Below, one piece after another: positions 1 to 64,000 of a DNA stretch of 64,000 nucleotides. How positions within the stretch are numbered: position 1 is the stretch's first letter; each line of letters starts with the position of its first letter. Made by a program: the position numbers and the translations under genes. Below the pieces are notes generated by a model, which did no database searches, was not told where the DNA came from, and was given only the letters and a program-made list of their open reading frames with translations. Source of the stretch: Candidatus Woesearchaeota archaeon (GTDB lineage: Archaea; Nanobdellota; Nanobdellia; SCGC-AAA011-G17; GW2011-AR18); the NCBI GenBank assembly GCA_964497265.1, contig CAZCCK010000002.1:20614-84613 (forward strand), read 5' to 3'.

Positions 1-634
1 GTCCTGGTTCAGGGAATACTTCTTCAGGTGTGATTGACGAACCTCCTCCACCTCCACCTCCGCCACCGCTATCTCCAGAAGGAGGGGTTCCACTAGGAGG
101 GACATCGCTCGGAGGAGGTGTTTCTCCTGGAGGGACATCGCTAGGAGGAGTTTCTACAACAGAAGAGGAAGAGGAACAGCAGATAAGGAGTGGTGCAGTT
201 GGATCGTTACAATCATAAACATGTGCGTCAGTTGGATCGCTTAATCTTAAAACACATTTTTGATCTGAAGCACAAACATCAGTAGTTGAGGTGCAGCTAA
301 AATCAGAATAGCAAAGAGGGGTAGGATCACTTCCATAGGGAATGCCTGCGTGATATCCGCGAAGAGGATCTACATTGATAATAGCGTTTGATCCAGTGCA
401 AGTATGAACGTCTGAAGAAGCGGGCTCATTATTATTGCACAGAGAATAGGTGTAAGTCGTACTGTCCCAGGCTTGAGCGTGTGCATCTGTAGCTTTAGAG
501 AGTTTAAGAATCGTCGCACCGTCCGAAGTACAAGGATAGCTGCTAATAGAGGTGCTTAGTTCTGCGGCAAAAGCAAGAGAGGTAAAACTTAGAAAACAGA
601 GAAGAAAGATAACAGAGATCTTGGAGACGTTCAT
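1..634 (-). CDS. Secreted Cys-rich protein, 5'-partial at window edge (N-terminus at 634, continues past position 1)
   Basis: Minus-strand ORF not in the track because it has no stop in the window. ATG is at 632-634 (rc), 4 nt after the stop of the upstream LamG gene, so the two are tightly coupled. N-terminus is MNVSKISVIFLLCFLSFTSLAFA, a classic signal peptide. This is followed by a Cys-rich region with two copies of the motif L(K/R)LS..TDAH(A/V), then a Pro/Ser/Gly linker (PPSDVPP...GGGGGGGG). The track ORF 30..218(+) is the shadow of this linker. Confidence 0.5.
   Translation of the reverse strand, partial: MNVSKISVIFLLCFLSFTSLAFAAELSTSISSYPCTSDGATILKLSKATDAHAQAWDSTTYTYSLCNNNEPASSDVHTCTGSNAIINVDPLRGYHAGIPYGSDPTPLCYSDFSCTSTTDVCASDQKCVLRLSDPTDAHVYDCNDPTAPLLICCSSSSSVVETPPSDVPPGETPPPSDVPPSGTPPSGDSGGGGGGGGGSSITPEEVFPEPG
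104..168. repeat. Two tandem ~33-nt units inside a coding region (Pro/Ser linker of the partial protein)
   Basis: ggagggacatcgct(c/a)ggaggag(gt)gtttct occurs twice in tandem, encoding (minus strand) the repeated PPSDVPP(G/S)xTPP. Confidence 0.7.
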
Positions 635-638
635 AGGA

Positions 639-2678
639 TTAGCCTTGAAGTGGGGTCTGGTCTAGATTAGCCGGAAGACATTTGCAAGTTCTTCCGGAAG
701 TAGTATCCTGGCAAGTAGTTGCTTTTCCATCGTTAAGATGTGCGCTGTAACAAGTATATTCAATTGAAGCCGTTGTACAGATAGAAGTGCAACTTAAGCT
801 AGAGGTAGTATAGATTGTTGGAGCGAAAAACGCGTGTAATAATTCTTGAAGGCCGTTGATTTCGCCAACGTCATGTGAGCGAATGTGTCTTCGATTAGGA
901 GGAAAGGCAGGTGTAACAGTGGGGGGGATGTTGGATTGTCCTGGAGGAGTATGTGACGGTGGAGGGGAAGCTGCAGGAGGTGTTGTGCTTGGAAGAGTGC
1001 TTTGATATGCTGAAGCGACTTGTTGGGAAGTAAGAGCAGTATTAGGATAGACTTTTACATAATCCATGTATCCTACAAAGTATTGAGAACGTGGAGTGGA
1101 GCTTAAAGCAAGGTCAGGCCATCCGCCTAAGAGAAGATCATCGGATGCTGTAGCTGGTTTTAGAATAGGTGTCCAAGGACCAGTTTTAGCTAATTGTCCG
1201 TTAACGTAGAGTGTGGTAGTATGAGCGGTTTTGTCAAAGACCCAGACAAGATGAGTCCATGCGCGATTGTAATTTGTGCTACTAGCACCATAGGTAAGCG
1301 TGTCTTGAGTTGAATCTGCAAGAGAAACTTCATGTTCGCCTAAGCTAACAGAGTAAAGTCCTGCTAAGGTTTGACTTTGTTGAGTGATAATAGGATAAGC
1401 AATTGATGTGGTTGGTGCTGTAACAAGAGGATTAAGTAGTGAAGAGCGAGGCAAGGTTGAAATGCTAGTTGAAGGATTAAGGTAGACAAGTGCTTCGAAA
1501 GAGTATTGGTTAAAAGAATCTGCTTTTAGTGCGTCTGGAAGTTTTAAAGCTATTTTGTTTGAAGGAGCGAAGTTAAAAGAAGCGGTGTGACCTGGAACAG
1601 TAGTATAGTGAGAAGCGCCTGGCGTGTCTATACCAACAATGCTTGCTGAGTAAGTGCCTGAAGCATCGCTTAAAGAGTTTTCAAAGTTAAATGTGAATGA
1701 AGGAGGAAGAGGATTAGAGGGAAGGGGAGTAGGAGCAGATGTTGGAGCGGGTGTAATTGGAGCAGGGGGAGGAAGTTGACTGATCTGAGCAGGAGTTAAA
1801 GCTTGATTTTTATAAATTTCAACATAATCAATGTATCCTCCAAAATAACTATCCTGAGGGGGAAGCGCGGTTGTGAAGGTAGTTCCGCTTGTTGTTCTTG
1901 GAAGCACAGGTAATGCTCCTACAAGAAATTCATAGGTGGTTCCTGAAGGAACAAAATGGGCTACGTCCGAGCTTTTTGCAACAAGAACACCATTTTCATA
2001 GAGTTCTATTTTTCCAGGAGTGGAAGTTTTATCTACTAAAAGTGTGATCTGAGTCCATTTTCCAGTATAGGTTTGACCTGCAGGAAGAGCGCGGGTTAAA
2101 GCAAAACTAGGATTATCTGGTTTAAGAAGTTTAATTGAGTTTCCATTAATACCTAAAATGTAAAAAGAATTTTCAAGGCCGTTATATTCGCTTAAGATAG
2201 GAAAGTAGCCGAAGTTAGTAGAGCCACTAGCGTCTAGATAAACACGAGTGTTAAGAGTGAATTTAGAAAGTGAAGAAGTTTGAAGAGTAGAAGGGAATAT
2301 AACTGCAGGTAAAGTTTTACTGACGTGAAGTCCTTGTTGAACGCTACTATCGGGACTCCCGTATTTTGCTCCAAGCGCAGCATTTGGTCCATAAGGTTTT
2401 GCTTTGAAAAGGTTAGTAGAATCAGCAAGGCTATTTTCGAATTGGAATTTAACTGGTGCGGCGCTTACAGTTGAAGAGGGAGTAGTTGAAGAAGAAACTC
2501 TAGTTTCAGGAGCTTTAAGCGTGGAAGATTTGAAAAGAGAGGAAAGGTCAAAAGAAGCATATCCTGTTGTTGAAAAAAATTGACTTCCAACAAGTAAAAT
2601 AAAAACAAGAGAGACAACAATTAAAGAAAGAAGAGGGAGACTAATAGTTTTTTGTGAAGACACACCCTTTTTGCTCAT
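639..2678 (-). CDS. Surface protein with two LamG / concanavalin-A-like lectin domains, an N-terminal signal anchor and Pro/Thr-rich linkers
   Basis: N-terminal hydrophobic segment LPLLSLIVVSLVFILLVG. Two domains end in the Laminin_G_3-type signature (FGGYIDYVEIYKNQALTPAQISQL and FVGYMDYVKVYPNTALTSQQVASAY). PT-rich linkers (PPPAPITPAPTSAPTPLP; TPPAASPPPSHTPP). Cys-rich C-terminal tail. Confidence 0.6.
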   Translation of the reverse strand: MSKKGVSSQKTISLPLLSLIVVSLVFILLVGSQFFSTTGYASFDLSSLFKSSTLKAPETRVSSSTTPSSTVSAAPVKFQFENSLADSTNLFKAKPYGPNAALGAKYGSPDSSVQQGLHVSKTLPAVIFPSTLQTSSLSKFTLNTRVYLDASGSTNFGYFPILSEYNGLENSFYILGINGNSIKLLKPDNPSFALTRALPAGQTYTGKWTQITLLVDKTSTPGKIELYENGVLVAKSSDVAHFVPSGTTYEFLVGALPVLPRTTSGTTFTTALPPQDSYFGGYIDYVEIYKNQALTPAQISQLPPPAPITPAPTSAPTPLPSNPLPPSFTFNFENSLSDASGTYSASIVGIDTPGASHYTTVPGHTASFNFAPSNKIALKLPDALKADSFNQYSFEALVYLNPSTSISTLPRSSLLNPLVTAPTTSIAYPIITQQSQTLAGLYSVSLGEHEVSLADSTQDTLTYGASSTNYNRAWTHLVWVFDKTAHTTTLYVNGQLAKTGPWTPILKPATASDDLLLGGWPDLALSSTPRSQYFVGYMDYVKVYPNTALTSQQVASAYQSTLPSTTPPAASPPPSHTPPGQSNIPPTVTPAFPPNRRHIRSHDVGEINGLQELLHAFFAPTIYTTSSLSCTSICTTASIEYTCYSAHLNDGKATTCQDTTSGRTCKCLPANLDQTPLQG

Positions 2679-2725
2679 AAATCAGTTTCTCAAAAAACTA
2701 GTATTTAAATGTTTCTAAAAAAAAT

Positions 2726-4684
2726 TTATTTGAACATATCGAATGCGCCGGCTGGCGGATCTGAAGGATTAGAAGAAGAAGTATTTTTAGTAGAATCATT
2801 AGTCTTAGTAGAGTCATTAGAGTTTGAGGGAGAATAATTAGAACTTGGTGAAGAATAACTTCCGCCGTAATAAGTGCGTTGTTTGTTTCTTTCGTCGTCT
2901 TGAATCATTTTTGTCATGCGTTTTCTAAAGTCTTCAATATCTTTTTCGTCTGCGATTCCGTATTTAGGTTTTTGTTCTTTAGTATACTCAGTCGAATTAT
3001 ATTCCGTTTGTATAGACTGTTTTTTTACTTTAGGCCTAATTGTGATTTCTTCATGGATAACTCTTTTTTCTTTGTGAGGTTTTAGAATAAAAATCAAAGC
3101 AACGACAATTACTAAAAATCCTAGAAGCAAAAGCAGAGAGTTTCCTGGAGAGTGGAGATTTCCAATGGCGTTACCCGTTACTGAGGAAAGATCGTCTAAG
3201 AGACCCGGACTTGGGGGAATTTGAACATTATCAAATTTATCTCCTGTAAAAGGAATTGTAACCGTATAATTCCCTGCCTCGAAAAGTTTAGAAAGTTTTA
3301 CGCGCGCTTCTTCTCCAAGTCCAAGCTTGAGATCTTTCCCACTGGGTTTATCTTGAGTGTTTACTTGTAAGAAGTCTTTGAAAGGAACATTTCCTTTATT
3401 TTTTACGACTAATTCCGTCCCATCTAGTTGAACATCTAAAGATTTGAGTTCTCGGACAGTAATAATTCTTTCATCATGAAGTCCAAAGCCATCTAGCTTA
3501 AGTTTCCATGTTCCCGGAAGAGATTGGCTGGGAACTTCTAAAGTGTCTGCAATGTTTGTTTGAACCAATTGTTGATACTTAGATTCTCCTTGACTGTTCA
3601 AAAGTGCGAGGTTAACTGTCGCAACCATCGGATCTTTAGCTTGATCTAAAAGCACGGTTAGGAAAGGAATTTTTTCTTCTGGAACAAAACTACTTTGATT
3701 AACTTGTAAAATTAAGGTAGTTGGTATTCCTTGAATAGTAAAATTTTCTTGGATAACACCAATATTTCCTTGTTGGTCTTTGGCGTTGATAGTATAGCTA
3801 TGGTCTCCACTCTTAATCGTTGTTGGAATAAGGTAAGAGAATTTATAGAATTCGTCACTTGTTTCTAGAGTTTGAGTTTTAATTAAAGTGTCATCTATTT
3901 GGAAAGATACGCTCAATGATTTAAGGACAGAACCGATTTTAGATTTAACGTTGCCAGTAAGAGTGAAAGTTTCTCCAGGTTTGTAAATATTTTTTTCAGG
4001 ATGCGCGACAACATCCAAATTTCCTTCTAAAGTAAAGTTGTAAATATTAGAAAAAGTTTTTTGATTGCCTTCATTATCTTTAGCTTCAATATCTAAAGTG
4101 TAAATTCCTGGAGGTAGTAAGCTTAAGTCTTTGGTCAGACTTAAAGTACCGAGTTTAATTGGAGCGCTATCGCGACTTATGATTTGATCTTCTTTTTTAA
4201 ATTTCAAGACTGCAAGTCCATCTATACCTACACCATTGTATTTAGAGACAACACCTTTGACATCTAAATGTTCTCCAAGTTGATAAGAAGGTTTTAGAGA
4301 TTCGAAGTTCGCAAGTAAATCAGACGTGATAACAAATTCATTAGATTTTTGTTGTTCAAGTAAAGCTCCTTGTTCGTTCAAAAGACCAACATTGACAAAA
4401 CAAGTGCCAGTCTGTCCTTCAGGAGCGATAAAAAGTTGAGAGAAGCTGGAGGCTTTATTTTCTTCAAGGTCGATAAGTTTTGTAGAAATGGGTGTGGGTT
4501 GGCTGCATTGGAGAGTAATCGCAACTTGTCCTCGAAAGCTTGCGTTTTCTTCAACTTGTCCTGAAACAAGAAGTTTATCTCCAAAATTATAGAGGATAGA
4601 AGGAGTGTGATCTACATTGATATTTGCACTTACAAGGGGTAGGAGTAAAAGAAAACTAAAGAATAAGACATTAATCGACCTCAT
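2726..4684 (-). CDS. Large surface (S-layer-like) glycoprotein candidate with Ig/CARDB-like beta-sandwich repeats and a C-terminal TM anchor
   Basis: N-terminal signal peptide MRSINVLFFSFLLLLPLVSA. About 470 aa of repeated beta-rich segments with many N-x-S/T sequons (NASF, NFTL, NQSS, NFTI, NYTV). C-terminal TM helix LLLLLGFLVIVVALIFIL followed by a Lys/Arg-rich then Ser/Asn-rich tail. It lies about 2.5 kb upstream of aglB. Confidence 0.55.
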   Translation of the reverse strand: MRSINVLFFSFLLLLPLVSANINVDHTPSILYNFGDKLLVSGQVEENASFRGQVAITLQCSQPTPISTKLIDLEENKASSFSQLFIAPEGQTGTCFVNVGLLNEQGALLEQQKSNEFVITSDLLANFESLKPSYQLGEHLDVKGVVSKYNGVGIDGLAVLKFKKEDQIISRDSAPIKLGTLSLTKDLSLLPPGIYTLDIEAKDNEGNQKTFSNIYNFTLEGNLDVVAHPEKNIYKPGETFTLTGNVKSKIGSVLKSLSVSFQIDDTLIKTQTLETSDEFYKFSYLIPTTIKSGDHSYTINAKDQQGNIGVIQENFTIQGIPTTLILQVNQSSFVPEEKIPFLTVLLDQAKDPMVATVNLALLNSQGESKYQQLVQTNIADTLEVPSQSLPGTWKLKLDGFGLHDERIITVRELKSLDVQLDGTELVVKNKGNVPFKDFLQVNTQDKPSGKDLKLGLGEEARVKLSKLFEAGNYTVTIPFTGDKFDNVQIPPSPGLLDDLSSVTGNAIGNLHSPGNSLLLLLGFLVIVVALIFILKPHKEKRVIHEEITIRPKVKKQSIQTEYNSTEYTKEQKPKYGIADEKDIEDFRKRMTKMIQDDERNKQRTYYGGSYSSPSSNYSPSNSNDSTKTNDSTKNTSSSNPSDPPAGAFDMFK

Positions 4685-4727
4685 GAAAAAGCTATAATGA
4701 AGGGAGTTTATAAAGTTTATGGGGGTT

Positions 4728-4746
4728 TTAAGTTAATTTTAAATAG
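4728..4746 (+). promoter_or_regulatory. TATA-like box of thrS
   Basis: ttaattttaaata lies about 25-30 nt upstream of ATG 4768, so the transcript is probably leaderless. Confidence 0.35.
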
Positions 4747-4767
4747 GGGGTTTCTTCTGGTTTGAGA

Positions 4768-6480
4768 ATGGTAGATCTAGAGAGAATTCGTCATTCAAGT
4801 GCGCATGTTTTAGCTGCAGCAGTAAAAAAGTTGTGGCCTGATACAAAACTAGGGATAGGTCCGGTTATTGAAGACGGTTTTTATTATGATATTGATACAA
4901 AGCATGTTTTCACGCCAGAAGATTTTCCTAAGATTGAAAAGGAAATGGAAGCTATCATAAAGAAAGATGAAAAGTTTGAAAGAAAAGTTCTTACGCAAAG
5001 TGAAGCTAAAAAGCTATTCAAGCTAGACCCATACAAAAGCGAATTAATTGAAGACATTCAAAGAAAAGGAGAGGAGATTAGTATTTATCAAACAGGAGAG
5101 TTTGTAGATCTTTGTCACGGACCGCATGTTTCATCTACGAAAGAGATTGGTGCTTTTAAGTTGTTAAAGATCGCGGGTGCGTATTGGAAAGGAGATGCGA
5201 AAAATTCTCAGATGCAAAGAATTTATGGGACTGCTTTCGCTTCCAAAAAAGAGCTAGAGGAATATTTGCATAGGTTAGAAGAAGCCAAGAAGAGAGATCA
5301 TAGAATTCTTGGAGAACAGTTAGATTTAGTTATGATTCATGAATATTCTCCAGGTTCTCCTTTTTTCTTACCTAAGGGAACAATCATCTATCTAGAGTTG
5401 ATGAAGTTCATAAGAGAAGAATATCAAAAGAGAGGCTTCAAAGAAGTAATTACTCCTTTATTATTTAATAAAAAATTATGGGAGACTTCTGGACATTGGG
5501 AACATTATAAGGATAATATGTTTAATATTGAAATTGAAAAGGAGACGTTTAGTTTCAAGCCGATGAATTGTCCTTCTCATTGTTTGATTTACAAAAGAAA
5601 GTTGTGGAGTTATAGAGAATTGCCTTTGAGAATAGCAGATTTTGCAGCGTTACATAGAAATGAACTTTCCGGAACATTGAGTGGATTAACAAGAGTAAGA
5701 AAGATGAGCCAGGATGATGCTCATATTTTTGTTACAAAGGATCAGTTAGAAGAAGAAATAAAAGAAATCTTAGATTTTGAAAAGTTTGTTTACGAAAAAA
5801 TTTTCAAGTTTGAGTATCATATGTATTTAGGAACAAGACCCGATAATTTTTTAGGTGAAAAAGAAGTTTGGGATAAAGCTGAGAAAATCTTAGAAGACGT
5901 TTTGAAAGAGAAAAAAATCACCTACACCCTTATGCCTAAAGACGGCGCGTTTTATGGTCCTAAAATAGATCTAAGAGTAAAAGACGCTTTAGGAAGAGAG
6001 TGGCAGCTTGCAACCGTGCAGCTTGATTTTCAGATGCCATTAAGGTTTGATTTAAGTTATGAGGGTGCAGATGGAAAAAAACATAACCCGATTATGATTC
6101 ACAGAGCAGTGTTGGGAACTTTAGAGCGGTTTATTGGAGTATTGATTGAGCATTTCGCAGGTAAGTTTCCAGTTTGGTTGTCTCCAGTACAGGTGTCTTT
6201 AATTACAGTTGCGGATAGACATATTCCTTTTGCGAATGAACTTAAAAAAGAATTCGAGTCACAAGGATTAAGAGTGGAAGTTGATGCTCGGACTGAGAGT
6301 ATAGGTAAAAAAGTAAGAGATAATCAAGCAGAGAAAATTCCATACGTAGTAACGATTGGAGATAAAGAGATGGAGTCTGGAAATTTAGCAGTTAGAGATA
6401 GGAATAATCAGGTAAATATATTAAAGAAAGAAGTTTTCCTAGAGCAAGTAAAGAAAGAGGTTGCGCAGAGGCAATGTTAG
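4768..6480 (+). CDS. thrS: Threonyl-tRNA synthetase (class II). It has the N2 editing/SAD domain but no N-terminal TGS (N1) domain
   Basis: HxxxH (HSSAHVLAAAV) and CxxxH (CHGPHVSS) zinc motifs of the ThrRS/AlaRS second additional domain. Class II core motifs (FRAx, GAFYGPKIDL, HRAVLGTLERFIGVLIEH). C-terminal anticodon-binding domain. The track start at 4762 is TTG; the first ATG is at 4768, about 25 nt downstream of a TATA-like box, so the transcript is probably leaderless. Confidence 0.9.
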   Translation: MVDLERIRHSSAHVLAAAVKKLWPDTKLGIGPVIEDGFYYDIDTKHVFTPEDFPKIEKEMEAIIKKDEKFERKVLTQSEAKKLFKLDPYKSELIEDIQRKGEEISIYQTGEFVDLCHGPHVSSTKEIGAFKLLKIAGAYWKGDAKNSQMQRIYGTAFASKKELEEYLHRLEEAKKRDHRILGEQLDLVMIHEYSPGSPFFLPKGTIIYLELMKFIREEYQKRGFKEVITPLLFNKKLWETSGHWEHYKDNMFNIEIEKETFSFKPMNCPSHCLIYKRKLWSYRELPLRIADFAALHRNELSGTLSGLTRVRKMSQDDAHIFVTKDQLEEEIKEILDFEKFVYEKIFKFEYHMYLGTRPDNFLGEKEVWDKAEKILEDVLKEKKITYTLMPKDGAFYGPKIDLRVKDALGREWQLATVQLDFQMPLRFDLSYEGADGKKHNPIMIHRAVLGTLERFIGVLIEHFAGKFPVWLSPVQVSLITVADRHIPFANELKKEFESQGLRVEVDARTESIGKKVRDNQAEKIPYVVTIGDKEMESGNLAVRDRNNQVNILKKEVFLEQVKKEVAQRQC

Positions 6481-6947
6481 ATGTAAAGAGTTCCTATGAA
6501 CGTCTGACAAAAGCGGAAAATTTTAAAGCGCCTGGTTTTTTATGCGGAATATTTGTGATGTCTTCACCAGAGCTTTTAGAGAAGGCAGATTTGCAGTTTG
6601 ATTTTTATGATAAGAAGAAAGATAAGATTACAAGTTTTACGTTAGGAGAGAAGATAAAAGAGGTTAATTCTGAAGCCGATGTTTTCAAAGAGGAGAATAC
6701 AACAGTTAATGAGTTAGATTTAGAGGAAGTAAAAGTTTCTTGGCAAGAAAGTCTAAAGAAAGCAAGAACGTTGTTAGAGCATGAAAGTGAAAGCAAGATT
6801 ATTTTAGTGTTGCAAAAGTCAGATGTTCCTTTTTGGAATGTGAGTCTGCTAACAACCATTTTTAATTTACTAAATGTGAAAGTAAACGCTCAAACTGGAG
6901 AGGTTATAGAACATAAAAAAGTTTCATTGTTAAGTTTTAAGAATTGA
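6474..6947 (+). CDS. Hypothetical acidic protein
   Basis: Overlaps the thrS stop (ATGTTAG). K/E-rich, coding-like composition, no recognisable motif. Confidence 0.3.
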   Translation: MLDVKSSYERLTKAENFKAPGFLCGIFVMSSPELLEKADLQFDFYDKKKDKITSFTLGEKIKEVNSEADVFKEENTTVNELDLEEVKVSWQESLKKARTLLEHESESKIILVLQKSDVPFWNVSLLTTIFNLLNVKVNAQTGEVIEHKKVSLLSFKN

Positions 6948-7218
6948 TTACTTGAATTAATTTTACCTTACTGGTCAAGCCGGATTTTATCAATACTTTT
7001 TTCCCTAGTTCTTTGGACAAGAGTTTGAGGAGGGCTTTATTCGCGCGGTTATTTTCGGCAGGTTCTTGAAGTGAAACTAAGTAAGCTTGATGTTCAAGGG
7101 AATAACTAAGAAATTTATTTTCACAAGCGTTTGTTTTTACAATCACTTTAAAGATGTCTGGAAGCATACAGAAATTTTAACAGGAAACTATTTAAAGGTA
7201 GATCAAATTGCGGTTTCA

Positions 7219-9873
7219 ATGACTGAGGGGCAGAGTCAAGATCTTCTAAAAGAACGCAAAGAGAAAGTAGTAACGTATCTTAAAGAGAAGAAAGATTGGT
7301 TTCAATATTTGATTTTAGCTCTTATCATTTGGATAGGCGCGTATGTCAGAGGGTTAGATTTGCCAAATCTAAAAGATATTACAACAGGATTACCTATTTC
7401 TTTAGAGCTTGATTCTACACTTTGGTTAAGATATGCGAGAGCGATTGTAGAGCATGGTTCTTTGTTCAAGGTCGATCCATTGCGTTACGTGCCGCTAGGC
7501 GCAGATATTAGAAATTTGGCTACTTTTACTTCTTATTTTATTGCTTATTTGTACAAAATCTTACACGTATTCAATTCTTCGGTTACGATTGGTTACGCGA
7601 ATAATGTATATCCGATTGTTGCTACAGCGATAATGACTTTTTTTCTTTTTCTTTTAGTAAGGAGATTGTTTGATTGGAAAACCGCGTTAGTTGCTTGTGC
7701 TTTTATTAATGTGAGCCAAACATTTTTCTTTAGAAGTCTAGGCGGATCTTCAGATCATGATATTTTAGGTGCAATGTGGATTATCATGGCATTTTATTTC
7801 TATGTGAGAGGATGGCAATCTAAAAAGAAAGTTGAAAATAGGGCTTGTGCGGTTTTAGCAGCATTAATAACTTCATTAGCGACAATTACGGCTGGTTCTT
7901 ATACATTTATTCTGATGGTGATTGGAGCGGTTAATTTATTTGAGATATTCCTCAATAAGTTTGAGCAGGAGGATTATTACAATTTGCTGACTTACCTTGT
8001 TTCCTTCATGTTGTTTTTCAAGATTTTTAATTCGACTAATTCCATTGTTCCGCTTTTCACTTCCTTAACCACAGGCTCAGTTTATCTTGCTCTAGCGATA
8101 GGAACGATAAATTGGGTAGTTTTCAAGAAAAGGTGGTTAGACAAGATAAGTTATGTACATAAGTACAAAGAAAAAGTTCCTGAAGGAATTTTTAGTTTCG
8201 TTTTAGGTGTATTAATTTTGCTTATCGGAGCTACACTTATTTTTGGACCCAGCTTTTTTATTGAAAAGATAGGAGATCTTTACAGCGTAGTTTTCAAAGC
8301 GTTTAATTATTCGAGATGGGCGTTGACAGTTGCAGAAAACAAAACTCCTTATGTAAAGGATTGGTTCGATCAAATGGGAACGCTTTACGTTTGGGGATTC
8401 ATTATTGGTTCAGTCCTATTATTTTACAACGCTGTGAAAAATTTAAAGAGAGCGTTACCTCTTACGGGAGCTTATACGTTTTTCATTTTCGGCTACATCT
8501 TCTCACGTTATTCAGGAGACAGTATTTTGAATGGATCAAGTTTAATTTCTAAGGGATTGTTTTATGCGGCTATCCTGGTCTTTATTGGAGTAATAGTGTA
8601 TGAGTATTGGAAAATGTTCAAAAGTAGAGATGGAGAGTTTGAAAAGATTAAAGAGATTAACCGAAGATATGCTTTCGTTTTGATGTGGTTCTTAATTATG
8701 ATTCTAGCTGCTGCTTCAGCGATTCGTTTATTATTTGATTTCACACCAATAACAACGATTATTGCAGCGTTTTTAGTGGCAAGTATTTTCGATTATTTTT
8801 ACAGCCTAAAGAATGTGTATTTGAGAAATTTTGGGATTTTCGCTCTTGCTTTAGTATTATTAAGTCCGTTTTCTTTTGCTCAGGGAATTTTGATTTCTGA
8901 GTATCATGCTTCTGAAGGACAAGCAAGATCAGCAGGACCTCAATACAACGCGCAATGGCAAGAAGCTGGAGCGTGGGTAAGAACAAATACCCCGCCAAAC
9001 GCAGTCTTTGCGCACTGGTGGGATTATGGGTATTGGGTACAAGAAGGATTTCAAAGAGCAACGATTACAGATGGAGGGAACTTCTTTGGATGGTGGAATT
9101 ATCTAATGGGAAGAAATGTTTTGACAGGTCAATCCGATGAAGAAGCATTACCTTATTTGTATGCACATAATGCGACTCATCTTTTGGTTCTTGCAGATGA
9201 TGTTGGTAAATATCCTGCATACGCGTCTATTGGTTCAGATAAAAATTATGATCGTTATTCGTTCATTAATACATTTGGATTAGATAAGCAAAACTCTATT
9301 GAAAAAAGAGATGAAACAGTATTACTTTATCAGGGGGGATTTCCTTTAGATGAAGATTTAATTTTGAATGGAAAAGTTTATCCTGCCAGCCAAGCTGGAA
9401 TTGGCGCGGTTATTGTTAATATGAAGCAAAACGGTCAGAATACAGATATTGGTCAGCCAAGAGCTGCTGTTGTTTATCAAGATCAAAGAGTAGATTTACC
9501 CATAAGGTGCATTTTTATTAATGGGCAATTGATTGAATTTAATAATTATAGTTTAGATGGATGTTTTAGAGTCATTCCTGTTATTAATAGTCCAACACAA
9601 ATAGATCCGATTGGCGCGGGCTTTTGGTTATCAAACAGAACGTATCATTCAAGAGTGGGACAATATTATATATTAAACCAAGAATCTAAAAATTTCAAAC
9701 TAGTCTATGATGATTCAAGCAAAATTCCTTTAGCGATCTACCAAGGCCATATTATCGGGCCAATGAAGATTTGGGAGATTAAGTATCCACAAGGATTAAC
9801 TCTTTCCGACAAAGAAAAAGAGTATTATTTAAGGACAGATTATCCTGATGAAGAGTTGTTAAAACCTAGGTAG
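7219..9873 (+). CDS. aglB: Archaeal oligosaccharyltransferase AglB (STT3 family, GT-C)
   Basis: Multi-TM N-terminal half. Acidic first external loop (GLDLPNL...LELDSTLWLRYAR). Hallmark WWDYGYW motif (AHWWDYGYWVQEGFQRATITDGGN). Large C-terminal soluble domain. The track start 7087 is TTG; the first ATG with a sensible N-terminus is 7219 (MTEGQ...). Confidence 0.9.
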   Translation: MTEGQSQDLLKERKEKVVTYLKEKKDWFQYLILALIIWIGAYVRGLDLPNLKDITTGLPISLELDSTLWLRYARAIVEHGSLFKVDPLRYVPLGADIRNLATFTSYFIAYLYKILHVFNSSVTIGYANNVYPIVATAIMTFFLFLLVRRLFDWKTALVACAFINVSQTFFFRSLGGSSDHDILGAMWIIMAFYFYVRGWQSKKKVENRACAVLAALITSLATITAGSYTFILMVIGAVNLFEIFLNKFEQEDYYNLLTYLVSFMLFFKIFNSTNSIVPLFTSLTTGSVYLALAIGTINWVVFKKRWLDKISYVHKYKEKVPEGIFSFVLGVLILLIGATLIFGPSFFIEKIGDLYSVVFKAFNYSRWALTVAENKTPYVKDWFDQMGTLYVWGFIIGSVLLFYNAVKNLKRALPLTGAYTFFIFGYIFSRYSGDSILNGSSLISKGLFYAAILVFIGVIVYEYWKMFKSRDGEFEKIKEINRRYAFVLMWFLIMILAAASAIRLLFDFTPITTIIAAFLVASIFDYFYSLKNVYLRNFGIFALALVLLSPFSFAQGILISEYHASEGQARSAGPQYNAQWQEAGAWVRTNTPPNAVFAHWWDYGYWVQEGFQRATITDGGNFFGWWNYLMGRNVLTGQSDEEALPYLYAHNATHLLVLADDVGKYPAYASIGSDKNYDRYSFINTFGLDKQNSIEKRDETVLLYQGGFPLDEDLILNGKVYPASQAGIGAVIVNMKQNGQNTDIGQPRAAVVYQDQRVDLPIRCIFINGQLIEFNNYSLDGCFRVIPVINSPTQIDPIGAGFWLSNRTYHSRVGQYYILNQESKNFKLVYDDSSKIPLAIYQGHIIGPMKIWEIKYPQGLTLSDKEKEYYLRTDYPDEELLKPR

Positions 9874-9903
9874 TTTTAAAAGGTTTTGCTAGTTGCTAGA
9901 AAG

Positions 9904-11577
9904 ATGCGAAATGCAACTAAAAAGCTTGTTTATTTTTATTTGTTTTTAGTGATAGCAAAAATCATTCTTTCTTTATTTGTTACCGCTCCTTCTGTATTCT
10001 CAGACGAGTACGTATACGCAAAGTTAGCAAGAGGTATTTTTTTTAGTGGAGAATTAAAAATTCATCAAGGAATTTTTACGACTCAGCAAATGCCGTTTTA
10101 TCCATTAGTTATTTCAATTGCTTATATTTTAAAAGATGTGGATCTAGTCTATCTAGTGATAAAAGGGCTGAATGCGCTATTACTAACATTGAGTATATTT
10201 CCAGTATTTTATTTAGCGAAGGATTTTGTCGATGAGAAAAAAGCTTTTTTTGTTGCAGCGATAGTGAGTTTTATTCCTAGTCTGTTTATTACTTCTTTTT
10301 ATATTATGTCTGAAAACGCGTTTTATCCCTTATTTTTATTCTGGATTTTTTTTACGTATAAAGCGCTGAAAGAAGAAAGTTCTTCTTATTTTATTCTTGC
10401 AGGCGGAGCATTAGGACTATGTTTCTTATCAAGGTTTATTGCTTTAGGATTAATTCCGGTTTTATTTTTAGTAAGTATTTTAAAAGTAAAAAAGGTAGGG
10501 TTAAAAAATATAGTATACTACTACACCCCCCCATTAGGAATGATTGCGTTGTGGTTCTTAAGGAATTTGAATTTGACAAAAGAAGCAAGTCAAGTTACGG
10601 GCGTGTATAGCGCTGTAGGAGAGAAATTAATTAATAGCGTTACCGTTTTAATTTTACCATTTGCAAATTGGATTTTGTTATATCTGGGTTATCTTTTGTT
10701 TTCTTCTGGAATTATTTTTGGGATTTACGCTCTTCTTTGTTATAAGATAAAGGACAAAAATCTAAAAATCTTATTTAGTTTATTTTTGTTAAGTTCATTA
10801 ATCTTTGTTCTTGCTGCGGCAAATGAATCTAGTTCTTTTAGAATATTTTTTGAGTCTCCATTTTTGTTTTTTACAAGAAGACCTTTAGGCAGATACGTTG
10901 AGTGTGTAACACCATTGCTAGTTCTTTTAGGTTTCATTGGATTTGAAAAGATAAAGATAAACAATCCTAATTGGAAGAAATTACTTTTATATTCAAGTTG
11001 CTTGCTTCTTTTAACAAGTCAGTTAACAATCGCGCCTTTATTCCCCTTTAATAATTCAAATGTAACTGCTTTAGGCGTTGGAAAATATATTTTAGATATA
11101 ACTTTTGTAGGAAAGTTTGTTGACACTCAAATTGTATATCCTAGTTTTTTTATTCTTGCTTTAGTTTTGGTAGTTTTACCTTGGTTTTTTTTAAAGAAAA
11201 AATCTTGGCAACCTAAATTAATCATGATCTTTTTTATCGTATCTTCAATAGCTGCTTTTGGAGTGACCTACAAAGAAAGTGAGAAATGGTCACAAAGTCC
11301 TCAAATGAAATTTGGTCACGAAATTGAGAAAGAATATCCTTCAAGTAAAATAATTCTCTTTGATGAAAGAGATTGTGTTGAGCAACTTTCGTTAACCCAA
11401 GAGGGAGAGATTTGTGAAAAGAGTAAAAAATCTACCTTAATGGGATTTTGGTTGAATAAGGACATAATAATTGGAAATGTGGAAACGCAAAAAGCGGATT
11501 TAGTTATAAGTAAACATCAGCTAAACTTAAAAAAGGTTAAGGATTTAAATGGAGGCGTTTTTGTGTATCAACCATGA
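9904..11577 (+). CDS. GT-C superfamily membrane glycosyltransferase (ArnT/PMT/GT39-83-like), lipid-linked-sugar dependent
   Basis: About 13 predicted TM helices. Conserved acidic DE motif in the first extracytoplasmic loop (FSDEYVYAKLARGIFF). No WWDYG motif. The track start 9886 is TTG; the first ATG is 9904. Confidence 0.5.
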   Translation: MRNATKKLVYFYLFLVIAKIILSLFVTAPSVFSDEYVYAKLARGIFFSGELKIHQGIFTTQQMPFYPLVISIAYILKDVDLVYLVIKGLNALLLTLSIFPVFYLAKDFVDEKKAFFVAAIVSFIPSLFITSFYIMSENAFYPLFLFWIFFTYKALKEESSSYFILAGGALGLCFLSRFIALGLIPVLFLVSILKVKKVGLKNIVYYYTPPLGMIALWFLRNLNLTKEASQVTGVYSAVGEKLINSVTVLILPFANWILLYLGYLLFSSGIIFGIYALLCYKIKDKNLKILFSLFLLSSLIFVLAAANESSSFRIFFESPFLFFTRRPLGRYVECVTPLLVLLGFIGFEKIKINNPNWKKLLLYSSCLLLLTSQLTIAPLFPFNNSNVTALGVGKYILDITFVGKFVDTQIVYPSFFILALVLVVLPWFFLKKKSWQPKLIMIFFIVSSIAAFGVTYKESEKWSQSPQMKFGHEIEKEYPSSKIILFDERDCVEQLSLTQEGEICEKSKKSTLMGFWLNKDIIIGNVETQKADLVISKHQLNLKKVKDLNGGVFVYQP

Positions 11578-12458
11578 AAGTTGTCGTAACAATTCCCGCT
11601 TATAACGAAGAGAAAACGTTAGGAAAAGTAATTGAAGATATTAAAAAGATTATGGATGAAAATAAGTATAATTATAAAATTCTCGTAGTTAATGATGGTT
11701 CCAGGGATAAAACTGCCGAAATAGCAAAGAAGGCGGGAGCTATTGTCTTTTCTCATCCGTTTAATATGGGTCTTGCAGAAACGTTTAGAACTGAAATGAA
11801 GAAGTGTTTGGAATTAAAGGCGGATATTATTGTGCATACTGACGCCGATGGGCAGTATCTTGCTTCAGATATTCCTCGTCTGATCGATCCGGTTGTTAAA
11901 GGAGAAGCAGATTTAGTATTAGGATCACGTTTTAAAGGAAAGATTGAGTCTATGCCGTTGATTAAAAGGTTAGGGAACAAAGCGTTTTCTCATGTAATTT
12001 CAAAGATTACCAAGCTGAAAATTTCAGATGGTCAAACAGGTTTTAGAGCGTTCACAAAAAAAGTTGCTGAGGCGATTCCGGTTATTTCTACGCACACGTA
12101 TACTCAAGAAACAATTATTCGAACTGCGCATCACAAGTTTAGAATTAAAGAAGTTCCCGTGTATTTTGCAAAGAGAGATGGAAAGTCAAGATTAATTTCT
12201 AATCCTTTTGAGTATGCGATTAAGGCTTGGATTAATATTTTTAGGATTTATAGAGATCATGAGCCTTTGAGGTTTTTCGGTCTGTTTGGAGGAGCTTTTA
12301 TTTTGTTAGGGCTAATCTTAGGTGCTTCTTTAACATATATTTTTTTAAGAACGGGCAAAGTGGGCCATATTCCTTTAACTATTTTAAGTATGCTTTTGAT
12401 TATCGTTGGATTACAGATAGTGTTGTTTGGATTCTTAGCAGATATGAATAAAAGATAA
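11574..12458 (+). CDS. GT2 glycosyltransferase, DPM1/GtrB-like polyprenyl-phosphate sugar synthase with a C-terminal two-TM anchor
   Basis: VVTIPAYNEEKTL...VNDGSRDKT...TDADGQ (DxD). Two C-terminal TM helices. ATGA overlap with the upstream gene. Confidence 0.8.
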   Translation: MKVVVTIPAYNEEKTLGKVIEDIKKIMDENKYNYKILVVNDGSRDKTAEIAKKAGAIVFSHPFNMGLAETFRTEMKKCLELKADIIVHTDADGQYLASDIPRLIDPVVKGEADLVLGSRFKGKIESMPLIKRLGNKAFSHVISKITKLKISDGQTGFRAFTKKVAEAIPVISTHTYTQETIIRTAHHKFRIKEVPVYFAKRDGKSRLISNPFEYAIKAWINIFRIYRDHEPLRFFGLFGGAFILLGLILGASLTYIFLRTGKVGHIPLTILSMLLIIVGLQIVLFGFLADMNKR

Positions 12459-12474
12459 AATGGATGAAACAGAG

Positions 12475-13704
12475 CTACTTCGATTTCGCAGCAAGTTGAT
12501 AAACGTTAAGTGTGTCTTTAAGCATTCTAGGTAAGTTCCAAAAAGAAGAAATTTTTTCTCTTCCGAGTCTACCCATTTCTTGGGCTTTTCGAGGATTTGA
12601 AAAGAGGTCTATGACCGCGTCAGAGATTGCTGCTGGATCTTTAGGAGCGACAAGATAACCTTCTTTAGAGGTTATAAGTTCTGGCTGACCTCCAACATTT
12701 GTACCAACAACAGGGGTGGCGGTCATCATTGCTTCCATATACGCTTGAGCGAGTTGTTCGATAATTGGTGGCATGACAAAGACGTTTGCGTTTTGTAAGT
12801 AAAGGGGAACTTCTTTAGGATCGAGATAGTCCTTAAATTCAAAGCTTTGCGCAAGATTGTTTTTCTGAACAAAATTACGAATCATTTTTTTATAGAGAAA
12901 AGATGCGCTTCCAACAAGAATGAATTTTGTTTCTGGGAATTTTTCAAGAATTTTGGGTGCGGCTTTAACAAGATAGATTGCTCCTTTGCGTTCCATGTTT
13001 GCGCCTATGAAGAGGACTGTTTTTTTCTGATATTTATCTTTTGGAATTGGAACGTCATATTTAGGAATGTTAATTCCTCTATAAACGACATGCATTTTTT
13101 CTTGGGGGAGAGCGTATTTTTTAGTGAGAAGGTTTGCTGCGTATTTGCAGTTTGGAATGATAAAGGTTGCGCCTCGAAGAGTTCGAACATAGAGGTATTT
13201 GATAAGATTATGATGAAGATAGCGGATAGGCATGTCTGTGGATTTGAAATGAAATTTGAAAGGATTCCATGAAGAGCCAACAATGTAATAATCATTAATA
13301 GAAACGATAGTAGGAAAATAAGAGTGGAGATAGGTATGATCCAAAAATGCTGCGTCTCGTAAGGTAATACTATGCAAAAGATCATATTTTGTGAGATCTA
13401 AAGTGCCAGATTTAAGGAAGGCGTTTGCTTTTTTAGCAAAGAGAGTATGCTTGTCTAAGAAGCTCCGGTTTTCTTTAGCTAAAGTTATTTTTTTTTGGAG
13501 GGGAAGACGATAGATAGTAAGATTGTCTATGACTTCATAGTCTAGACTAGTAGCATCATGTTTTGGTGTTAGAAGAGTGATTTTATACTGCTCTTTATAG
13601 TCCGTTTTCAGATAATTAATAAGGTTAAAAGCGTACATTCCTGTACCTGCAAGAGGATAAGGAGGGTATTCAAAACTGATGAGGATAATATTTAATGGTT
13701 TCAT
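12475..13704 (-). CDS. GT4 family glycosyltransferase
   Basis: GT-B fold with the C-terminal E-x7-E region (EAMMTATPVVGTNVGGQPELI). Confidence 0.8.
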   Translation of the reverse strand: MKPLNIILISFEYPPYPLAGTGMYAFNLINYLKTDYKEQYKITLLTPKHDATSLDYEVIDNLTIYRLPLQKKITLAKENRSFLDKHTLFAKKANAFLKSGTLDLTKYDLLHSITLRDAAFLDHTYLHSYFPTIVSINDYYIVGSSWNPFKFHFKSTDMPIRYLHHNLIKYLYVRTLRGATFIIPNCKYAANLLTKKYALPQEKMHVVYRGINIPKYDVPIPKDKYQKKTVLFIGANMERKGAIYLVKAAPKILEKFPETKFILVGSASFLYKKMIRNFVQKNNLAQSFEFKDYLDPKEVPLYLQNANVFVMPPIIEQLAQAYMEAMMTATPVVGTNVGGQPELITSKEGYLVAPKDPAAISDAVIDLFSNPRKAQEMGRLGREKISSFWNLPRMLKDTLNVYQLAAKSK

Positions 13705-13779
13705 AGAAAAAAGAGAATAGATGGCTTTAAAAGATTTACTTAGGACAAAAATTATAAAGAGAGCGCTCTAACCAATAAG

Positions 13780-14139
13780 ATGGAAAAGTACATTCAAGAG
13801 TTAATGAAAGTCAAGGGTATTCTTGACGCTAAACCAATAGAAGGAACTCAGAAGAATGTGTTAACCAATTTAGAAAGTGAAAACAATATTGGTATGTTAG
13901 CGTGTTTACAAAGAACCAATGTGGTGGTAGTAGTTCATAATGAAGCGTTCCGCAAGCCTCTTGGATCGTTAGTTCAGGTTGAGGAGGGAAAGGTAGTGTT
14001 TCCAGGGTTGCCTTTTCCTGAAGTAAAGGCGAAAAACGTCATCTCCGCCTCTCCGTCTAAGGATGCGCACGATTTTTTAAGAAGAGAATTTGGATGGGAA
14101 GAAAATACTTTAGCGACGATTCTTATTGGTTTTGATTAG
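13780..14139 (+). CDS. Hypothetical small protein
   Basis: ORF in a divergent intergenic region. No recognisable motif. Confidence 0.3.
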   Translation: MEKYIQELMKVKGILDAKPIEGTQKNVLTNLESENNIGMLACLQRTNVVVVVHNEAFRKPLGSLVQVEEGKVVFPGLPFPEVKAKNVISASPSKDAHDFLRREFGWEENTLATILIGFD

Positions 14140-14192
14140 GTTTAAAGACGAAAAAGGAAGGTTTAAATAGAAAATCCTAATAATCGAAGAAG

Positions 14193-15662
14193 ATGGATAA
14201 AAGCACAATTGGAAAGGGTGAAACTCTTCTCATAGTTCCTCCAAATAGAAGTTACGATCGCAGGTTGCCTTTAGGAGTAATGCAGATTTCTTCTTATCTA
14301 ACAAGTAAAAACTTCGAAAATGATATTCTTGATTTTAAAGGAATTGAGCAAGAAAAGGGAATGGAGAAGATAAAAGAAGCGATTCTGAAATCTAAGCCAA
14401 AGTTTGTAGGGATGTCTTGTTTTATTACAGAACTTCCAATTTTAAAAGAGTTATGTGAATTTATAAAGAAAGAAAACAAAGATACTGTTATTATCATTGG
14501 CGGACCTTATCCTACTGAGAGGCCAGATCATTTTGTGGAAAAAGAGATAAAGTTTGATTATTTAGTTTTAGGTGAGGCTGAAGAAAGTTTTTATGAGTTA
14601 ATTAAAGAGATTAAAGAAGGAAGAGATGGAAAAGAGTTGAAGGGAGTTGCTTATCTTAAAGAAGGAAAATTAATAAAAAATGCTAGTCGTCCTGACGTTC
14701 AGAATTTAGATGAGCTTCCTTTTCCAGCATATGAAAAAGTTGATATGAAGTATTACACTCAGCCTAATTCTTGGACGATTCGAGGAGTGTATCTTTCTTC
14801 CTTGTTGATGTTTACAGCCAGAGGATGTCCTTATGTGTGTAAGTTTTGTACGGTGAGAGATAGAAGGCCGAGGATGATGAGTCCTAAGAAGATTGTCGAT
14901 CATTTAGAATTATTAGTTAAGAATTATAAGATTGATGGTATTCAATTTGGGGATGATACCTTTACGTTATATCGGTGGAGAGTATATGAGATTTTCAAGT
15001 TGATTAAAGAGAGAGGAATTAAGTTAATTTATGGTATTCAAACAAGAGCAGATTTGTTAGATGAGGAGTTAGTAAAGTTCTTGAAAGAAAATGGAGTTAT
15101 TCAAGTAAACATGGGTATTGAATCTGGTTCTGATAAAATGCTTAAAGTGGTAGATAAACGTGTTACTGTTGCTAGAATTCGACAAACAGCTCAGGTTTGT
15201 AGAACGTTAGGAATGAGGATGTCCGCATTTATGATGATTAATATTCCTGGAGAAACCAAGGAAGATATAGAAGAATCGTTAAAGTTAGTGAAGGAAATGA
15301 AGTTTAACGTGACCCAGTGGAGCGTGTATAATCCTTATCCTGGAACAGATTTAGGAGGAGAATTAGATTTAGAAGATCTTAATGTAATTTCAAAGTTTCC
15401 ATCAAAAGAGTCGATGGAGCTTATTGAAAAGAAGTATAAGTATGCGACTTATCCTGATCGCTTGGCTGATATGTTAGCGTATATTCACTCACAAACGTTT
15501 AATGTAAGAAATGTGAAGATGATTCTTGGTGGGGATTATATTCCTTCATTTTTTAGGTTCGTTTCTTTTATGTTTGATGGAAATTATTTTAAGAAGCTTG
15601 GAACAAGTAAGAGAAAGTTAGATTATATTACCAGTATTAAAAGTCAGTTTTTAGGATTATAA
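14193..15662 (+). CDS. B12-binding (class B) radical SAM protein
   Basis: N-terminal cobalamin-binding-like domain, then the radical SAM cluster motif TARGCPYVCKFCTV (CxxxCxxC). Confidence 0.85.
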   Translation: MDKSTIGKGETLLIVPPNRSYDRRLPLGVMQISSYLTSKNFENDILDFKGIEQEKGMEKIKEAILKSKPKFVGMSCFITELPILKELCEFIKKENKDTVIIIGGPYPTERPDHFVEKEIKFDYLVLGEAEESFYELIKEIKEGRDGKELKGVAYLKEGKLIKNASRPDVQNLDELPFPAYEKVDMKYYTQPNSWTIRGVYLSSLLMFTARGCPYVCKFCTVRDRRPRMMSPKKIVDHLELLVKNYKIDGIQFGDDTFTLYRWRVYEIFKLIKERGIKLIYGIQTRADLLDEELVKFLKENGVIQVNMGIESGSDKMLKVVDKRVTVARIRQTAQVCRTLGMRMSAFMMINIPGETKEDIEESLKLVKEMKFNVTQWSVYNPYPGTDLGGELDLEDLNVISKFPSKESMELIEKKYKYATYPDRLADMLAYIHSQTFNVRNVKMILGGDYIPSFFRFVSFMFDGNYFKKLGTSKRKLDYITSIKSQFLGL

Positions 15663-16588
15663 GGTTTTGTTTCTTTTGAGAAAAAGTGTAAAGAGTATTT
15701 TGTGGAGAGGTAAAAGGTAAGATATCCTCCTATGAGTAGGGCAGGGGCAAGTGAAATAATCCGGAAGAGCAAGACTGCTAGAGCGCTGTCAAGGGGCGCC
15801 ATTCCTAATAAGAGGAGGAATCCTCCCATAGAGAGGTCAGCAGATCCAAATCCGCCTGGAATTCCAGAGAGTCTCCCAATGATAGTAGGTAAGAAGTAAA
15901 CTAAGAAAACGGTAGGATAGGTAATTTTGAAGTTGAAAGAGAGGAGGATAAATTGAAGTATGAGGGGGATGATGAAAATTTGAAGAAGGGTGTAAGGAGA
16001 AACAATAAGGAATGTTTTTTTGTTAAGGAATTGTGTTTTGACTTCTGAGAGGGTTGCGAGTGTATTTTCTTTGGTGAGATTATATTTTTTCCCTAGTTTG
16101 AGGAGGAATTTTGGAAAAATATTTTTAAATTTCCAGGAGAATTCGATAAGGGATCTGTATTTTAAAAAAAGAACGAGGATAAAAACCAAGCTAACTAAGG
16201 ATATACTGAGAACGAAGTAGATTTGTTTAGAAGAGCTAAGAAAGTAGCTGCCTGCAAAAGCGAGAGTAATGGGAAAGAGGAGGATAAGAACTGCGAAATC
16301 GAGAAGTTGTTCGAAAATAGTGATGAGTAAGGCTTTACCAACTGAAAGATCAGTGTAATGTTTCGCAGCTAGAGGTTTGCTTATGAGAGATCCTGCGATA
16401 AAGGGAGTGATTGTTGAGGAGAATTTTGTGATGCAAAAGATATAGAAAGAGTCAAGGTAAGAGACTTTTCCGTTTAAGATGCGTACAAGCGAGGCAAACC
16501 TTGCACCTAGGATAAAATGATAGAGAAGATTAAAAAAGATAGCTAAAAAGAGATAGAAACCAGAAAGTGGGGTTAAAGAAAAGCTCAT
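15644..16588 (-). CDS. UPF0104 / lysylphosphatidylglycerol-synthase-TM-like membrane protein (putative flippase-like)
   Basis: 8 predicted TM helices. GIPGGFGSADLSMGGFLLLLG matches the PGG(L/F)G signature of the flippase-like domain. Confidence 0.45.
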   Translation of the reverse strand: MSFSLTPLSGFYLFLAIFFNLLYHFILGARFASLVRILNGKVSYLDSFYIFCITKFSSTITPFIAGSLISKPLAAKHYTDLSVGKALLITIFEQLLDFAVLILLFPITLAFAGSYFLSSSKQIYFVLSISLVSLVFILVLFLKYRSLIEFSWKFKNIFPKFLLKLGKKYNLTKENTLATLSEVKTQFLNKKTFLIVSPYTLLQIFIIPLILQFILLSFNFKITYPTVFLVYFLPTIIGRLSGIPGGFGSADLSMGGFLLLLGMAPLDSALAVLLFRIISLAPALLIGGYLTFYLSTKYSLHFFSKETKPYNPKN

Positions 16589-16625
16589 AATTTTAAGAGA
16601 AAAAGTTTGTTTTTATAGTTTTGGT

Positions 16626-17891
16626 TTAGTTGTTTCCAACTAAGATAGGTTCCATTTTTTGAAGGTCTGCAGCTTCAGTTGCTTGTTCGCTGCTAGTAGG
16701 TAGAGGAAAGTTTTTTTCACGTAATGAAGCGATTCCATCTTCCTTTTCGTAGGTGATAAGTTTTTCGCAAGTTTTACAGATAGGTAAGACCGGGTTGTTG
16801 AGGAAGCGTTTTCTAAAGTCAGTAAGTTCTTTTCCGTACCAGATTTCTTCGAAAGATTGTTGGAGGATATTTCCAAAGGGTTTTTTTATTGCGAAGCAAA
16901 AGATGACGTTTCCTTCGCAGTCTACTCGTGGAATAAAGAGTTGTTTGCAGAAGTGTTCTCCATCGACAGTACGGTTATAGTAGCTGGAAAGTTTTTCTTT
17001 GAAGTAAAAGGGCATGTATCCAATAACGACGCCTCTATCAGTTGCTGCTTTTTCAGTGTCATCTAAACTAAGTTTAAGTTTTTCCATGCTATATTCTGGA
17101 AGTTCTTGATCTCCTGAAACAAGAGGGAAATTCTCATAAGTATTTGGAATGTTGAGCGCTTTAGCTGTCTCTTCAATCATTTCTTTGGTGTACATTCTTT
17201 CGTATTCTAATTCGATGTAGTTTGCTTTGGATTCCTTAGCGACATCTATAATTTCTTTAAGATGGGGCATGTTTTCTTTAGTTATAACTGAAACTAAGCT
17301 AACAAAGATACCTCGTTCTCTCATAGCTTTGACGTTTTTCATAGACTGTTGGAAGGCAAATTGCCAGCCTCTAATTTGATTGTGAATTTTTTCAGGTCCG
17401 TCAATGGAGACTACGACGCTCGACATTTCTTTGTATTTTTCGAGTTTTTCGATCATAGGTGGAGAAAGAAGTGTTCCGTTGGTTGCGATTGCTGTTTTGA
17501 TTCCTTTTGTTTGTAAGAATTCAAGAATTTCAAAGATATCTCTTCGTAAGAAAAGTTCTCCGCCAATAAGGGTAATGTTTTTGAGCGTGGGAACTTTATT
17601 GACCATTATTTTAAAGTCTTCGAAAGACATTTCTTTGGATTTAGTGGTGACAGCGAAGTTGATATAGCACATTCTACATCTTAAGTTACATTTTCCTGTG
17701 GGTTCCCAGATTAAAGAGTCTGGTAAAGGAATGTCTCCTGTTTCTAGAAATGACCTATACATTCCACGGAGTTTAGAATAATAACGGTTAAGATAAAATT
17801 TTCTTGCTACACCCATTACTCCTAAGTCTGACGCGACGAGTTTAAGTTTGGTAGAAATTTTAGTCATAGCGGAAATTTTAGGCATGGGCAT
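16626..17891 (-). CDS. Radical SAM / SPASM-domain protein (anSME/PqqE-like architecture)
   Basis: CNLRCRMCY (CxxxCxxC). GGE(L/P) and SIDGPEKIHNQIRG motifs. C-terminal Cys cluster (CEGNVIFCFAIKKPFGN...PICKTCEKL). The track TTG start at 17954 would overlap the upstream gene by 50 nt; ATG at 17891 (MPMPKI...) is more plausible. Confidence 0.8.
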   Translation of the reverse strand: MPMPKISAMTKISTKLKLVASDLGVMGVARKFYLNRYYSKLRGMYRSFLETGDIPLPDSLIWEPTGKCNLRCRMCYINFAVTTKSKEMSFEDFKIMVNKVPTLKNITLIGGELFLRRDIFEILEFLQTKGIKTAIATNGTLLSPPMIEKLEKYKEMSSVVVSIDGPEKIHNQIRGWQFAFQQSMKNVKAMRERGIFVSLVSVITKENMPHLKEIIDVAKESKANYIELEYERMYTKEMIEETAKALNIPNTYENFPLVSGDQELPEYSMEKLKLSLDDTEKAATDRGVVIGYMPFYFKEKLSSYYNRTVDGEHFCKQLFIPRVDCEGNVIFCFAIKKPFGNILQQSFEEIWYGKELTDFRKRFLNNPVLPICKTCEKLITYEKEDGIASLREKNFPLPTSSEQATEAADLQKMEPILVGNN

Positions 17892-17904
17892 CACTTTTTG
17901 TTGA

Positions 17905-18909
17905 CTAAAGCAATCTGACTTCGTTTTTAAGTGTTTCGGATTCGTAGAGGGCAAGAATGGTTTTTAGGGTTTTTAAGCCATCTTCTCCTGTAACGCGAGG
18001 AGGCCTATTTTCTTGGATGGCTAAGGTAAAATCTTGAATTTGTTGTTTGATGTGCCCCTTTTTAAAGTGGCTTCTTGTTTTAAGAGAGTCGAGTAAGCTT
18101 AATTTTGTTTGCAAGAGAGTAAAGAAGTGTACGGTTTTATTTTTAGTGAGGATTGCTGATCCTTTTTCTCCGTGAATTTCTAATCTGTCATTAAGTTGGT
18201 TAGGCAGAGTTGTGCTTGCTTCAAAGGTAGCCAGAGCTCCGTTTTTAAATTTGAGAAGCCCGACTAAGGTATCTTCAACTTCCATTTTGTAAGCGTGTCC
18301 GGCTTTGGCGTAGACAGATTCTACGTCTCCTAATAAGTAGAGCAAAAGATCGAAATGGTGGATGGCTTGAACGATTAAAACACCTCCGCCAGCAGTGGCT
18401 AGATTTTTTCTCCATCCTCCAGAAGCGTCGTAGTACTCTTTTTTTCTTGACCATTTTACAGAAGCGTTACTTAAGAAAATTTTTCCAAAAAGTCCTTTAT
18501 CTAGAAGTTTTTTTAGTTCAAGTACTGCTTCGTCAAAGCGGTATTGAGAGATAACACTAAGTTTTACATTGTGTTGTTTGCAAGCGTGAATGAGTTGTTC
18601 TGCTTTCTTTACAGAGATGTCGATTGGTTTTTCTACCAGAACGTGCTTACCTGCTTTTGCTGCTTGAATTCCTAAGTCTGCATGGGTATTGTTTGCGGTG
18701 ACGATGTCTACGGCGTTTATTTCAGGGTTAGCTAATAATTCAGTGTAGTCCGTATAGACGTGAGGGATCTCGTAGCGTTTAGCAAATGCTTCTGCTCTTG
18801 CTCGATCATTACTTCTTATTGCTAAGAGTTTAGTATTTGGAAGGGATTTTAGTGCTTGTGCGTGTTTCTCCGCGATTGATCCTGTTCCGATAAGGGCGAA
18901 ATTTATCAT
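17905..18909 (-). CDS. Gfo/Idh/MocA family NAD(P)-dependent oxidoreductase (sugar or sugar-nucleotide dehydrogenase-like)
   Basis: N-terminal Rossmann motif MINFALIGTGSIAEKHAQAL. Family-typical EKP motif (VLVEKPI). ATGA overlap with the upstream gene. Confidence 0.85.
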   Translation of the reverse strand: MINFALIGTGSIAEKHAQALKSLPNTKLLAIRSNDRARAEAFAKRYEIPHVYTDYTELLANPEINAVDIVTANNTHADLGIQAAKAGKHVLVEKPIDISVKKAEQLIHACKQHNVKLSVISQYRFDEAVLELKKLLDKGLFGKIFLSNASVKWSRKKEYYDASGGWRKNLATAGGGVLIVQAIHHFDLLLYLLGDVESVYAKAGHAYKMEVEDTLVGLLKFKNGALATFEASTTLPNQLNDRLEIHGEKGSAILTKNKTVHFFTLLQTKLSLLDSLKTRSHFKKGHIKQQIQDFTLAIQENRPPRVTGEDGLKTLKTILALYESETLKNEVRLL

Positions 18910-19679
18910 TGTTTCTCCGCGATGACGTAGTAGAGGTGAGAGTAGATATGTTTAATAAATAATGGCATTGGGAATGTTTCAAACAAGTGCATTCCTTTGA
19001 TCCAGGTTGGATATTTTTTTCCCTTCATATATTTAACTGTATTTGCTTGCCATTCCATAGTTTCTACTTTCTCTCCCATCCTGTGGAATTTCATATCTCT
19101 AAATCCGACTGTATCTGGCCAAATTGGGCAGTTCATAACATCTGTTTTTATAATTTTTAATCCGTGTTTTCTTAAAAGTTTTCTTAATTTAGAAGGAAAT
19201 AAAAATAATTTGTCTCCGTGTGTCCAGGGAACATTGTTTATTTTGTGTAAGGTTCTATGGATTGGAGATCCGACATTATATCCATCTACACAAAGAATCA
19301 TTATATACTTGCTTGAAACTCGTTTCATTTCTTGAATAATTTCATTATAATTTGGAAACATAGGTAAGCTGGCGAAGTTCCATACAAAATCATAGGAGTT
19401 ATCTTTTAACGGAAGTTTATTTAGTTCTTTAGTTTTAATTGACTGGGGTTTTAGGTTAAGCTCGGCCCATACTTTAAGTCCGGATTCATGAGGATTGACT
19501 AATCCCACTTCACATCCTGCTTCTCCAAATCCTAAAGAGTAAAGTGAGGGTAGTGCTTTTAGGCCCATTGCGGGAACTTCTAAGACTTTTTGAACGTGAT
19601 ATTTTTTTGCTATTTTTTTTAAAGATTGATTAATTGCGTATCGTTCATAATCCAATTGGAAGGTTTCAGATTCAGCCAT
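18906..19679 (-). CDS. Hypothetical protein (weakly Rossmann/methyltransferase-like)
   Basis: Coupled to the downstream oxidoreductase. VLEVPAMGLKALP has only a weak resemblance to SAM-MTase motif I. No confident assignment. Confidence 0.35.
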   Translation of the reverse strand: MAESETFQLDYERYAINQSLKKIAKKYHVQKVLEVPAMGLKALPSLYSLGFGEAGCEVGLVNPHESGLKVWAELNLKPQSIKTKELNKLPLKDNSYDFVWNFASLPMFPNYNEIIQEMKRVSSKYIMILCVDGYNVGSPIHRTLHKINNVPWTHGDKLFLFPSKLRKLLRKHGLKIIKTDVMNCPIWPDTVGFRDMKFHRMGEKVETMEWQANTVKYMKGKKYPTWIKGMHLFETFPMPLFIKHIYSHLYYVIAEKQ

Positions 19680-19739
19680 AGAAAAAAGAGAAATAAAAGC
19701 TATTTAAAGATTATTAAAAAGAAAAAAAGAAAGTAGAGT

Positions 19740-20471
19740 TTATCCTACTTTACAGCAGAGGGTTCTAAGACTCTCATACAATTTGAAATCTCCAAAGGAA
19801 GGTTCTGCACTCTGAGAGTTAGACCAGCAATATTCCCTATTCCTAGGAGCGGTAAGACCATAACCATAGGACTCGCAGCTTAGCCCTTCAGCAATACCCG
19901 ATCCGATTGGATTACTAATCGTATTGTTTAGCTGTTCCCGAACGCAGGTACGATCAGTAGAAGCGTAATATACAAAGGTAGTATCTCGAAAAATAGTAGA
20001 GCAGGCATAAGGATGTCCGGAGCTATCGAAAATAGAAGCGCATACTTGAGAAGCCGTTTTATCATTAGGTACCCGACGTTCTTCACAGAGGGGTCTAGGG
20101 GAACCTAAGTCACATACACCATTGCGACAAATTTGACTATTACATTGTTTGTTTCCGTAAGGGCATGAGCTGCCTATAGCTAGGTTGGTGGTTACGCATT
20201 TTCCTGGGTAAGCAGGGTCGGCAGTGTAACAAAAGTTTGAGGCGCAGTCTGAGTCTTTGTAGCAAGATGCTCCTATAACTAAGAAGTTTCCTGTTACTGA
20301 TTTGATGCTATTTCCGGTTAGAGTATTTGATGCGCTTGCTAAACTTGCGCCAGTTAAGCTTCCTGTAAGAGCGGTTGTGAAGACAACGACTCCGATTAAT
20401 AATATTAGAACGCCAGCAGTTACCTCTGCGGTTTTGAAATTAGAATTTTGTTGTTTTTCTACTTTTGCCAT
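19740..20471 (-). CDS. Cys-rich secreted / surface protein, paralog A (pilin-like conserved N-terminal helix, 16 Cys, ends in CCKVG)
   Basis: N-terminus MAKVEKQQNSNFKTAEVTAGVLILLIGVVVFTTALTGSLTGASLASASN is identical to that of the 52047..52622 protein. Variable Cys-rich C-terminal domain. Own TATA/(TA)7 promoter and GAGGAG ribosome-binding site. Confidence 0.6.
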   Translation of the reverse strand: MAKVEKQQNSNFKTAEVTAGVLILLIGVVVFTTALTGSLTGASLASASNTLTGNSIKSVTGNFLVIGASCYKDSDCASNFCYTADPAYPGKCVTTNLAIGSSCPYGNKQCNSQICRNGVCDLGSPRPLCEERRVPNDKTASQVCASIFDSSGHPYACSTIFRDTTFVYYASTDRTCVREQLNNTISNPIGSGIAEGLSCESYGYGLTAPRNREYCWSNSQSAEPSFGDFKLYESLRTLCCKVG

Positions 20472-20492
20472 TAAGTATCACTCCTCTTTTAA
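20300..20492. repeat. Dispersed duplicated module, copy A: ribosome-binding site plus first ~57 codons of the Cys-rich protein gene
   Basis: Near-identical at the nucleotide level to 52462..52645 (about 7 substitutions in the ~110-nt core I aligned by eye, plus one small indel). Confidence 0.8.
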
Positions 20493-20520
20493 TTAATTTA
20501 AGAAATAATTTTGATTAAAG

Positions 20521-20537
20521 GTATATATATATATATC
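20521..20537 (-). promoter_or_regulatory. (TA)7 TATA-like tract in the promoter of Cys-rich gene A
   Basis: tatatatatatatat lies about 50 nt upstream of the ATG at 20471, followed by an AT-rich spacer and a GAGGAG ribosome-binding site. Confidence 0.4.
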
Positions 20538-20542
20538 GTTTT

Positions 20543-22003
20543 TTAGATGACGCCTTCCATTGGTTTTGGTGCGCCTACAATTTCAGGTAAAGGAATATCT
20601 CCTCGTTCTTTTCTTTTTTTGATAAAGACTTTAATTCCTAGTTTAATTAGCTGAGATCTCACTCTAACATAAGGAGCGTATTTAATCAAACTCTTATCTA
20701 CAACATCTGCGATTGCTCGAAAGGGTCGATTTGCTTTGTAAACTTCATAGCCAAAGGAATCGCGGATTTCTTTTAGTTCTTGAACAGTAAAGTTAGGGTG
20801 GATCATGTTTGAATCTTGAAAGTAAGAAGTGGAATATTCGTCAGCTAACCAACCATTTTTCTTACAAAGATCGTAAAGAGGTGTTCCAGGTAGAGCAGTG
20901 AAAATAGAACAACCTAGATAATCTGGATTTATTTTTCTATTTAGTTCAACAGTCATTTGAATATCATCTCGAGTTTCGTAAGGTAAACCAATCATGTTAA
21001 AAGCGTAAGTTTGGATTCCCGCTTCTCGTGCCCATTTAAAAGTTTGAATAATTTCTTCGTCAGTCATATCACGTTCAAGGAGTTCATTGCGTAATTTAGG
21101 GCTTCCACATTCAACACCCATATTGACACGCACACAGCCAGCGTGAGCTAGGTGCATAAAAATTTCTTTTGTGACGCAGTTAACGCGTGCGTTTACATAG
21201 AAAGGAACTTTGCCTACAGCCTCTGGATATTTTTTAGAGAATTCTTTGACGCGGGTAAAGTTTAAAGTAAAGGTATCGTCATTGAAGCCCACTTCTTTGA
21301 CGTGGTATTTATCTACAACCCCTTTGATTTCTGCGATAATCTTATCTACCGATTTGTAACGAACGAATGATCCTTGTCCTTTGTAGATTTCTTTTTGTCT
21401 ACGATTAATGCAATAAGTGCAAGGATAGGGACATCCTCGGGTTGAGACAAATGTTGCTGTTCCGTTATGCCAGTCTACGTAACGTTGGTAGTCAAAGATC
21501 GTTCGATCAGGAATGGGTAATTCGTCGAGGTTAGGTAAAGGTCTTTGGGGATTAGAGATAATTTTTCCATTTTCTTTAAACCAGATGTTAAGAATATTAG
21601 TTTTCTTCTCTCCTTTAGAGATCATATCAGCGACTTCTGCGATTGCTAGGTCTCCTTCTCCAACACAGACCATGTCTACGTTTTTTTGATCAAGTACTTC
21701 GTTAGGGGCCATCGTTGCATGGTAGCCGCCAACAACTACAGGAGCAGAAGGGTATTTTGTTTTGATCATATCGATAATGTGCATGCCGTATTTGAAATCG
21801 TTGGTAGCTACGGTAATGCAGAGCATTTCTGGGTTAAAGGCGGAAGCTTGTTTAACAATTTCTTCGTCAGTAATTCCCCAGGTTGTGTCAATTAAAGAAA
21901 CTTCATGTCCATTTTGTTTGAGCATTGCGCTGACGCAAGCTAAACCCATAGAGATGTCTTTAGGAGTTTCGATAATGTTTGGATAAATGAGTAGTACTCG
22001 CAT
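20543..22003 (-). CDS. B12-binding (class B) radical SAM protein
   Basis: N-terminal B12-binding-like domain (MRVLLIYPN...). Radical SAM motif STRGCPYPCTYCIN. Paralog of 14193..15662. Confidence 0.85.
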   Translation of the reverse strand: MRVLLIYPNIIETPKDISMGLACVSAMLKQNGHEVSLIDTTWGITDEEIVKQASAFNPEMLCITVATNDFKYGMHIIDMIKTKYPSAPVVVGGYHATMAPNEVLDQKNVDMVCVGEGDLAIAEVADMISKGEKKTNILNIWFKENGKIISNPQRPLPNLDELPIPDRTIFDYQRYVDWHNGTATFVSTRGCPYPCTYCINRRQKEIYKGQGSFVRYKSVDKIIAEIKGVVDKYHVKEVGFNDDTFTLNFTRVKEFSKKYPEAVGKVPFYVNARVNCVTKEIFMHLAHAGCVRVNMGVECGSPKLRNELLERDMTDEEIIQTFKWAREAGIQTYAFNMIGLPYETRDDIQMTVELNRKINPDYLGCSIFTALPGTPLYDLCKKNGWLADEYSTSYFQDSNMIHPNFTVQELKEIRDSFGYEVYKANRPFRAIADVVDKSLIKYAPYVRVRSQLIKLGIKVFIKKRKERGDIPLPEIVGAPKPMEGVI

Positions 22004-22117
22004 CAGATTTGTCTTCTTTTGAGCTATTTAAAGTTTTTTGTTAAAAGAAAAAGTATATGGGCCGCTAAGGAAATTTTTACACAAAATCTTTATAAACTAA
22101 TTGCCTTTAGGGTTCCT
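22004..22117. promoter_or_regulatory. Divergent promoter region between the B12-rSAM (minus) and SPASM-rSAM (plus) genes
   Basis: 114-bp AT-rich spacer with two TATA-like elements (tatttaaag; ctttataaact) facing opposite directions. Confidence 0.35.
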
Positions 22118-23293
22118 ATGCCTCCACTATCTACTATTCCGAAGTTTATTGGATATAAATTGGCGAATAAAGGGTTTTTAAAAAAGACTCCTAAACCGTA
22201 TCAGATTACGTTCTCGGTTACAACAGCATGTCAATCTTTGTGTAAGAGTTGTAATATTGGATTAGTGTATCAGAAAAATCCAGCGGTAGCGAAAAATGAT
22301 TTAACAATTGAAGAAATAGAAAAGATGTTTAAAAGTATTGGCCCGGTTTACTTTTTTAATATCAGCGGAGGAGAGCCTTATCTGAGGACAGATTTACCAA
22401 AGATTGTGGAATTAGCATGTAAGTACCTAAAACCCAGGGTGATTCATACTCCTACAAATGCGTTGATGCCTGCTCTGATTGAAAAGAAAACCAGAGAAAT
22501 AATGGAAATTATAAAAAGATATGATCCGTCTGTTCCTTATACAATTAAGCCTTCTTTTGATGGAGTCGGAGCAAAGCATGATGAATTAAGAGGAGTTAAA
22601 GGAAATTTTGAAAAATTAGTTGAAACCTATAAGCGATTAAAGGTTTTACAAAAAGATTTTCCTAATTTGCATGTAGGTTTAGGAACGGTAATTTCTAAAA
22701 ATAATTTAGATACGATCAAAGAGACAGTGGATTACGCCTTAAGTTTAGAACCAGATACGTATATCAATGAAGTTGCTGAAGAACGAAGTGAGATGTTTAA
22801 TACTTCTTCAATTACTCCGAGCGCGGAAGAGTATAAGAAAGCTACTGATTATTTTTCTCAGGAAGTTGCAAAAAAGATGAAGGGTAAGTCCGGGTTATCT
22901 AGGATTACGCAGGCTTTTAGATTAGTCTATTATGATTTAACCGTTAATATTTTAAAAACTAAGACACAGGTTATTCCTTGTTTTGCAGGTACTGTTTCTG
23001 CGCATATTAATGCGCAAGGGCAGGTCTGGGTGTGTTCTATTCTAGCATACGATAAGCCTATGGGCAATATTAGAGAGGCTAATTATGATTTTTATAAGAT
23101 TTGGCATTCAGAGCAGGCTCAAAAAGCAAGGGAATCTGTAAGAAGGAAAGAGTGCGCCTGTCCTATGGCGAATGCTTCTTATTATAATATGATGATGGAT
23201 CCTCCTTCAATGTTAAAGGCGATAAAATATTTCTTATTTCCAGAGAGTTATAAAAGAAATACTCAAACTGAAGATAAAAGTAAGTCGCAATAG
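22118..23293 (+). CDS. Radical SAM / SPASM-domain protein
   Basis: TACQSLCKSC (CxxxCxxC). ISGGEPYLR and SFDGVGAKHDELRG motifs. C-terminal Cys cluster (CFAGT...VWVCS...ECACP). The track start 22019 is TTG and only 15 nt from the divergent gene; the first ATG is 22118. Confidence 0.8.
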   Translation: MPPLSTIPKFIGYKLANKGFLKKTPKPYQITFSVTTACQSLCKSCNIGLVYQKNPAVAKNDLTIEEIEKMFKSIGPVYFFNISGGEPYLRTDLPKIVELACKYLKPRVIHTPTNALMPALIEKKTREIMEIIKRYDPSVPYTIKPSFDGVGAKHDELRGVKGNFEKLVETYKRLKVLQKDFPNLHVGLGTVISKNNLDTIKETVDYALSLEPDTYINEVAEERSEMFNTSSITPSAEEYKKATDYFSQEVAKKMKGKSGLSRITQAFRLVYYDLTVNILKTKTQVIPCFAGTVSAHINAQGQVWVCSILAYDKPMGNIREANYDFYKIWHSEQAQKARESVRRKECACPMANASYYNMMMDPPSMLKAIKYFLFPESYKRNTQTEDKSKSQ

Positions 23294-24354
23294 TTTTTCC
23301 AGCTGTATTTTGATTTTTCTTCTTGAATATTTTTAGAGAATTTATCTTTTTTCTTTTCCTTATAGAAAGTAAGAATAGCGTCAGCTAGAGCTTTAGGGTT
23401 TTTAGGTGGAACAACAAAGCCAGTCTTATCATGGAGAACAATTTCGTTAAATCCGCCTACGTTTGTGCAGAGAACAGGAGTGTTATAGTGATAAGCTAAT
23501 TGAATGATTCCCGATTGTGTCCCAGAAACATAGGGCAAGATGACAAGGTCTGCTTGTTTGAAATAGCCCCCAACTTCTTCTTTGGGAATGTAATGGTCAA
23601 CAAAGGTAATGTGTTCTTTTAAGTGCAGTTGGTCAACCTGTTTTAGATATTCTTCTTTATTTTCCCAGAATTCTCCGGCGATAACCAAATGAACTTCTTT
23701 TTCTTTAAGGATAAGAGGCATTGCTTCTAAAAGGTAACGTAATCCTTTGTAAGGTCGAACGTATCCAAAAAAGAGAAGCCTGTTTTTTTTCAATTGAGGA
23801 AGCGGTAAAGAGCGTGCTTCTGGATAGGTATCATAAAGAGGATGAAAAGATTGGATAATACGAACATGAGGAGCGAGAGTGATTAAATTTTCTTTGTCAG
23901 TTTGAGAATGGACTAAAGCGAGGTCAACCGAATTGAAAAAGAGCTTAGAGAGTAACAAGTCTAAAGGTGTTTTTTCGTGAGGTAAGACATTGTGACATAA
24001 AACAACTACTTTAGCTTTTGAAGATTTTTTAATGATTTTCAAGAGAGGAAGAAAAACAGGCGTGCTAAGAGGGCTAACCCAAGGAAAGATGATAAGGTCG
24101 GGATTAAAGTTTTTTATTTTCTCACCCGCTTTTCTCCAACTGAGAGGATTTGCGTAATGTAAGAAAAATTCAGAATTTGCAAAGGGTTCTAAACGTGAAT
24201 CAAAATTGTTTTTTACAATGAAGGAGGGATATTGTTTTTTCCAACTCAAGATTTGAAGAGTGTGGTTTTTTCCAAGTTCTTGGAGTAAAGCAGCGTTGAA
24301 TTCTGAGTTTCCACCCTTATAGGGAGGAACCAGACCAAGGAGAGTAATTTTCAT
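23263..24354 (-). CDS. GT4 family glycosyltransferase
   Basis: GT-B fold. C-terminal E-x7-E region (ILPYVSGTQSGIIQLAYHYNTPVLCTNVGGFNEIV). Confidence 0.8.
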   Translation of the reverse strand: MKITLLGLVPPYKGGNSEFNAALLQELGKNHTLQILSWKKQYPSFIVKNNFDSRLEPFANSEFFLHYANPLSWRKAGEKIKNFNPDLIIFPWVSPLSTPVFLPLLKIIKKSSKAKVVVLCHNVLPHEKTPLDLLLSKLFFNSVDLALVHSQTDKENLITLAPHVRIIQSFHPLYDTYPEARSLPLPQLKKNRLLFFGYVRPYKGLRYLLEAMPLILKEKEVHLVIAGEFWENKEEYLKQVDQLHLKEHITFVDHYIPKEEVGGYFKQADLVILPYVSGTQSGIIQLAYHYNTPVLCTNVGGFNEIVLHDKTGFVVPPKNPKALADAILTFYKEKKKDKFSKNIQEEKSKYSWKNYCDLLLSSV

Positions 24355-24395
24355 GGACTAGAAACTATAAGAAGTTATTTAAACATATCTTCAAA

Positions 24396-25952
24396 ATGAA
24401 AAAGATGGATAAATCTAATGCCGCATTAGAAAAAATCGCGCACGGAACTGTTCTTGTTTTTGCAGGGATTCTTATTTCAAAAATTTTGGGATATGCGTAT
24501 CGTTTGATTACTGCCCGTTTTGGAGCTTCAGAATACGGATTACTTTCAGTGGGACTTGCCTTATTTAACGTACTTTCTATCACTGCAATGTTAGGGTTAA
24601 ATCAGGGAGTGTTAAGGTATGTTTCTTTTTATAGAACAAAAAAAGATGAGGAGCGAGTAAAGGGTGTCATTTTTTCATCGCTATTTTTTTCAGCCTTAGC
24701 GAGTATTTTTTTAGGAATTTTAACGTACTTATTTGCGGATAAAATAGCGATACTGTATTTTCACGAGCCTCGATTAGGGGTTGTTTTTAAGATTCTTGCG
24801 ATTGCTATTCCATTTGATGTTTTAAAAAATGTGTTATTTAATGGTGTTCGAGCGTTTGAAAACGTGACGTATGAGATTTATACAAGGAATGGTTTTGAGA
24901 CATTAGCGAAAGTTGTTTTTACCCTAGTATTCCTGCTTATAGGATGGAAATTGCTAGGCGCGACTTTAGCATTTACTTTCTCTTTGATCGCTTCGTTTGT
25001 TTTAGCGGTTTATTACAGTAAAAAGGTATTTAGTTTTAAAAAAGAGATAAAACCAAGATTCTTAAATAAAGAATTGTTGAATTATTCTATTCCTTTAGTC
25101 GTTAACAATTTGACCATTCTCGTACTTTTATGGGCGGATACATTATTAATCGGCCATTTTAGAACCGCGCAAGAAGTTGGAATATATAATGCGGCGGGCC
25201 CCACAGCCGCGCTAATGTATCTTTTCCCTCAAGCGATTCTCGCTCTATTCTTACCGGTTCTAACCGGATTGTATGCTCAAGAAAACAAGGATGAATTTAG
25301 AAGGGCGTATTTGATAACCACAAAATGGATTTCGATTGCAAATGTGGCATTGTTTGGTGCTTTCATTTTAATGTCGAAAGAAATCTTAGTTCTTTTTTTT
25401 GGAAAAGAGTACGCATCTGGAAGTCTTGCCCTGATTATTCTTTCTAGTGGGTATTTAGTGTATTATTTAGCGCTAGTTTCGAATAATATTCTTCTGATCT
25501 ATGAACGAACAAAAACGATTTTAGTTTCATCGGCAATAGGTTCTATTTTAAATATTGTCTTAAACATTATTCTTACTCCAAGGTATGGAATTGTGGGAGC
25601 AGCAATTTCTACTTCTATTTCTTATATTATTGTTAGTGTAATCTTATTCGTTATTACAAACAGATTAACGAAAGTAAATATTTTTGATAAATATTTTTGG
25701 AAGATTTTCCTAGCGGGCGTATTGAGTTTAGGGGTAAGCTATATCCTTAACAGTTATCTGAGTATTTTAGGGATAAAAAAGCTTATTGTGTTATCTGTTA
25801 CATTTTCTTTTATTTATGGCCTACTTCTACTGCTCTTACGAGTAGTGCAAGAAGCAGATCTTATTATGATTCGAGAAGTAGGAAAGAGGACTAAAATAAA
25901 CACGCTAAAAATTGAACGATTTTTAGAAAAATATCAGTCAGATAAGATTTAA
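24396..25952 (+). CDS. MOP-superfamily oligosaccharide flippase (Wzx/AglR-like)
   Basis: About 14 TM helices with the polysaccharide-biosynthesis-protein architecture. A TATA-like box lies 12-20 nt upstream of the ATG. Confidence 0.7.
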   Translation: MKKMDKSNAALEKIAHGTVLVFAGILISKILGYAYRLITARFGASEYGLLSVGLALFNVLSITAMLGLNQGVLRYVSFYRTKKDEERVKGVIFSSLFFSALASIFLGILTYLFADKIAILYFHEPRLGVVFKILAIAIPFDVLKNVLFNGVRAFENVTYEIYTRNGFETLAKVVFTLVFLLIGWKLLGATLAFTFSLIASFVLAVYYSKKVFSFKKEIKPRFLNKELLNYSIPLVVNNLTILVLLWADTLLIGHFRTAQEVGIYNAAGPTAALMYLFPQAILALFLPVLTGLYAQENKDEFRRAYLITTKWISIANVALFGAFILMSKEILVLFFGKEYASGSLALIILSSGYLVYYLALVSNNILLIYERTKTILVSSAIGSILNIVLNIILTPRYGIVGAAISTSISYIIVSVILFVITNRLTKVNIFDKYFWKIFLAGVLSLGVSYILNSYLSILGIKKLIVLSVTFSFIYGLLLLLLRVVQEADLIMIREVGKRTKINTLKIERFLEKYQSDKI

Positions 25953-25978
25953 ATACTTTCCATCAGTTTTTTGTTTTT

Positions 25979-26971
25979 ATGGAAGTAACCTTTCTGTATA
26001 ATGCGCCGCATAAAGTTCATGCGGAATGGGCGCGATCCGTGAATGCTTTCTTTGTAAAGGATCGGGTAAAGGAGAATGGTATTCAGAATTTTTCTCGTCT
26101 TTTCAAGTCTTTAGATACTCTAAAAAAGATACCTCCAGGCACAGAAGTGTTGTTATGTGAAGGAGGGTCTCAGATTTTTTCTGGTGCGTTATGGAAAGTG
26201 TTTCATCCAAAGAAAAAATTAGTGCTAATTGTTTCAGATCCGAAGATGTATTATTTGCATAAGATGAATTTTATAAAGAAATTTTTTAACATTTTAGCGT
26301 TAAGGAGATTTGATCTGTTCATCCCTACATCTCCTTTGATGGCTTCTCTAATTCCTAAAGGATTGAAAGGTGAGAGAGTTATAGTTTATCCTTTTTTTGA
26401 GAGGGAAAGGTTTAAAGGGAAGGGGGGAAATCTAAAAAGCCACAATATTATTTTTGCAGCTCGAACATGTAAAGAGAAAGGATCGGATTTATTAGTCGAC
26501 TTATTTGTAGATCTTAAGAAAGAGTTCGAGGATACTAAGCTTTTTTTCTTAGGTATAAGTTCTTATATTCCAGGACAAGGAGATTTAAGAAAGGAGTTAG
26601 AAGAGAGAAGGTTAAAAGATGTTTATTTCGAGGGGTTAGTTAAGGATCCAGAATTGTTTATGCAGAATTGTTCGTTATATGTTTCTCTTGCTAGAATCGA
26701 ACCAGCAGGCGTGTCGATTTTGGAAGCAATGTATCTTGGTCTTGTTCCAGTAGTTTCAAGGGGAACAGGAAACAGCTATATTGTAAAAGAGATAGCCGAG
26801 GAGTTAGTAGTTGCTGATAAAGAAGAAGCGCGTCGTTTAATAAAGAGGCTTTGGACTAGTCCTCGCTTATTAAAGACTTATTCACAAAGAGGAAAGAAGA
26901 TTTCTAAAGGGTATACAAAACAAGGAAGTGTTAAGTTGTTTGGGCAAGCGATGGGTTTGGCCGCAAAATAA
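25979..26971 (+). CDS. GT4-like glycosyltransferase
   Basis: C-terminal GT-B domain motif VSLARIEPAGVSILEAMYLGLVPVVSRGTGNSYIV. Confidence 0.55.
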   Translation: MEVTFLYNAPHKVHAEWARSVNAFFVKDRVKENGIQNFSRLFKSLDTLKKIPPGTEVLLCEGGSQIFSGALWKVFHPKKKLVLIVSDPKMYYLHKMNFIKKFFNILALRRFDLFIPTSPLMASLIPKGLKGERVIVYPFFERERFKGKGGNLKSHNIIFAARTCKEKGSDLLVDLFVDLKKEFEDTKLFFLGISSYIPGQGDLRKELEERRLKDVYFEGLVKDPELFMQNCSLYVSLARIEPAGVSILEAMYLGLVPVVSRGTGNSYIVKEIAEELVVADKEEARRLIKRLWTSPRLLKTYSQRGKKISKGYTKQGSVKLFGQAMGLAAK

Positions 26972-27596
26972 AAGTAGTATGTACATTTAAAAAATCAGGA
27001 AGTCTTAATTTTCCGAAAATCTTGGCGTATCTTTTGTTAAGAGAAAGAAAATTACAGGTAGAGTATTTTTTTTGGATGGAAAATCCAGTTTTTAAAAAGA
27101 GAGCGCGATAATTCTTTTCCCTCCATTCAAAGAGTTCGTAAAAGAGAGAGTGTTTATGGGGATGGCCGTGAGTGAAGAAGCGTAAAGGATGTTTTAAAAA
27201 AGCTAAAGGATTTTTGAAAGGTTTTATCCAGACGCTAGGGCTAAGGAAGTAGGAAAAATACCACAAAGGACGAGGAATACTAAGGATGATTTTTCCCTGG
27301 AAAGAAAGACAGCGTTTCATTTCTTGGAGATAAAGCTCTGGGTTTTCGACATGTTCAAGAACGAAGTTAGATAAGAATACGTCTATAGCGTGGTCTTTGA
27401 AAGGAAGTTTTTTCCCATCTGTTAATAGATCCAGGGAAGGGTGGTAGTTGAGGTCAAGCCCATAGATTTTTGGGCCATAGGATTGTTTGAATTCGTTTCT
27501 ACCGCAACCATTATCGATGATTATTCCAGAGGGAGGAAGGAGTGTTGCAATAAAAGGATAGGAAGGATTATTTTCTTGCATCATTTTAAGCTGCAT
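26931..27596 (-). CDS. Class I SAM-dependent methyltransferase (Methyltransf_11-like)
   Basis: Motif I IIDNGCGRNEF. Motif II/III region DVFLSNFVLEHVENP. Confidence 0.7.
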   Translation of the reverse strand: MQLKMMQENNPSYPFIATLLPPSGIIIDNGCGRNEFKQSYGPKIYGLDLNYHPSLDLLTDGKKLPFKDHAIDVFLSNFVLEHVENPELYLQEMKRCLSFQGKIILSIPRPLWYFSYFLSPSVWIKPFKNPLAFLKHPLRFFTHGHPHKHSLFYELFEWREKNYRALFLKTGFSIQKKYSTCNFLSLNKRYAKIFGKLRLPDFLNVHTTFILRPNPSLAQTT

Positions 27597-28483
27597 TTAA
27601 GGACAACGGTTCTTGCAAATTTGTTTTGGGTGACTTTATTAAGCAAGTTATCCAAAGGATAGTTAAACGTTAATTTGCTCATTGCAGAATAAACCAAAGG
27701 ATTTGTGGTTTTGATGGGTCGAAATAAGCTACCTTTTATTTTTCTTATTTTAAATCCTTCTTCTTCCAGAAGAGAGATAAGTTCAGAAATGGGGTATTCT
27801 TTATGCCAAACGCGATAATATTTCTGGTCTGCAAGAAGTTGGGATTGATCTTGGGTTTCAAAAGTTTTCTCACCTTGTTTTTGAATGTACCAGACGTTTC
27901 CGTTTTTATTAAAGTAGGGAAGAGGAACAGAAAAGATGATTCTCGTTTTTTCTGTACAAAGGTTTTTTACTTTTCTTAAAAAAGGTTTTGGATCAACGAG
28001 GTGTTCGAGAATTTCTGTTGCGAGGATATAGTTTGGTTTGCTAAAACCTCCAAGTTCTTTCTCATCTATTTTTTCCACATCTAAAACTTTAAAGGCTATT
28101 CTTTTGCTATCGACTTTTTTAGAAAGTTCTGTTGCAAGTCTGATCTGTTTATGAGAGATGTCTATTCCTAGAACTGTCGAGTTTTTAATTTTCTTGAGGA
28201 TATAAAAGTCGTAAAGACCTATTCCGCAACCAAGGTCAAGAATGACTGTTTCTTCTTTTTTAGGTTTGATAAGCGCAATTGTTGCTTTCATGCGCGCTTT
28301 GAAAGAAGAATCCTTGGGAGTGAGAGTTGGATCTATATCTTCTGCTCGTTGAGCTTCCCATGCTTCCTGATAGAATTCTTCTAATTCTTGTTTAGTGGGT
28401 ATTTCTCCTTGAGAAGATTCTTGTGAGCCTAGAGGTTTTGAGGGATTGTCTTGTTGTATAATCGTTTTTGCTCTTTTTGCCAT
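27581..28483 (-). CDS. Class I SAM-dependent methyltransferase
   Basis: VILDLGCGIGLYD (motif I), VLGIDIS, YILATEILEHLVDP. Confidence 0.75.
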   Translation of the reverse strand: MAKRAKTIIQQDNPSKPLGSQESSQGEIPTKQELEEFYQEAWEAQRAEDIDPTLTPKDSSFKARMKATIALIKPKKEETVILDLGCGIGLYDFYILKKIKNSTVLGIDISHKQIRLATELSKKVDSKRIAFKVLDVEKIDEKELGGFSKPNYILATEILEHLVDPKPFLRKVKNLCTEKTRIIFSVPLPYFNKNGNVWYIQKQGEKTFETQDQSQLLADQKYYRVWHKEYPISELISLLEEEGFKIRKIKGSLFRPIKTTNPLVYSAMSKLTFNYPLDNLLNKVTQNKFARTVVLKCSLK

Positions 28484-28563
28484 TATTGGAGGGAGAGAGG
28501 GTCGTTTTATTAGCTTTACTGTTTTTTAGAAAGGTTTAAAAGGAATTTAGAGTGACAGCAAGT

Positions 28564-29643
28564 ATGAAAATCGCGGTTGTAGGCGGTGGAATTTTTGGGG
28601 TGACAATAGCGTGGATGCTTGCAAAGGAAAAGCAGTCTGTAGATCTCTACGAAAAGAATAAGGATATTCTTTCTGCAGCCTCGGGAATTAATCAGTATCG
28701 GCTTCATAGAGGTTACCATTATCCTCGAAGCGAAGAAACAACGTTTTTTGCGCTTGCAGGGGAACCTAGTTTTAGAAGAGAGTACAAAGACGCTCTTATT
28801 GAACAAGCAGAGCATTATTATTGTATTGCTAAAGAAAAAACATTAACAACTGCTGAGCAATGTTTAAAGACATGGAAGAAGTTAGGTTTAGTTCATGAAA
28901 AAAAAGAATTGCCGATCATTAATTCAGATAAGATTGAAGTTTCTGTGAAAGTAAAGGAAAGTTTGATTGATCCAGCAAAACTAAAAGAGGTTTGTTGGGA
29001 GAAGTTAAAAGAAAATAAAGTGAATGTTTTGCTTAATCATGAAGCGACTGAGGAGATAATTCCAAAGTACGATCTTGTCATTCTTGCTACGTATAGCCAA
29101 AATAATCAATTTTTAGGAAAGTTCCCTCATGCAAAAAAGAAGTATCAGTTTGAACTTTGTGAAAAGCCAGTATTGAAGCTTCCAGATTCTTTTAAGGATA
29201 AAAGTGTTGTTGTTTTAGACGGCCCATTTATGTGTATTGATCCGTTCGGAAGTACAGGCTTATTTGTTATGGGACATGTGGAGCATTGTATTCATAACAG
29301 AAACATCGGAGAGTTACCTCAGATTCCTCCAGAGTATAAAGAGTTATTAAACAAGGGAGTGATTAAAAATCCACCAATCACGCATATTAAAGAGTTCTTA
29401 GAAGCTGCTGAAGAATTTTTTCCCCAAATAAAAGAAGCAGAGCATGTAGGTTCAATGTTTACAATAAGAACAGTACTTCCTTATAGAGAGAAGGATGATG
29501 CCAGGCCTACGATTTTAGAGAAGATAAACAACAATGTATTTGCAGTTTTTTCTGGAAAGCTAGGAACAGCGGTACATGTTGCGGAAGAGGTGGTTGCTTT
29601 AGTAAAAGAGATGAAAGAGATTGAGAATGTTTCTATGGAGTAA
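28564..29643 (+). CDS. FAD/NAD(P)-binding oxidoreductase (DAO/glycine-oxidase-like fold)
   Basis: N-terminal dinucleotide-binding motif KIAVVGGGIFGVTIAWMLA. The track start 28552 is GTG; ATG at 28564. Confidence 0.55.
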   Translation: MKIAVVGGGIFGVTIAWMLAKEKQSVDLYEKNKDILSAASGINQYRLHRGYHYPRSEETTFFALAGEPSFRREYKDALIEQAEHYYCIAKEKTLTTAEQCLKTWKKLGLVHEKKELPIINSDKIEVSVKVKESLIDPAKLKEVCWEKLKENKVNVLLNHEATEEIIPKYDLVILATYSQNNQFLGKFPHAKKKYQFELCEKPVLKLPDSFKDKSVVVLDGPFMCIDPFGSTGLFVMGHVEHCIHNRNIGELPQIPPEYKELLNKGVIKNPPITHIKEFLEAAEEFFPQIKEAEHVGSMFTIRTVLPYREKDDARPTILEKINNNVFAVFSGKLGTAVHVAEEVVALVKEMKEIENVSME

Positions 29644-30805
29644 GAAGGGTTGCGTAGAGTGCTTCAATTTTAACAACCATTTTTTCAGGACTAAACTCTT
29701 TGGACTTGAGTTTGGCGGCGTGTCCCATTTTAGTTCTTAAGGTTGGATTGTCAATAAGGAGTTGTATTCTTTCTTCCCAAAGTTGAGTGTTTGAAGGATC
29801 GATTAAGAAACCTGTTTTGTCATCTTCTACAGCGTCAACAGTACCTCCACGGTTAGAAGCAATGATTGGTTTTCCCATGAACATACATTCTAGGGGAATT
29901 CCACTAAATGGTTCTGACCAGATAGAAGGGAATACAACAATATCAGTCATAGAATAGATTGACCATGTTTTATCATGAGGAACTCTGCCTAAGAGTTTGA
30001 AACGGTCAAGGTTATTTTTCTGGATGAATTCTTGAACAGTTGGATAAAGTGGTCCGTCTCCAACCATAAGGAAATGAACATTTTTATTTTTTTGCACAAT
30101 ATTTTTCATGATTTCTATGATCATAGTAATTCCTTTAGTTGGGAAAAAGCTACCGAAAAACGTGATGGTAAGTTCGTTTTTAGGTTTTGCGGTGGTTTCT
30201 ACGTCTTGGGGAAGATGGCGAGAGTTGTGAAGGACATAGACGTTTTTAGTTACTCCAATTTGAGCAAGTTTTTGAGTGACTGAAGAGCTTATACCGATTT
30301 TAAGATTTGCTTCTTCTAAAGTTTTTCTTGATGCCCTTAAATAAAGAAGTTTGTAAAAATCCCAAGGAATACGATAAAGAGAAGAGCTGCATTGGGAAAG
30401 ATCTTTTATCGGGCAACTAGAGCATTCTTTAAGATCGTTTCTTAAGCAAGTACTTTTGGGACATGCGAACCAATAATCTCTAAAATGGACAACCGATTTT
30501 ATGCCTGTTTCTTGAGCGGCTTTGATTGAAGCAATGCTTGTGAGTCGATCTTGGGCATGGATGATTTGAATGTTTTTTTCTTTAATGATTTTTTTTAGGA
30601 AATGTTTAAGGTAGAGTGTGTGGATTGGATAAAAAGGAATTTTTTTATAGGTCCTAAAGAGAAAGGTTTCTATTCCCGGATAATTCCCGGTAGAAGCGAT
30701 GAAGATGTTATGTCCGCGAGTTTTAAGTTCTTGTGCTAAAGTGAGAGTGCTTACTTCTGCTCCCCCTAGTCCTAGAGGAGAGTAAACAACGAAGAGTATG
30801 TTCAT
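29633..30805 (-). CDS. GT4 family glycosyltransferase with a Cys-rich insertion
   Basis: MNILFVVYSPLGLGGAEV... C-terminal FPSIWSEPFSGIPLECMFMGKPIIASNRGG. Insertion WFACPKSTCLRNDLKECSSCPIKDLSQCSS within the N-terminal domain. Confidence 0.8.
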   Translation of the reverse strand: MNILFVVYSPLGLGGAEVSTLTLAQELKTRGHNIFIASTGNYPGIETFLFRTYKKIPFYPIHTLYLKHFLKKIIKEKNIQIIHAQDRLTSIASIKAAQETGIKSVVHFRDYWFACPKSTCLRNDLKECSSCPIKDLSQCSSSLYRIPWDFYKLLYLRASRKTLEEANLKIGISSSVTQKLAQIGVTKNVYVLHNSRHLPQDVETTAKPKNELTITFFGSFFPTKGITMIIEIMKNIVQKNKNVHFLMVGDGPLYPTVQEFIQKNNLDRFKLLGRVPHDKTWSIYSMTDIVVFPSIWSEPFSGIPLECMFMGKPIIASNRGGTVDAVEDDKTGFLIDPSNTQLWEERIQLLIDNPTLRTKMGHAAKLKSKEFSPEKMVVKIEALYATLLTP

Positions 30806-30855
30806 AAAGGTAGTTTTAAAGGAAGTTATTTAAAGTTATTGCCTATGGCCCAAGG

Positions 30856-31974
30856 ATGAGAATTGGTTTTATTACGACCTATTTTTATCCCGTCTTAGGT
30901 GGAGCTGAAACAAACTGTTTTTATCTTGCTAGAGAGCTTGCTAAAAAACATGAAGTGCATGTTTTTACTTCTACAACAGGTGCTAAAGAGGAGGAAACAA
31001 TCGAGAATATTCATATTCATCGTTCAAAAACTTTTTTTAGATTCGGGTATTATGCCGCGCTCTATCCTTCTTTAATGAAAAATTTATTGAGGTATCAGTT
31101 AGAGATTGTTCACGTTCATTCTTTTGGTTTTCTATGGCATGATATTTGTTTATTGATTAAGAAACTGCAATCTCCAAAAACCAAGTTTGTTATTACCCCT
31201 CACGGCCCATTTATGGCCTTGAACAATTATCGGAGTTGGAAGAGGATTTTAAAGTTTGCAGTCAATGTGTTAGAGTATTTTCCAAATAAAATGTATGATC
31301 GGGTTATTGAGGTGAATCCTGCTCAGAGAAAATGGTTGCCCAAATACGGTTTTAAAAAAGAAAATATTATTTTTATACCGAATGGTATTCCGCAAGAGTT
31401 CACAAAGAAGAAAGGAAGGTTAAATCTCCTTTCAGGAAGAGTGGTGGTAAGTTATGTTGGAAGAGTGCAGCGCTATAAGGGATTAGATCAAGTGATTTCA
31501 GTGCTTCCAGAGCTAATTAAAATCGAGCCAAAGTTGTTGTTTGTAATGGCGGGCCATCCAGAGGAGATGGATGGGTTAGTAAGATTAGCGAAGGAGAAAG
31601 GGGTGGGAGAGCACGTTCTTTTTTTAGGAAAAATTCCTGAAAGAGAAAAAGAGGAGCTTTTGGAAAGTTCAAGAATATTTGTTTTTCCAAGTAAGTGGGA
31701 GGCGTTCGGAATTGTAGTGTTAGAAGCGATGGCTAAAGGCGTTCCAATCGTTTCTACAAAAACTGAAGGAGGGAAATTTTTGATTGAAGAGGGCAAGAAT
31801 GGTTTTCTCTTTGATTATGGGGATCATGCGGTATTGAGAAATATTTTAATAAGATTACTAACGGACAAGAAGATAAGAAAAGAAATTTCTGAAAAGAATC
31901 GTCAAAAGGCTAAAAGATTTGTGTGGGAAAAAATTGCTCAAGATTTAGAAGAAGAGTATAGGCGGATCTTATGA
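30856..31974 (+). CDS. GT4 family glycosyltransferase
   Basis: MRIGFITTYFYPVLGGAETN... FPSKWEAFGIVVLEAMAKGVPIVST. Confidence 0.85.
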   Translation: MRIGFITTYFYPVLGGAETNCFYLARELAKKHEVHVFTSTTGAKEEETIENIHIHRSKTFFRFGYYAALYPSLMKNLLRYQLEIVHVHSFGFLWHDICLLIKKLQSPKTKFVITPHGPFMALNNYRSWKRILKFAVNVLEYFPNKMYDRVIEVNPAQRKWLPKYGFKKENIIFIPNGIPQEFTKKKGRLNLLSGRVVVSYVGRVQRYKGLDQVISVLPELIKIEPKLLFVMAGHPEEMDGLVRLAKEKGVGEHVLFLGKIPEREKEELLESSRIFVFPSKWEAFGIVVLEAMAKGVPIVSTKTEGGKFLIEEGKNGFLFDYGDHAVLRNILIRLLTDKKIRKEISEKNRQKAKRFVWEKIAQDLEEEYRRIL

Positions 31975-33089
31975 AGATTGTTTTTGTTTCTCCCTTTTTT
32001 TATCCGGTGCAAGGAGGTATGGAAAATCACGTATATCATCTTGCTGATCAGCTTATTAAAAAAGGGCACGAGGTAGAAGTGTTTACTTCGAATTTGTCTC
32101 GTGATGGAAAGATAAAAGAAAAAGAAGCGCAGATTAGCGGAATTAAGGTTAAAAGATTTAAGGCGTGGTTTAAGTTAGGGCAATTTGCTTCTTTTTTTCC
32201 AGCAGTATTTAGTGCGATTAAAAAATCAAATGCGGATATTATTCATGTGCATAATTATAGACATCCAATTAATCTTGCTCCTTTATTGACCAAAAAGCCT
32301 TGTCTTATTACGTTGCATTGGCCTGAGTATCCAGCAGGGTTAAGAGTGAGGAAGATGGATATTTTTGCTAGGAATTTTGATAGGTTTTTAGGTCCGTTTT
32401 TGCTTAAGAGATATAAGCGCGTGTGTGCGGTTTCACAAAATGAGATTGCATTTATTCAGAATTTGGGTGTTTCAAAAGAAAGAATCGTGCTTATTCCTAA
32501 CGGGATTCCTCAAAGTTTTTTAGCTAAGGAAGAAAAAAGAAGTTTTAGAGTAAAATATGGTTTTAAAGAAAATGATTTTATAGTTTTAGCGCTATCGAGA
32601 ATTCATAAAAGTAAAGGCTTTGATAAAATTATAAGGCTGGCTGAGAAATTTCCGCATGTAAAGTTTGTTATTGCTGGGAAAGACGAGGGTTTTAAAAAAG
32701 AATTAGAGCAATTAAAAGAAAAATTAAAGGTAAATAATGTTTTCTTTATAGGCGAGGTTTCAGAAGAAGATAAAAGAAAGGCTTTTGCTAGTTGCGATTT
32801 ATTTATTCATCCAACAAAGTTTGAAGCTTTCGGCATTGTTGTTCTTGAGGCTATGGCCCAGGGAAAACCAATCATCGCTTCGAATGTGGGTGGTCTGTCT
32901 TATGTGGTTTCGGATGCGGGGATTTTATTTCAAGAGAGGGATTTAAAAGATCTAGAAGACAAATTTAAAAGAGTCTTGTATAGTTCTGCTTTGAGAAAGA
33001 AGTTATCAGAGAAAGCGGTTGAGAGGGCTTCAAAGTTTACGTGGGAAAAGATTGCGGATAATTTAGAAAGGGTGTATAAAGAACTATGA
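31971..33089 (+). CDS. GT4 family glycosyltransferase (tandem paralog of the previous gene, same length)
   Basis: MKIVFVSPFFYPVQGGMENH... HPTKFEAFGIVVLEAMAQGKPIIAS. ATGA overlap with the upstream gene. Confidence 0.85.
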   Translation: MKIVFVSPFFYPVQGGMENHVYHLADQLIKKGHEVEVFTSNLSRDGKIKEKEAQISGIKVKRFKAWFKLGQFASFFPAVFSAIKKSNADIIHVHNYRHPINLAPLLTKKPCLITLHWPEYPAGLRVRKMDIFARNFDRFLGPFLLKRYKRVCAVSQNEIAFIQNLGVSKERIVLIPNGIPQSFLAKEEKRSFRVKYGFKENDFIVLALSRIHKSKGFDKIIRLAEKFPHVKFVIAGKDEGFKKELEQLKEKLKVNNVFFIGEVSEEDKRKAFASCDLFIHPTKFEAFGIVVLEAMAQGKPIIASNVGGLSYVVSDAGILFQERDLKDLEDKFKRVLYSSALRKKLSEKAVERASKFTWEKIADNLERVYKEL

Positions 33090-33958
33090 AAGTTTCAGTT
33101 ATAATTACTACGTTTAAAGAAGCAGGAACTATTCGCAAGGCAGTGGAGTCTTTTCTTAGTCAAAAGTTACCTAAAAGTACAGAGGTGGTGGTTGTTTCTC
33201 CAGATAGAGAGACTAAAGATGTCCTTAAAGATTTAATTCAAAAGAAAAAGATAGTGTATTTGCAGGATGAGGGAAAAGGAAAACCTGCTGCGTTAAATAA
33301 GGTTTTCAAAGAGATTAAAAGCGATATTCTGATTTTAACAGATGGAGATGTTTTTGTTGATCAAAGGGCAGTAGAAGAAATTCTTAAACCTTTTAAAGAG
33401 GAACAGGTAGGTTTAGTTTCTGCTAGGCCTTTTTCTTTAGAATCTAAGGAGACAATGTTAGGTTTTTGGTCGTATGTATTGACTGATATTGCCCATCGAA
33501 TTAGATTAAGATCTCGTTTTATTGTTGGTTCTGGATATTTAATGGCTTTTAGAAAAAGTTTAATTAAAGAACTACCAAAGGAAGCGTTGGCAGATGATGC
33601 GGTTATTTCGCATATTATTTTTGATGAGGGTTTCAAAACAGTATATATGCCTACAGCTAAAGTGTTTGTGAAATATCCTACGACTTTTAAGGATTGGATT
33701 AAGCAAAAGAAGAGAAGCGCGGGAGGATATTTGCAGTTAAAAAGGTATACAAAAGGAAATCAAAGAATGCGGTCGTTTTCTAAAGAGTCAAGCGGAATTT
33801 GGATGCTTATCAAGTATATGGATTCGTTTAAAAGAGTTTTTTTCTTGTTCTTATTAGTGTTAGCAAGAATTTATTTGTGGTTAGTGATCTTAATAGATTT
33901 AAAGATTAAAAGAAAGTCTTTTAAAGAGATTTGGGTTCGTGTAGATAGCACCAAATGA
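33086..33958 (+). CDS. GT2 family glycosyltransferase with a C-terminal membrane anchor
   Basis: VSVIITTFKEAG...TDGDVFVD (DxD). C-terminal TM segment. ATGA overlap. Confidence 0.75.
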   Translation: MKVSVIITTFKEAGTIRKAVESFLSQKLPKSTEVVVVSPDRETKDVLKDLIQKKKIVYLQDEGKGKPAALNKVFKEIKSDILILTDGDVFVDQRAVEEILKPFKEEQVGLVSARPFSLESKETMLGFWSYVLTDIAHRIRLRSRFIVGSGYLMAFRKSLIKELPKEALADDAVISHIIFDEGFKTVYMPTAKVFVKYPTTFKDWIKQKKRSAGGYLQLKRYTKGNQRMRSFSKESSGIWMLIKYMDSFKRVFFLFLLVLARIYLWLVILIDLKIKRKSFKEIWVRVDSTK

Positions 33959-35427
33959 ACGAAAAGCTCAAAGTGTGGTTTAAGGATTGGCATAATCGTA
34001 TTTTTATTCTAGTTTTTCTTCTGGCGTTAGGTATTCGTTTATACTATCTACATGTAAATTCTGCGGTCTGGTGGGATGAAGCGGATTATTTGAGTTCTGC
34101 CAAGCACTGGTTTTTTAATGTTCCGTATAATTATAATCCTCAGAGAGGAATCCTGTTTCCTTTATTAATCGGAATCTTGTTCAAGTTAGGGTTTTCTGAA
34201 ACGTTAACGAGGATTTTTGTGGTTTTACTTCCTTCATTAGGGGTTGTTGTTTTAACGTATTTATTAGGAAAGCAGATGTATAATAAAAACGTGGGTCTTA
34301 TTGCTTCTTCGATAATGAGTGTGTTTTGGGTATCTTTATTTTGGACGAACAGATTTAGTAATGATTTTTTAGCGTTCTTTTTCCAATTGCTTGCGCTTTA
34401 TTGTTTTTGGATGGGCGTTGTAAAGAATCACTCAAAATATTTTACGTGGTTGTTTGGTTTGTTTTTGGGACTAGGTTTTATTACAAGAGCGCAGTCGATT
34501 TTGATTGGAGGGAGTTTGTTTTTATTTTTAGTGATAGTTCAAAGATTCAAGTTTTTAGCGAATAAGGATTTGTGGATTTCAGTTTTATTCTTTTTGATTC
34601 CGGTTCTTCCTTATTTAGGATGGTTATGGATAAATTTTAAAACACCTTTAGCGTTTAGTACAGGGTATTCTTCTCAAGTGGCGTCTAACGCTCCGTTTGC
34701 GTGGGCAATATTACAATTTATTTATCAGTTTTCTGCGAAGTATTTGTTTATTCTTTTTTTGATAGGGTTGGCTAGTCTTGCGGATTTATTGTTTGGTTTA
34801 GATCTTATTTTCAAAAGAAAGGCTGAGGAAAAAGTTCAAGCTGATATTTTCTGGTTAATCGCAAGTTTAGTGACGCTAGCATTCTTTATTTTTTGGTTAA
34901 GAGGAGCTGAAGATAGGTGGGTTATTCTTTTATCTATCCCGATTTTTTTATTTGTAGGAAAAGGATGTATGCTTATTTATGAAGCGATTAAAAAGAAGAA
35001 TATTCACGTTGCAGCTTTGTTAGTTATGATTTTAGTGATAGCGGGGATGTATATTCAGTTTTCAGTAGCGCAAGAGATTATAGGTCAAAAGAAAGATACG
35101 TATAAAGAAGTGAAAGATGCTGCGTTATGGATGAAAGAACATACTACCGTTTCAGATAAACTTTATTCAGCGTCTGGTCCTCAAACAACGTATTATAGTG
35201 AAAGAGACGTATTAGGATTTCCAGGCACTGAAGCGGAGTTTCTCAGAGATATAAAAGAAAAGAAGCCTAAGTTTATGACTATTTCTGTATTCGAGCGGCA
35301 TCCAGATTGGGTCGCTAATTTTCCAAATAATCACCCAGCGCTTGTTATTCCAGTAAATGCGTGGTTCGCAGATAGTGCAAAAACACAACCATTATTAATT
35401 ATATTTGCTTTTAAAGCCTACGAGTGA
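33955..35427 (+). CDS. GT-C superfamily membrane glycosyltransferase (ArnT/PMT-like)
   Basis: About 12 TM helices. DE motif in the first loop (VWWDEADYLSSAKHWF). Coupled to the upstream GT2. Confidence 0.5.
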   Translation: MNEKLKVWFKDWHNRIFILVFLLALGIRLYYLHVNSAVWWDEADYLSSAKHWFFNVPYNYNPQRGILFPLLIGILFKLGFSETLTRIFVVLLPSLGVVVLTYLLGKQMYNKNVGLIASSIMSVFWVSLFWTNRFSNDFLAFFFQLLALYCFWMGVVKNHSKYFTWLFGLFLGLGFITRAQSILIGGSLFLFLVIVQRFKFLANKDLWISVLFFLIPVLPYLGWLWINFKTPLAFSTGYSSQVASNAPFAWAILQFIYQFSAKYLFILFLIGLASLADLLFGLDLIFKRKAEEKVQADIFWLIASLVTLAFFIFWLRGAEDRWVILLSIPIFLFVGKGCMLIYEAIKKKNIHVAALLVMILVIAGMYIQFSVAQEIIGQKKDTYKEVKDAALWMKEHTTVSDKLYSASGPQTTYYSERDVLGFPGTEAEFLRDIKEKKPKFMTISVFERHPDWVANFPNNHPALVIPVNAWFADSAKTQPLLIIFAFKAYE

Positions 35428-36570
35428 CTCAATTTCGGTAAGGAAAAGTTTCATTTGTTCTTCTTCTTTAAATTTTTCTACGCTTTTAGCAATTTTTATC
35501 TTATTGAATTTAGTTTGAAGGGCGAGAGCCATTTTTTCACTAAAGTCTTTATGGTTGTACGGACGAGCAAGATATCCTGTTAGTCCTTCAATAACTGTTT
35601 CGCTAGGTCCCGCATTATCTGCCCATGCAACGACAGGGCATCCACAGGCCATTGCCTCAACAGGGACTAAACCAAAGTCTTCTTCTGGCGCTGGAAAAGC
35701 AAATAAAGAGGCCTGATTATACAGCGCAATTAGATCTTGATCAGAGACGTATCCTAAGAATTTTATTCGGTGCATACATCCAGATCTGATTGCTAAATTT
35801 CTTAAGAGGTATTCATATTCTTTTCCTATTCTTCCTGCAATAACAAGTTCTATTTCTTTATTTTCTAGTAAAGCAAATGCTTCAATAAGCCAATCATATT
35901 TTTTGTCAGGGATAAGTCGTCCTGTACAAAAAATGAATTTTTTAAGATTATATTTTTCGAGAACATACTTCGTCTCTTCATTTTTTTTTAATGAAAAGTT
36001 TTTATAGAGCGTAGGATAAATAACAGTTGCATCAATCCCATAAATCTTTTCGATCCTTCTTTTGGTGTAATAGCTATTAACAAAGACTTTCTCTGCTGCC
36101 CGTACATATTTTTTGTCTAAAATTCTTAATAAAGGTCCAAGAGTAATGCCTGTAGCCATTGCAATTTTTCTTCCCAAATCAAAACCCCATTCTTTTATGC
36201 TACCTTTAAAATAAAGGAAGTTAGGGGGGTGATGCATATAGATCACATAAGGTGTTTTTTGTTTTTGTTTCATATGATAAGCTAAGCTACTGCAGATAAA
36301 ACTGTGACTTATAAAAAGGTCTGTATCTTTACTTTTTCTTAGGATACCTTTGTCTAAAAAGGAATACATTATTTTAAAAGTGTGGTTCTTCAAATTAAGT
36401 GAGTGTTCTCTTAATTCGATACCCTCAAATAATTTTAATAATCTTCGATTGAAAGTCGCAAATGAAACTCTAACGTTATGATTTTTAGCAAGATATTTGG
36501 CTTGTGTTGCCATAACTCGTTCTAATCCGCCTTCTTCTAAAAGATAATCATAAAGGAGAGTAATGTTCAT
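35395..36570 (-). CDS. GT4 family glycosyltransferase
   Basis: FPAPEEDFGLVPVEAMACGCPVVAWADNAGPSETV. Confidence 0.8.
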   Translation of the reverse strand: MNITLLYDYLLEEGGLERVMATQAKYLAKNHNVRVSFATFNRRLLKLFEGIELREHSLNLKNHTFKIMYSFLDKGILRKSKDTDLFISHSFICSSLAYHMKQKQKTPYVIYMHHPPNFLYFKGSIKEWGFDLGRKIAMATGITLGPLLRILDKKYVRAAEKVFVNSYYTKRRIEKIYGIDATVIYPTLYKNFSLKKNEETKYVLEKYNLKKFIFCTGRLIPDKKYDWLIEAFALLENKEIELVIAGRIGKEYEYLLRNLAIRSGCMHRIKFLGYVSDQDLIALYNQASLFAFPAPEEDFGLVPVEAMACGCPVVAWADNAGPSETVIEGLTGYLARPYNHKDFSEKMALALQTKFNKIKIAKSVEKFKEEEQMKLFLTEIESLVGFKSKYN

Positions 36571-37088
36571 TTGAGGACCTCAAGTTCAGCAATTACTTCT
36601 GAACAAGGAAAGATCCAGCAGAAGAATCTTTCATAGATTAAAGGAGTTAAATTAATTAATGGATTAAGGATCGGATTAAGGAAGGTAAAGTTCATTCGAG
36701 TAAAGTTTAGTTTTCGAAATTTAATTTTAAATTTTGGTGTTTCGTAGAAGGTTTTTGAGGTGAAATAATCAAAGGTGAAGTAAGAGAAAAATCTTTTATG
36801 GGTTGGGTCCCAGTAGCTGACGCCGCAAGAAAAGTGAGGTCCTCTAATAATGACTTTTCCTTTATTTTTGGTAATGCGATGGATTTCTTTCATAGTAAAG
36901 ATAAGGTCGTTAACGTGTTCTAGGACATGGCTGCAAAAGACTTCATCAAATTCATTATTTTTGAAAGGGAGTTTCTTATTTAGGTTTGAAATAACGTCTA
37001 CTCCGGGAAGGGAGAGTTCGTCTAAGTTTACCCATCCTTGGGAAGAAGGTTTGATGTCTTTGCCGCAACCGAGGTTAAGTCTTTTCAT
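36567..37088 (-). CDS. Class I SAM-dependent methyltransferase (Methyltransf_11-like)
   Basis: LNLGCGKD...FDEVFCSHVLEHV. Confidence 0.75.
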   Translation of the reverse strand: MKRLNLGCGKDIKPSSQGWVNLDELSLPGVDVISNLNKKLPFKNNEFDEVFCSHVLEHVNDLIFTMKEIHRITKNKGKVIIRGPHFSCGVSYWDPTHKRFFSYFTFDYFTSKTFYETPKFKIKFRKLNFTRMNFTFLNPILNPLINLTPLIYERFFCWIFPCSEVIAELEVLK

Positions 37089-37124
37089 TTTCTTAGATGA
37101 GATTAAGTAAATGTTTATAAAGTT

Positions 37125-38075
37125 TTATTGTCTTTGTGCTCGAAGAAGCCATCCTTCTTTTGTGCTCTTTTTTTTGAAGGAAAGTTTGTGTTTTACAGAG
37201 CCGTATGCGGTAAGGAGTATCCAGCTACTTGTAGCGATAACAACTTTTGGTCCTTTTTTCCACATGTGAGTAAAGGCGTAGAAGAAAAGAGGGATGTAAA
37301 AGTTAAAAGGTGTGATTTTCAAGTGGTATTTAGAATAGAGTTGCTCTCTAGCAAGGGCAGTTCGCGATTTTTGCTTTTTTGCGTCCTTAAAGGTTTGGTA
37401 GGAGTATCCTGCTATGAGTCTAGGTTGTGTTGGATGATCGAGTATTCTTAAGGAGTATCCTTTTTGTAGGATGTCTAAGGATCGTTCAAAGTCGTCTGCA
37501 AGAGTTTCGTTGAAGTTATAGAGTTCTTTTCTGAAAGTGTTACAAAGAAAAGGAAAATTTTTACTGCTTGGATTGACATACAGAATATTTTCTTTTAAGA
37601 TTGAAAAGTTTTTTTTCATGAATTCGAGCCAGAAGTAATTTCCCCAAGCAATAGAAAGAAAAGCAAGATCCTTTGATTGGAGGAGTGTTGGATCATATTC
37701 TACTGGATAAGATTCTGCGATTCCTCCCAGGTTTGGATCCTCAAACCAAGAAACGAAAGTGTGCATGTCTTCTTTAGATTTAGCTCTAAAAATCCAGTCT
37801 GCGTCATGGATGACAATGATTTCTCCTTTGGCGTGAGGAAATATTTTATTGATAACTGCAGGTTTTCCTTTTCTTTCATTAAGTTCAAAGTAGTGAAAGA
37901 TAGTTGGTTGTTTCTTTGCGTATTCTTGAACGATAGGAAGGGTGTTGTCGGAGCATCCATCAAGGCCTAAAAGAACTTCGTAAGAGTCAAAAGGAAGTTT
38001 GGAGAGGTTTTCGAGAGCGCCACGAATAATTTTTTCTTCATTATGTGCAGCCATTAAAAAGCTTATTTTAACCAT
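37125..38075 (-). CDS. GT2 family glycosyltransferase
   Basis: ISFLMAAHNEEKII...DGCSDNT...IHDADW. Confidence 0.7.
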   Translation of the reverse strand: MVKISFLMAAHNEEKIIRGALENLSKLPFDSYEVLLGLDGCSDNTLPIVQEYAKKQPTIFHYFELNERKGKPAVINKIFPHAKGEIIVIHDADWIFRAKSKEDMHTFVSWFEDPNLGGIAESYPVEYDPTLLQSKDLAFLSIAWGNYFWLEFMKKNFSILKENILYVNPSSKNFPFLCNTFRKELYNFNETLADDFERSLDILQKGYSLRILDHPTQPRLIAGYSYQTFKDAKKQKSRTALAREQLYSKYHLKITPFNFYIPLFFYAFTHMWKKGPKVVIATSSWILLTAYGSVKHKLSFKKKSTKEGWLLRAQRQ

Positions 38076-38111
38076 GATAGGAAAGAAAAAGAAGGGGTTT
38101 ATAAGGTTTAT

Positions 38112-38852
38112 TTAAAGGAGTTTATCGTAGATTTTTACTACAAATTTAAAAGGAGAATAAATAAGTCTCAGACGAGTGATTGCTAAGAACATTTCAAAAG
38201 TCGCTTTTTTAATATTGAGCGCTGAGCCTTGAGCATCTTTCCAGACCGTGGGATATTCTTTAAAAGAAAGGTTGCGTCTTTTCATTTGGTAGAGTAAGTC
38301 TACATCAAATGCCCAGCGGGTTATTCCTAAGTGAGGGGTAATGTTTTTTATTGTTTTTTTTGTGAAGAGTTTTGCTCCGCATTGGCTATCATAGATTTGT
38401 AAATTAAAAAGTAGGCGAATAAGCAGATTAAATACTCTTGAAGCGACTCTTCTCTTTAAAGCTTGTTTGGGTTCTACGATTGAGCCTGGAATATACCGAG
38501 AGGCAATAATTCCATCTAAATGACCAATATGTAAGAAGAGTTTTTCAAATTCTTCTGGAGAAGTAGAATTGTCAGCATCTACAAAACCAATGTAATCTCC
38601 TTGGCTGATTTTAAATCCTTCAATAATCGCCCCTCCTTTTCCTATTGCTTCTTTGAAATTTAAAGATTTGAGTTGTTTGTAGGAATGATATTTTTCAACT
38701 TCTTTTGCGGTATTATCTTTGCATCCGTTCATAACAACAATTAGTTCGTAAGAGCTATGATATTTTTTAGTAAAATAAGTTAGGTAAGCATCGAGAGTTT
38801 TGCCTATACGTTTTTCTTCGTTGTATGCTGGAAGGACGATGCTGAGGTTCAT
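38112..38852 (-). CDS. GT2 glycosyltransferase, dolichyl-phosphate hexose synthase-like (DPM1/AglJ-like)
   Basis: LSIVLPAYNEEKRIGKTL...VMNGCKDNT...FVDADNS. Confidence 0.8.
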   Translation of the reverse strand: MNLSIVLPAYNEEKRIGKTLDAYLTYFTKKYHSSYELIVVMNGCKDNTAKEVEKYHSYKQLKSLNFKEAIGKGGAIIEGFKISQGDYIGFVDADNSTSPEEFEKLFLHIGHLDGIIASRYIPGSIVEPKQALKRRVASRVFNLLIRLLFNLQIYDSQCGAKLFTKKTIKNITPHLGITRWAFDVDLLYQMKRRNLSFKEYPTVWKDAQGSALNIKKATFEMFLAITRLRLIYSPFKFVVKIYDKLL

Positions 38853-40087
38853 TTTTTTCTCGTATAGGCAAAGAGGACAATAAAGAGAAGGGTCATAAGA
38901 GCAGTGAGGGTCTTAACGATTTGAGCTAGATTAGTATGGAAAAGGATGAGAAGAACAACTTCTAGGATAAGGAAGAAGGCGCAAATGATTAAAAGGCCTT
39001 TAGATCGATTTATAGAAAGATTGTAAAGAGCAAGGAGGTAAGAGAGAGAGTAGAAGCTCATCATGATTCCCATCCAACCTACAAGGGGGATGATAGGATA
39101 ATATTGTTTTCCAAAGAGAAGTCGGACAATCAGCTGAGGAAGGAAGAAATAAGCTAATGTTGCAACGATTGCGCCAAGAACCATCAGACCTAGAGATTTG
39201 TAAAGAAGGTGTTTGTTTTCTTTGTTAAGAGCGTGCATTTCAGCGACTTTGGGGAACATGACATTTCCTAAAGAGAAAGTTGCGAAAAAGATCATTTTTC
39301 CAATAAGGGAGAGCGCTGCGTAAAATCCTGCTTCTTGTTCTGAAAGAAAATGTTTAACAAGTAAAACATCAAAGGTGTAATAACTTGTGAGAAAAAGCAT
39401 GATTAAAAAGACAGGGAAGGCATAGGTAAAGATTTGTTTGCTTGAAATTTTTTCATTATTTGAAGAAAGATATTTTTTAAGAGGTTTGTAACTAAAGAAA
39501 AAAGAAAAGGCGTAAGAGGCGACAATACCTAGAATTGCTCCCCTAATGCCAAATCCAAGAAAGATAAGGGTAACCCCGATGAGAAGTTTGCTTATTCCTT
39601 CAAGAACCAAGTTTATTCCTAAGCTCGGAAATTTTTGAAGACCTTGTAAGATTCCTCGCGGAATAGGAAGGAGAAGTGAGAAAAGAAGAAGTGGGGAGAA
39701 AAAATAAAGTGCTTCTTTTGGTATTTTAAAGAAGCTGGCGATCCATCCTTGAGTAATAAAAAAGAGGATAGTAATTATAATTCCAGCAATAAAAAGTTGT
39801 TTTAAGCTTCTCCGAAGAAGAGGATTAACTTTTTGTTCTTGTTGTTCTGCTTTGTATTGACTAGAAAATTTAGCAAGACTTGTTTGAATGACATTGACTG
39901 GAACGTTTACTAAATAAAGCAAGGATAGGATTGCTCCTAAAATCCCATAGTTAACTGGTCCAAGAAGTCTTCCGGCAGAGAAATGATAAAAATAACCGAG
40001 GACATTCGCAGCCATAGTCGCGATAAATAAGATAAAGCCATCTCGGATAAGACTATCTTCTTTGTTGAATTTTAATTTTTCAAGCAT
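38849..40087 (-). CDS. MOP-superfamily polysaccharide/oligosaccharide flippase (Wzx-like), second copy
   Basis: About 12 TM helices. ATGA overlap with the downstream GT2. Confidence 0.65.
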   Translation of the reverse strand: MLEKLKFNKEDSLIRDGFILFIATMAANVLGYFYHFSAGRLLGPVNYGILGAILSLLYLVNVPVNVIQTSLAKFSSQYKAEQQEQKVNPLLRRSLKQLFIAGIIITILFFITQGWIASFFKIPKEALYFFSPLLLFSLLLPIPRGILQGLQKFPSLGINLVLEGISKLLIGVTLIFLGFGIRGAILGIVASYAFSFFFSYKPLKKYLSSNNEKISSKQIFTYAFPVFLIMLFLTSYYTFDVLLVKHFLSEQEAGFYAALSLIGKMIFFATFSLGNVMFPKVAEMHALNKENKHLLYKSLGLMVLGAIVATLAYFFLPQLIVRLLFGKQYYPIIPLVGWMGIMMSFYSLSYLLALYNLSINRSKGLLIICAFFLILEVVLLILFHTNLAQIVKTLTALMTLLFIVLFAYTRKK

Positions 40088-40088
40088 G

Positions 40089-41105
40089 TTAGACGATCCA
40101 GATGAGAATGCTAAAAAAGAGAGAGATAAGAATCATAAAGAAGGTAATTTGTTTTTCTGTGAATTTTCCTGTTCTGGTAAAAAGGTGAGGGAGAGAATAG
40201 ATTTCTCGATTATGACGAGAGTGAATTTTTCCGTCTTTCCAGTAGCCGTAGGTTTGGGCTTTGAATTTGCTTCTTGCTTTTAGCAAGAATTCTAGAAAGA
40301 AGGGTGTTGAAAGAATGAGTGCTGCTCGTTCTACATTTCCTACGATTGCGATAACAGCTAATGTTCCTCCGACTAGATAAGTTAGGGAATCTCCTGCGAG
40401 GATTTTTGCGGGAGTTTTGTTAAAAAGGTAAAAGGCCAAGAGTGCGAAGACGGTAACAAGGGCTATCAAAGCTGCCAGAGCGCCTCCATTTTTGTAGGCG
40501 AAGAGCCCTAAGCTTGTTAAAGTGACAATTCCAACTCCTGTCTCTAGTCCGTTAAATCCTGCGAGCATATTGACCATGTTCGCTGCGCCTACAAGTCCGA
40601 GTGGAACAAAGACGAGAGGATAGAGTATTCCAAAGTTGATTACTCCAATGAAAGGAAGGCCCATATCGGTATTTCCTACGCTTACAACCATTAAAGGTAT
40701 TGCTGCGGTTAAGGTAAGAAGAGGTTTTTGCCATTGTTTAAGTCCTGATGAACTTTCTTTGTTTTCTAAAACAAGATCGTCTAAAAATCCTACAAAGGTG
40801 ATTATGAAAAGAGAGATCATAGACGCAAACAGAAACAGAAGGTTTTGTGAATCGAGAGTAATGCCAAATGTAATGCGAGGAAAGAAGGTTCGAATAAAGA
40901 TAAAGAGGAAAAGTCCAGAAAGCATTCCTACCAGAGCAGGTATTCCTCCTGAGAAAGCGACAAGAGGAGTATTTTCTTTGTTTTGATCTTTGACTTCTAG
41001 ATGAATTTTTTTAAGATAGCGGATCCACCAAGGAGTAAGAGAGAATACTACAAAGAAGCTTAAGAAGGCGGGAAAGAGTAAGGAAATGACCATAGGAGGG
41101 TTCAA
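40089..41105 (-). CDS. Polyprenyl-phosphate GlcNAc-1-phosphate transferase (MraY/WecA/ALG7 family; AglH-like initiating enzyme)
   Basis: 10-11 TM helices. Family signature NMVNMLAGFNGLETG (N-x-x-N-x-x-D/A-G-x-x-G-L). DDxxE-like loop (LDDLVLE). Confidence 0.8.
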   Translation of the reverse strand: MNPPMVISLLFPAFLSFFVVFSLTPWWIRYLKKIHLEVKDQNKENTPLVAFSGGIPALVGMLSGLFLFIFIRTFFPRITFGITLDSQNLLFLFASMISLFIITFVGFLDDLVLENKESSSGLKQWQKPLLTLTAAIPLMVVSVGNTDMGLPFIGVINFGILYPLVFVPLGLVGAANMVNMLAGFNGLETGVGIVTLTSLGLFAYKNGGALAALIALVTVFALLAFYLFNKTPAKILAGDSLTYLVGGTLAVIAIVGNVERAALILSTPFFLEFLLKARSKFKAQTYGYWKDGKIHSRHNREIYSLPHLFTRTGKFTEKQITFFMILISLFFSILIWIV

Positions 41106-41128
41106 AGGGGTATTTTATAAAAAGGTTT

Positions 41129-42280
41129 CTAAACCGCTATTTGGGCGCTCCAGTCGTAGGTTGTTGAGAATTGGAGATAAAAGAAGATTACTGTAATCCA
41201 GGCTATAAAAAGAAGAGCAAGGAGGATAAGTCGGAGAGGTTTGGATTTGAGAGAGAAGATGCCTTTCATAAGAAGAAGAACATAGATTGGAACAAGATAA
41301 GAAAAATAACGGAAGTAGTAAAGAGAATAGTGATCTGTAGTAAAATGTTCTATTAAGGGGTTAAGGAGCAATAAAAGCAAAGGAGGTCCCAAGAGGCTTA
41401 AACTACTAAAAATGCCAAGGTGGAAATTTTCTTTAAAGAGTTTAAAAATACCATAAACAACGAAGAATGAAAGAAGGGGAAAGAGGATAAAAAGATAATT
41501 AAAATGTGTTTGTAAGTAATGAAGGTTGATCATTAAAGCGAATTTGTAAAAGGGATAGGGTATCTCTTGAAGTTGAAGCGGATAAAGTTTTATGTGACCC
41601 GGTTGGACAACTGCGCGGTTAAATTGTTTAAGAAAGAAAGGGATCCAAAGGAGTAAAGGTACAACAAAGAAAAGGCTTTGGAAAAGATAGCTTTTTTTAA
41701 AGGAAATTCTTTTCGTGTAAAGAAAGTAAAAGAAAATAAAAAAGTGCGTTGCGATTAAAAAAAGAGAAAAGAAATTAACGTAAAAAAGAACAGCGTAAGA
41801 AAAGAAGAGTAATCCTAAGATTTTTTCTTTTTTTTCAAATAAAAATAAGTAAAGCAAGTAAGTGCTTATCAAAAAAATGAGGGTAAGAAGTGCGTAATTA
41901 CGTAAGTGTCTTGAATAGATAAAAAACAAAGGATTAAGTGAAAGAAAAAGTGTGGCAAGTAAAGCTTTTTCTTCAGAGAAGAATTTTTTAGAGAGAAAGT
42001 AGAAGAGTACCAAACTTAAAAGAGAGATAAAGATAGTGCAAAGTCTTAAAAAAGTAATTGAAGAAGAAACGCGTTGGAGAAATGCGATAAAAAAATAGTA
42101 TCCAGGAGGACTTGGATCAAGAGAGACATTATGATAATCTCCGTGATTAATTTCATGGCCAAAGCTTAAGGTAAAGTCTTCGTCTGTAGCAAATTGCATG
42201 TCGCTAACATGAGGAAGATGAAGAAGAAAACTTAAGGAGAGGAGGATAATTAAAAGGGAATATTCTAATTTTTTATTCAT
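41129..42280 (-). CDS. Polytopic membrane protein (possible GT-C / glycan polymerase-like), function unknown
   Basis: About 10 hydrophobic helices. Lies between aglH-like and a SPASM rSAM gene. No diagnostic motif. Confidence 0.4.
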   Translation of the reverse strand: MNKKLEYSLLIILLSLSFLLHLPHVSDMQFATDEDFTLSFGHEINHGDYHNVSLDPSPPGYYFFIAFLQRVSSSITFLRLCTIFISLLSLVLFYFLSKKFFSEEKALLATLFLSLNPLFFIYSRHLRNYALLTLIFLISTYLLYLFLFEKKEKILGLLFFSYAVLFYVNFFSLFLIATHFFIFFYFLYTKRISFKKSYLFQSLFFVVPLLLWIPFFLKQFNRAVVQPGHIKLYPLQLQEIPYPFYKFALMINLHYLQTHFNYLFILFPLLSFFVVYGIFKLFKENFHLGIFSSLSLLGPPLLLLLLNPLIEHFTTDHYSLYYFRYFSYLVPIYVLLLMKGIFSLKSKPLRLILLALLFIAWITVIFFYLQFSTTYDWSAQIAV

Positions 42281-42340
42281 GAAAAAGGAGTTTCAAAAAA
42301 GCTTATAAAAGGTTGTTTTTTAAGGCGTTTTTCATAGGTA

Positions 42341-43420
42341 ATGCATAACTATAAAAAGGTTGAGCCTTTTCTGCATTTTAAGAGAAGCATGGACGCGCTA
42401 GCTTATCCTAAATTTGCGAAAAAAATCGGGTTGACTCGTTTGGCAAGAGATTGGAATACAACAATTCCGTTGCCGTGGAAATTATTAGTTGAGATTACAA
42501 AAGTTTGTAATAATAAGTGCGTGAATTGTTCGATTTGGTCTTCTCCAAATAAGCAGTTTTTATCTTTAGCAGATTATGAAAAACTATTCAAAGAGAATGA
42601 GAATTTATTTTGGCTTTCTTTAACAGGTGGTGAACCTTTTACAAGACCAGATATTGATAAAATTGCAAAGTTAGCAGTAGATAATTGTCCCGATGTAAAA
42701 TTATTGTCTATTCCTACAAACGGTTTTTGGGTTGAAAAAATTGTTGAAAAAACAAAAGCCTTGATGAATACAGGGTTAGAGTGCCACATCACAATTTCGT
42801 TGGATGGTCCTGAAGGGATTCATAATCAAATTAGAGGAATGAAAGATGGGTGGCAACGAGCAGTTAGGACATTTCACGCGTTAAAAGATTTAGGGGTAGA
42901 TGTTCGTTATCAGTCCACATTACACGCTCAGAATATGGATGTTTTCAAAGAGTTTTACACCCGGTATGCGAAAGATATTGGCGTGTTAACGTTTACTCAA
43001 ACTTCAGAAGTGTATTATGAAAATAGTGATATAAAAGCGTTGCAAGGTGAGGAAGCGGCTAAGATGTTTGATTGGCTTTCTGAAAATTTTCAGATTAGGG
43101 AAAAGCACGATCATTTTGAGAAGATGCATCTTAAGATTGCTTCAAAGTATTTAAGAAAAAAGGATATGATGATTCCGTGTACTGCCGGTTTTTCTGGCGC
43201 GTATATTGCTACTGATGGAAATGTGTATCCTTGTTTTTCAATGCCTTCTTGGGGGAATATAAAAGAGAAGTCTTTCAAAGATATTTGGTATAGTGAGATG
43301 GCTGCTAAAGAAAGAGGCAAGATTAAAGCAAAGCAATGTCCAAAGTGTTGGATTAATTGTTTCTCGTTCCAAGACATGGTGACGTATCCTGAGAAAGCGA
43401 TTGCTAAAGCGTATTTGTAG
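42341..43420 (+). CDS. Radical SAM / SPASM-domain protein, third paralog
   Basis: KVCNNKCVNCSIW (CxxxCxxC). LTGGEPFTR and SLDGPEGIHNQIRG motifs. C-terminal Cys cluster (CTAG...YPCFS...CPKCWINC). Clearly homologous to 16626..17891 and 22118..23293. Confidence 0.8.
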   Translation: MHNYKKVEPFLHFKRSMDALAYPKFAKKIGLTRLARDWNTTIPLPWKLLVEITKVCNNKCVNCSIWSSPNKQFLSLADYEKLFKENENLFWLSLTGGEPFTRPDIDKIAKLAVDNCPDVKLLSIPTNGFWVEKIVEKTKALMNTGLECHITISLDGPEGIHNQIRGMKDGWQRAVRTFHALKDLGVDVRYQSTLHAQNMDVFKEFYTRYAKDIGVLTFTQTSEVYYENSDIKALQGEEAAKMFDWLSENFQIREKHDHFEKMHLKIASKYLRKKDMMIPCTAGFSGAYIATDGNVYPCFSMPSWGNIKEKSFKDIWYSEMAAKERGKIKAKQCPKCWINCFSFQDMVTYPEKAIAKAYL

Positions 43421-43449
43421 ATAAAGGGGGTTCTAGGAAAAGTAGGGGT

Positions 43450-44175
43450 TTAATTTATATGGTTAAAGTCCTTTTTTTCTTTCCAGAGTTTGTAGAGGCT
43501 TTTGAGCATAGAGAGTGTTGCTTTAATAGGTCTAACTTTGCTTTGTCTATTTGGAATATCAATAATTTTAGCAGGTATTTCTTTAACACTTAATCCTAAC
43601 CATTGACTTTTAAGTAAAACTTCTGTGTCCCACGCCCATCCTGTTTCGTGGATAAAGGGAAGAAAGCGTTGTACTGCAAAATGTCTGAATGCTTTAAAGC
43701 CGCATTGATAGTCATGAATATGAGAGTCTAAGAAAATTCTGGTAAGAAGAGAATATCCTTTACTTAAAATCCTGCGTGAAAAAGAATAGGTAACATCCGC
43801 ATTTGGAAGATGCTTTGATGCGATTGCAATGTCGTATGTAGTGAGTGCTTCAATAAGTTTTGGAAAAAGTTCTAGGTCTATAGCTAAGTCTGCATCTAGA
43901 ATAACGACAATTGTTCCTTTTGCTTGTTTAAGTCCGTTTGTTAACGCTGCTCCTTTTCCTAGATTTTGAGGATGTGTAATCAGATGAAGTTCTTTGTAAA
44001 TATTTATCTTTTCTTTTACAATAATTTCTGTTTTATCCCAAGAGCCATCATTTACAAGGAGGATTTCAAAAGGTTTGTGTTGGTTAAGAAGATAAGAGTA
44101 GACTCTGTCAAGAGTAGAAGAAATTATTTTTTCTTCATTATATGCAGGAATAATTAAAGAGTAAGTAAGGGCCAT
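43450..44175 (-). CDS. GT2 glycosyltransferase, DPM1-like
   Basis: YSLIIPAYNEEKII...LVNDGSWDKT...LDADL. Confidence 0.8.
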   Translation of the reverse strand: MALTYSLIIPAYNEEKIISSTLDRVYSYLLNQHKPFEILLVNDGSWDKTEIIVKEKINIYKELHLITHPQNLGKGAALTNGLKQAKGTIVVILDADLAIDLELFPKLIEALTTYDIAIASKHLPNADVTYSFSRRILSKGYSLLTRIFLDSHIHDYQCGFKAFRHFAVQRFLPFIHETGWAWDTEVLLKSQWLGLSVKEIPAKIIDIPNRQSKVRPIKATLSMLKSLYKLWKEKKDFNHIN

Positions 44176-44206
44176 AAAAAGGAGGTTAGAAAGATTCTTA
44201 TAAATG

Positions 44207-45226
44207 TTACTTTAAGGAGGAAGGAGAAGAGTTTATTTTTTCTTGGATCTGATTCAAGATTTTTACAACGCGATATCCATTCATACCATCCGTAAGAAGA
44301 GGAACTCGACCTTCTAAAGCATCTACAAAGTGAGAAAGTTCTACATAGAGGGGTTCTGCTCCTTCAACAGGAAGACTGGTGATTGGACCGTTTCTATAAG
44401 CAGCTTGAAAGCCTGCAAAAGAGTCATAAGAAGATTCTACTCCTCTAGAATAAACGCGAAGGGGTTCCTTAGAGGTATCATCAAAAATAATCATTTTTTT
44501 ACTCCCTATGACGCTTACTTCTCTTACTTTTTGTGGATCAATCCAAGAAACATCTAAGTAAGCAGAGACGTTATTTGGGAAACGAAGTCTTGCTCTAGCC
44601 GTATCTTGGATACCATTATTCGTAGGATAGTGTTTATCTGCTTCTGCACTGACAAAAATAGGCATTTGATCATTTAGGAGGTAGAGTAAAATTGAAATAT
44701 CATGGGGCATTAAGTCCCAGACAACATTTACGTCTTTTTGGAAAAGACCTAAGTTTAAGCGTCTGGTAGAGATATGTAATATGTCTCCAATTTCTCCAGA
44801 GTCGATAAGGCTTTTCATTTGATGGACGGCAGGATTGTAAAGAAAGGTGTGACCGACACAGAGTTGAAGGTTAGAGTTCTTAGCCAGAGAAACTAAGTCT
44901 TGAGCGTCCTCTTCTCGTAAGGTAAGAGGTTTTTCAACGAAAACATGTTTCCCAGCATCTAATGCTTTCTTTGCTAAAGGATAATGAGTTGCTACTGGTG
45001 TTGCAAAGACGATTGCGTCTACTTCTGGATTTGAAAGTAAGTCTTCAAGGTTAGTAAGTTTTTGTGTAGAAGGAGGAAGGTTTTTTACTTTTTTTGCGCC
45101 AGTTTCTAAACGTTTGGGATCGCTGTCACAAAGAGCATAGAGATTCGCGTTCGGAAGGTTTGCTATGTTTCGAGCTAGATTTGGACCCCAATATCCTAAT
45201 CCCACAACAGCAAGGTTTTTCATCAA
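44207..45226 (-). CDS. Gfo/Idh/MocA family oxidoreductase (UDP-sugar 3-dehydrogenase-like, WbpB/WlbA type)
   Basis: MMKNLAVVGLGYWGPNLARN (Rossmann). VFVEKPL. Confidence 0.8.
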   Translation of the reverse strand: MMKNLAVVGLGYWGPNLARNIANLPNANLYALCDSDPKRLETGAKKVKNLPPSTQKLTNLEDLLSNPEVDAIVFATPVATHYPLAKKALDAGKHVFVEKPLTLREEDAQDLVSLAKNSNLQLCVGHTFLYNPAVHQMKSLIDSGEIGDILHISTRRLNLGLFQKDVNVVWDLMPHDISILLYLLNDQMPIFVSAEADKHYPTNNGIQDTARARLRFPNNVSAYLDVSWIDPQKVREVSVIGSKKMIIFDDTSKEPLRVYSRGVESSYDSFAGFQAAYRNGPITSLPVEGAEPLYVELSHFVDALEGRVPLLTDGMNGYRVVKILNQIQEKINSSPSSLK

Positions 45227-45337
45227 AAAAGGAGTTTTTATAGTGTTTAAAAGGCTTGCGATAAAATCTTTAAAAAGTCTTATAAAGTAGTGGAAATTGT
45301 CAGATTTTAGATTCTTGATTAAAAAAGTAAAGAAAAA

Positions 45338-46450
45338 ATGAAAGCATTAGTTACTGGCGGAGCTGGATTGATTGGTTCTCATATTGTAGATCAGCTTCTT
45401 GCTAAAGGGTATTCTGTGAAAGTTATTGATAATCTAGAACAAGAAACGCATCAAAAAGGAAAGCCAGAGTGGATTCCTAAAGAAGTGGAATTTATTCATG
45501 GAAATACTGCAGATCCTGTTGCTATGCTTAAAGCGATGGACGGTGTTGATGTGATCTTTCATCAGGCAGCTTATGGTGGTTTTGCGCTAGATCAGAATAA
45601 GTATGTTCATTCAAATACGTTAGGGACAACAAATATGTTTTCTTTGATTAAGCAACATAAGTTGCCGATTAAAAAAGTAGTGTATGCTTCTTCTCAAGCG
45701 GTGTATGGTGAGGGAAAGTATTATTGTTCTGAGCATGGTGTTCAAGAGCCACATTTTAGAGGTCAAGAGCAAAGTCAAGCGGGAAGGTGGGAAATGGAAT
45801 GTGCTCAATGTGGTCATCCAATGATTCCATTGCCGACAGATGAAAACAAGAAACTTTGTCTTGACACTATGTATGCTATTACAAAGTATAGTCAAGAATT
45901 AGTTGCAAAAGCGATGGGAAAATCATTAGGTATTCCTACGGTAGGTTTAAGATATTCTATTACGTATGGTCCTCGTCAGTCGTTGTATAATCCCTATACT
46001 GGAATTTGTTCTATTTTTTCAACAATGATTCTCAATGATATTGCTCCAACAGTATATGAAGATGGAAGGCAAACGAGGGATTTTGTTTTTGTTGAGGATG
46101 TGGCGAAAGCAAATATAGTGGTAATGGAGAATGATAAAGCGAATAATGAAGTGTTTAATGTTGGTACAGGAAAGCAAACAAGTGTAATTGATTTTGTTAG
46201 GCATTTATCTGATGCGTATGGAAAAGAAGCGAAGTATAATTTTACTCAAGAGTTTCGTCCTTGTGATGTCAGGCATTTATATTCCGATAATAGGAAACTT
46301 GCAAAGTTAGGATTTAAACCTCAAGTAAGTCTTCAAGAAGGCATTAAAAAGTACGCAAATTGGATTAAAACCCAAGGACAGATAGAGGAGTATTTTAGTA
46401 AGTATAAGGAAAAGATGTTGCAGATGGGGATTGTTAAAAAGAAACAATGA
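45338..46450 (+). CDS. NAD-dependent nucleotide-sugar epimerase/dehydratase (extended SDR) with a Cys/His-rich insertion
   Basis: MKALVTGGAGLIGSHIV (GxxGxxG). Catalytic YAITK. About 35-aa insertion CSEHG...WEMECAQCGH between the catalytic Ser region and YxxxK. Confidence 0.8.
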   Translation: MKALVTGGAGLIGSHIVDQLLAKGYSVKVIDNLEQETHQKGKPEWIPKEVEFIHGNTADPVAMLKAMDGVDVIFHQAAYGGFALDQNKYVHSNTLGTTNMFSLIKQHKLPIKKVVYASSQAVYGEGKYYCSEHGVQEPHFRGQEQSQAGRWEMECAQCGHPMIPLPTDENKKLCLDTMYAITKYSQELVAKAMGKSLGIPTVGLRYSITYGPRQSLYNPYTGICSIFSTMILNDIAPTVYEDGRQTRDFVFVEDVAKANIVVMENDKANNEVFNVGTGKQTSVIDFVRHLSDAYGKEAKYNFTQEFRPCDVRHLYSDNRKLAKLGFKPQVSLQEGIKKYANWIKTQGQIEEYFSKYKEKMLQMGIVKKKQ

Positions 46451-47151
46451 ACGATTTTACTCTCTCGGTTGTTGCGCCAGCGTATAATGAAGAGAAGAAT
46501 CTGCAAAAGTTTTTAGAAGAAACAACAAAGTTCTTAGAAGCGCATACGAAGGATTATGAATTATTATTGATTAATGATGGAAGTAAGGATAATACTCTTA
46601 AGATTGCTAAAGAATTTGCTAAAAGCCATAAGAAAGTGAAAGTGATTGACAATGAGGTGAATCTTGGTTTCGGAGGTACAGAAAGAAAGGGTTTAGGAAT
46701 GGCTTCTATGGAGCTAGTTACATTGATTCCTTCAGATAATCAGTTTTATCTTCCAGATTTACCTCGTTATTTTGAAGCGATGAAGAACGCAGACATTGTC
46801 GTAGGATGGAGAATTAAAAGGCAGGATCCGTTGATGAGAAGGGTTGTTGCGAAGATCTATAGCTTAACGATCGCTATTCTATTTGGAACAACTTGGTTTG
46901 GAGATATTGATTGGGTTAAGATGTATCGAAGAGAAGTATTTGATAAAGTTAAAATAACGACAACGAGTGCCTTTGTTGACGCTGAAATTTTAATCCAAGC
47001 GCATCAGAATAAGTTTAGGATTAGAGAGCTTCCGGTGACCCATCTTCCGCGAGTTGAGGGAAAAGCTACTGGTGCAGGTTTAAAAGTTTTAAAAAGAGTT
47101 TTGCCTGAAGTATTTTCTTATTGGACAAAGCATCTAAGAAAGAAGCTATGA
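46447..47151 (+). CDS. GT2 glycosyltransferase, DPM1-like
   Basis: LSVVAPAYNEEKNL...LINDGSKDNT. ATGA overlap. Confidence 0.8.
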   Translation: MNDFTLSVVAPAYNEEKNLQKFLEETTKFLEAHTKDYELLLINDGSKDNTLKIAKEFAKSHKKVKVIDNEVNLGFGGTERKGLGMASMELVTLIPSDNQFYLPDLPRYFEAMKNADIVVGWRIKRQDPLMRRVVAKIYSLTIAILFGTTWFGDIDWVKMYRREVFDKVKITTTSAFVDAEILIQAHQNKFRIRELPVTHLPRVEGKATGAGLKVLKRVLPEVFSYWTKHLRKKL

Positions 47152-48314
47152 AAAATGTCTTGCTTGAGTTAGAGTTTAAGGATAAGAGATTAAGACCTAC
47201 TTGGTTAAGTAAAAATCCAAGGATTTTATTTAAAGAAGTAAAAGAGATAAGTGGAAAAGCTTTAGTGATCGGAAGAGATGAAAATAAAAGAGAATTCGTT
47301 TTAGTTACAAAAGATAAATGTGCTTATAATTATCAAGAGCAAATAAGTTTTTTATTAAATCAAGAGTATATAGAAAAGAAAAAGCCTTTACTGGCCATTC
47401 TTCCATTTCATTATCACCATATTCCATTTAGGATTTTTTTAAATAAGTTGTTAGTTAAATATCAAAGTAAAAAAATAAAGAAAGGCTTTCCGGATTGGCC
47501 AAGTGATGTTTCTGTTGACGTTCTTACTTTTATTAAAGAGAAGAAGAAAAGAGTTTCTTGGCCAAAGAAAAAGAAATATGCAATAATTTTAAGCCATGAT
47601 ATCGATACATCACAAGGGATGTCTCTGCTACCGGCGATTCTTTCAGTTGAAGAAAAGGCAGGGTTAAGATCAACGAATTTTTTTGTTGGGAATTACTACA
47701 AATTAAATCATGTTTTTTTGACAAAAATGCAAGAAAGAGGTCATGAGGTTGCTTGTCATGGGGATAAGCACGATTATCTTCTTCCTTATCTTACTAAAGA
47801 AGAAATAAGGCAGAGAATGGAAAAATGTAATCTTTTTTTAAAAAAGTATGATATCGCAGGTTTTCGAGCTCCTTCTTTGTTAATTAGCGAAAGTCTAGAT
47901 CAGGTAAATGAAAGTTTTTTTAGTTATGATTCTAGTGTGACAGATACAGAGTTGTTTATGCCTGATTCTAATTATAGTGGGTCTTGTAGTGTTTTTCCAT
48001 TTTTTAAAGGAAAGTTACTAAGAATTCCTATTACTTTACCAATGGATTCTTCACTGCTTTTTTTAGGGTATTCTCCAGAAAAAGTTTTAGAAGTATGGAG
48101 AGAGAAATTAAAATTAATTAAGGAAATAGGCGGGGTGGCTATGCTTGTGACCCATTCAGAAAAGCATTTTAGCGCAAATAGGAGGATGTTAGTGCTATAT
48201 GAAAGGTTTATTAAAGAGATTTGTAGCGACAAAGAAGTGTGGATTACCACCGGAAAAGAATTAACACAATACCTAAAAGGGAAAGAACATGACTTTGCAA
48301 AGATTAGTCAATAA
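47148..48314 (+). CDS. Polysaccharide deacetylase-like (CE4/NodB-fold) protein
   Basis: ILSHDIDTS (Asp motif), CHGDKHD (H-x-x-x-H-like metal motif), FRAPSL (R-x-P motif). The start is moved to the ATG giving an ATGA overlap (track 47121). Confidence 0.5.
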   Translation: MKNVLLELEFKDKRLRPTWLSKNPRILFKEVKEISGKALVIGRDENKREFVLVTKDKCAYNYQEQISFLLNQEYIEKKKPLLAILPFHYHHIPFRIFLNKLLVKYQSKKIKKGFPDWPSDVSVDVLTFIKEKKKRVSWPKKKKYAIILSHDIDTSQGMSLLPAILSVEEKAGLRSTNFFVGNYYKLNHVFLTKMQERGHEVACHGDKHDYLLPYLTKEEIRQRMEKCNLFLKKYDIAGFRAPSLLISESLDQVNESFFSYDSSVTDTELFMPDSNYSGSCSVFPFFKGKLLRIPITLPMDSSLLFLGYSPEKVLEVWREKLKLIKEIGGVAMLVTHSEKHFSANRRMLVLYERFIKEICSDKEVWITTGKELTQYLKGKEHDFAKISQ

Positions 48315-48882
48315 AGTGTTTTCAAATCCGTCTATTTTTATTTGGGTAAGAAGAATTTTAGAAAATAATTTTAAAGGAGAAAAGAGGGCAATAAGAACAG
48401 AACTAAATACGCAAGGAAAAACGCTAGACATTGCATGTGGGACTGGAGAGTTTTGTAGATTTTTTAATAAAGAAAGTTATTTGGGCATTGATCTTTCTGA
48501 AAAGTATATTAAGTATGCGCGAAAAAAGTATAAGTATCGTTTTGAGGTAGTTGATGCGACTAAAATGGATATTAGGTCAGAGTTTGATAATATTTTAGTT
48601 TGCGGCGTGTTTCATCATTTAGAGGATGAAGCGGTTTTAAAAATTTTAGCATCTGCAAAGAGGATGATAAAACCAGAAGGGAAAGTCTTAGTGATTGAAG
48701 ATATTCCAACAAGATCGAGACTAAATATTATTGGAAAGATAGTGCAGCACTTTGATGTTGGAAAGTTTATTAGGAAGCACGAGCAATATGGCCAGTTATA
48801 TCAAAAAGAGTTAACAATAATTAAAAATTATAAGATGAGGAGCGGAGTGAGCGATTATTCTGTGTTTGTTCTTCAAAGATGA
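48289..48882 (+). CDS. Class I SAM-dependent methyltransferase
   Basis: TLDIACGTGEF (motif I), LGIDLSEKYIKYA, VCGVFHHLEDEA. Confidence 0.75.
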   Translation: MTLQRLVNKVFSNPSIFIWVRRILENNFKGEKRAIRTELNTQGKTLDIACGTGEFCRFFNKESYLGIDLSEKYIKYARKKYKYRFEVVDATKMDIRSEFDNILVCGVFHHLEDEAVLKILASAKRMIKPEGKVLVIEDIPTRSRLNIIGKIVQHFDVGKFIRKHEQYGQLYQKELTIIKNYKMRSGVSDYSVFVLQR

Positions 48883-49592
48883 AAGAAAGAGAATATCAAA
48901 TTATGTATGAGATTGAGGATGATTTTTGGTGGTTTGTAGCGCTAAGAAGGTTGTATCGTTTTTTATTAGGGAAGAAGAAAGGATTGATTTTGGATGTGGG
49001 TTGTGGGACTGGAAGAAATTTGAAGATGTTAGACCGTTATGGAGAGGCAGTTGGTTTAGATTTTTCTGCTTTGGCTTTAGAATTTTCTTTAAAGAGAGGC
49101 AATAAGAAGCTTATAGAAGGGGATGTAAAGAGCTTACCTTTTAAGGACGAAACGTTTGATATTGTGTTAGCGAGTGATGTTTTGTATCATCAGTGGGTTG
49201 ATCAAGAGAAAGCGATTGGAGAGTTGAACAGAGTTTTAAAAAGAGAGGGCTTATTGATTTTCAATACTGCGTCTTATAATTTTCTAAAAAGCGAGCACGA
49301 TCGGGCGGTAATGACAAAAGTAAGATATACAAAAAAAGAGTTTAAGAAATTTCTTGAAAGAAATAAGTTTAAAGTTGAGAAGATTTTTTATTGGAATTCA
49401 TTTCTATTTCCTCTTGTTGCTTTAGGTAGAGTTTTAGAATTTAAAAACAGAAAGAATTCAGAGTTAAGAGAGATAAATCCGTTGATAAATAAAATATTAA
49501 AGAATATCTTAACTATAGAGATAATGTTGATTAGACTAGGTTTTTCTTTTCCGTTTGGATTGTCGATTATGGGTAGAGCAAAAAAGCTTTAA
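48879..49592 (+). CDS. Class I SAM-dependent methyltransferase
   Basis: LILDVGCGTGRNL, VGLDFSALALE, DIVLASDVLYHQW. ATGA overlap. Confidence 0.8.
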   Translation: MKEREYQIMYEIEDDFWWFVALRRLYRFLLGKKKGLILDVGCGTGRNLKMLDRYGEAVGLDFSALALEFSLKRGNKKLIEGDVKSLPFKDETFDIVLASDVLYHQWVDQEKAIGELNRVLKREGLLIFNTASYNFLKSEHDRAVMTKVRYTKKEFKKFLERNKFKVEKIFYWNSFLFPLVALGRVLEFKNRKNSELREINPLINKILKNILTIEIMLIRLGFSFPFGLSIMGRAKKL

Positions 49593-51070
49593 AGGCTATA
49601 AAGGCAGCTATTTTCTTTAACGATTTTTTGATGTAGTCCACATTGATTGAGTTGTTCACAAAATTCTTTTCGCGCAAGAACTTCAGTGGTATTAAAGTAA
49701 GAAAGTTCGCTTCTAAAAGTGAGACAATCATTGCGATCGAATGCTCTGTAGACCCCGTCCATTCTTGCAAGATAAGAATATTCTTTTTCTTCGGGATACC
49801 AGCCTGAGATGGATTTGACGTTTTGTGTTGCTGCAAGAGAATAGAATGCTTTGGGAAAAGGTCCTTCTGGATAAGTGCCAACCATAATGAACCGATCATG
49901 AAGGTTAGGTAAGTAAGAACTAAATTCGTTTTCAAGAGGCGTAGGTACTGCAAAAAGAGGAGTGTGTACGATATTAATAAGAACGCTCAAGAGAGCGAAA
50001 AGAGTCAAAAGATAAGGAAGGGCTTTCTTTAAGAGAGGGGGCAAAGATGTTAAATCCAGCATAAGGAGAAAAAAGGTTGCTAGAAAAATAAAGTAGTGGA
50101 GAATTGGGTCTGGATAGATTTGGTCAAAGATAGGTAAGAGCGCGCTAAGTCTTAAGAAAAAGAGTAAACAAAGAATCATGCTTGGAGCAAAGAAGAGAAA
50201 TTCTACTTTTTCTTTACGAGTATAAAAAAAGAATAACAAAAGTGTTGCGAGAGGAATGATCGCTAAAGCGATTTGAGTATAAAGATCGTGGGGGGTAAAG
50301 GACCAAATCCATTGTCCTTGTTTGAGATGGGGAATTGCGCTTTCTGTGAAGATTTTTAAAACAAAGGGAACAAGCCAAAACGAGCTAAGAAGAAAGCTAG
50401 AAAAGAGGGTGGCAATAATTTTAAGAAAGTCTTTTCTCTTTACGAGGAGAAATCCTAGCCAGAGAAGTCCTGCGAGCACAGCAGTGCTGTGATAGGAGAG
50501 GATAATGAGCGCATAAGTCGGTGCAGATAAGTAAAAGATCCAGTCTAAAGGTTTTTTTCGGTAAGTATAGAGGGTGAAGAAAAGGAGAATAAAAAAGACC
50601 CAAGAGAAAAGTTCGTGTGCTCTTCCTAAACGAATAAAGTTTCCAATAGCAGAAGCGTTTGTAAAGAAAAGAAGGAAGAAAAAGATTCTTTTTAGAGGAG
50701 TTAGTCCTAAAGGTTTTGTTAAGAAGTAAAGAAGGATAAATCCAGCAAGAAAGCTGATGAGCAAGGTAAGATAAAGTGCGATATTTACCTGATGGAAAAG
50801 TAAGTAGAAAGGATAGGCGAAGTAGTACCAAGCTGGAGGAGAGAAGGTGAAGGTAGTAAATCCATTGTACCAATAAGGGCAAAATTGGTGAAATCCACAA
50901 ACTTTAATGAAGTGAATTTGAGCCATGTAGGAGCTAAGATCGTTGAAGAAATCAAGAGGGAAGTAACGTAAGAGTTTTGATTCATCAATAAGTCGATAGA
51001 GGAAATTGAGAGCTAAGAGAAGTATTGGGAAAAGAAGCCATTTATCTGAGATTTTTTTGGAATCAGACAT
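49589..51070 (-). CDS. Large polytopic membrane protein (possible GT-C / polymerase / ligase-like), function unknown
   Basis: More than 12 hydrophobic helices. Last gene of the glyco island on this side. Confidence 0.4.
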   Translation of the reverse strand: MSDSKKISDKWLLFPILLLALNFLYRLIDESKLLRYFPLDFFNDLSSYMAQIHFIKVCGFHQFCPYWYNGFTTFTFSPPAWYYFAYPFYLLFHQVNIALYLTLLISFLAGFILLYFLTKPLGLTPLKRIFFFLLFFTNASAIGNFIRLGRAHELFSWVFFILLFFTLYTYRKKPLDWIFYLSAPTYALIILSYHSTAVLAGLLWLGFLLVKRKDFLKIIATLFSSFLLSSFWLVPFVLKIFTESAIPHLKQGQWIWSFTPHDLYTQIALAIIPLATLLLFFFYTRKEKVEFLFFAPSMILCLLFFLRLSALLPIFDQIYPDPILHYFIFLATFFLLMLDLTSLPPLLKKALPYLLTLFALLSVLINIVHTPLFAVPTPLENEFSSYLPNLHDRFIMVGTYPEGPFPKAFYSLAATQNVKSISGWYPEEKEYSYLARMDGVYRAFDRNDCLTFRSELSYFNTTEVLARKEFCEQLNQCGLHQKIVKENSCLYSL

Positions 51071-51107
51071 GTTTTCTTAAAAGAGGGATTGTATTTAAAG
51101 GCTCTCT

Positions 51108-51974
51108 TTAAAAGAGCATAGGGGTGATAAAGACTTCTATGAGTCCTCCAATAAAAAGTAAGAAGAGTGCGATGACCATTAGGATTAAAGCGTCGTACAT
51201 TACTCTGTTAAATTTTTCTGTTCCTGCTCCATGTTTGATTAAAGCGATGGAAATAATTCCGCCTGCAAGTCCCCCTACAAAATAAGCGACAATTTCAAAG
51301 ATTCCATGAATCATGTAGCGTAAGAAGCTAATTGTGAAAAGGTTAAAGTAAACTGCTACTTTACTAAAGCCTAAGACTCCTGCGTAACTTGCGAGTCTGT
51401 TCCTAAAGTAGGTTCCTACTGCTGCGCTGATGACTGAGGCGTTCCAGGCTAGGATAAAGATTGATCCTGCGCCAAAGAAAAAAGCGAAGAGTAAGCAGAA
51501 GAGAAGTACTTTAAAGTTATTTGTAAGAATTGTGAAGAATGATCCCCATCCTGTGGAAAAGTTGATTGCGTTTCCTTGTAAACTTGGTCCAGAATTGATG
51601 GTGTTGATGGTATCAAGTTGTACATTAAAAGTAGTTTGTAAAAGGGTAGAAGGTAAAAAGAGGTAGCAAAGAGAATAGCCAACGACAAATCCTAAGAAGA
51701 GGAAACTTAAGAATGTTAATGCTTTACTGTGTTCTTTAAGGATATTTGTTTCGCTTTGGACTTTAAGGTTTTCTTTTTCTTCATCTACTAAAGTACTATA
51801 CATTAAAGGAACAGTCATGACTACTGTTAAGAAAACCATTACCAGACTTGCTTGTGTTTTAAAAATCCAGAGTCCGAAGAAGACTGAGAATGCGGAAAAG
51901 ATAACTCCTAAAACGAAAAGCCATAAAGGATGTTTTTTTGCGGTGTTTGGTCCGACAAGAGATTCTAAAACCAT
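51108..51974 (-). CDS. Integral membrane protein, unknown function
   Basis: 6-7 TM helices. No diagnostic motif. Confidence 0.35.
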   Translation of the reverse strand: MVLESLVGPNTAKKHPLWLFVLGVIFSAFSVFFGLWIFKTQASLVMVFLTVVMTVPLMYSTLVDEEKENLKVQSETNILKEHSKALTFLSFLFLGFVVGYSLCYLFLPSTLLQTTFNVQLDTINTINSGPSLQGNAINFSTGWGSFFTILTNNFKVLLFCLLFAFFFGAGSIFILAWNASVISAAVGTYFRNRLASYAGVLGFSKVAVYFNLFTISFLRYMIHGIFEIVAYFVGGLAGGIISIALIKHGAGTEKFNRVMYDALILMVIALFLLFIGGLIEVFITPMLF

Positions 51975-52046
51975 TTTTGTAATATTTAAGATAAGGGGTT
52001 TAAATAGCTTTGGTTAAAATAAAAAAAAAGAAAAAGGGTTGTAAGC

Positions 52047-52622
52047 TTATGCAGCTTTACAACAGGTTACTCTAACGGGATCAACGTAGGATTTAGAGTA
52101 AATTCTAGTAGGGGTAAGGATGTTATAAACCTGTGCGCACGGCGGGTTTGCTCTAAAATCTGCAATTGTAGTCTGACAACCTTGATCAGAATTTGTACTA
52201 GTAGTCCCGGTTTGCTGGTATACCTTATCTGTGTAGGTTATAACTCCCGAACAAGTTGAAGAGCCATAATAATTTGTAACATTGAATATTCCTACTGTCG
52301 AACATTTAGAATTAGCCATATTTTGACTGCAAACTTGATCTCCTGTCAAAGTGAGGGGCCAATTGGGAAAATTAAAAACCCTACAGGTAGGCGTAGCAGG
52401 TTGGCAGTATCCTCCGCTGCAAACTTCTGTTCTTGCACAGTCTAAATTAGATTTACACGATGCTCCAATTGCATTTCCAGTTAAAGCATTTGATGCGCTT
52501 GCTAAACTTGCGCCGGTTAAGCTTCCTGTAAGAGCGGTTGTGAAGACAACGACTCCGATTAATAAGATTAAAACACCAGCAGTGACTTCTGCGGTTTTAA
52601 AGTTAGATTCTTTTTTTGCCAT
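52047..52622 (-). CDS. Cys-rich secreted / surface protein, paralog B (same N-terminal module as 19740..20471; 12 Cys; ends in CCKAA)
   Basis: MAKKESNFKTAEVTAGVLILLIGVVVFTTALTGSLTGASLASASN is identical to paralog A. C-terminus is divergent but keeps GASCxxxxDCA and TCCK motifs. Confidence 0.6.
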   Translation of the reverse strand: MAKKESNFKTAEVTAGVLILLIGVVVFTTALTGSLTGASLASASNALTGNAIGASCKSNLDCARTEVCSGGYCQPATPTCRVFNFPNWPLTLTGDQVCSQNMANSKCSTVGIFNVTNYYGSSTCSGVITYTDKVYQQTGTTSTNSDQGCQTTIADFRANPPCAQVYNILTPTRIYSKSYVDPVRVTCCKAA

Positions 52623-52645
52623 TAAGTATCAGCTCCTTTTTTTAT
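52462..52645. repeat. Dispersed duplicated module, copy B
   Basis: See copy A. The encoded 45-aa N-terminus is 100% identical. Confidence 0.8.
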
Positions 52646-52776
52646 ATAAGTATAAACTGATTTTGAAAAAACTAGTATATAAAGCTTTTTTTTAGAATAA
52701 CGTCCAGAATATAGAGATTCAACAAATTATTTTAGAGAAAGAGAAGTTTTTTAAAGAAGAGAGTAATAAAAAAAGT

Positions 52777-53121
52777 ATGAGTAATGAGGTTTTGAATAAG
52801 TTAAAAGAGTTGAAAGATGTTTCTCGCGCGGTTTATGTGGATTTAGAAGAGAATGGTTTGAAAGTGTCTGATCCTCATGCTGGAGTTGCTAAAGAGCAGC
52901 TGTTTAACAATAATATTAAGAATATTACTGGCGCGATGGAAGGATTGTTAAGAGGAGAGCCTGCAGAAAGGCATATGGTAAGGTTAGATAAGGAGTTTCC
53001 TAATTCTTTTGAGAATATGAAAAAGGTAAAGCAAGCGTCAGCGTCTCAGAAAAGTATGGGTGATCTAAATAGAATTGAAGCGTTATTAACATTTTTAGAA
53101 AATAATTATAGAGAATTATAG
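52777..53121 (+). CDS. Hypothetical protein
   Basis: ORF only. Confidence 0.3.
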   Translation: MSNEVLNKLKELKDVSRAVYVDLEENGLKVSDPHAGVAKEQLFNNNIKNITGAMEGLLRGEPAERHMVRLDKEFPNSFENMKKVKQASASQKSMGDLNRIEALLTFLENNYREL

Positions 53122-53156
53122 GAAATTATTTAAACGTTTGAAAGTTCGTTGAAAAG

Positions 53157-53429
53157 ATGATTGTTAAGTTTTTAGGAATTCTCGATTTAGTGCTTGCAGT
53201 AGGTTTACTTTTAGCGTCAGTGTTGCCGGCAGAGGTATTGATGGTTTTTGGATTATACTTGCTAGTCAAAGGAGGATTTTTTCTTCTGACTGGAGATTGG
53301 ATGAGCGTATTAGATATTGGAGTGGCGATTTATTTTATGGTAGCTGCTTTTGGAGTGACAAGTGCTGTAATTACTGCGGTAGCTACTCTTTTTTTAATTC
53401 AGAAAGGCGGATTTAGTTTGTTAAATTAG
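53157..53429 (+). CDS. Small membrane protein (3 TM)
   Basis: Hydrophobic 90-aa ORF. Confidence 0.35.
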   Translation: MIVKFLGILDLVLAVGLLLASVLPAEVLMVFGLYLLVKGGFFLLTGDWMSVLDIGVAIYFMVAAFGVTSAVITAVATLFLIQKGGFSLLN

Positions 53430-54307
53430 TTTTTCTTAAGTCGTTTTTGTTTTTCTGGAGTATCTAAATAGTTTTCTGAAGTAGAAATTTTTTGTCCGCT
53501 TCGTTTCTCAAGTTCTTTTCGAGCGATTCCAGCGACTTCCCCTCCTTCCTTAGCTGCCTTTTTATTTTCAGTAAAACCTTGAGCATCTTTATTTTTAGCG
53601 ATAGAGGTGGTTGAAGCTTCTCCGAGCATAGTAAATACTAATTCTAAATCGTTCATATGATCCCGTAAGTTGGGTTTATCTAATTTTTTAAAATCTTTGT
53701 ATTCTTCTACAGTTTTTCCAAAAGTTGCTTTACTAATTTCATTCGTTAAGATTGCATACTCCTTTTGTTCGTCTACGCCTCTGTTTTTCCATTCATCAGT
53801 AAGTTGATTTCTTATTACAATCCCCCTTACTCTTTTTTCTATCCATTCTTCAGAGTAGCCTTTTAGTCGATAAAGTTCTTTCATACGGGTTTGGGCTAAT
53901 TCTGGGTTTTCTATTTCTTGTAAGCGTTCATAGCCAACTTTAGCTAGCCAAAGTTTGAAAGGTTCTGCTTTTGAGGAAGGTATTGATTGAATAAGTCTAA
54001 ATGCGCCTTCCGTATTTACACAATTAAGATTCTGTGGACCTCCTTGAGTATCAATGCGAAGGGGGGTGGCAATTTGCCCCCACCCTTGAGCAAACCCTTC
54101 ATCTCTTCTCCTCATATCTTTCAAATAACCTTGAGGATCTTTAGAATCGGTTAAAACAGAAACGATATCTAGCGCAACAAACCACCATTCATTATTATGC
54201 CAGGTTTTTCTAACATTTTTTCCTTCGAAAACAGCTAGAGAGAGCACCATAAAGGAGTAAAGTTTTAAAGGTTTATAAATAAATCGCGAGGTTGGCGCGG
54301 ATGGCAT
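53426..54307 (-). CDS. Bro-N-like (phage antirepressor N-terminal) domain protein
   Basis: The N-terminal segment FEGKNVRKTWHNNEWWFVALDIVSVLTDSKDPQGY fits the Bro-N pattern (F..VR....gE.WFva.Dv...L). The rest is a K/E-rich coiled-coil-like region. Confidence 0.5.
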   Translation of the reverse strand: MPSAPTSRFIYKPLKLYSFMVLSLAVFEGKNVRKTWHNNEWWFVALDIVSVLTDSKDPQGYLKDMRRRDEGFAQGWGQIATPLRIDTQGGPQNLNCVNTEGAFRLIQSIPSSKAEPFKLWLAKVGYERLQEIENPELAQTRMKELYRLKGYSEEWIEKRVRGIVIRNQLTDEWKNRGVDEQKEYAILTNEISKATFGKTVEEYKDFKKLDKPNLRDHMNDLELVFTMLGEASTTSIAKNKDAQGFTENKKAAKEGGEVAGIARKELEKRSGQKISTSENYLDTPEKQKRLKKN

Positions 54308-54316
54308 GAGTTAGGG

Positions 54317-54640
54317 CTAAGTATCGTCTTTGGAAGCGTCAGTTGTGATTTGCTCTCCTTTCTTAATGTCTCTCAAAGCAAGAGCACACTGACTTCTCAG
54401 GTCTTGAATGGTATTGGGTTGATCTGAATGGTTTACGTATCGTTCAGGAGGAGGGTAAAGATAAAGCACTCCCCAGTGAGTATGAACAAAGTATCGTTCT
54501 GTTTTAGAAAGTTTAGTAAACTCTTGTTCAGAAATGGGTTTAAGGTGATATTTTAGAACAACCTCTCCTTTCTTAAAAGGCTTATTAGCAAAAAGTCCTT
54601 TTCCAAAGATATTACCTTTTTTAAGAGTTACAGGTTTCAT
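54317..54640 (-). CDS. Mini SET-domain protein (putative protein-lysine methyltransferase)
   Basis: GKGLFANKPFKKGEVVLKY (N-SET GxG..F...I..Ge.i.eY). NHSDQPNT (NHSC-like motif). 107 aa, like other archaeal mini-SET proteins. Confidence 0.65.
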   Translation of the reverse strand: MKPVTLKKGNIFGKGLFANKPFKKGEVVLKYHLKPISEQEFTKLSKTERYFVHTHWGVLYLYPPPERYVNHSDQPNTIQDLRSQCALALRDIKKGEQITTDASKDDT

Positions 54641-54665
54641 AAGAAAGAATTCAAAAGAGGAGCAG

Positions 54666-55379
54666 TTAAAGGTTTCTATCTAAAGAAGGCCTAACAATCT
54701 GTTTTGCAACTAAAGCCGCTTTGGTAACAACCAAGTGTCCAGAATATTTGCTTTCAGCTACTTTGTAAGAATCAAGGATTTCTAAAGCTTTTGGAAAGAA
54801 AGGAGCGTCAATGGTTAAAGTGTCGTAATAGCCACCTTCTCCAAGCAAGTCAAATCCGTATTGAGTAGATAATTTTTTTAAGTGTTCAAAATTTTCTAAG
54901 GTTAATTCTCTTCCAAGCCAATCTTGATTAAGACCATCAGTAGCATATTGGGTGATAATAATCCTAAAACCTCGAGCGATCATATCGCGCATAATGGTTT
55001 CTTCGTCTTCTCCGGCATGGCTTGCAAAGACATCAATTCCTAGGGGAAGTAGAGCCTTTTGTAAGCTGCCTAGTTGAGTTTCTTGTAAGCCTACGCCTCC
55101 AAGGACAACTGCTTCTACAGGATTTTTTTCTATAATTTCTTTTACTAAATTAGCTTCTAAAGTAGGATCTGCAACAGTACAAGGGATAAGGATGTGTTTT
55201 ATTCCTAAACTTTGCGCGATAAGAGGAGTGTGTTCTACTGTAGGAAAATGGAACAAGAAACAATCAGTTCTATTTGGTTTTACAGATAATAAATAGTCAA
55301 TAGTCCAGCCTTTTCTTAGAGCAAAGTCTATTGCGTGAGCACTGTCCTTTCCTCCAGAGTATAATACTGCAACTTTCAT
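54666..55379 (-). CDS. dph6: PP-loop ATPase of the Dph6 / MJ0570 family (diphthine--ammonia ligase N-domain-like)
   Basis: MKVAVLYSGGKDSAHAIDF (SGGxDS PP-loop). About 235 aa, DUF71-like layout. Confidence 0.65.
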   Translation of the reverse strand: MKVAVLYSGGKDSAHAIDFALRKGWTIDYLLSVKPNRTDCFLFHFPTVEHTPLIAQSLGIKHILIPCTVADPTLEANLVKEIIEKNPVEAVVLGGVGLQETQLGSLQKALLPLGIDVFASHAGEDEETIMRDMIARGFRIIITQYATDGLNQDWLGRELTLENFEHLKKLSTQYGFDLLGEGGYYDTLTIDAPFFPKALEILDSYKVAESKYSGHLVVTKAALVAKQIVRPSLDRNL

Positions 55380-55464
55380 AGTTTTTTGAGAATTTCTAAC
55401 TGTTTATAAAGCTTATTAAAGAGAGGAGCTAGCTTTATATAAGGCAAGAGGAATAAAAGGAAGA

Positions 55465-56442
55465 ATGGAGAAAAAAGAGTTAGAGAAATATGTTGTGATT
55501 ATTTTTCTTTTAATTCTTATTTATTTGTGTTACTCGATTTTAAAGCCGTTTCTAAATGCGTTGTTAGCAAGTGCGATTTTAGCTTACCTCTTCCATCCTT
55601 TATTTTTAAAAATAAATGAGAAAGTAAAAAATAGGTATATCTCTTCAGGGTTGACAACGGCTTTAGTAGTTATTTTAATTGTTCTTCCTTTAGTAGGGGT
55701 AATCAATGTGTTAATTCGAGAAGCGTCAAATGCGTATCATTCGGGTGCGGTAAATGCGGTAAGTTCTTTTATTACGTCTGCTTTGGGCGATGTTGAAGTT
55801 GGTTCAATTACTTCCAGTTTTCTTTCAAGAGCGATAAATTATCTTGTGAATTGGGCGAGTGATTTTGTAGTAAATATTCCTACAACGATTCTTAGAGCGA
55901 TTATTTTAGTGTACGCGTTATTTCATTTTTTAATGAGTGGAGAATCCATTGTAGAGGTAATCAAAGAGCATTTACCTTTAAAGAATAAAGAAAAGGTTAT
56001 GAAACAATTAGGTGAAACCACGAAAGGAGTGGTTTACGGTGTTTTTGTGATTGCTTTAGTTGATGCGATTCTTACAAGTATTGTTTTTAGAATGTTAGGA
56101 TTGAATAATTCTTTGTTATGGGGTTTACTTGTGGGTATTCTTGCGATTCTTCCGTTATTAGGGACTGGATTAGTGTGGATTCCTTTCGCGATTCTAGAAG
56201 GAATAAAAGGAAATTATACTGCAGTTATTATTCTTTTGAGTTTAGGTGTTGCTTTAACACTAATAGACTATTTAGGTAGGCCTTGGATTATTGGGAAGAA
56301 AACAACGATACATCCTTTGGTTGTTTATCTTGGTGTTGCGGGAGGATTGTATGTGTTTGGAATAACTGGCTTAATTGTGGGTCCGTTATGTTTATCTTTT
56401 TTAGCGATTTGTATTGAAGAGTATTATGTGAAGGCTAATTAA
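55465..56442 (+). CDS. AI-2E family (UPF0118/PerM-like) transporter
   Basis: 7-8 TM helices with the family-typical N-terminal segment and long first loop. Confidence 0.55.
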   Translation: MEKKELEKYVVIIFLLILIYLCYSILKPFLNALLASAILAYLFHPLFLKINEKVKNRYISSGLTTALVVILIVLPLVGVINVLIREASNAYHSGAVNAVSSFITSALGDVEVGSITSSFLSRAINYLVNWASDFVVNIPTTILRAIILVYALFHFLMSGESIVEVIKEHLPLKNKEKVMKQLGETTKGVVYGVFVIALVDAILTSIVFRMLGLNNSLLWGLLVGILAILPLLGTGLVWIPFAILEGIKGNYTAVIILLSLGVALTLIDYLGRPWIIGKKTTIHPLVVYLGVAGGLYVFGITGLIVGPLCLSFLAICIEEYYVKAN

Positions 56443-57283
56443 GAATTTTTGAAAAAGTAGTAAAAATTGATTGGTCAGTAACAACTGGATAAAAGTCAGA
56501 TCCTGTTTCTGCGCAGACTTTAAGGATTTCTTCTTGGTGTTGTTGCATTTTTTGTAAGTAGGTTTTTCTTAAGTAGGGGTCAATGAAGGTTCTCATGTTT
56601 TGTTGGCTTTCTAGATCCATCAAGGTATAATCTCCTTCAAGTTTAAGATTTTTTTCAAGAGGGTCAAGAACTTGGATAAGTTTTACTTTGTTTTTCCTTA
56701 ATTTGGAAAGAATTGCTTTAAGAGAAGCGGGATCGTAGAGAAAGTCTGAGACGATGATAACAAGAGATTTTGTGTTTATGAATTTTTTGTAAGAAGACAG
56801 AGCTTGTTCTATATCTGTCGTTCCCCCGGGTTTTCTTTTGTTTAAGTAAGCGAGTATTTCTGCAAGTTGTTGTGCTCCTTTGCGTGCTTTAAACAAATCA
56901 AGTCTTCCATCAAAAGTACTTAGGACGAATTTTTCATTATTTTTGTGGGCAAGGTAGACAAATCCTAATCCAATCATAGCAGCGTATTCATATTTTTTTA
57001 TTTGTTTTCCAAAATTCATGCTGCCGCTATAATCGACAAGAACGTGAACTGTTAAGTTTCGATCTTCTTCAAATCGTTTGACGTAGAGTTTATCTGTTCT
57101 TGAGAAGACCTTCCAATCGATGTGTTTAAAGTCATCTCCAGGTACGTAGTTTGCGTGGTCTCTAAAGAGTAATCCTGATCCTAAGTGTCTGCTTTGTCGT
57201 TCTCCCGTAAAAGGAGAGGTTAATCTTTTTTTAACGATGATGCTGAATTTATCAAGTTGGCGTAAGAATTGGCTATCAATCAT
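56435..57283 (-). CDS. DUF58 family protein (MoxR-associated, vWA-like)
   Basis: LLFRDHANYVPGDDFKHIDWKVFSRTDKLYVKRFEEDRNLTVHVLVDYSGSM carries the DUF58 signature (GDD.r.IDWk...R). Confidence 0.8.
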   Translation of the reverse strand: MIDSQFLRQLDKFSIIVKKRLTSPFTGERQSRHLGSGLLFRDHANYVPGDDFKHIDWKVFSRTDKLYVKRFEEDRNLTVHVLVDYSGSMNFGKQIKKYEYAAMIGLGFVYLAHKNNEKFVLSTFDGRLDLFKARKGAQQLAEILAYLNKRKPGGTTDIEQALSSYKKFINTKSLVIIVSDFLYDPASLKAILSKLRKNKVKLIQVLDPLEKNLKLEGDYTLMDLESQQNMRTFIDPYLRKTYLQKMQQHQEEILKVCAETGSDFYPVVTDQSIFTTFSKILN

Positions 57284-57428
57284 AGTTTTATTTGGAAATT
57301 TTTGTTAATAAATCTAACTAATTCAAATTATTCTGATTGCTTTTAGAATTGATTAAATAAAGAATATTAATAAGGATTTCTAAGTAAAAAGAGGAAAGGT
57401 TATATAATCCAGAAAAGAAAAATTAAGT

Positions 57429-57920
57429 ATGAATAAAAACCGACTGAGTTTGATTTTAGGTGCTGTCGGTCTTTTAATTGTTACAATATTTGGAATTCTT
57501 ATAGCTAATCCTAAAACCAGAGAGTATGCGTTAGGATTTACTGATGCGAGTGGAAGAGGAGGATTAGGAATGTATACATTTTTGTTCCTTACTCCTTTAA
57601 TTCTTGGAATAACAGGATTTATTCTGGGAGTAAAAGCTATTGAAAAAAATGAAAAGCGGATAAGTGGAAATGTTGTTAATTATTTAATATTTTGTGCTTA
57701 CCATTTACCTTTGATTAGTATAATTTGGAAAGATAAAGAGTTGTTAAGTTTTTTCGCAGTACCAATCGCTTTATTTTTACTAGGAAGTGTTCTTTTAATA
57801 AAAAGTTGGATTAAGATAAAGAAAGGTGAAAAAAGCAAAGATTTAATGGTATCGTTTGGGTTATTAGTTGCTTCATTACTTCCCTTAGTAGGATTATTTA
57901 TAATGAGTTTTCAAAGATAA
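57429..57920 (+). CDS. Small polytopic membrane protein
   Basis: 4-5 TM helices. Sits between DUF58 and MoxR on the opposite strand. Confidence 0.35.
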   Translation: MNKNRLSLILGAVGLLIVTIFGILIANPKTREYALGFTDASGRGGLGMYTFLFLTPLILGITGFILGVKAIEKNEKRISGNVVNYLIFCAYHLPLISIIWKDKELLSFFAVPIALFLLGSVLLIKSWIKIKKGEKSKDLMVSFGLLVASLLPLVGLFIMSFQR

Positions 57921-58859
57921 TTATTTTTTTAGTAATAATTTAATCACATCATCTTCATTCAAGTTTTGTCGTTCTGCTTCAAAGGAAAGAATTATTCTAT
58001 GACGTAAGACAGGGTAAGCCATTGCTTGAATGTCTTCTTTGCTTACGAATTTACGACCGTTTAAAAGTGCTCTAGCTTTGGCAGCCAAGATTAGCCCGAT
58101 AGAAGCTCTTGGTGAAGCGCCATATTCAATGAGATTATTCTTTTCGCGAGTAGAGGCAATGAGATTCAAAGCGTATTTTTTTATATCATTGGCGATAGGT
58201 ACTTCTTTAACTAAATGGTGTAATCCGGAAATTGTTTCTTTGTCAAATACTTTCTTAAGTTGGGTTACAGCTTTTCCTTCAGTAAATCTATTGACAATTT
58301 CCAATTCTTCTGCTTGAGTAGGATATCCTATTTTTATTTTAAAGAGAAATCTGTCGCTTTGAGCTTCGGGTAAAGCAAAGACCCCCTCCTGCTCAATAGG
58401 ATTCTGTGTTGCAAGTACAAAAAAGGGTTCTTCTAGTTTGTAAGTACTATTTCCAATAGTCACTTGTCTTTCTTGCATTGATTCTAGAAGTGCTGAATGT
58501 ACTTTAGGGGGCGCGCGGTTAATTTCATCTACAAGGACAACATTAGCGAAAATAGGACCTGGTTGGAATTTGAATTCTCTTTTTCCTTTGCTTTCATCAA
58601 TAATGTAAGTTCCAGTAATGTCACTTGGAAGTAAATCTGGAGTTCCTTGAATTCTGCTAAAGCTCATATCCATTGTGTCTGCGATTGCTTTAACCATCAG
58701 AGTTTTTGCTAGACCCGGATATCCTTCTACAATCGCGTGAGAGTTAGAAAGAATTGCGACTAAGAATTGTTCAATGACTGCTTCTTGACCAACAACAACT
58801 TTAGAAACTTCTTCATAGAGCGCATGAAATTTTTTTTGTGCGTCTGCTGTTGAAACCAC
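57921..58859 (-). CDS. MoxR-family AAA+ ATPase
   Basis: VVGQEAVIEQFLVAILSNSHAIVEGYPGLAKTLMVKAIADTM (Walker A region). Walker B VLVDEINRAPPKV. Confidence 0.9.
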   Translation of the reverse strand: MVSTADAQKKFHALYEEVSKVVVGQEAVIEQFLVAILSNSHAIVEGYPGLAKTLMVKAIADTMDMSFSRIQGTPDLLPSDITGTYIIDESKGKREFKFQPGPIFANVVLVDEINRAPPKVHSALLESMQERQVTIGNSTYKLEEPFFVLATQNPIEQEGVFALPEAQSDRFLFKIKIGYPTQAEELEIVNRFTEGKAVTQLKKVFDKETISGLHHLVKEVPIANDIKKYALNLIASTREKNNLIEYGASPRASIGLILAAKARALLNGRKFVSKEDIQAMAYPVLRHRIILSFEAERQNLNEDDVIKLLLKK

Positions 58860-58863
58860 TTTT

Positions 58864-59658
58864 TCACCTTGATATTTCTTGGAAATAACTTTTAATAACT
58901 TTGGAATTTTGCGCTTCTAAGCGTTCATTTGAGGCTATGTCGTAACTAGTATATATCTCTTTTGGGTATTCAGGAGGATTGAAGTCTTTTTGTGAAGTAT
59001 CTCCCACATTTTCAAAGTCTGCTTCGCTTTGGAGGGGATTTAATTGTAAGACAACTTCTTTCTTTCCAAGTAAAGCTAAAGATTTGTTTCCTAAAACAGA
59101 ACTAAGATTTCCTTCTGAGATTTTTCTGTCTACGCTAGGAACATCCTGTCCTGAAATTCTTTCTTTAAGACTTTGTACTGGTTCTTGTATTTTTTGAGAA
59201 AGTTGGGGGAGGTCAAATCCTACGTCTAAGTAAGAGACGACAAGAATAAGTAAAGCAAGGGTGAATAACAAAGTAGTTTTAATGCTTAATTCTTTAAAGT
59301 CTAAAAATTTAACGGTTTCTACTTTTCTTAAATCTCGAATGACTTCTTCTTGAAGTTCTTGGTTGATTTGGTTTTCTTTGTCAAGGTTGTCTGCTGCAGT
59401 TCTTAGTTTTTCGGCCAAGTCAGGTGTGGTTTGTTCAGTTCTAAGGAATTTGTTTTGTTTAAACTTAAACCAACCATAGAAGAGAAAGAAAAAGATTGAA
59501 GGTAAGAACGCCCATTGCCAGTTAATGTGAGCCAGCATAAAAAGAAAAAAAGAGAATAAAAATGCAAAGGTAGTGTTGTAAAAAAGATCGAATAAGTCCA
59601 GTAAGCTAATGGCGCGTTTTAGTTCTAAAAAAGCTTCTTCTATTGGTTTCACGTGCAA
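58864..59658 (-). CDS. Hypothetical membrane protein of the Bat-like operon
   Basis: Two TM segments plus a soluble region. Coupled to moxR. Confidence 0.4.
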   Translation of the reverse strand: MHVKPIEEAFLELKRAISLLDLFDLFYNTTFAFLFSFFLFMLAHINWQWAFLPSIFFFLFYGWFKFKQNKFLRTEQTTPDLAEKLRTAADNLDKENQINQELQEEVIRDLRKVETVKFLDFKELSIKTTLLFTLALLILVVSYLDVGFDLPQLSQKIQEPVQSLKERISGQDVPSVDRKISEGNLSSVLGNKSLALLGKKEVVLQLNPLQSEADFENVGDTSQKDFNPPEYPKEIYTSYDIASNERLEAQNSKVIKSYFQEISR

Positions 59659-60137
59659 CCTTCTGCGTTAAGGCGACTTATTTCTGCTTTTAGCGAAACC
59701 TGTTCGTCTTGTTGTTCTCGAACGGTTTTCTTAGCGTGATCTAATTCCTGTTGCAAGTTGTCATTCTCATCTAATGCGTCTAAGAGTTGTCTTTTTTCAT
59801 CCAAAAGTTCTTTTTCGAGTTCTTCTTTTGTTTTTTCAAGTTGAGCTTTTTGATTTTCAGTTTTGGTGTTAATTTGTTTAAGGTCAGTAAATTGACTGCT
59901 TAGGTTTTGTTCACGCTCTGATTTAAGGGTGAGTTCTTCTTTTGTTTTATTAATAATATTTTGAGAGTTAAGGAGTTGGTTAAAAGTTTTGTTAAGTTGT
60001 TCAACTTTAACTTTATATTTATCATTAATGATATGGAAGCTAGAGCTATAAATCAGGGTAAGAACTGCTATTCCGAGGATTAAAGCAAGTAAGAGGAAGA
60101 GCAATTTTGTATTAAGATTTTTTTGGATGAAGCTCAT
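59649..60137 (-). CDS. Membrane-anchored coiled-coil protein
   Basis: N-terminal TM helix, then a K/E/Q-rich heptad-like region. Confidence 0.4.
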   Translation of the reverse strand: MSFIQKNLNTKLLFLLLALILGIAVLTLIYSSSFHIINDKYKVKVEQLNKTFNQLLNSQNIINKTKEELTLKSEREQNLSSQFTDLKQINTKTENQKAQLEKTKEELEKELLDEKRQLLDALDENDNLQQELDHAKKTVREQQDEQVSLKAEISRLNAEGCT

Positions 60138-60157
60138 TGAGTAGTTTTCTTGTTTCT

Positions 60158-62536
60158 CTACTTATAAAAATTTCTAATGATCCTCCTTGTGCAGATTTCA
60201 ATTAAAAAAAGAAGTAAAGCCAGAAGAGCCAATATCCAAGAGTAAGATTGTTTGACGAGAACAAATCGGTGTGACCGAGCGCGAACATATTCTATAATTT
60301 CGTTAGTTTGGTCTTTAGTGAACATTTTTCCGCCGCTTCTGCTTAAAGTTTTTTCAAGAGTTTGATCTTGCCCGATTTCTTTATACTCTGTGAGGGAGTT
60401 TACAGCATAAAGTGCATTTCCTAAGGAGAAAAATCCTGTTTGGTTTTGAATGGTTTTGGCGAGCCAGAGTTTTTCGTCGGTTTTAACAAAGGTCAGAGAG
60501 TCTAGAGTGGGTTCTTGAGTATCTTTAACTAGGACGTCAATATCTGTTCCAACAATACTATCGCTGATTTGAATGTATTTTTCATTTTTTCTTTCTGGAT
60601 CTCCAATAGCCCAATTTGCGCTCCGCGTGTAGATGCGAGAGTTATCTTTGTTGAGAAGTTCTGGTGCGTATAAGCTTCCATCGTCTGTGGTGAGTGCTGC
60701 GATCCTTCCAAGTCCAAATCTGCTGACCGTAAGTAATGGATCTCCAACATCAGTCGTAGCGATAAGTTTTGCTGAGTTTTTAGGAACTACTGTATTAAAG
60801 CCGTAAATTGTTCCTTTTGGTTCTAATCCTTGACTAATGAAGTGTTGGGGGTCAACAAAGACATAAGGATAGACTCTTCGTGAGCCGCTTGTCTCGCTAT
60901 CTCCAAAGAGGATTTTAAGTCGATCTTTAATTTCTGGTTTGTAGTAGGCTCCGCCGGTTAAATCAGCATAATGTTCCAGGAGGTATTCGTTTGTATCACC
61001 GCCAACACCCACCGTATAGATCCTTATTCCTTGACTTGAAGCGAAAGAAGCTGCGTCTTCTGCTTCTTCTAAGTTTTGTGTTTTTCCATCGCTAATGAGG
61101 ATGATGTTTTTGCTTCCTTTTTGGTTTTGGAGCATTTCTACTGCTTTGAGAATACCTACTCCAATGTAGGTTCCTCCATTATCTTGAAGTCTTGCAATGC
61201 TTTCTTCTAAGTCGGGTTGTTCTAAGAGAGGTTTAATTTCTCCAACAGAATAAGCTTGTGTGTTGAAAGCGACTGTTCCTACTTTGTGAATGAGACTAAG
61301 GTCTTTAAGCACCCCGATAGCGAGAGCTTTTTCAACGTCTACCGCTTTATCTTCTCCAAAAGAGCTGCCAGTACTTCCAGAGATATCAATAAGAAGGACG
61401 ACACTAATGTCTCCTTTTTTCTTTCCTGCTTGAGCAATAGAGACGGGAAGTATTTGTTCTATTCTAGATCCTTTGTAGTTTCCAAGGTCATAAGAGTTTT
61501 CTCCACCCACAAAGAATAATCCATTTCCTTCAAGAGCAAAGGTAGTAAGCTGTTCTGTAATCGGATTAAGGAAAGAGCCAGGTAAATCGTTAAGGATGAT
61601 TGCGCTATAAGGGGTTAAGTCTTTAGGGAAGGTATTCATGCTCGTAAGTTCGTAGACAGGAGAATAGAGTGTTTGTAGTGGACTTTCTTTTTGGCTGATA
61701 AAGAGAACTTTTGGTTTGGGAACAACTTTAACGGTTTTATAATAAATGTTATTGTAAGAAAAGTAATCTTTTTCTCCTAGGGTCGCAGTAATCTTATGAT
61801 ACCCTTCTAAAAATTGTTGTTTGAAAGAAATTTCTTCTTTATCAGTGAGTTCATGGTAAACTTCTTTACCATCAACAGTGATTATCAAAGTGCTTGGTTT
61901 TTTAAGAGTTTTCGAAATGTGAACAATAAAAGTATTTTCTGAATAAGCTATGACCTTCTCAGGCCCAAAGATTTCAACAGCAGCATCATGTTTGTCAGCT
62001 TCAAGAGTAAGACCGTTGATAGTTGCGTTAAGAGTACTTGCGTAAAGAGTTGCGTCTCCTAGAGTAGTTCCTTCGCTCACCCTTCCATCTGAGATTAAAA
62101 GGATATTATCATCTCTTCGAATGTTTGCAAGAAGATCGTCTCCGAGGCGAGAGCTTTCTTTTTTCCCGATAAAAACGGTCTCTACAGGAATTTGCGCCTC
62201 AAGGTTTTTTTGAAGTTGCTCTACAGCCGCATGAGGAAAAACTTGCATTGAACTAGAATTGTCAATTAAAAGTTTTACTTTTGGTGTTCCTTGAACATCT
62301 TTGGTAACTTCTTTGAAAGGAGATGCTAAAGCGAGAATAAGGAGGATAAAAATGAGAATTCTGCTAAAAAGAAGGAAAAGTTTGAGTTTTTTACGTTTAT
62401 TTTTTTCTTCTAAAGATTCGTCTTTGAAAGAGATGAAATCTTTTAAGATAAAATAAGCTAGAAGTGGAATGAGTAAGAGAAAGAGTGCCATGAAGGGATA
62501 TTCCAGGTGGAGGAAAATGAAATCAACAAAGTTCAT
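60158..62536 (-). CDS. von Willebrand factor A domain membrane protein (BatA/BatB-like, two vWA domains)
   Basis: Two N-terminal TM helices. LLIDNSSSMQ and VVLLIDISGSTGS (vWA MIDAS DxSxS). C-terminal TM. Confidence 0.7.
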   Translation of the reverse strand: MNFVDFIFLHLEYPFMALFLLLIPLLAYFILKDFISFKDESLEEKNKRKKLKLFLLFSRILIFILLILALASPFKEVTKDVQGTPKVKLLIDNSSSMQVFPHAAVEQLQKNLEAQIPVETVFIGKKESSRLGDDLLANIRRDDNILLISDGRVSEGTTLGDATLYASTLNATINGLTLEADKHDAAVEIFGPEKVIAYSENTFIVHISKTLKKPSTLIITVDGKEVYHELTDKEEISFKQQFLEGYHKITATLGEKDYFSYNNIYYKTVKVVPKPKVLFISQKESPLQTLYSPVYELTSMNTFPKDLTPYSAIILNDLPGSFLNPITEQLTTFALEGNGLFFVGGENSYDLGNYKGSRIEQILPVSIAQAGKKKGDISVVLLIDISGSTGSSFGEDKAVDVEKALAIGVLKDLSLIHKVGTVAFNTQAYSVGEIKPLLEQPDLEESIARLQDNGGTYIGVGILKAVEMLQNQKGSKNIILISDGKTQNLEEAEDAASFASSQGIRIYTVGVGGDTNEYLLEHYADLTGGAYYKPEIKDRLKILFGDSETSGSRRVYPYVFVDPQHFISQGLEPKGTIYGFNTVVPKNSAKLIATTDVGDPLLTVSRFGLGRIAALTTDDGSLYAPELLNKDNSRIYTRSANWAIGDPERKNEKYIQISDSIVGTDIDVLVKDTQEPTLDSLTFVKTDEKLWLAKTIQNQTGFFSLGNALYAVNSLTEYKEIGQDQTLEKTLSRSGGKMFTKDQTNEIIEYVRARSHRFVLVKQSYSWILALLALLLFLIEICTRRIIRNFYK

Positions 62537-64000
62537 TAGAGTTCACCTCGGATTTTAGTATAAATAAGTTCTAAGAGGATAACAATGGTTGCCAGAAGCA
62601 AAATCCATTTTAAGAGTTGAGTTTTAACATCTTGTTTAAAGGGCTCTAAAACATAGGTTTTAACAGCGCTACCTGTTTGTTGTACAGGATTAATATTGGA
62701 TTCTTCTTCATTGAGCAGGTTTACTGCAATTTTTTGTTTACCAAGATCAAAAACGCCAGCTTTTTCTAAAGGAAGAAAACTGCCCTCAGTAGTTTGGATT
62801 GTTATTCCCGTTTTAAGATTGATATCTTCAATTTCAGGAGTGTTTGTAAGGTATTTAAGCAGGTTCGTCCAGAACAAAGGATAAGAAGTGCTGAGTTTAA
62901 AGTCACTTTGTTTCTCTAAGATTCCATAATAAACAATGAATCCTTTTCCTTTTTGGCTAAGGGTGATGATTGGATCTTTATTTGCGGATGCGAGAACAAG
63001 TTTGTCTACGGGTGAGGTTACAAAGTGAGAAGGGACGACTCCAAAATCAATGTCCTTAGTAAATTTGGTAACGGTATCGATAGTGACTATAGAAGGTTGG
63101 TTGCTAAGATTGAGGATTTTAAAAGGAAGAATTTTGTAATCGATAGCGTCGCTGTTTTTTTGTGCGTGGATGATAACGTCTGCTCCTTGTTCTGCGCGTT
63201 GACCGAGTTCTTCAAATGTTCCAGGTAAAATGCGTGAAGGATCTATGTTATCAATAATGTAAACATCATAAGGTTCTTTTGGGAGTACAGGGGGTTCTGC
63301 AAAGTCAAGTTTGCTTCCTTCAAAAGAATTAATTGCGGCTTGGAGGAATTTAGATTTATTGTTTGTGATAAGAAGAATTTTAGCAGCTCCAAGGTTGGGT
63401 TTTGCTACGAAGATTTGGTTGTCAACGGCAAAGTCATCGGCTTGAAGAATTTTTATTGGGGTTATTTGTTCTTGCGGAGTAAATAAGACTGTTTCTATGC
63501 TTTCTGGTTTAAGAGAGATTTCTTGTTTTTGTCCATTTGCATCCAAAGTGATTTTTTCTTCTTGAGCGTTATAGTTTTTTACATAAAGCGTGATTGCTTC
63601 TTCTTTCGGGACTAATTTAATAATACCTACATTTTTTCTTATTTCTGAAGCGGTAGTGATAAAATCGACGGGAATTGATCGAGAAATTAAAACATTTTTT
63701 GCTGTTTCTGGATTCAAGCCTTTTGTGTTGATAAAGTCGCTTAAGACAATAACCCGTCCATTTTTATTGTTGAGAAGTTCTCCTGCTAGAAGGATTGCTT
63801 CTCCTAATCCTGTTTCTTCGTCAGTGGCTTGTAATCTTTGTAAGTATCTGAATGCTTCGCTTTTTCCCACGTTTTGAAGAGCGACTGTGGGGGTTGATTT
63901 TGCTAAAACTAAACTTACTCTGTCTCCCGCTAAGTTTTTTATTTTTTCTTTAGAAAGGTCTAATCTTGTTTGTCCGTTTTCTAAAACTTGTGAACTTGCA
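62536..64000 (-). CDS. vWA-domain protein with C-terminal TM anchor, 5'-partial (continues beyond window end)
   Basis: The reading frame stays open through 63871..64000 upstream of the track's GTG 'start'. ...ETGLGEAILLAGELL...GRVIVLSDFINTKG is the C-terminal part of a vWA fold. Confidence 0.6.
   Translation of the reverse strand, partial: ASSQVLENGQTRLDLSKEKIKNLAGDRVSLVLAKSTPTVALQNVGKSEAFRYLQRLQATDEETGLGEAILLAGELLNNKNGRVIVLSDFINTKGLNPETAKNVLISRSIPVDFITTASEIRKNVGIIKLVPKEEAITLYVKNYNAQEEKITLDANGQKQEISLKPESIETVLFTPQEQITPIKILQADDFAVDNQIFVAKPNLGAAKILLITNNKSKFLQAAINSFEGSKLDFAEPPVLPKEPYDVYIIDNIDPSRILPGTFEELGQRAEQGADVIIHAQKNSDAIDYKILPFKILNLSNQPSIVTIDTVTKFTKDIDFGVVPSHFVTSPVDKLVLASANKDPIITLSQKGKGFIVYYGILEKQSDFKLSTSYPLFWTNLLKYLTNTPEIEDINLKTGITIQTTEGSFLPLEKAGVFDLGKQKIAVNLLNEEESNINPVQQTGSAVKTYVLEPFKQDVKTQLLKWILLLATIVILLELIYTKIRGEL

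Follow-up and report, generated by a model that had tools for sequence, protein, structure and literature searches.

Macroglobulin-type (MG) β-sandwich domains are found in α2-macroglobulin, complement C3-C5, CD109, and bacterial A2M (Pfam MG2, PF01835). They are also present in the product of gene C, one of three neighboring genes (A, B, and C) in the first 4,684 nucleotides of the window, by which we mean the whole 64,000-nucleotide stretch of a Candidatus Woesearchaeota archaeon contig (CAZCCK010000002.1) that was analyzed. With 652 aa, compared to about 1,300-1,700 aa in the α2-macroglobulin family, C has only five such domains and two Cys, and its TM helix and cytoplasmic tail have no equivalent in that family. 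It also has no CGEQ sequence, indicating the absence of a thioester domain; the bait region, CUB, and receptor-binding domain are likewise absent. The global TM-score between C and macroglobulin arrays is about 0.22, which indicates that the domain arrangement differs.

Proteins of a similar layout have been proposed as S-layer anchors in Nanobdella aerobiophila. The candidates MJ1_0299, MJ1_0309, and MJ1_0707 have 13-17 sequons, compared to 5 in C (10.1101/2023.10.27.564410), and, unlike in C, no long conserved cytoplasmic tail or terminal motif has been reported for them. Of the features expected of S-layer glycoproteins or anchors, C shows export and a β-sandwich build, but not a high number of exposed sequons. 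A PGF-CTERM/archaeosortase signal and known S-layer proteins as relatives were not found, and none of the searches matched C, by sequence or by structure, to a solved S-layer protein.

The ribosomal P-stalk resembles C in that a flexible charged linker ends in a short amphipathic peptide. This peptide reads …MGFGLFD-COOH in eukaryotes and …EALAGLSALFG-COOH in P. horikoshii aP1. The aP1 peptide contacts aEF1A through L103, L106, F107, and the terminal carboxylate, and the L103S, L106S, and F107S substitutions abolish factor binding (PMC4267659, PMC5887453). For gene B, the described counterparts are LamG/concanavalin-A-like lectin proteins (Pfam Laminin_G_3, PF13385); the exported B protein has two such domains and Pro/Ser/Thr-rich linkers. 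Compared to these proteins, B shows no close homologue in the protein database, a 6-Cys region matching no family, and zero sequons.

Gene Layout and Probable Transcription Units

The three open reading frames reported in the initial annotation were recovered, all on the minus strand and in the order C (4684->2726, 652 aa), B (2678->639, 679 aa), and A (634->1, partial, 211 aa). The 4-nt gap between A and B was borne out and reads TAA-tcct-ATG. The region and its flank toward aglB are organized as follows:

1..634, minus strand: gene A, 5′ part, 211 aa, continuing beyond the window (translation; internal repeat E=2e-6)
639..2678, minus strand: gene B, 679 aa (Pfam, internal repeat, sequon count)
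2679..2725, minus strand: C-B spacer, with a T8 run right after the C stop codon and a TTTAAATA box that precedes the B ATG by 23 nt (read from the sequence)
2726..4684, minus strand: gene C, 652 aa, type-I membrane protein with one TM pass, from a large DPANN family that lacks annotation (ORF, homologues, AF2 model)
4685..4761, no strand: divergent intergenic region between C and ThrRS, 77 bp (read from the sequence)
4762-6480, strand opposite to A/B/C: ThrRS, between C and aglB
6474-6947, strand opposite to A/B/C: 157-aa ORF, between C and aglB
6937-7167, minus strand: DUF167 gene, between C and aglB
7087-9873, plus strand: AglB/STT3 ORF, 2.4 kb from the trio

A TATA-like sequence, TTTATAAA, is located at 4707-4714, 23-30 nt upstream of the ATG of C, and may serve as the promoter of this gene. 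The T8 run and the TTTAAATA box in the C-B spacer suggest that transcription of C is monocistronic, with B-A as a unit of its own. Rfam and tRNA scans across the window detected no RNA genes.

The Gene C Family and Its Ectodomain

C belongs to a family of at least 1,861 clusters at 50% identity, which is the number of representatives matched at E<=1e-3; at E<=1e-30, 839 are left. The 1,861 were found by an index-free HMMER search; a word-indexed search with a 101-sequence profile returned only six proteins. Nearly all representatives are 580-680 aa long and share the same layout, and all members with an organism label are Woese-, Pace-, or Nanoarchaeia archaea (all DPANN). They are annotated as "hypothetical", except for a paralogous branch whose cytoplasmic part carries a putative cyclase domain, and no description of the family was found in the literature on DPANN surface proteins, macroglobulin domains, or C-terminal motifs. 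The features of C, all on the minus strand, are the following:

4625..4684: signal peptide, aa 1-20, predicted cleavage after VSA (hydrophobic core KD 2.1; read by rule)
3218..4624: ectodomain of five β-sandwich (macroglobulin/Ig/CARDB-like) domains (AF2)
3083..3139: TM helix, aa 516-534 (KD 3.3 over 19 aa; AF2 helix 516-533; Lys/Arg cluster right after)
2870..2962: conserved cytoplasmic helix block, aa 575-605, YGIADEKDIEDFRKRMTKMIQDDERNKQR (column counts, 101 sequences; AF2)
2753..2869: Ser/Asn-rich low-complexity linker, aa 606-644, predicted disordered (pLDDT below 50)
2729..2752: extreme C-terminal motif, aa 645-652, AGAFDMFK-stop (family pattern counts)

The signal peptide and the single C-terminal TM helix of the initial annotation are both in place, as read by rules rather than by a trained predictor. 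The signal-like segment ends in …LPLVSA|NI, in which Ala20 (position -1) is conserved in at least 90% of 101 homologues, and the only further hydrophobic helix is that at 516-534. The Ig/CARDB-like folds that had been put forward for checking were also seen in an AF2 model based on the 101-sequence alignment (overall pLDDT 86.5), where five macroglobulin/Ig-like β-sandwiches are predicted at aa 21-120, 124-220, 222-317, 323-410, and 416-489 with pLDDT above 95; Pfam MG2 scores above its own cut-off in C. Conservation is uniform across the five domains (27-33% identity, 0-3% gaps in the family alignment), a pattern better explained by a conserved structural interaction than by a variable adhesin. 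The two Cys of the protein are both in domain 1, and the Cys60-Cys95 pair is invariant in the homologue alignment.

An N-out/C-in topology, likewise read by rules, is indicated by the signal peptide, by the distribution of Lys/Arg around the TM helix (four in the 15 residues after it and none before), by the net charge of the tail (family median +10), and by the invariant Cys pair in the first outside domain. This contradicts the suggestion of an inverted topology with an O-glycosylated stalk and supports the other option raised for the tail, a cytoplasmic interaction region.

The Cytoplasmic Tail of Gene C

The tail is Lys/Glu/Arg-rich across the family, with 6.5% Ser, and is mostly disordered in the AF2 model save for one helix at 580-605 (pLDDT about 85). 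This helix lies in the conserved block, for which the family consensus is [FY]-G-x-A-x-E-x-D-[IV]-x-D-F-[KR]-x-R-[MVI]-x-K-x-I. The tail gave no usable Pfam match (E up to 10), and no domain match to a class III adenylate/guanylate cyclase catalytic domain.

A Lys/Arg-rich stretch followed by a Ser/Asn-rich stretch (residues ~606-644) had been described after the TM helix, and both are present. Only 19 of 100 homologues could be aligned over the Ser/Asn-rich part (14% identity), and close homologues carry other Ser/Gly/Pro-rich linkers at its position. Judged from these alignments and the low Ser content of the family tail, it is a lineage-specific linker, and its proposal as the functional part of the tail is not supported.

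The best-conserved segment of C, at 46% identity, is its C-terminal motif, with the family consensus G-[LM]-F-[NSD]-M-F-[DGKN]-COOH. It is present in 88 of 137 family members by a strict pattern and in 111 by a loose one; about 19-36% of the family representatives have no recognizable terminal motif, and some of them look truncated. Among the 90 members matching one motif pattern, 81 have exactly one residue past the last Phe, which fits recognition of the terminal carboxylate, and the terminal residue is Asp in 37. Outside the C family, the motif was not found in the window or in the related loci L001-L008.

Genes B and A

B has an N-terminal hydrophobic segment at aa 12-30 (signal peptide or signal anchor) and a Ser/Thr-rich linker. 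Two LamG (ConA-like) domains follow, spanning about aa 76-300 and 326-556 with Pro-rich linkers between them, and the C-terminal 6-Cys region occupies aa ~596-679. The two LamG domains, which had already been recognized, were confirmed by Pfam Laminin_G_3 (82.7 bits against a cut-off of 27.6, in two stretches) and by the alignment of the two halves with each other (E=4e-20). Among 5.8 billion proteins the sole match to B was B itself, a PDB sequence search gave no match, and AF2 run on the B sequence alone gave no informative model (pLDDT 33).

The visible part of A has the signal peptide and Cys-richness previously noted, with a Sec-type N-terminus (MNVSK, a hydrophobic core, and AFA|AE) and 11 Cys in 211 aa. 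It contains three Cys-rich repeats, C-x6-8-[IV][LI]x[LV][SD]xxT/R-[DG]-[AY]-H, and then a Pro/Ser/Gly-rich linker with a Gly9 run. No relatives of A were found in Pfam, NCBIfam, or PDB, and a Pfam search at E up to 10 gave nothing usable for its Cys-rich repeats or for the C-terminal Cys region of B. An export or surface location is supported for A and B as well as for C. From the domain type, B and A probably bind ligands or the host-cell surface; counterparts of the two genes are absent from all 21 related loci.

The G+C content is 42-48% at positions 1-2500. Horizontal transfer of A and B was considered and rejected since their GC3 of 0.25-0.29 is like that of the rest of the window. Their higher G+C stems from amino-acid composition (codon position 2; Ser/Thr/Pro/Ala/Gly) rather than from recent transfer.

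N-x-S/T Sequons and the Relation to aglB

The initial annotation placed the trio immediately upstream of aglB, described the modules of C as dense in N-x-S/T sequons, and took the three proteins as the likely main substrates of the adjacent AglB. None of this was upheld. ThrRS, the 157-aa ORF, and the DUF167 gene intervene over 2.4 kb, and the trio is transcribed away from aglB. Compared to numbers expected from amino-acid composition, the C ectodomain has 5 sequons (4.7 expected), and B has none (6.5 expected; Poisson P=0.0015). Of the 10 sequons in the whole of C, the other five are in the post-TM tail, and the single sequon in the visible part of A is at residue 2, within the signal peptide, leaving none in the mature part. 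The observed/expected ratio is 1.01 for the remaining 53 ORFs of the window. In 133 ectodomains of the C family it is 0.55 (354 observed, 648 expected), with a mean of 2.7 sequons per ectodomain and none at all in 26. Judged by these sequences, N-glycosylation at canonical sequons is impossible for B and for the part of A within the window; C could be glycosylated.

Synteny leads in the same direction. Every one of the 15 related loci whose flanks are long enough retains the divergent ThrRS<->C pair, whereas proximity of AglB to C is limited to the closest relatives (L001/L005, L007, and L010); AglB is not next to C in L002/3, L008, L012, or L015-L019, in all of which ThrRS is present. A conserved genomic linkage of C and aglB was thus not found among the related loci, and the conserved neighbor of C is ThrRS, not AglB. 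Gene order and strand, sequon statistics, and synteny together leave neither unit, C or B-A, functionally tied to AglB by the evidence found.

Possible Roles of Gene C

We favor, at a probability of roughly 0.55 for the whole reading taken jointly, the view that region 1-4684 consists of two separate transcription units for envelope proteins of a DPANN (Woesearchaeota/Nanoarchaeia-type) archaeon. One would be C, a conserved envelope protein coupling an external β-sandwich array to a putative cytoplasmic partner, and the other, B and A, a lineage-specific accessory operon of exported proteins. The Sec signal peptide of C would be cleaved off, its five macroglobulin/Ig-like β-sandwiches would project from the cell as an array of fixed length, a single helix would span the membrane, and a strongly basic tail of ~95-120 residues would lie in the cytoplasm. 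This tail would comprise the conserved amphipathic helix, a flexible low-complexity linker (Ser/Asn-rich here), and the C-terminal peptide G-[LM]-F-x-M-F-x-COOH, a tethered docking peptide whose hydrophobic face and free carboxylate may insert into a pocket of the cytoplasmic partner. C could in this way physically couple the outside protein array to the cell interior, as a structural anchor or as a receptor. The architecture, fold class, topology indicators, family size, and conservation pattern of C come directly from the analyses above. The conservation of the helix block and the terminal motif, together with the non-conserved linker, speaks for a docking tail; that the tail docks, and that it has a partner to dock onto, is inferred.

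The idea that C is an S-layer glycoprotein or a SlaB-like anchor, with A, B, and C as the main N-glycosylation substrates of the neighboring AglB, is possible but doubtful. The signal peptide, the five β-sandwich domains, and the C-terminal TM helix agree with it as generic architecture, as do the wide distribution and uniform length of the family, expected of a core envelope component, the aglB-led glycosylation cluster 2.4 kb away, which is kept nearby in the closest relatives, and the Nanobdella proposals (10.1101/2023.10.27.564410). It is opposed by the sequon counts of C, its family, B, and mature A, set against the 13-17 sites of the Nanobdella candidates, by the three genes between the trio and aglB, by the loss of the AglB linkage in more distant relatives, and by the lack of any PGF-CTERM, S-layer Pfam, or NCBIfam match; furthermore, S-layer anchors are not known to have conserved tails of ~100 residues that end in such a motif. 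It is unlikely that C is a signaling receptor, with the β-sandwich array as the sensor of a ligand or of contact with a cell and the tail as the relay, as could be imagined from the cyclase-fused paralogues. In this sub-branch (P0004, P0045, P0111, P0112, P0135, and P0137), a related ectodomain and a TM helix are followed by a 240-280-aa cytoplasmic region; P0004 is named a cyclase-domain protein by NCBI, and the other five are putative cyclase-domain proteins. Class III cyclases act as dimers, so the ectodomain may dimerize. However, C has no enzymatic or known signaling domain in Pfam or NCBIfam, the cyclase-branch tails have neither the helix block nor the terminal motif, and no cognate signaling genes are conserved near C. 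A helix block common to C and the cyclase-fused paralogues was also considered and is not supported by the alignment.

Two further proposals concern the terminal peptide itself. It is quite improbable that G-[LM]-F-x-M-F-x, rather than docking onto a protein, targets the membrane as a short amphipathic helix like the MinD C-terminus (…KGFLKRLFGG), with the basic tail folded back against the inner face. The L, F, M, and F residues do lie on one face (hydrophobic moment 1.56 for AFDMFK), Lys-rich residues precede the motif, and the strongly basic tail favors anionic lipids. On the other hand, insertion neither needs nor is favored by a fixed one-residue distance to the carboxyl end or the frequent terminal Asp (37/90), and C is already membrane-anchored. 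Mimicry of the P-stalk peptide, by which the tail with its basic region might recruit translational GTPases (aEF1A, aEF2, aIF5B), ABCE1, or ribosomes to the membrane under the surface array, is more improbable yet; if true, it would provide a "ribophorin-like" envelope-translation link in ultra-small cells. The family terminus G-L-F-x-M-F-D/G-COOH and the archaeal aP1 terminus G-L-S-A-L-F-G-COOH share their register: G(-5), L(-4), a hydrophobic residue (-1), F(0), and then a single last residue, in many cases G or D. This likeness covers 4-5 of 7 positions and was noticed post hoc in a comparison with several motifs, so chance is a serious explanation. C is also a membrane protein without the N-terminal dimerization/P0-binding domain of the stalk, and the linker near its motif is Lys-rich, not acidic; the resemblance would be one of functional analogy, confined to the terminal peptide. 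The organism's own aP1 gene, sought for comparison of the C-termini, is absent from the window and the 21 loci. The invariant divergent pairing with ThrRS, the aglB proximity in the closest clade, and a sub-threshold Pfam match to Ribophorin II (second domain; E=0.032) were recorded as weak hints of such mimicry.

Conclusions

The Woese-, Pace-, and Nanoarchaeia DPANN are abundant, mostly uncultivated, and thought to be attached to other cells, and to our knowledge their envelope proteins are almost unknown. The sequon counts at or below expectation and the non-conserved linkage to aglB correct the annotation shortcut by which surface proteins near aglB are taken as AglB substrates. Moreover, a single "hypothetical" gene is now seen to belong to a very large, architecturally uniform family, of which the most conserved feature is a cytoplasmic C-terminal peptide. 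These seven residues offer a testable handle on what the cell surface connects to inside in these archaea.

A family of membrane-anchored surface proteins in DPANN archaea

Protein C, the 652-aa product of one of three minus-strand genes at the beginning of the window, belongs to a new, very large and unannotated family, spread across DPANN, in which the cytoplasmic C-terminal peptide is conserved. A word-indexed search with C found only five relatives, and HMMER, run without an index on 1.84 billion cluster representatives, yielded 1,861 with E≤1e-3, of which 839 reach E≤1e-30. Nearly all of the best 150 relatives are 580-680 aa long and share one layout, in which an N-terminal hydrophobic segment is followed by an ectodomain of ~490 aa, a single TM helix and then a tail, which has a median length of 95 aa in the family. 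All members bearing an organism label come from Woesearchaeota, Pacearchaeota or Nanoarchaeia MAGs, every ordinary member is named 'hypothetical protein', and no description of the family was found in the searchable literature.

Features of protein C in the AlphaFold2 model (residues)
21-120, 124-220, 222-317, 323-410, 416-489: β-sandwich domains, all with pLDDT above 95
516-533: TM helix
536-569: disordered segment
580-605: helix in the tail, pLDDT about 85
C-terminal end: disordered

The model (mean pLDDT 86.5; 101-sequence alignment) contains five β-sandwiches only, and the protein has only two cysteines; C is without thioester machinery. No S-layer protein is among the matches listed for the structure. 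All five domains show 27-33% identity across the family with 0-3% gaps, a uniformity that favours a conserved structural contact of the ectodomain (lattice, complex, or envelope layer) over a fast-diversifying host adhesin.

The signal-like N-terminus of C ends in VSA/N, with Ala at position -1 at least 90% conserved, and the second hydrophobic helix spans residues 516-534. The Cys60/Cys95 pair in domain 1 is invariant, no Lys or Arg occurs within 15 residues before the TM helix versus four after it, and the family tails have a median net charge of +10. The signal peptide, cysteine pair, position of the basic residues, and basic tail all agree in predicting an N-out/C-in topology. The surface location proposed for the three proteins in the initial annotation is supported.

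The cytoplasmic tail and its terminal motif

Column statistics on 101 sequences revealed a conserved juxtamembrane Lys/Arg cluster, a conserved helix block, [FY]-G-x-A-x-E-x-D-[IV]-x-D-F-[KR]-x-R-[MVI]-x-K-x-I, and a conserved extreme C-terminus, G-[LM]-F-[NSD]-M-F-[DGKN]-COOH. Of 137 members, 88 carry the terminal motif under a strict pattern and 111 under a loose one, and some members without it appear truncated. Among 90 pattern-matched members, 81 end with exactly one residue after the last Phe, and no part of the protein is better conserved than its C-terminal octapeptide, which is 46% identical to that of the window protein. The earlier suggestion of a cytoplasmic interaction region is supported for the tail, but not its emphasis on the Ser/Asn-rich stretch, which aligns in only 19 of 100 homologues (14% identity) and is replaced by other Ser/Gly/Pro-rich sequences in close relatives. 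The stretch is a disordered spacer rather than a conserved phospho-region.

Gene arrangement and relation to AglB

All three genes are present as ORFs at the coordinates given for them in the initial annotation. They had been described as immediately upstream of aglB, which is inaccurate because a threonyl-tRNA synthetase (ThrRS) gene, a 157-aa ORF and a DUF167 gene precede the AglB ORF; the trio is 2.4 kb away and transcribed away from it.

Features of the region
634 to 1, minus: A, partial ORF, 211 aa inside the window
2678 to 639, minus: B, ORF, 679 aa
4684 to 2726, minus: C, ORF, 652 aa
4762-6480, plus: ThrRS, beyond the 77-bp spacer upstream of C
6474-6947, plus: 157-aa ORF overlapping the ThrRS end
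6937-7167, minus: DUF167 gene, between the 157-aa ORF and the AglB ORF
7087-9873, plus: STT3/AglB-type oligosaccharyltransferase with WWDYG motif (Pfam STT3, 40.2 bits; cut-off 24.5)
9886-22003: cluster with a second GT-C/PMT_2-like protein (563 aa), GT2, GT1/GT4, three B12-binding radical-SAM enzymes, one SPASM radical-SAM enzyme, a GFO/IDH/MocA oxidoreductase, an LPG_synthase_TM-type membrane protein and a methyltransferase

The spacer upstream of C carries a TATA-like box. Between C and B lie 47 nt, with a T8 run right behind the C stop and, 23 nt ahead of the B ATG, a TTTAAATA box, and from these sequence signals we infer that C is monocistronic and that B and A, only 4 nt apart (TAA-tcct-ATG), form a separate unit. 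A 62-aa plus-strand ORF at 30-218 with a Pro9 run is not a gene, being antisense to the Gly9 and Pro/Ser/Gly-rich linker of gene A.

In the ThrRS (572 aa), Pfam detected tRNA_SAD, the class II core and the anticodon-binding domain and found no TGS domain; its true start may be an ATG six bases downstream of the listed TTG at 4762. The 157-aa ORF, which overlaps the ThrRS gene by 7 nt and is probably co-transcribed with it, matches no Pfam or NCBIfam family; it adjoins ThrRS in most ThrRS-bearing related loci (41-61% identity), with no match in loci L012, L015 or L018. The mechanically called AglB ORF (TTG start, 7087) shares 81 nt with the divergent DUF167 gene. The true start may be an in-frame ATG at 7219 (MTEGQSQD…), which would leave a 51-nt spacer, but a tblastn alignment to a relative starts at residue 10 of the long form. 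Downstream of aglB lies the large glycosylation and modification cluster, which has more radical-SAM genes than is usual for an N-glycan cluster.

N-x(not P)-S/T sequons observed and expected from composition
Other 53 ORFs of the window: 91 observed, 89.9 expected (ratio 1.01)
Mature A: 0 observed, 1.3 expected (the single sequon of A, at residue 2, is within the signal peptide)
B: 0 observed, 6.5 expected (Poisson P=0.0015)
C ectodomain: 5 observed, 4.7 expected
C post-TM tail: 5 observed, 1.6 expected (due to Ser/Asn composition)
133 C-family ectodomains: 354 observed, 648 expected (ratio 0.55; 26 without any)

These counts refute the description of the proteins as dense in sequons, and their proposed role as main AglB substrates is unsupported. 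AglB works on the outer membrane face, and therefore the five tail sequons of C are irrelevant if the tail is cytoplasmic. B contains 29 Asn and 168 Ser+Thr, yet no sequon, which, judged by composition, looks like selection against N-glycosylation of an exported protein.

Related loci and the accessory proteins A and B

In a comparison with 21 related loci, taken from both genomes and metagenomes, the divergent ThrRS-C pair is found in 15 of 15 with enough flank, at ThrRS identities down to 47%. AglB lies beyond ThrRS in the closest clade only (L001/L005, L007, L010), so that the link of the three proteins to AglB is likewise unsupported. The relatives carry downstream of C either a nucleotidyltransferase/HEPN pair (just downstream in L001, 4840-5896) or a serine hydrolase (just downstream in L002, 12033-12581, and in L003), then DUF357, an amino-acid-kinase-fold gene and a prenyltransferase. 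The site resembles a small accessory-gene hot spot, occupied in the window by the LamG and Cys-rich genes. Because the downstream genes vary and none of the 21 loci has a homologue of A or B, these two are a lineage-specific insertion at a variable spot.

A has a textbook Sec-type N-terminus (…SLAFA/AE), 11 Cys within 211 aa, and three degenerate Cys-rich repeats with the core L-S-x-x-T-D-A-H (internal alignment E=2e-6), followed by a Pro/Ser/Gly-rich linker; it has no match in Pfam, NCBIfam or PDB. B begins with Lys-Lys and a 20-residue hydrophobic segment, which could be a signal peptide or signal anchor, and contains two Laminin_G_3 domains (Pfam, 82.7 bits; cut-off 27.6), Pro-rich linkers and a C-terminal 6-Cys region. 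Its halves align with each other at E=4e-20, and a search of 5.8 billion proteins matched B itself only. Both are accessory exported proteins, with lectin-type LamG domains in B and Cys-rich modules in A, and judged by domain type they plausibly bind a ligand or the surface of another cell. The G+C content of their region is raised (42-48%), the excess residing in codon position 2, i.e., in amino-acid composition; GC3 (0.25-0.29) is the same as in the rest of the window and thus gives no sign of recent transfer.

Proposed function of C

C consists of five MG/Ig-like domains in an exported, membrane-anchored array whose length is fixed, and its cytoplasmic tail joins a conserved helix to a conserved carboxy-terminal hydrophobic peptide through a variable linker. 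A flexible tether, a short amphipathic end and a fixed distance to the free carboxylate correspond to the design of a docking peptide, which would fit into a pocket on a partner protein. An S-layer anchor is a live but rather unlikely alternative; S-layer anchors with the same layout have been proposed in Nanobdella, yet those proteins have 13-17 sequons against five in the C ectodomain, and no conserved tail is reported for them.

Leads to a possible partner of the terminal peptide come from known motifs of similar shape, among them the proteasome-activator HbYX motif, PIP-box-like peptides (…TLFDFLK) and the MinD membrane-targeting helix. Another lead is the ribosomal P-stalk: the C-terminus of P. 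horikoshii aP1, EALAGLSALFG, contacts aEF1A through L103, L106, F107 and the terminal carboxylate, and the mutants L103S, L106S and F107S lose factor binding (PMC4267659, PMC5887453). The C-family motif agrees with it at G(-5), L(-4), the hydrophobic position -1 and F(0), and in ending on one further residue, often G/D, although the comparison was made post hoc against several known motifs and only 4-5 of 7 positions agree. Chance is a real possibility as the source of this resemblance, and mimicry of the ribosomal P-stalk would be a long shot.

Six paralogues outside the window (P0004, P0045, P0111, P0112, P0135 and P0137) form a sub-branch with a shorter ectodomain, one β-sandwich domain fewer, and a cytoplasmic region of 240-280 aa. 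P0004 is named an adenylate/guanylate cyclase domain protein at NCBI, and would be an archaeal receptor cyclase with an MG/Ig-like sensor ectodomain. The cyclase-fused paralogues indicate that a related ectodomain can serve as a sensor too. With a docking peptide at its end, C would couple the protein array outside the cell to a cytoplasmic component.

Follow-up and report, generated by a model that had tools for sequence, protein, structure and literature searches.

We suggest that the region between positions 7219 and 51070 of the window, the 64,000 nucleotide stretch of DNA analysed here, is probably a genuine and intact cell-surface glycosylation island, in which several independently conserved modules surround a single oligosaccharyltransferase. 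The organism is a tiny-celled Woesearchaeal (DPANN) archaeon. All ORFs of the region with 100 aa or more were scanned by profile searches against Pfam, and NCBIfam was also searched. The 40 genes found are packed back-to-back (98% coding) and all 40 are intact ORFs. Their Pfam domains are covered nearly full-length, with the exception of partial methyltransferase matches at 26931-27596 and 36567-37088. The GC content is 35.6%, against 36.5% in the flanks, so that there is no compositional anomaly, and we found no transposases, integrases or tRNA genes within the island or at its edges. The right border is a SpoIIM-family membrane protein gene (51108..51974, minus strand; PF01944 2e-16).

An earlier note on this DNA listed aglB and about 14 glycosyltransferases, namely seven GT4, six GT2 and one of the MraY/WecA type. 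The Pfam counts agree exactly: the family check retained seven GT4, six GT2 and one Glycos_transf_4 protein. Pfam also recovered the two MOP/Wzx flippases, the UPF0104 protein and all of the tailoring genes named there (two GFO/IDH/MocA dehydrogenases, an SDR, a CE4 and an FAD/DAO enzyme). Missing from that list were an orphan ORF, a Cys-rich secreted protein, six class-I SAM methyltransferases (g14, g21, g22, g30, g42, g43) and five radical-SAM enzymes, two of them B12-binding (g10, g16) and three SPASM (g12, g17, g36). To our knowledge, radical-chemistry enzymes have never been studied in such a sugar-cluster context. No glycosyltransferase, flippase or radical-SAM enzyme of the island reaches an NCBIfam equivalog cutoff, and the substrate assignments given below are therefore analogies.

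The oligosaccharyltransferase AglB (STT3 family, 884 aa; 7219..9873, plus strand) scores 40.2 bits against PF02516, with a cutoff of 24.5, and the WWDYG motif was read directly. All catalytic motifs are present: D65, D179, TVAE373, WWDYG600-604 and G663-K664 of a DxxK motif are invariant in 16 relatives. All relatives of this AglB belong to the Woesearchaeota/Nanoarchaeia (DPANN). Solved STT3/AglB chains align around the WWDYG of the island AglB. We did not find a second oligosaccharyltransferase, a ligase, Wzy or Wzz in the island.

In the core module, g34 (40089..41105, minus; PF00953, Glycos_transf_4, MraY/WecA family, 1.4e-31) encodes an AglH/DPAGT1-type polyprenyl-phosphate HexNAc-1-P transferase, the sole phosphoglycosyltransferase found in the island, whose closest solved relative is human DPAGT1 (1.2e-11), before MraY. 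Of 80 related loci, 33 have a g34-type gene no more than 10 kb away from AglB. The neighbouring flippase Wzx33 (38849..40087, minus; Polysacc_synt_3 6e-17) is part of a WecA, Wzx33, GT2 order kept in 13 related loci, and this block directly adjoins AglB in many Woesearchaeal contigs. The short GT2 g32 (38112..38852, minus; AglJ/PgfS/ArnC-like by Pfam and NCBIfam) follows Wzx33 in L009, L016, L020, L047, L060 and L081. Further along are the Glycos_transf_2 protein g31 (37125..38075, minus), the short methyltransferase g30 (36567..37088, minus; C-terminal half of the domain profile only) and the Glycos_transf_1 GT4 g29 (35395..36570, minus). On the other side of g34, the Pfam-assigned SPASM enzyme g36 (42341..43420, plus), which belongs to the AglH module, has orthologues of 62-72% identity adjoining WecA in L060 and L081; in L081 the block occurs together with both the g36 gene and G44. 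The GFO/IDH/MocA dehydrogenase g38 (44207..45226, minus; Pfam) has a sub-threshold match to archaeal UDP-GlcNAc 3-dehydrogenase.

The second flippase, Wzx19 (24396..25952, plus; Polysacc_synt 7.6e-23; about 14 TM segments), is only 23% identical to Wzx33 and has orthologues of 45-59% identity in Nanoarchaeia. Its module, the genes of which were assigned by Pfam, starts with the B12-binding radical-SAM enzyme g16 (20543..22003, minus), 72-88% identical to its relatives, and the SPASM enzyme g17 (22019..23293, plus), which is divergent from g16 and 83% identical to its counterpart in L004 and 79% in L082. The g16 family is widely conserved and associated with glycan clusters: glycan-related genes are present in every one of the ten contexts sampled, some of them bacterial. 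Nine of these are glycosyltransferase clusters, and in the tenth (L089) the gene lies beside sugar-nucleotide genes and a GT2. Orthologues of the GT4 g18 (23263..24354, minus) adjoin Wzx19 in L082 and L083, and the GT4 g20 (25979..26971, plus) has orthologues in both. Next come the class-I methyltransferases g21 (26931..27596, minus; partial domain match) and g22 (27581..28483, minus; a 53% orthologue in L082), the DAO-family FAD-dependent oxidoreductase g23 (28552..29643, plus; no specific NCBIfam assignment), the GT4 g24 (29633..30805, minus) and the tandem GT4 pair g25 and g26 (30856..33089, plus; 30856-31974 and 31971-33089), whose two members share 33% identity. The stretch g16-g25 has a collinear counterpart on another contig, L082, with identities of 40-85% (B12 radical-SAM, SPASM radical-SAM, GT4, Wzx, GT4, methyltransferases, GT4). 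In MAG GCA_038046085.1 the block stands alone (L083), on a contig other than that of the AglB locus (L004), and contains neither a GT-C nor a Dol-P-sugar synthase.

Three membrane proteins pass the PMT_2 gathering score: g06 (9886..11577, plus; 36.2 bits, cutoff 26.1; about 11 TM segments; probable ATG start at 9904), g28 (33955..35427, plus; 56.2 bits; WWDEADY, with invariant W39 and D41) and g35 (41129..42280, minus; 45.8 bits). Their loop-1 acidic motifs are SDEY, WDEADY and TDEDF, respectively. This bears out the two extra GT-C enzymes with DE motifs proposed earlier at 9904..11577 and 33955..35427, and of the two further large polytopic proteins noted with them, that at 41129..42280 is a PMT_2 GT-C and that at 49589..51070 (G44) has a GT-C fold in its AlphaFold model. 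The extra enzymes are of PMT_2/PTPS_related type and not STT3; by analogy, they are probably transferases of single sugars that act outside the cell.

Near each of them lies a short, Dol-P-sugar-synthase-like GT2, with Dol-P-Man synthase, ArnC or GtrB as best solved relative. The g07 product (11574..12458, plus) is a GT2 that resembles AglJ/Dol-P-hexose synthases and carries two TM segments at its C-terminus. It matches TIGR04182 AglJ over the full length (2e-52), yet below the cutoff, and its top PDB matches are the P. furiosus Dol-P-Man synthase (1.7e-16), ArnC and GtrB. The g06 and g07 genes overlap by 4 nt; the order AglB-g06-g07 is kept in L001, L003, L004 and L038, and the g06-g07 pairing also in L084. 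The membrane GT2 g27 (33086..33958, plus; GT21-like; Glyco_tranf_2_3 2e-23, Glyco_transf_21 8e-13) has a g28-type GT-C as its partner in L065 and L040, and the pairing of a GT21-like GT2 with PMT_2 recurs in one further locus containing PMT_2, STT3 and a UPF0104 homologue adjoining them. The two remaining short GT2 enzymes are g37 (43450..44175, minus), soluble and Dol-P-Man-synthase-like (best PDB match 5mlz, 1.5e-19, across the catalytic domain), and the ArnC-like g40 (46447..47151, plus; best NCBIfam match PRK10714 ArnC, 3.7e-19, sub-threshold). g35 and G44 are matched to particular GT2 enzymes by proximity alone. The UPF0104/MprF-type membrane protein g11 (15644..16588, minus; LPG_synthase_TM 2.9e-29) is the only island protein above an NCBIfam cutoff (TIGR00374 flippase-like domain, 88 bits against 43). 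In L084, genes for a g11 homologue, a g07-like GT2 and a g06-like GT-C form one operon, and g11 is a candidate Dol-P-sugar flippase.

G44 (49589..51070, minus) gave no Pfam or NCBIfam matches. Its AF2 model (pLDDT 95.4) has STT3/AglB, DPY19, AftD and ArnT as best Foldseek hits, and hhalign gave E = 5e-5 against a PMT_2-type profile and 2.9% probability against the AglB profile. Among 112 homologues some carry PF10131. Judged by its model, G44 is a new, uncharacterised GT-C family, distantly related to PMT_2/PTPS_related, and not a polymerase. Its place beside AglB is conserved among Woesearchaeota, and it occurs in seven of the eight related loci bearing CE4 (Fisher p = 2.6e-5). Next to it in the island are the SDR nucleotide-sugar epimerase/dehydratase g39 (45338..46450, plus; Epimerase 1.8e-43), g40, the CE4 polysaccharide deacetylase g41 (47121..48314, plus; Polysacc_deac_1 5.5e-11) and the class-I methyltransferases g42 and g43 (48289..49592, plus; Pfam).

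The earlier note had further proposed at least two lipid-linked assembly lines, from the two flippases and the several GT-C enzymes. The flippase part is supported, each flippase lying in a conserved module of its own. The GT-C part is not, as these enzymes are of PMT_2/PTPS_related type with Dol-P-sugar-synthase-like short GT2 enzymes nearby. Both flippase types together were seen in none of the 80 related AglB neighbourhoods, a weak negative since these are limited to 10 kb on either side. With one phosphoglycosyltransferase and no second oligosaccharyltransferase, ligase or Wzy in the island, neither an initiating nor a terminal enzyme could be assigned to the second module itself. The same single primer and single STT3 would fit one N-glycosylation pathway, in which all GT2 and GT4 enzymes build a large branched Dol-PP-linked glycan on the g34 product, the glycan is flipped by Wzx33 and AglB is the only terminal transferase. 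By analogy Wzx19 could then be an AglR-like flippase of Dol-P-monosaccharides, the flipped donors that the four GT-C enzymes need; in Haloferax, where Dol-P-Man works with AglR and AglS, the Wzx-like AglR serves Dol-P-mannose delivery and not a second oligosaccharide (PMC3871713). We consider this possible but unlikely. Between two and five GT4 genes, as well as radical-SAM and methyltransferase genes, are conserved along with the Wzx19 block, its stand-alone form in L083 is a better fit to an oligosaccharide assembly unit, and the UPF0104 protein already goes with the GT2/GT-C pairs. In addition, 13 cytoplasmic glycosyltransferases and four GT-C enzymes imply a glycan larger than any characterised archaeal N-glycan that we know of.

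Between g07 and g16 lie the GT4 g08 (12475..13704, minus; Glycos_transf_1 1.5e-30; orthologues in L003 and L004) and the orphan g09 (13780..14139, plus), an ORF for a soluble protein of 119 aa that has no Pfam or NCBIfam match and lacks homologues among the 80 related loci. It lies upstream of the B12-binding radical-SAM gene g10 (14193..15662, plus; B12-binding 1e-18, Radical_SAM 6e-29; below NCBIfam equivalog cutoffs). Beyond g11 are the SPASM enzyme g12 (16626..17954, minus; Radical_SAM 8e-24, SPASM 1e-10), the GFO/IDH/MocA sugar or inositol dehydrogenase g13 (17905..18909, minus; Pfam), with sub-threshold likeness to inositol 2-dehydrogenase and UDP-GlcNAc 3-dehydrogenase in NCBIfam, and the class-I methyltransferase g14 (18906..19679, minus; Methyltransf_11 6e-7). 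The translation of g15 (19740..20471, minus) is a secreted or anchored protein with 16 Cys. Its first ~48 residues recur in g46, and it is absent from related loci containing radical-SAM genes; it is located in the island, and a role in the pathway is putative.

The inositol 2-dehydrogenase likeness of g13 would suit a non-protein product of the Wzx19 module: GT4 and GT21-like enzymes would add sugars directly to a membrane lipid, and the resulting membrane glycolipid or lipoglycan would be flipped to the outside. Glyco_transf_21, matched by g27, is a lipid glucosyltransferase family, lipid glycosyltransferases (PimA, for example) are also found in GT4, and the modules in L082, L083 and L084 have no phosphoglycosyltransferase or oligosaccharyltransferase of their own. 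If true, such a product would matter for an episymbiont obliged to remodel scavenged lipids. We regard it as improbable: the module lies in or beside AglB clusters (the island, L004, L065 and the further PMT_2/STT3 locus), MOP flippases have been characterised for polyprenyl-linked substrates, and a lipid acceptor is hypothetical. Hardly credible is a dump of hypervariable cassettes, laterally exchanged among Woesearchaeota, of which just a subset would work at a given moment; the surplus would then reflect diversification under virus or host-recognition pressure and not parallel pathways. In its favour, AglB-adjacent gene content varies strongly among relatives, identity is mosaic (51% for AglB against L004 AglB, 72-83% for g16 and g17) and the island is apparently inverted relative to the order in 28 of 75 related loci, where SpoIIM is directly upstream of AglB. 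Against it, the ORFs are intact and tightly packed, the GC content matches the flanks, and no transposases, integrases or tRNA genes were found in the island or at its edges.

Family assignments, motifs, conserved modules and co-occurrence are observed; for the modular island that we prefer, we infer substrates, order of steps and acceptors as follows. In the core line, g34 would prime dolichol phosphate with HexNAc-1-P, cytoplasmic extension of the glycan would fall to the neighbouring GT2 and GT4 enzymes and one methyltransferase, and Wzx33 would flip the glycan and AglB transfer it to Asn. The second module (approximately 20543-35427), with the B12 and SPASM radical-SAM enzymes, five GT4, Wzx19, two methyltransferases, the FAD enzyme and a GT2b/GT-C pair, may assemble and export a second lipid-linked glycan, candidate products being a second N-glycan, an O-glycan or a glycolipid. 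Four extracytoplasmic arms may add single sugars: g07, g32, g37 and g40 would make Dol-P-monosaccharides, g11 is the candidate for flipping them, and g06, g28, g35 and G44 would draw on them as donors on the outer side of the membrane. Modification of the sugars is the predicted task of the five radical-SAM enzymes and the six methyltransferases.

In its composition, the island is a variant of the archaeal agl clusters already known. The pairs of extra GT-C and short GT2 enzymes resemble the AglD/AglS or ArnC/ArnT arrangement, in which, as for AglD/AglR/AglS, single sugars are added outside the membrane (PMC3871713), and do not amount to an oligosaccharide line of their own. The SDR, ArnC-like GT2, CE4 and methyltransferase genes beside G44 are similar to the ArnC/ArnD/ArnT scheme for addition of a deacetylated amino sugar. 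The second N-glycan pathway of Haloferax has its own Wzx-like protein, Agl15 (PMC3871713), and Haloferax is a precedent both for Dol-P-Man with AglR and AglS and for a second N-glycan pathway.

The island (7219-51070) extends from the gap after a small ORF (6474-6947) to the SpoIIM-family gene 51108-51974. Forty ORFs make up 98% of it, and its GC content (35.6%) is like that of the flanks (36.5%). Pfam, tRNA and Rfam scans of the window gave no tRNA, Rfam element, integrase or transposase, and a recent foreign origin of the island was rejected on these grounds and for want of a compositional signal. Transcription units, approximately 16, were deduced from strand and spacing alone.

The left flank encodes ThrRS (4762-6480) and, just left of it, two large secreted or anchored proteins (639-4684), one with LamG and one with MG2/Ig-like domains. 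The Ig-like protein has 10 N-X-S/T sequons and the LamG protein has none; a homologue of the former is located beside ThrRS in the related loci L001 and L081. Both are plausible candidate glycoprotein targets of the island. The right flank encodes a diphthamide synthase (54666-55379) and a MoxR/DUF58/VWA cluster (56435-63870). After a 304-nt gap, between the flank of the island and the gene for diphthamide synthase, 53426-54640 encodes a Bro-N protein and a 107-aa SET-domain protein. The Bro-N family is common in viruses and mobile elements, and the pair may be a mobile-element remnant; a Bro-N homologue was found in only one (L046) of 80 related AglB loci. The GC skew of the plus strand is very strong and uniformly positive over the window (1-64000, mean +0.22). 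Genes on the plus strand have a skew of +0.28 and those on the minus strand +0.17, and since it is positive in both orientations it is not a coding-strand effect. The absolute skew is also high in related Woesearchaeal loci (median 0.087, up to 0.31), which suggests a strong replication-associated mutational asymmetry in the lineage.

A Pfam scan of all ORFs of at least 100 aa in the window reproduced exactly the gene count of the earlier note, AglB, seven GT4 (Glycos_transf_1), six GT2 (Glycos_transf_2) and one PF00953 transferase. The scan likewise recovered two MOP flippases, one LPG_synthase_TM/UPF0104 protein and the tailoring set described there, consisting of two GFO/IDH/MocA proteins, one SDR, one CE4 and one DAO-type FAD enzyme. 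Three of the four additional polytopic proteins pass the PMT_2 gathering score, and the fourth, G44 (49589-51070), has no Pfam match and is GT-C by fold. Five radical-SAM genes, six class-I methyltransferases and a Cys-rich secreted protein (19740-20471) had been overlooked. The radical-SAM genes encode, by Pfam, two B12-binding enzymes (g10, 14193-15662, and g16, 20543-22003) and three SPASM enzymes (g12, g17 and g36; 16626-17954, 22019-23293 and 42341-43420). In two methyltransferase ORFs, 36567-37088 (173 aa) and 26931-27596 (221 aa), the match to the Methyltransf_11 profile is confined to its C-terminal half; these ORFs may be short variants, or their starts may have been placed wrongly. 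Three NCBIfam scans gave no equivalog-level name for any glycosyltransferase, flippase or radical-SAM enzyme of the island; the sole cutoff passed was TIGR00374, by the UPF0104 flippase-like protein g11.

AglB (7219-9873) is predicted to be an oligosaccharyltransferase of the GT66/STT3 family. It scores 40.2 bits with PF02516 (cutoff 24.5), and the WWDYG motif of the earlier note is read directly in the translation (AHWWDYGYWV). This motif (WWDYG600-604) is invariant in 16 relatives, as are D65, D179 (in SSDHD), T370-V-A-E373 and G663-K664 in D-V-G-K (the DxxK motif), and solved STT3/AglB chains align to the protein around WWDYG. The protein thus carries the acidic EL1/TM residues, a TIXE/SVSE-type motif in EL5 and the DK motif, its residues being equated with the catalytic residues of AfAglB by motif position and not by structural superposition. 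TIGR04154 scored 90.9 against a cutoff of 450, which places AglB outside the archaeosortase-A subfamily. Homologues, searched with one genome per species in Bacteria and Archaea, were found in DPANN only (35-65% identity), the relatives being Woesearchaeota/Nanoarchaeia MAGs and a few labelled just 'archaeon' or 'uncultured Methanosarcinales'. In L071, AglB is the best match of two adjacent ORFs (approximately 10001-12619 and the next one), perhaps tandem paralogues, perhaps one gene that has been split.

The putative initiating transferase, g34 (40089-41105), is polytopic and scores 110 bits with PF00953. Its best solved relative is human DPAGT1 (1.2e-11, compared to 4.7e-8 for MraY). We assign it to the polyprenyl-phosphate HexNAc-1-P transferases, nearer GPT than MraY, with the sugar as a prediction.

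The neighbourhoods of AglB were compared in 80 loci (10 kb to each side, ORFs labelled by homology to window proteins). In 28 of 75 loci (e.g. L003, L004, L038 and L055) AglB is directly preceded by a codirectional SpoIIM-family (PF01944) gene, an adjacency that suggests an operon-level link between this uncharacterised archaeal SpoIIM-like protein and N-glycosylation. An AglH/WecA-like gene directly follows AglB in 17 of 72 loci, and 33 of 80 loci have one no more than 10 kb away. WecA, the flippase Wzx33 and a GT2 follow one another in 13 loci, and G44 occurs in 16 (in eight of them directly downstream of AglB) and B12-binding radical-SAM genes in 30. In the window these conserved neighbours are scattered: AglB marks the left end and G44 and SpoIIM the right, with WecA-Wzx33-GT2 midway on the other strand, so that SpoIIM (51108-51974) and AglB are 41 kb apart. 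The near relatives L003, L004 and L038 have the order SpoIIM>AglB>GT-C>GT2, and the closest relative, L001, shares the order ThrRS-g04-AglB-GT-C with the window. The simplest account would be that the whole island was inverted between SpoIIM and ThrRS/g04, and the 41-kb separation is apparently due to this inversion.

Both flippases belong to the MOP family. Wzx19 (g19, 24396-25952) scores 81.8 bits with Polysacc_synt and has approximately 14 TM segments, and Wzx33 (g33, 38849-40087) scores 62.3 bits with Polysacc_synt_3 and has at least nine in a crude hydropathy scan. They are 23% identical, and no NCBIfam equivalog cutoff was reached by either. Judged from gene order in relatives, Wzx33 goes with the AglH module and Wzx19 with a separate block. 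In L081 a single block contains the SPASM enzyme g36 (72% identity), WecA (61%), Wzx33 (51%), the GT2 g32 (61%) and G44 (53%), together with Dol-P-synthase-like GT2s and a PMT_2 gene. The gene order of L082, on the other hand, is collinear with g16 to g25 of the window, with orthologues of the B12-binding radical-SAM enzyme g16 (85%), the SPASM enzyme g17 (79%), the GT4 g18 (52%), Wzx19 (52%), the GT4 g20 (48%), the methyltransferase g22 (53%) and the GT4s g24 (40%) and g25 (67%). In MAG GCA_038046085.1 the AglB locus (L004) and the Wzx19 locus (L083) are on separate contigs, the latter organized as GT4-Wzx19-MT-ferredoxin-FNR-B12-radical-SAM-GT4 with housekeeping genes on its flanks. None of the 80 AglB neighbourhoods (10 kb to each side) contained both flippase types. 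This distribution is the best evidence that the island unites two separable, putative lipid-linked assembly units. A further Wzx19 module, in L084 (4572-8125), lies beside phosphonate-biosynthesis genes (a PEP mutase-cytidylyltransferase-like fusion, a TPP decarboxylase and an Fe-ADH), and a carbamoyltransferase gene is there too, a hint that some Woesearchaeota decorate their glycans with phosphonate or carbamoyl groups.

Besides the flippases, several GT-C enzymes had been taken to imply several assembly lines. The genes g06, g28 and g35 encode predicted GT-C enzymes of PMT_2 type (GT39/GT83-like), with scores of 36.2, 56.2 and 45.8 bits (cutoff 26.1) and the acidic first-external-loop motifs SDEY, WDEADY and TDEDF, respectively. 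Short GT2s resembling Dol-P-sugar synthases are encoded alongside. The gene g07 overlaps g06 by 4 nt; its product matches AglJ over the full length (2e-52, below cutoff), and its best solved relatives are the P. furiosus Dol-P-Man synthase, ArnC and GtrB, a match that takes in the C-terminal membrane helices. The nearest relative of g37 is a Dol-P-Man synthase (1.5e-19), g32 is likened by NCBIfam to PgfS, AglJ and ArnC, and ArnC is the best NCBIfam match of g40, at 68.9 bits against a cutoff of 529. The g06-g07 pairing is kept in L001, L003, L004 and L038, and in L084 it is in an operon with a UPF0104 flippase-like gene. The pair of g28 with its neighbour g27 is seen again in L065 and L040, and a GT21-like GT2/PMT_2 pairing also occurs in a g16-family locus, adjoining a UPF0104 gene and STT3. 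Around G44, an SDR, the ArnC-like GT2, the CE4 protein g41 (its domain passing the Pfam cutoff) and two methyltransferases converge; no aminotransferase or formyltransferase was found beside this set in the window. Among the 80 AglB loci, seven of the eight with CE4 also have G44 (Fisher p = 2.6e-5).

By analogy with AglD/AglR/AglS, ArnC/ArnD/ArnT and GtrA/B/C, the GT-C enzymes are probably single-sugar transferases. A Dol-P-monosaccharide would be made inside, flipped, and moved onto an acceptor outside by the GT-C enzyme. As the GT-C enzymes fit this logic, the step from several of them to several assembly lines is unjustified, and the interpretation in the earlier note finds support in part. 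The Dol-P-sugar/GT-C arms do contribute further lipid-linked monosaccharide intermediates, and with two flippase modules that stand independently in evolution and four such arms it is nearly certain that more than one lipid-linked intermediate is made. In Haloferax, AglR delivers Dol-P-mannose, and Agl15 flips the precursor of a second N-glycan (PMC3871713), so that there is a true precedent for either role of a second Wzx-like protein. We consider a second oligosaccharide line somewhat likelier than not.

G44 itself matches no Pfam or NCBIfam family. The named sources of its 112 homologues are all Woesearchaeota/Nanoarchaeota, and approximately 15 of the homologues carry PF10131 (PTPS_related). 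In their alignment N43-D44 of the first loop is invariant and C-terminal cysteines are conserved. A Wzy-type polymerase or O-antigen ligase was rejected, as the confident AlphaFold (AF2) model (pLDDT 95.4, pTM 0.93) matched GT-C enzymes alone in Foldseek (STT3, AglB, PglB, DPY19, AftD, AftA and ArnT; E 9e-6 to 9e-4, TM-scores 0.5-0.6). These matches include STT3 and AglB themselves, and a second, cryptic STT3 was considered too; however, hhalign of the G44 profile gave a probability of 2.9% with the AglB family, compared to 68% (E = 4.9e-5, over the N-terminal half including the acidic loop) with the g28-type PMT_2 family, and the WWDxG motif is absent. Fold match and profile comparison together indicate a divergent GT-C enzyme that is neither Wzy nor STT3, and the modelled fold and the conserved acidic first-loop residue place G44 in the GT-C superfamily. 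It may represent a new GT-C family, a conserved second extracytoplasmic transferase working alongside AglB.

In g10 and g16 the B12-binding domain and the radical-SAM core both score above their cutoffs, as expected of class B (cobalamin-dependent) enzymes. No radical-SAM enzyme of the island reached an NCBIfam equivalog cutoff; below threshold, the B12 enzymes came closest to BchE, HpnJ, PhpK and AprD4, and the SPASM enzymes to AhbD, NirJ and peptide maturases. The g16-type family has no functional name. Close relatives have members at 72-88% identity, compared to only approximately 51% for their AglB. The family is found at 45% identity or more in over 100 clusters, including Chloroflexota and Bacteroidales, and identity across these and Woesearchaeota is 45-88%.

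All ten sampled g16-family contexts contain glycan-related genes, and nine are glycosyltransferase clusters, L089 being the tenth. In brief, the ten are the AglB locus L004 (AglB, GT-C, GT2, SPASM and GT4), the collinear Wzx19 block of L082, the stand-alone Wzx19 locus L083, the Wzx19 block with GT-C genes of L084, L085 from Bacteroidales (8001-9389; WecG, SDR and a second B12-binding enzyme), L086 from Chloroflexota (8001-9401; Wzz, Bac_transf, GT2, SPASM, a second B12-binding enzyme and GT4), L087 (8001-9383; three GT2, five B12-binding enzymes in total, GT4 and PMT), L088 (6001-7395; CE4, two SPASM enzymes, GT4 and GT2), L089 (NDP-sugar synthesis genes and GT2), and an unnumbered locus with GT4, GT21-like GT2, PMT_2, UPF0104 and STT3. 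In the Bacteroidales and Chloroflexota MAGs the family is 45-50% identical and again found in polysaccharide loci, often with one to four more B12-binding enzymes and a SPASM enzyme alongside.

Radical-SAM and SPASM enzymes next to the Cys-rich protein g15 (19740-20471, 16 Cys) could also be read as a RiPP cluster. This was rejected because g15 is not conserved with g16 and g17 in L004 and L082; the contexts of g16 are, as listed, glycan-related in ten of ten cases. We infer that the radical-SAM enzymes tailor sugars, the reaction type being left to prediction. The B12 and SPASM enzymes, and the g16 family above all, may form a still-uncharacterised glycan-tailoring class. Such enzymes could act on sugars linked to a nucleotide or to dolichol, by reactions such as C-methylation, deoxygenation, epimerisation or ring contraction, and DPANN surface glycans would then bear radical-modified sugars. 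To these tentative readings, this class and a new AglB-partner GT-C family represented by G44, we give somewhat less than an even chance. A literature search found no paper joining radical SAM, AglB and archaea.

The only long repeat in the window is a 143-nt direct repeat of 90% identity (20310-20452 and 52473-52615). It encodes the shared N-terminal approximately 48 residues (MAK..SNFKTAEVTAGVLILLIGVVVFTTALTGSLTGASLASASN) of g15, within the island, and of g46 (52047-52622, 12 Cys), just outside it and adjoining SpoIIM. The two proteins diverge past this N-terminus, which could be a common signal-anchor or pilin-like leader, or the repeat a recombination substrate.

The genomes of DPANN archaea are very small and the cells rely on contact with a host, which makes it likely that surface glycans have a central part in attachment and virus escape. 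To our knowledge, almost nothing is known about glycosylation in DPANN, and by title and abstract none of the papers found on Woesearchaeota, glycosyltransferases and N-glycosylation analyses such clusters. The island offers a compact and apparently complete parts list with one oligosaccharyltransferase, one initiator, two flippase modules and four Dol-P-sugar/GT-C arms. It flags two still-uncharacterised enzyme families, the widely conserved B12-binding radical-SAM enzymes found among glycan genes in Archaea and Bacteria, and the GT-C family of G44 conserved beside AglB. These are its most novel leads, and their practical worth is as candidates for heterologous biochemistry.

With one oligosaccharyltransferase, one phosphoglycosyltransferase and no polymerase, the island varies the known agl/Arn/Gtr logic in its composition, in a phylum that has not been studied, and introduces no new principle. 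With bacterial Wzx/Wzy O-antigen and capsule loci it shares a MOP flippase, GT4 and GT2 enzymes and nucleotide-sugar tailoring genes, and a Wzx/Wzy-type locus with Wzz and Bac_transf in a Chloroflexota MAG has the same B12-binding radical-SAM family. However, no Wzy, Wzz, ligase or Bac_transf/PglC-type transferase had a Pfam match among the window ORFs of at least 100 aa, and the candidate G44 has a GT-C fold. A Wzx/Wzy-dependent polysaccharide locus is recognised by Wzy and a chain-length regulator, and the window does not qualify as one.

In the Arn and Gtr systems a short GT2 charges polyprenyl phosphate, and the set is completed by a CE4-type deacylase, a flippase that is small or dedicated, and a GT-C that transfers a single sugar on the outer face. 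The candidate counterparts here are g40, g41 and G44, and g07, g11 and g06. Unlike Arn, the island lacks a formyltransferase or aminotransferase of ArnA/ArnB type, lipid A is not the acceptor, two methyltransferases are in the operon, and G44 is distant from ArnT/PMT_2 (hhalign probability 68%). Initiation resembles the crenarchaeal and eukaryotic type (AglH/DPAGT1, Dol-PP-GlcNAc) in the PF00953 membership and DPAGT1 match of g34, whereas the identity of g34 to DPAGT1 is low and an Agl24/Alg13-14-like second-step enzyme was not found in the island.

The agl cluster of Haloferax volcanii groups AglB with AglJ/G/I/E, AglD, AglR, AglS and AglP (PMC3871713). Both clusters are centred on AglB, with GT2 enzymes that charge dolichol phosphate and SAM methyltransferases that tailor the glycan. 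The island also has a likeness of the route in which a GT2 makes a separate Dol-P-sugar, a Wzx-like protein helps to deliver it, and a polytopic transferase (AglS) adds it on the outside. In contrast to Haloferax, the predicted initiator here is an AglH/DPAGT1-type HexNAc-1-P transferase, GT4 enzymes predominate, four non-STT3 GT-C enzymes are encoded instead of one, and five radical-SAM enzymes are present. The island spans approximately 44 kb, compared to HVO_1517 to HVO_1531 only, and its host is an uncultivated DPANN archaeon. Haloferax volcanii also has a second, 'low-salt' N-glycosylation pathway, Agl5-Agl15 (PMC3892788, PMC3871713). The likeness is that of two lipid-linked lines in one organism, in the island's case predicted ones, each with a Wzx-like flippase; the second glycan here may or may not be N-linked. 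Agl15 and AglR are 28% identical, compared to 23% for Wzx19 and Wzx33. The Haloferax clusters are located at separate loci, whereas here the two modules are joined in one AglB island.

Follow-up and report, generated by a model that had tools for sequence, protein, structure and literature searches.

What do five radical-SAM (rSAM) enzymes do within an archaeal glycosylation island? The window analysed here, a 64,000-nucleotide stretch of a Woesearchaeales (DPANN) contig, contains such an island with AglB (WWDYG), spanning ~40 kb, and all five rSAM genes are located within it. The island further comprises four PMT_2 GT-C proteins, about 15 GT2/GT4 genes, several methyltransferases, two Wzx-type flippases and one AglH-like glycosyltransferase (Table 1). 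We propose that the five enzymes, all functional in appearance, tailor the sugars of cell-surface glycoconjugates while these are lipid-linked, before flipping and GT-C transfer, and that they do so without dedicated B12/SPASM pairs. We give this reading as a whole a probability of roughly 55%; that the radical chemistry acts on cell-surface sugars is probable. A literature search found no paper linking rSAM enzymes to AglB or N-glycosylation.

Table 1. Features of the window discussed in the text, in order of position
Feature	Description	Position	Strand	Basis
AglB, PMT2_a	AglB (STT3, WWDYG at residue 649), then PMT2_a (GT-C fold)	7087..11577	+	Motif read in sequence
GT2_a	AglJ/PpgS/dolichyl-phosphate-hexose-transferase-like GT2	11574..12458	+	NCBIfam
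B12a	Class-B-type rSAM, C212/C216/C219	14193..15662	+	Pfam B12-binding E 1e-18, Radical_SAM E 6e-29
LPG_TM	LPG_synthase_TM (TIGR00374 flippase-like) polytopic membrane protein	15644..16588	-	Pfam E 3e-29
SPa	rSAM with truncated SPASM (twitch-like) domain, 5 C-terminal Cys	16626..17891	-	Pfam, motif
GFO_a	GFO/IDH/MocA NAD-dependent sugar/inositol dehydrogenase-like	17905..18909	-	Pfam
MT11	Methyltransf_11-like, atypical motif I	18906..19679	-	Pfam E 6e-7
Cys-rich ORF	Membrane-anchored Cys-rich protein in operon	19740..20471	-	One N-terminal hydrophobic segment, many Cys
B12b	Class-B-type rSAM, C191/C195/C198	20543..22003	-	Pfam B12-binding E 2.5e-21, Radical_SAM E 1.4e-22
B12b-SPb region	Divergent intergenic region, exactly 114 bp	22004..22117	.	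Read in sequence
SPb	Twitch-type rSAM, C38/C42/C45 and auxiliary C288, C306, C346, C348	22118..23293	+	Pfam Radical_SAM and SPASM
GT4_b	GT4 glycosyltransferase, convergent with SPb, 31-nt overlap	23263..24354	-	Pfam
GT4_e, GT4_f, GT2_b, PMT2_b	Operon	30856..35427	+	Pfam
PMT2_c	GT-C-fold glycosyltransferase, divergent from SPc, 60-bp gap	41129..42280	-	Pfam
SPc	Twitch/SPASM-type rSAM, C56/C60/C63; C280, C298, C333, C336, C340	42341..43420	+	Pfam, motif
GT2_e, GFO_b	Polyprenyl-P-sugar-synthase-like GT2 and UDP-GlcNAc 3-dehydrogenase-like protein, adjoining SPc	43450..45226	-	Pfam, NCBIfam

Each of the five proteins contains exactly one CxxxCxxC motif, and it is intact. B12a and B12b carry an N-terminal B12-binding-type domain, which in B12a is a B12-binding-like Rossmann domain joined to the rSAM core. 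SPa, SPb and SPc carry a C-terminal SPASM-type domain, and in each both Radical_SAM and SPASM exceed the Pfam gathering score. The profiles and motifs thus confirm the five enzymes and their architectures as read from the letters in the earlier note, and confident AF2 models add the expected fold for SPb (pLDDT 89.5) and B12b (pLDDT 88). The SPASM label is right at the level of the profile but needs qualification. A canonical SPASM domain has seven cysteines; these have only 4-5, and are therefore best described as twitch-like rather than full SPASM, probably with one auxiliary cluster each. Every twitch protein begins with a basic segment (residues 4-17 are helical in the SPb model) that could be a membrane anchor. 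The homologies claimed within each group hold, at 27% identity between B12a and B12b (E 1e-41) and 24-29% among the twitch proteins (E 3e-13 to 3e-33); the paralogy is real but old. The motif S(I/L)DGPExIHNQIRG, earlier assigned to all three twitch proteins, is found in SPa and SPc, but the corresponding stretch of SPb reads SFDGVGAKHDELRG. None of the five reaches the cut-off of any NCBIfam profile, including Tes, MoaA, HpnJ, BchE and AprD4, which places them outside the characterised families.

B12b is the first gene of a six-gene minus-strand operon (B12b > Cys-rich ORF > MT11 > GFO_a > SPa > LPG_TM), and the 3′ end of its last gene overlaps B12a by 19 nt. GFO_a lies 13 bp from SPa; its best NCBIfam matches, both below cut-off, are IolG (E 1e-52) and the archaeal UDP-GlcNAc 3-dehydrogenase (E 1e-41). 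LPG_TM has the NCBIfam flippase-like domain and a weak match to the GlcN-PG flippase. B12b and SPb are divergent across a gap of the length originally reported. TATA-like A/T-rich boxes lie about 30 nt upstream of the ATG of SPb (TTTATAAA) and, on the opposite strand, of B12b (CTTTAAATAG), consistent with a promoter role for this region. Database gene models and the alignment of homologues at the N-terminus both support the ATG starts of SPa (17891) and SPb (22118).

The earlier view that the enzymes form two B12-rSAM/SPASM pairs does not survive. B12b and SPa are co-oriented in one operon, and B12a is convergent with SPa and separated from it. Nor does pairing hold as a functional unit elsewhere: of 80 SPb-family loci, only 11 have a B12-rSAM within flanks of ~10 kb, and a SPASM protein lies within four genes of a B12b-like gene in 11/53. 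The recurrent partners are instead a GT4, an NAD-oxidoreductase (SDR or GFO), a methyltransferase-like protein, the LPG_synthase_TM flippase-like protein, a GT2 and PMT_2.

SPb belongs to a highly conserved family that spans both domains; relatives are found in 499 species genomes, from many bacterial phyla and from DPANN, ANME and Methanosarcinales archaea. Neighbours were labelled from our own ORF calls and phmmer comparison with the window proteins, a procedure that under-counts weakly similar families. GT1/4 genes are present in 60/80 loci, GT2 in 51/80 and SDR in 48/80, and the association is local: GT4 makes up 13.2% of neighbours within three genes vs 1.7% at seven or more, and SDR 11.4% vs 0.8%. 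The usual same-strand order is GT2, GT4_b-like, SDR, MT11, LPG_TM (or a pyruvyl transferase) and rSAM. GT4_b is the most constant partner; in 43/75 loci a GT4 with GT4_b as its best window match (E values as low as 1e-97) is found no more than three genes from the rSAM, and the convergent GT4_b-SPb layout recurs in L013, L015, L020 and L023. In bacteria the cassette is opened by genes resembling GT2_a (E down to 1e-55), a probable polyprenyl-phosphate sugar synthase (178 bits to AglJ, cut-off 325; PpgS E 9e-34). MT11 is a conserved cassette partner, with homologues that share conserved motifs (E 1e-48 to 1e-95) in 22/80 loci, and a GFO_a orthologue (E 5e-105) adjoins MT11 and SPb in L015. LPG_TM is near only about 11/75 loci. 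Stand-alone SPb-family genes also exist (L010/L046).

An oxidoreductase (GFO or SDR) adjoins every twitch rSAM. The GFO-SPa-GT2 arrangement is kept in a relative (L172/L173), where the SPa relative lies in a three-gene GFO-rSAM-GT2 module far from any AglB. The neighbourhood of SPc, whose lineage is isolated (a single representative reaches 61% identity and the next ≤38%), repeats the pattern of adjacent twitch rSAM, NAD-oxidoreductase and glycosyltransferase. SPc had been placed between the AglH-like gene and a GT2; it does lie beside a GT2, but its other neighbour is a PMT_2 gene and the AglH-like gene is two genes away.

The top fold matches of SPb are SkfB, BlsE, CteB, anSME and DesII, with TM 0.60/0.70 to the sugar-modifying BlsE, which SPa and SPc match by sequence. 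Peptide maturases (SkfB, CteB, anSME, SuiB) are also found near the top. The least probable reading that we considered builds on the presence of these maturases among the best fold and sequence matches, and on the membrane-anchored Cys-rich ORF inside the operon: the SPASM-type enzymes would crosslink or oxidise Cys/Ser of Cys-rich secreted proteins (19740-20471; 639-4684) in the manner of anSME or sactisynthases. Such modification, already raised in the earlier note, is disfavoured by the lack of a RiPP-recognition element, with only about 30-65 residues ahead of CxxxCxxC, and by the prediction of just one auxiliary cluster. Gene gaps around SPb and SPc are ≤60 bp and therefore leave no space for a precursor peptide; no precursor-sized ORF was found. 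The Cys-rich ORF itself has only a weak Dickkopf_N match, and a screen of 160 comparative loci (L011-L170), in which the GT, SDR and MT11 partners recur, yielded no homologue of it; it is probably not part of the conserved machinery.

The B12b family is large; DPANN archaea, Chloroflexota and Bacteroidales have members that are 45-74% identical to it. Its orthologues sit in GT4-B12b-GT2-PMT_2 operons; the order GT4(e/f)-B12b-GT2_b-PMT2_b is found in L098, L100, L104, L119 and L170, with GT2_b and PMT2_b matches down to about E 1e-91 and 5e-107. The counterpart elsewhere of the window's GT4_e-GT4_f-GT2_b-PMT2_b operon thus has a B12b orthologue inserted. Bacterial orthologues occur also in Wzz/Bac_transf/WecG polysaccharide loci, and in L011 and L012 B12b and SPb keep synteny with the AglB-PMT2_a region. 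B12a orthologues (~48% identity) are found in glycan clusters of Woesearchaeota and Elusimicrobia; they adjoin LPG_TM, GT4 and PMT genes or, in Elusimicrobia, lie in a sugar cluster. LPG_TM genes adjoin B12a-like genes in L001, L015 and L029, and in P0113/L171 a single protein fuses LPG_TM with a B12-rSAM, as seen on one 2.6-kb contig. The linkage to glycosylation genes is therefore strongly conserved in related and distant genomes, but it is specific neither to archaea nor to AglB; most family members are bacterial, in Wzx/Wzy-type polysaccharide loci. Overall, the earlier interpretation is partly supported.

The same neighbours could point to glycolipids. In place of N-glycan or polysaccharide tailoring, a GT4 (MshA/BshA/GlcNAc-PG-synthase-like) would glycosylate a membrane lipid, the rSAMs and oxidoreductase would remodel its head group (e.g. 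by ring contraction to a cyclitol), and LPG_synthase_TM would flip it outward. GT4_b-like proteins do match GlcNAc-PG synthase and MshA, and the GlcN-PG flippase and MprF belong to the LPG_TM family. In NCBIfam the SDR partner comes closest to OleD and HpnA (hopanoid-associated sugar epimerase), with scores that are all far below cut-off. The GFO-rSAM-GT2 module away from any AglB fits too. Among NCBIfam profiles B12b matches HpnJ best, along almost the entire length, but at 166 bits against a 578-bit cut-off. HpnJ and Cds serve as precedents both here and for the preferred reading: they are rSAMs for which remodelling of a lipid-linked hexose is proposed (PMC13459092), with ring contraction to a cyclitol as the suggested step. 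Against this, PMT_2 GT-C and Wzx/Wzy/Wzz genes are closely linked to the B12b orthologues, and transfer onto glycans or proteins is therefore indicated. Moreover, DPANN archaea are generally thought to be without lipid synthesis of their own. We regard glycolipid remodelling as rather unlikely, and it overlaps the preferred reading because both put the chemistry on a lipid-linked sugar.

Reactions like those of Tes, GrsA/B, Gmm and HpnR, in which the polyprenyl or dolichyl carrier or an isoprenoid tail would be methylated, cyclised or cross-linked, are very improbable here. HpnR, Grs and Gmm, which methylate or cyclise lipids, are indeed class-B rSAMs; Tes and the 'lipid biosynthesis B12-binding/radical SAM protein' family are matched weakly; and in L003, L005 and the window the B12 genes have FAD-oxidoreductase genes (DAO/Amino_oxidase) nearby. 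However, matches to these lipid families score tens of bits where the cut-offs are 360-650. The rSAM families of the window are just as common in bacteria, where their setting is ordinary Wzx/Wzy polysaccharide loci, and the constant partners are glycosyltransferases and sugar oxidoreductases, not prenyl-chain enzymes.

The best NCBIfam matches of B12a are BchE, HpnJ and ApyD, all far below cut-off, and its best PDB sequence match is AprD4 (6fd2, E 3e-19). The top fold matches of the B12b model are AprD4 (E 6e-25, TM 0.69/0.74), MgmA, TsrM and OxsB; C-methylases (MgmA, TsrM) are among these matches. AprD4 and BlsE, both sugar enzymes, are thus the nearest solved structures to the rSAM proteins. 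The substrate of AprD4 is a free pseudodisaccharide, and DesII and BlsE modify nucleotide-linked sugars. The enzymes might accordingly work on cytoplasmic UDP-, GDP- or CDP-sugars, the glycosyltransferases merely using the modified donor. The soluble substrates of these closest structures, the resemblance of the NAD-oxidoreductase partners to UDP-GlcNAc 3-dehydrogenase and nucleotide-sugar SDRs, and the NTP_transferase and epimerase genes accompanying B12 orthologues in L003 and L006 all speak for a soluble substrate. We nevertheless find it doubtful, given that a polytopic flippase-like membrane protein is recurrently encoded next to the rSAMs and once fused to one, that B12b is inserted between GT2 and GT-C genes and, more weakly, that the twitch proteins may have an N-terminal anchor.

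For the preferred reading, tailoring of lipid-linked sugars, we infer the substrate, reaction type and lipid-linked stage, the last from the adjacency to LPG_TM and PMT_2 and from the fusion on the single 2.6-kb contig. At the cytoplasmic face, a GT2 or GT4 would attach a sugar to a lipid carrier in the membrane, for which dolichyl or polyprenyl phosphate is the likeliest candidate. A twitch rSAM would then abstract hydrogen from a sugar C-H and, with the NAD(P)-oxidoreductase, yield an oxidised, deoxygenated or epimerised sugar, following the logic of AprD4/AprD3, BtrN and BlsE; MT11 might methylate the product. The class-B enzymes would C-methylate an unactivated sugar carbon, or perform a cobalamin-independent rearrangement or dehydration, for which HpnJ and AprD4 are the precedent. 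The LPG_synthase_TM protein would flip the modified lipid-linked sugar, and PMT_2 GT-C enzymes would transfer it at the outer face to an N-glycan, surface protein or lipid.

The components would derive from three cassettes. The first comprises the AglJ-like GT2, GT4_b, an NAD-oxidoreductase (SDR in bacteria, GFO_a in the window), MT11, the LPG_synthase_TM protein and SPb; SPa and SPc, which both have a GFO dehydrogenase and a GT2 as neighbours, would be divergent copies of its logic. The second would be GT4, B12b, GT2_b and a PMT_2 GT-C enzyme, and the third B12a with the flippase-like membrane protein. This Woesearchaeales genome would then have brought together, beside aglB, three older and widespread rSAM cassettes, which are uncharacterised and unnamed and are common to hundreds of bacteria and archaea.

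Each of the five proteins contains PF04055 above the Pfam gathering score together with exactly one CxxxCxxC motif, which bears out their description as radical SAM (rSAM) proteins. The class-B proteins B12a and B12b have a B12-binding domain (PF02310, E = 1e-18 and 2.5e-21 respectively) located N-terminal to PF04055, as had been claimed. The other three, SPa, SPb and SPc, contain PF04055 and PF13186 (Pfam). In the window B12a and B12b occupy 14193-15662 and 20543-22003, and SPa, SPb and SPc occupy 16626-17891, 22118-23293 and 42341-43420. Their earlier designation as SPASM proteins holds as far as the Pfam SPASM HMM is matched, but the seven-cysteine motif CX9-15GX4C...CX2CX5CX3C...C is absent; there are five (SPa), four (SPb) and five (SPc) C-terminal cysteine residues, compared with seven in a true SPASM domain. 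On alignment of 25 sequences of the SPb family exactly four C-terminal cysteines are invariant (C288, C306, C346 and C348), with a spacing of C-x17-C-x39-C-x-C. Both the cysteine pattern and the top fold matches of SPb (SkfB and BlsE) are those of a twitch domain, i.e. a truncated SPASM with about 3–4 cysteines, and from their sequences SPa, SPb and SPc are twitch-like, probably with one auxiliary cluster. The paralogy reported in the earlier note is real but old, with 27% identity between B12a and B12b, and 24–29% within the SPASM-type trio. The start codons assigned there, and the 114-bp spacer between the divergent B12b and SPb genes, are also correct. AF2 models calculated from family alignments are confident for SPb (pLDDT 89.5) and B12b (pLDDT 88.1). 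Both include the rSAM barrel and match solved rSAM enzymes, and in Foldseek the entire B12b model aligns with AprD4, MgmA, TsrM and OxsB. As modelled, the folds of SPb and B12b are those predicted.

None of the five rSAM proteins reaches the curated cut-off of a named NCBIfam equivalog, the best scores being 53–171 bits against cut-offs of 170–850. The equivalogs scored were HpnJ, BchE, AprD4, PhpK, MgmA-type (TIGR04014), HpnR, AhbD/NirJ, PqqE, MftC, HpnH, Tes and MoaA. The class-B proteins are best matched by BchE, HpnJ and ApyD (126–171 bits, cut-offs 481–750), and the twitch-type proteins by AhbD, NirJ, WgkB, TIGR04053 and a generic 'twitch' subfamily. Since no NCBIfam cut-off was reached, the proteins are not members of Tes- or MoaA-type families; closest homologues in such families, which the earlier note would have taken as evidence against its proposal, were not encountered. 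Neither NCBIfam nor Pfam provides a family name reaching cut-off for the cassette partners of the rSAMs, and NCBIfam has no names for the proteins of the SPb cassette (described below) even in Bacteroides fragilis or Pyramidobacter.

The nearest solved structures by sequence are AprD4 and 9ccb (MgmA) for B12a, and SkfB, BlsE and PqqE for SPa and SPc. When the models were compared with the PDB using Foldseek, B12b matched AprD4 first (E = 6e-25, TM-score 0.69/0.74), followed by MgmA, TsrM, OxsB, CysS and TokK, while SPb matched SkfB and BlsE first, followed by CteB, anSME, SuiB, DesII and MoaA. The nearest folds are thus mixed, with several sugar-modifying rSAM enzymes but also peptide maturases and methylases.

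AprD4 and AprD3 perform the C3′-deoxygenation of apramycin, as a B12-domain radical SAM diol-dehydratase with an NAD(P)H reductase. Like B12a and B12b, AprD4 comprises an N-terminal Rossmann domain and an rSAM core, and it is both the best structural match of B12b and the best PDB sequence match of B12a. AprD4 has a B12-binding-type domain, yet is not known to use cobalamin. It acts on a sugar ring with a nicotinamide-dependent oxidoreductase as partner, and the rSAMs of the window are accompanied by a GFO or SDR gene. However, the identity is ~17%, the NCBIfam AprD4 model scores 92–106 bits against a cut-off of 500, and the substrate of AprD4, an enzyme of antibiotic biosynthesis, is a soluble aminoglycoside, whereas the context here is surface-glycan assembly with membrane partners. 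The cobalamin-dependent C-methylases that act on sugars and phosphonates (GenK, GenD1 and Fom3, and structurally TokK, CysS, MgmA and TsrM) share the two-domain class-B architecture of the window enzymes. The best fold matches of the B12b model include MgmA, TsrM, CysS and TokK, and C-methylase activity would explain C-methyl sugars. Against this analogy, the window enzymes reach no equivalog score and have no counterpart of the long C-terminal domains found in TokK and CysS, and six or more class-I SAM methyltransferases are already present in the island. By comparison with these systems B12a and B12b could be C-methylases, or cobalamin-independent enzymes catalysing rearrangement or dehydration.

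For the twitch-type proteins the closest comparison is with the twitch rSAM sugar enzymes BtrN (a dehydrogenase), BlsE (a decarboxylase), DesII and SpeY. As would be expected for SPb and SPc from their sequences, these have a core with a short C-terminal domain, with ~4 cysteines for one auxiliary [4Fe-4S] cluster. The spacing C-x17-C...C-x(1-2)-C in SPb and SPc is similar to the cysteine pattern of BtrN. In comparison with the SPb model the highest TM-score (0.60/0.70) is that of BlsE, which is also matched by the sequences of SPa and SPc. Yet identities are 13–15%, the genes here lie in loci for primary surface glycans, BtrN comes only 33rd among the SPb fold matches, and SPb carries a two-helix insertion (residues 236–281), unlike BtrN, BlsE, DesII and SpeY.

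A minus-strand operon consists of B12b, a Cys-rich ORF, the putative methyltransferase MT11, the oxidoreductase GFO_a, SPa and the LPG_synthase_TM membrane protein (LPG_TM), with gaps of 71, 60, −4, 13 and 37 bp. Transcription of B12a converges on this operon. SPb and B12b are divergently oriented, the glycosyltransferase gene GT4_b being overlapped at its 3′ end by SPb. The two B12/SPASM pairs proposed in the earlier note are not units defined by this gene order. Nor is obligate pairing a general rule, as it occurs in only 11/80 and 11/53 loci, although it does hold in close DPANN relatives (L011, L012, L015, L020, L023 and L091–L093). The pairing of oxidoreductase with twitch rSAM is more constant. 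In archaeon GW2011_AR18 (L012) the B12b and SPb orthologues are separated by an inserted gene pair, a Polbeta nucleotidyltransferase and HEPN, which looks like a toxin–antitoxin module.

A profile search with SPb gave >100 clusters with 50–64% identity in Bacteria and Archaea, and when each GTDB species was represented by one genome, relatives were found in 499 of the genomes scanned. The bacterial carriers include Lachnospiraceae, Christensenellaceae, Desulfobacterales, Planctomycetota, Nitrospirota, Synergistaceae, Bacteroides and Omnitrophota; the archaeal carriers are Woesearchaeota/Nanoarchaeota, Methanophagales and Methanosarcinales. Among cultured carriers are Butyrivibrio hungatei NK4A153, Frisingicoccus caecimuris DSM 28559 and Desulfosarcina variabilis. 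Comparative loci were taken as the best 80 matches of each scan, related genomes included, and neighbours were labelled from our own ORF calls using phmmer with the window proteins. Within the best 80 SPb loci GT1/4 was found in 60, GT2 in 51, SDR in 48, an MT11 homologue in 22, a Wzx flippase in 18, a B12-rSAM in 11 and PMT_2 in 10. The typical order on one strand is GT2, GT4, SDR, (MT11), (LPG_synthase_TM or pyruvyl transferase), rSAM. More precisely, the GT4 resembles GT4_b (E down to 1e-97) and the GT2 resembles GT2_a. Within three genes of the rSAM, 43 of 75 loci had a GT4_b-like gene, 42 (plus 7) an SDR and 16 an MT11 homologue. A Pfam scan that covered 87 of the 137 unlabelled neighbours added seven LPG_synthase_TM and seven SDR, and found ten PS_pyruv_trans and eight DUF218. 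As an internal control, GT4 accounted for 13.2% of the neighbours at distances of up to three genes but for 1.7% at distances of seven or more, and SDR for 11.4% and 0.8%.

We define the cassette by three members: an rSAM of the SPb family and, no more than three genes from it, a GT4 resembling GT4_b and an NAD-oxidoreductase. The window conforms to this, GT4_b overlapping the 3′ end of SPb, with GFO_a, MT11 and LPG_TM in the adjacent divergent operon. Its layout is shared by DPANN relatives, where SPb is convergent with GT4_b (L013, L015, L020 and L023); the order in L015 is B12-rSAM, LPG_TM, GFO_a, MT11, SPb, GT4_b. MT11 and its 21 homologues in the SPb loci (L011–L090) have an atypical motif I (E-x-P-x-x-G-x-KA), and strongly conserved PWTHG and DxPxWPDxxGxRDxRLHR motifs are also kept. 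MT11 may not be an ordinary class-I methyltransferase. In Desulfobacterota a protein of ~222 aa directly follows the SPb-family rSAM (gene +1; L045, L054, L062, L073, L084, L086 and L088). These proteins form a similarity cluster of their own.

A relative of SPa is part of a minimal module of GFO, rSAM and GT2 that is surrounded by ribosomal genes, with neither AglB nor a B12-rSAM near the module. The short ORF hyp119 of the window is not the 119-aa DUF4346 protein found beside this SPa relative (BLASTP E = 0.8, no Pfam match). The SPc lineage is isolated, with one representative at 61% identity and the rest at ≤38% (194 clusters at E ≤ 1e-30); its neighbours in the window are PMT2_c (a PMT_2 protein), GT2_e (a GT2) and GFO_b (an oxidoreductase). 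GFO_IDH_MocA is found within two genes of every twitch/SPASM rSAM, its place being taken by SDR in bacteria. From the neighbourhoods of SPa, SPb and SPc, every twitch rSAM of the window has an NAD-oxidoreductase and a glycosyltransferase beside it. By analogy with known enzymes, the association of oxidoreductase and twitch rSAM would fit an AprD4/AprD3-like deoxygenation, or an epimerization by oxidation and reduction.

The B12b family (>120 clusters, 45–74% identity) is found in DPANN archaea, Chloroflexota and Bacteroidales. Operons containing B12b orthologues have the order GT4 (e/f-like), B12b, GT2_b-like, PMT2_b-like (L098, L100, L104, L119 and L170), with E values for the GT2_b-like and PMT2_b-like partners down to about 1e-91 and 5e-107. 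In the window the operon of GT4_e, GT4_f, GT2_b and PMT2_b has no rSAM, and B12b is located 9 kb away. Bacterial loci of the family contain Wzz, NTP-transferase, epimerase and Bac_transf, or else WecG. Orthologues of B12a (~48% identity) adjoin genes for LPG_synthase_TM, GT4 and PMT in a different Woesearchaeote, and also belong to a sugar cluster of Elusimicrobia that contains DegT, AsnB, GFO, GT2, PMT_2 and Glycos_transf_4. A B12a-like gene is again adjacent to LPG_TM in L015 and L029. In an 811-aa metagenomic protein (P0113) LPG_synthase_TM is fused to a B12-rSAM. This is a possible Rosetta-stone link, but weak as evidence because the fusion was seen once, on a single 2.6-kb contig.

The rSAM genes lie within a dense glycosylation island (see table), flanked by housekeeping and unrelated genes (ThrRS, diphthamide synthase and a MoxR/VWA cluster). 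The 64-kb window has a G+C content of ~35% and contains no tRNA genes. Exact or 85–88% identical proteins are present in public data, including 'Candidatus Woesearchaeota' and Nanoarchaeota MAGs, e.g. archaeon GW2011_AR18, and indicate that the window comes from a DPANN archaeon of Woesearchaeales type. GC skew is positive in all 2-kb bins (0.07–0.36), whatever the gene orientation. In the window, and likewise in a distant archaeal MAG (L005), the glycan island is bordered by the ThrRS gene and an ORF of ~150 aa, which may be a conserved island boundary. Upstream of ThrRS two large proteins of secreted type (Laminin_G_3/ConA-like and MG2/Ig-like) are candidate glycoprotein substrates of the island. 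The HMM match of the SDR epimerase/dehydratase is split into residues 3–127 and 166–338, implying an insertion of ~40 aa in its Rossmann domain. A Bro-N protein, a small SET-domain protein and then a 'Bat-like' cluster of DUF58, MoxR (AAA_3), VWA and DUF7408 are unrelated to the island.

Features of the window and of comparative loci. Positions are those of the sequence named in the second column.
Feature	Location	Positions (strand)	Number
Glycosylation island	window	~7-49 kb
AglB/STT3 (WWDYG motif)	island
PMT_2 proteins (GT-C fold)	island		4
GT2/GT4 glycosyltransferases	island		~15
AglH-like GT	island		1
Wzx-type flippases	island		2
Class-I methyltransferases	island		≥6
GFO/IDH/MocA oxidoreductases	island		2
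SDR	island		1
Polysaccharide deacetylase	island		1
FAD oxidoreductase	island		1
GFO_IDH_MocA partner of twitch rSAM	window	17905-18909
GFO_IDH_MocA partner of twitch rSAM	window	44207-45226
GFO_IDH_MocA partner of twitch rSAM	L015	8120-9130
GFO_IDH_MocA partner of twitch rSAM	L172	8979-9983
MT11	window	18906-19679 (-)
Cys-rich ORF	window	19740-20471 (-)
hyp119	window	13780-14139
GT4_e/GT4_f/GT2_b/PMT2_b operon	window	30856-35427
SDR epimerase/dehydratase	window	45338-46450 (+)
Secreted-type proteins	window	639-4684 (-)	2
ThrRS and ~150-aa ORF	window	4762-6947
ThrRS and ~150-aa ORF	L005	10278-12472
Bro-N, SET and 'Bat-like' genes	window	53426-54640 and 56435-63870
Positive GC skew	window	1-64000
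Polbeta/HEPN pair	L012	2168-3254
P0113 fusion	L171	113-2548

The conserved partners argue, at the level of gene content, that the rSAM enzymes tailor the sugars of surface glycoconjugates. The link of these rSAMs to glycan biosynthesis is ancient and spans Bacteria and Archaea; it is not an AglB-specific innovation. Linkage to aglB is found in the window, L011, L012 and L119, while most family members are bacterial or far from aglB. On neighbourhood comparison the conserved linkage to glycosylation envisaged earlier thus extends to glycan genes across both domains, but is not specific to AglB.

The alternatives considered are remodelling of glycolipid head groups, tailoring of soluble nucleotide sugars, maturation of proteins, and modification of the carrier lipid. 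Of these, modification of proteins by the SPASM-type enzymes, in the manner of a RiPP maturase, is the least likely explanation. The earlier note had suggested the adjacent Cys-rich proteins as targets, and peptide maturases are found among the nearest folds. The ORF in the B12b operon encodes 243 aa with one N-terminal hydrophobic segment, many cysteines and a weak Dickkopf_N-like match. However, it is not conserved, no homologue being found in the 160 comparative loci screened (L011–L170). Moreover, the enzymes have short N-termini with no RRE or PqqD-like domain, and there is neither a precursor ORF nor space for small ORFs. On these grounds we reject protein modification.

Returning to sugar tailoring, a lipid-linked sugar as the substrate is suggested, though not proved, by the repeated association of the rSAMs with a polytopic flippase-like protein, with AglJ/PpgS-like polyprenyl-P-sugar synthases and with GT-C transferases. 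MprF and the GlcN-PG flippase are further members of the LPG_synthase_TM family. By analogy, the arrangement in the window parallels ArnC/ArnD/ArnEF/ArnT, DprE1/E2, AglD/AglS, HpnI/J/K/L and Cds. In three-component systems (ArnC/ArnD/ArnEF/ArnT, GtrA/B/V, Haloferax AglD/AglS and mycobacterial DprE1/E2) a GT2 makes a polyprenyl-P-monosaccharide and the lipid-linked sugar is tailored, followed by a flippase and then a GT-C transferase. The window has the same gene set, with an AglJ-like GT2, the flippase-like LPG_TM and PMT_2. It differs in that tailoring in those systems is carried out by a deformylase or an FAD/NAD epimerase pair, and their flippases come from other families. To our knowledge a radical SAM enzyme never performs the tailoring in the known three-component glycosylation systems.

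Remodelling, by a class-B-type rSAM enzyme, of a hexose that is joined to a membrane lipid has been proposed for HpnJ (hopanoid cyclitol-ether head group) and the calditol synthase Cds (PMC13459092). Of the NCBIfam models HpnJ is the best match for B12b, but at 166 bits against a cut-off of 578. Unlike the HpnJ and Cds systems there are no hopanoid or tetraether genes in the window, the partners here being GT4, PMT_2 and AglB, and NCBIfam gave no HpnL match for the window LPG_TM protein. The hpn cluster combines a GT2, an rSAM and the HpnL membrane protein, and HpnL belongs to the LPG_synthase_TM family.

The cofactor content, substrate and reaction of the five rSAMs are all inferred here. A more far-reaching reading, to which we assign a probability of 0.3, is that the SPb-type cassette and the GT4, B12-rSAM, GT2, GT-C operon might together represent an unrecognized, ancient and cross-domain step in surface-glycan assembly. 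Radical C–H chemistry on a polyprenyl-phosphate-linked sugar would generate a new type of sugar, with LPG_synthase_TM as the dedicated flippase. As part of the same tentative proposal, the product could be a C-methyl, deoxy, epimerized or carbocyclic sugar, undescribed in archaeal N-glycans and in the polysaccharides of many anaerobes.

Radical SAM sugar chemistry is established for antibiotics (aminoglycosides and nucleosides) and has been proposed for two lipid head groups (HpnJ and Cds); we know of no case in which it is established for mainstream surface-glycan assembly. In the open-access literature we found no paper that connects rSAM enzymes to AglB or N-glycosylation, to DPANN glycans or to the tailoring of polyprenyl-linked glycans, which is weak evidence, and a 2024 review of archaeal N-glycosylation has zero occurrences of 'radical SAM'. 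While the chemistry of radical SAM sugar tailoring is already known, these families, their fixed cassettes and their location in primary surface-glycan loci appear to be undescribed.

Three conserved and unnamed enzyme families have been identified, all with fixed glycosyltransferase, oxidoreductase and flippase partners, and one has relatives in ~500 species genomes that include cultivable gut and sulfate-reducing bacteria. Because cultured bacteria carry the cassette the finding is testable, and through Butyrivibrio, Frisingicoccus, Pyramidobacter and Desulfosarcina a curiosity of uncultivated DPANN archaea becomes an experimentally tractable question. If tailoring does occur at the lipid-linked stage, it would be a new kind of step within the GT2, flippase and GT-C paradigm. 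Unusual sugars would then be predicted on the surfaces of DPANN cells, which mediate symbiotic attachment.
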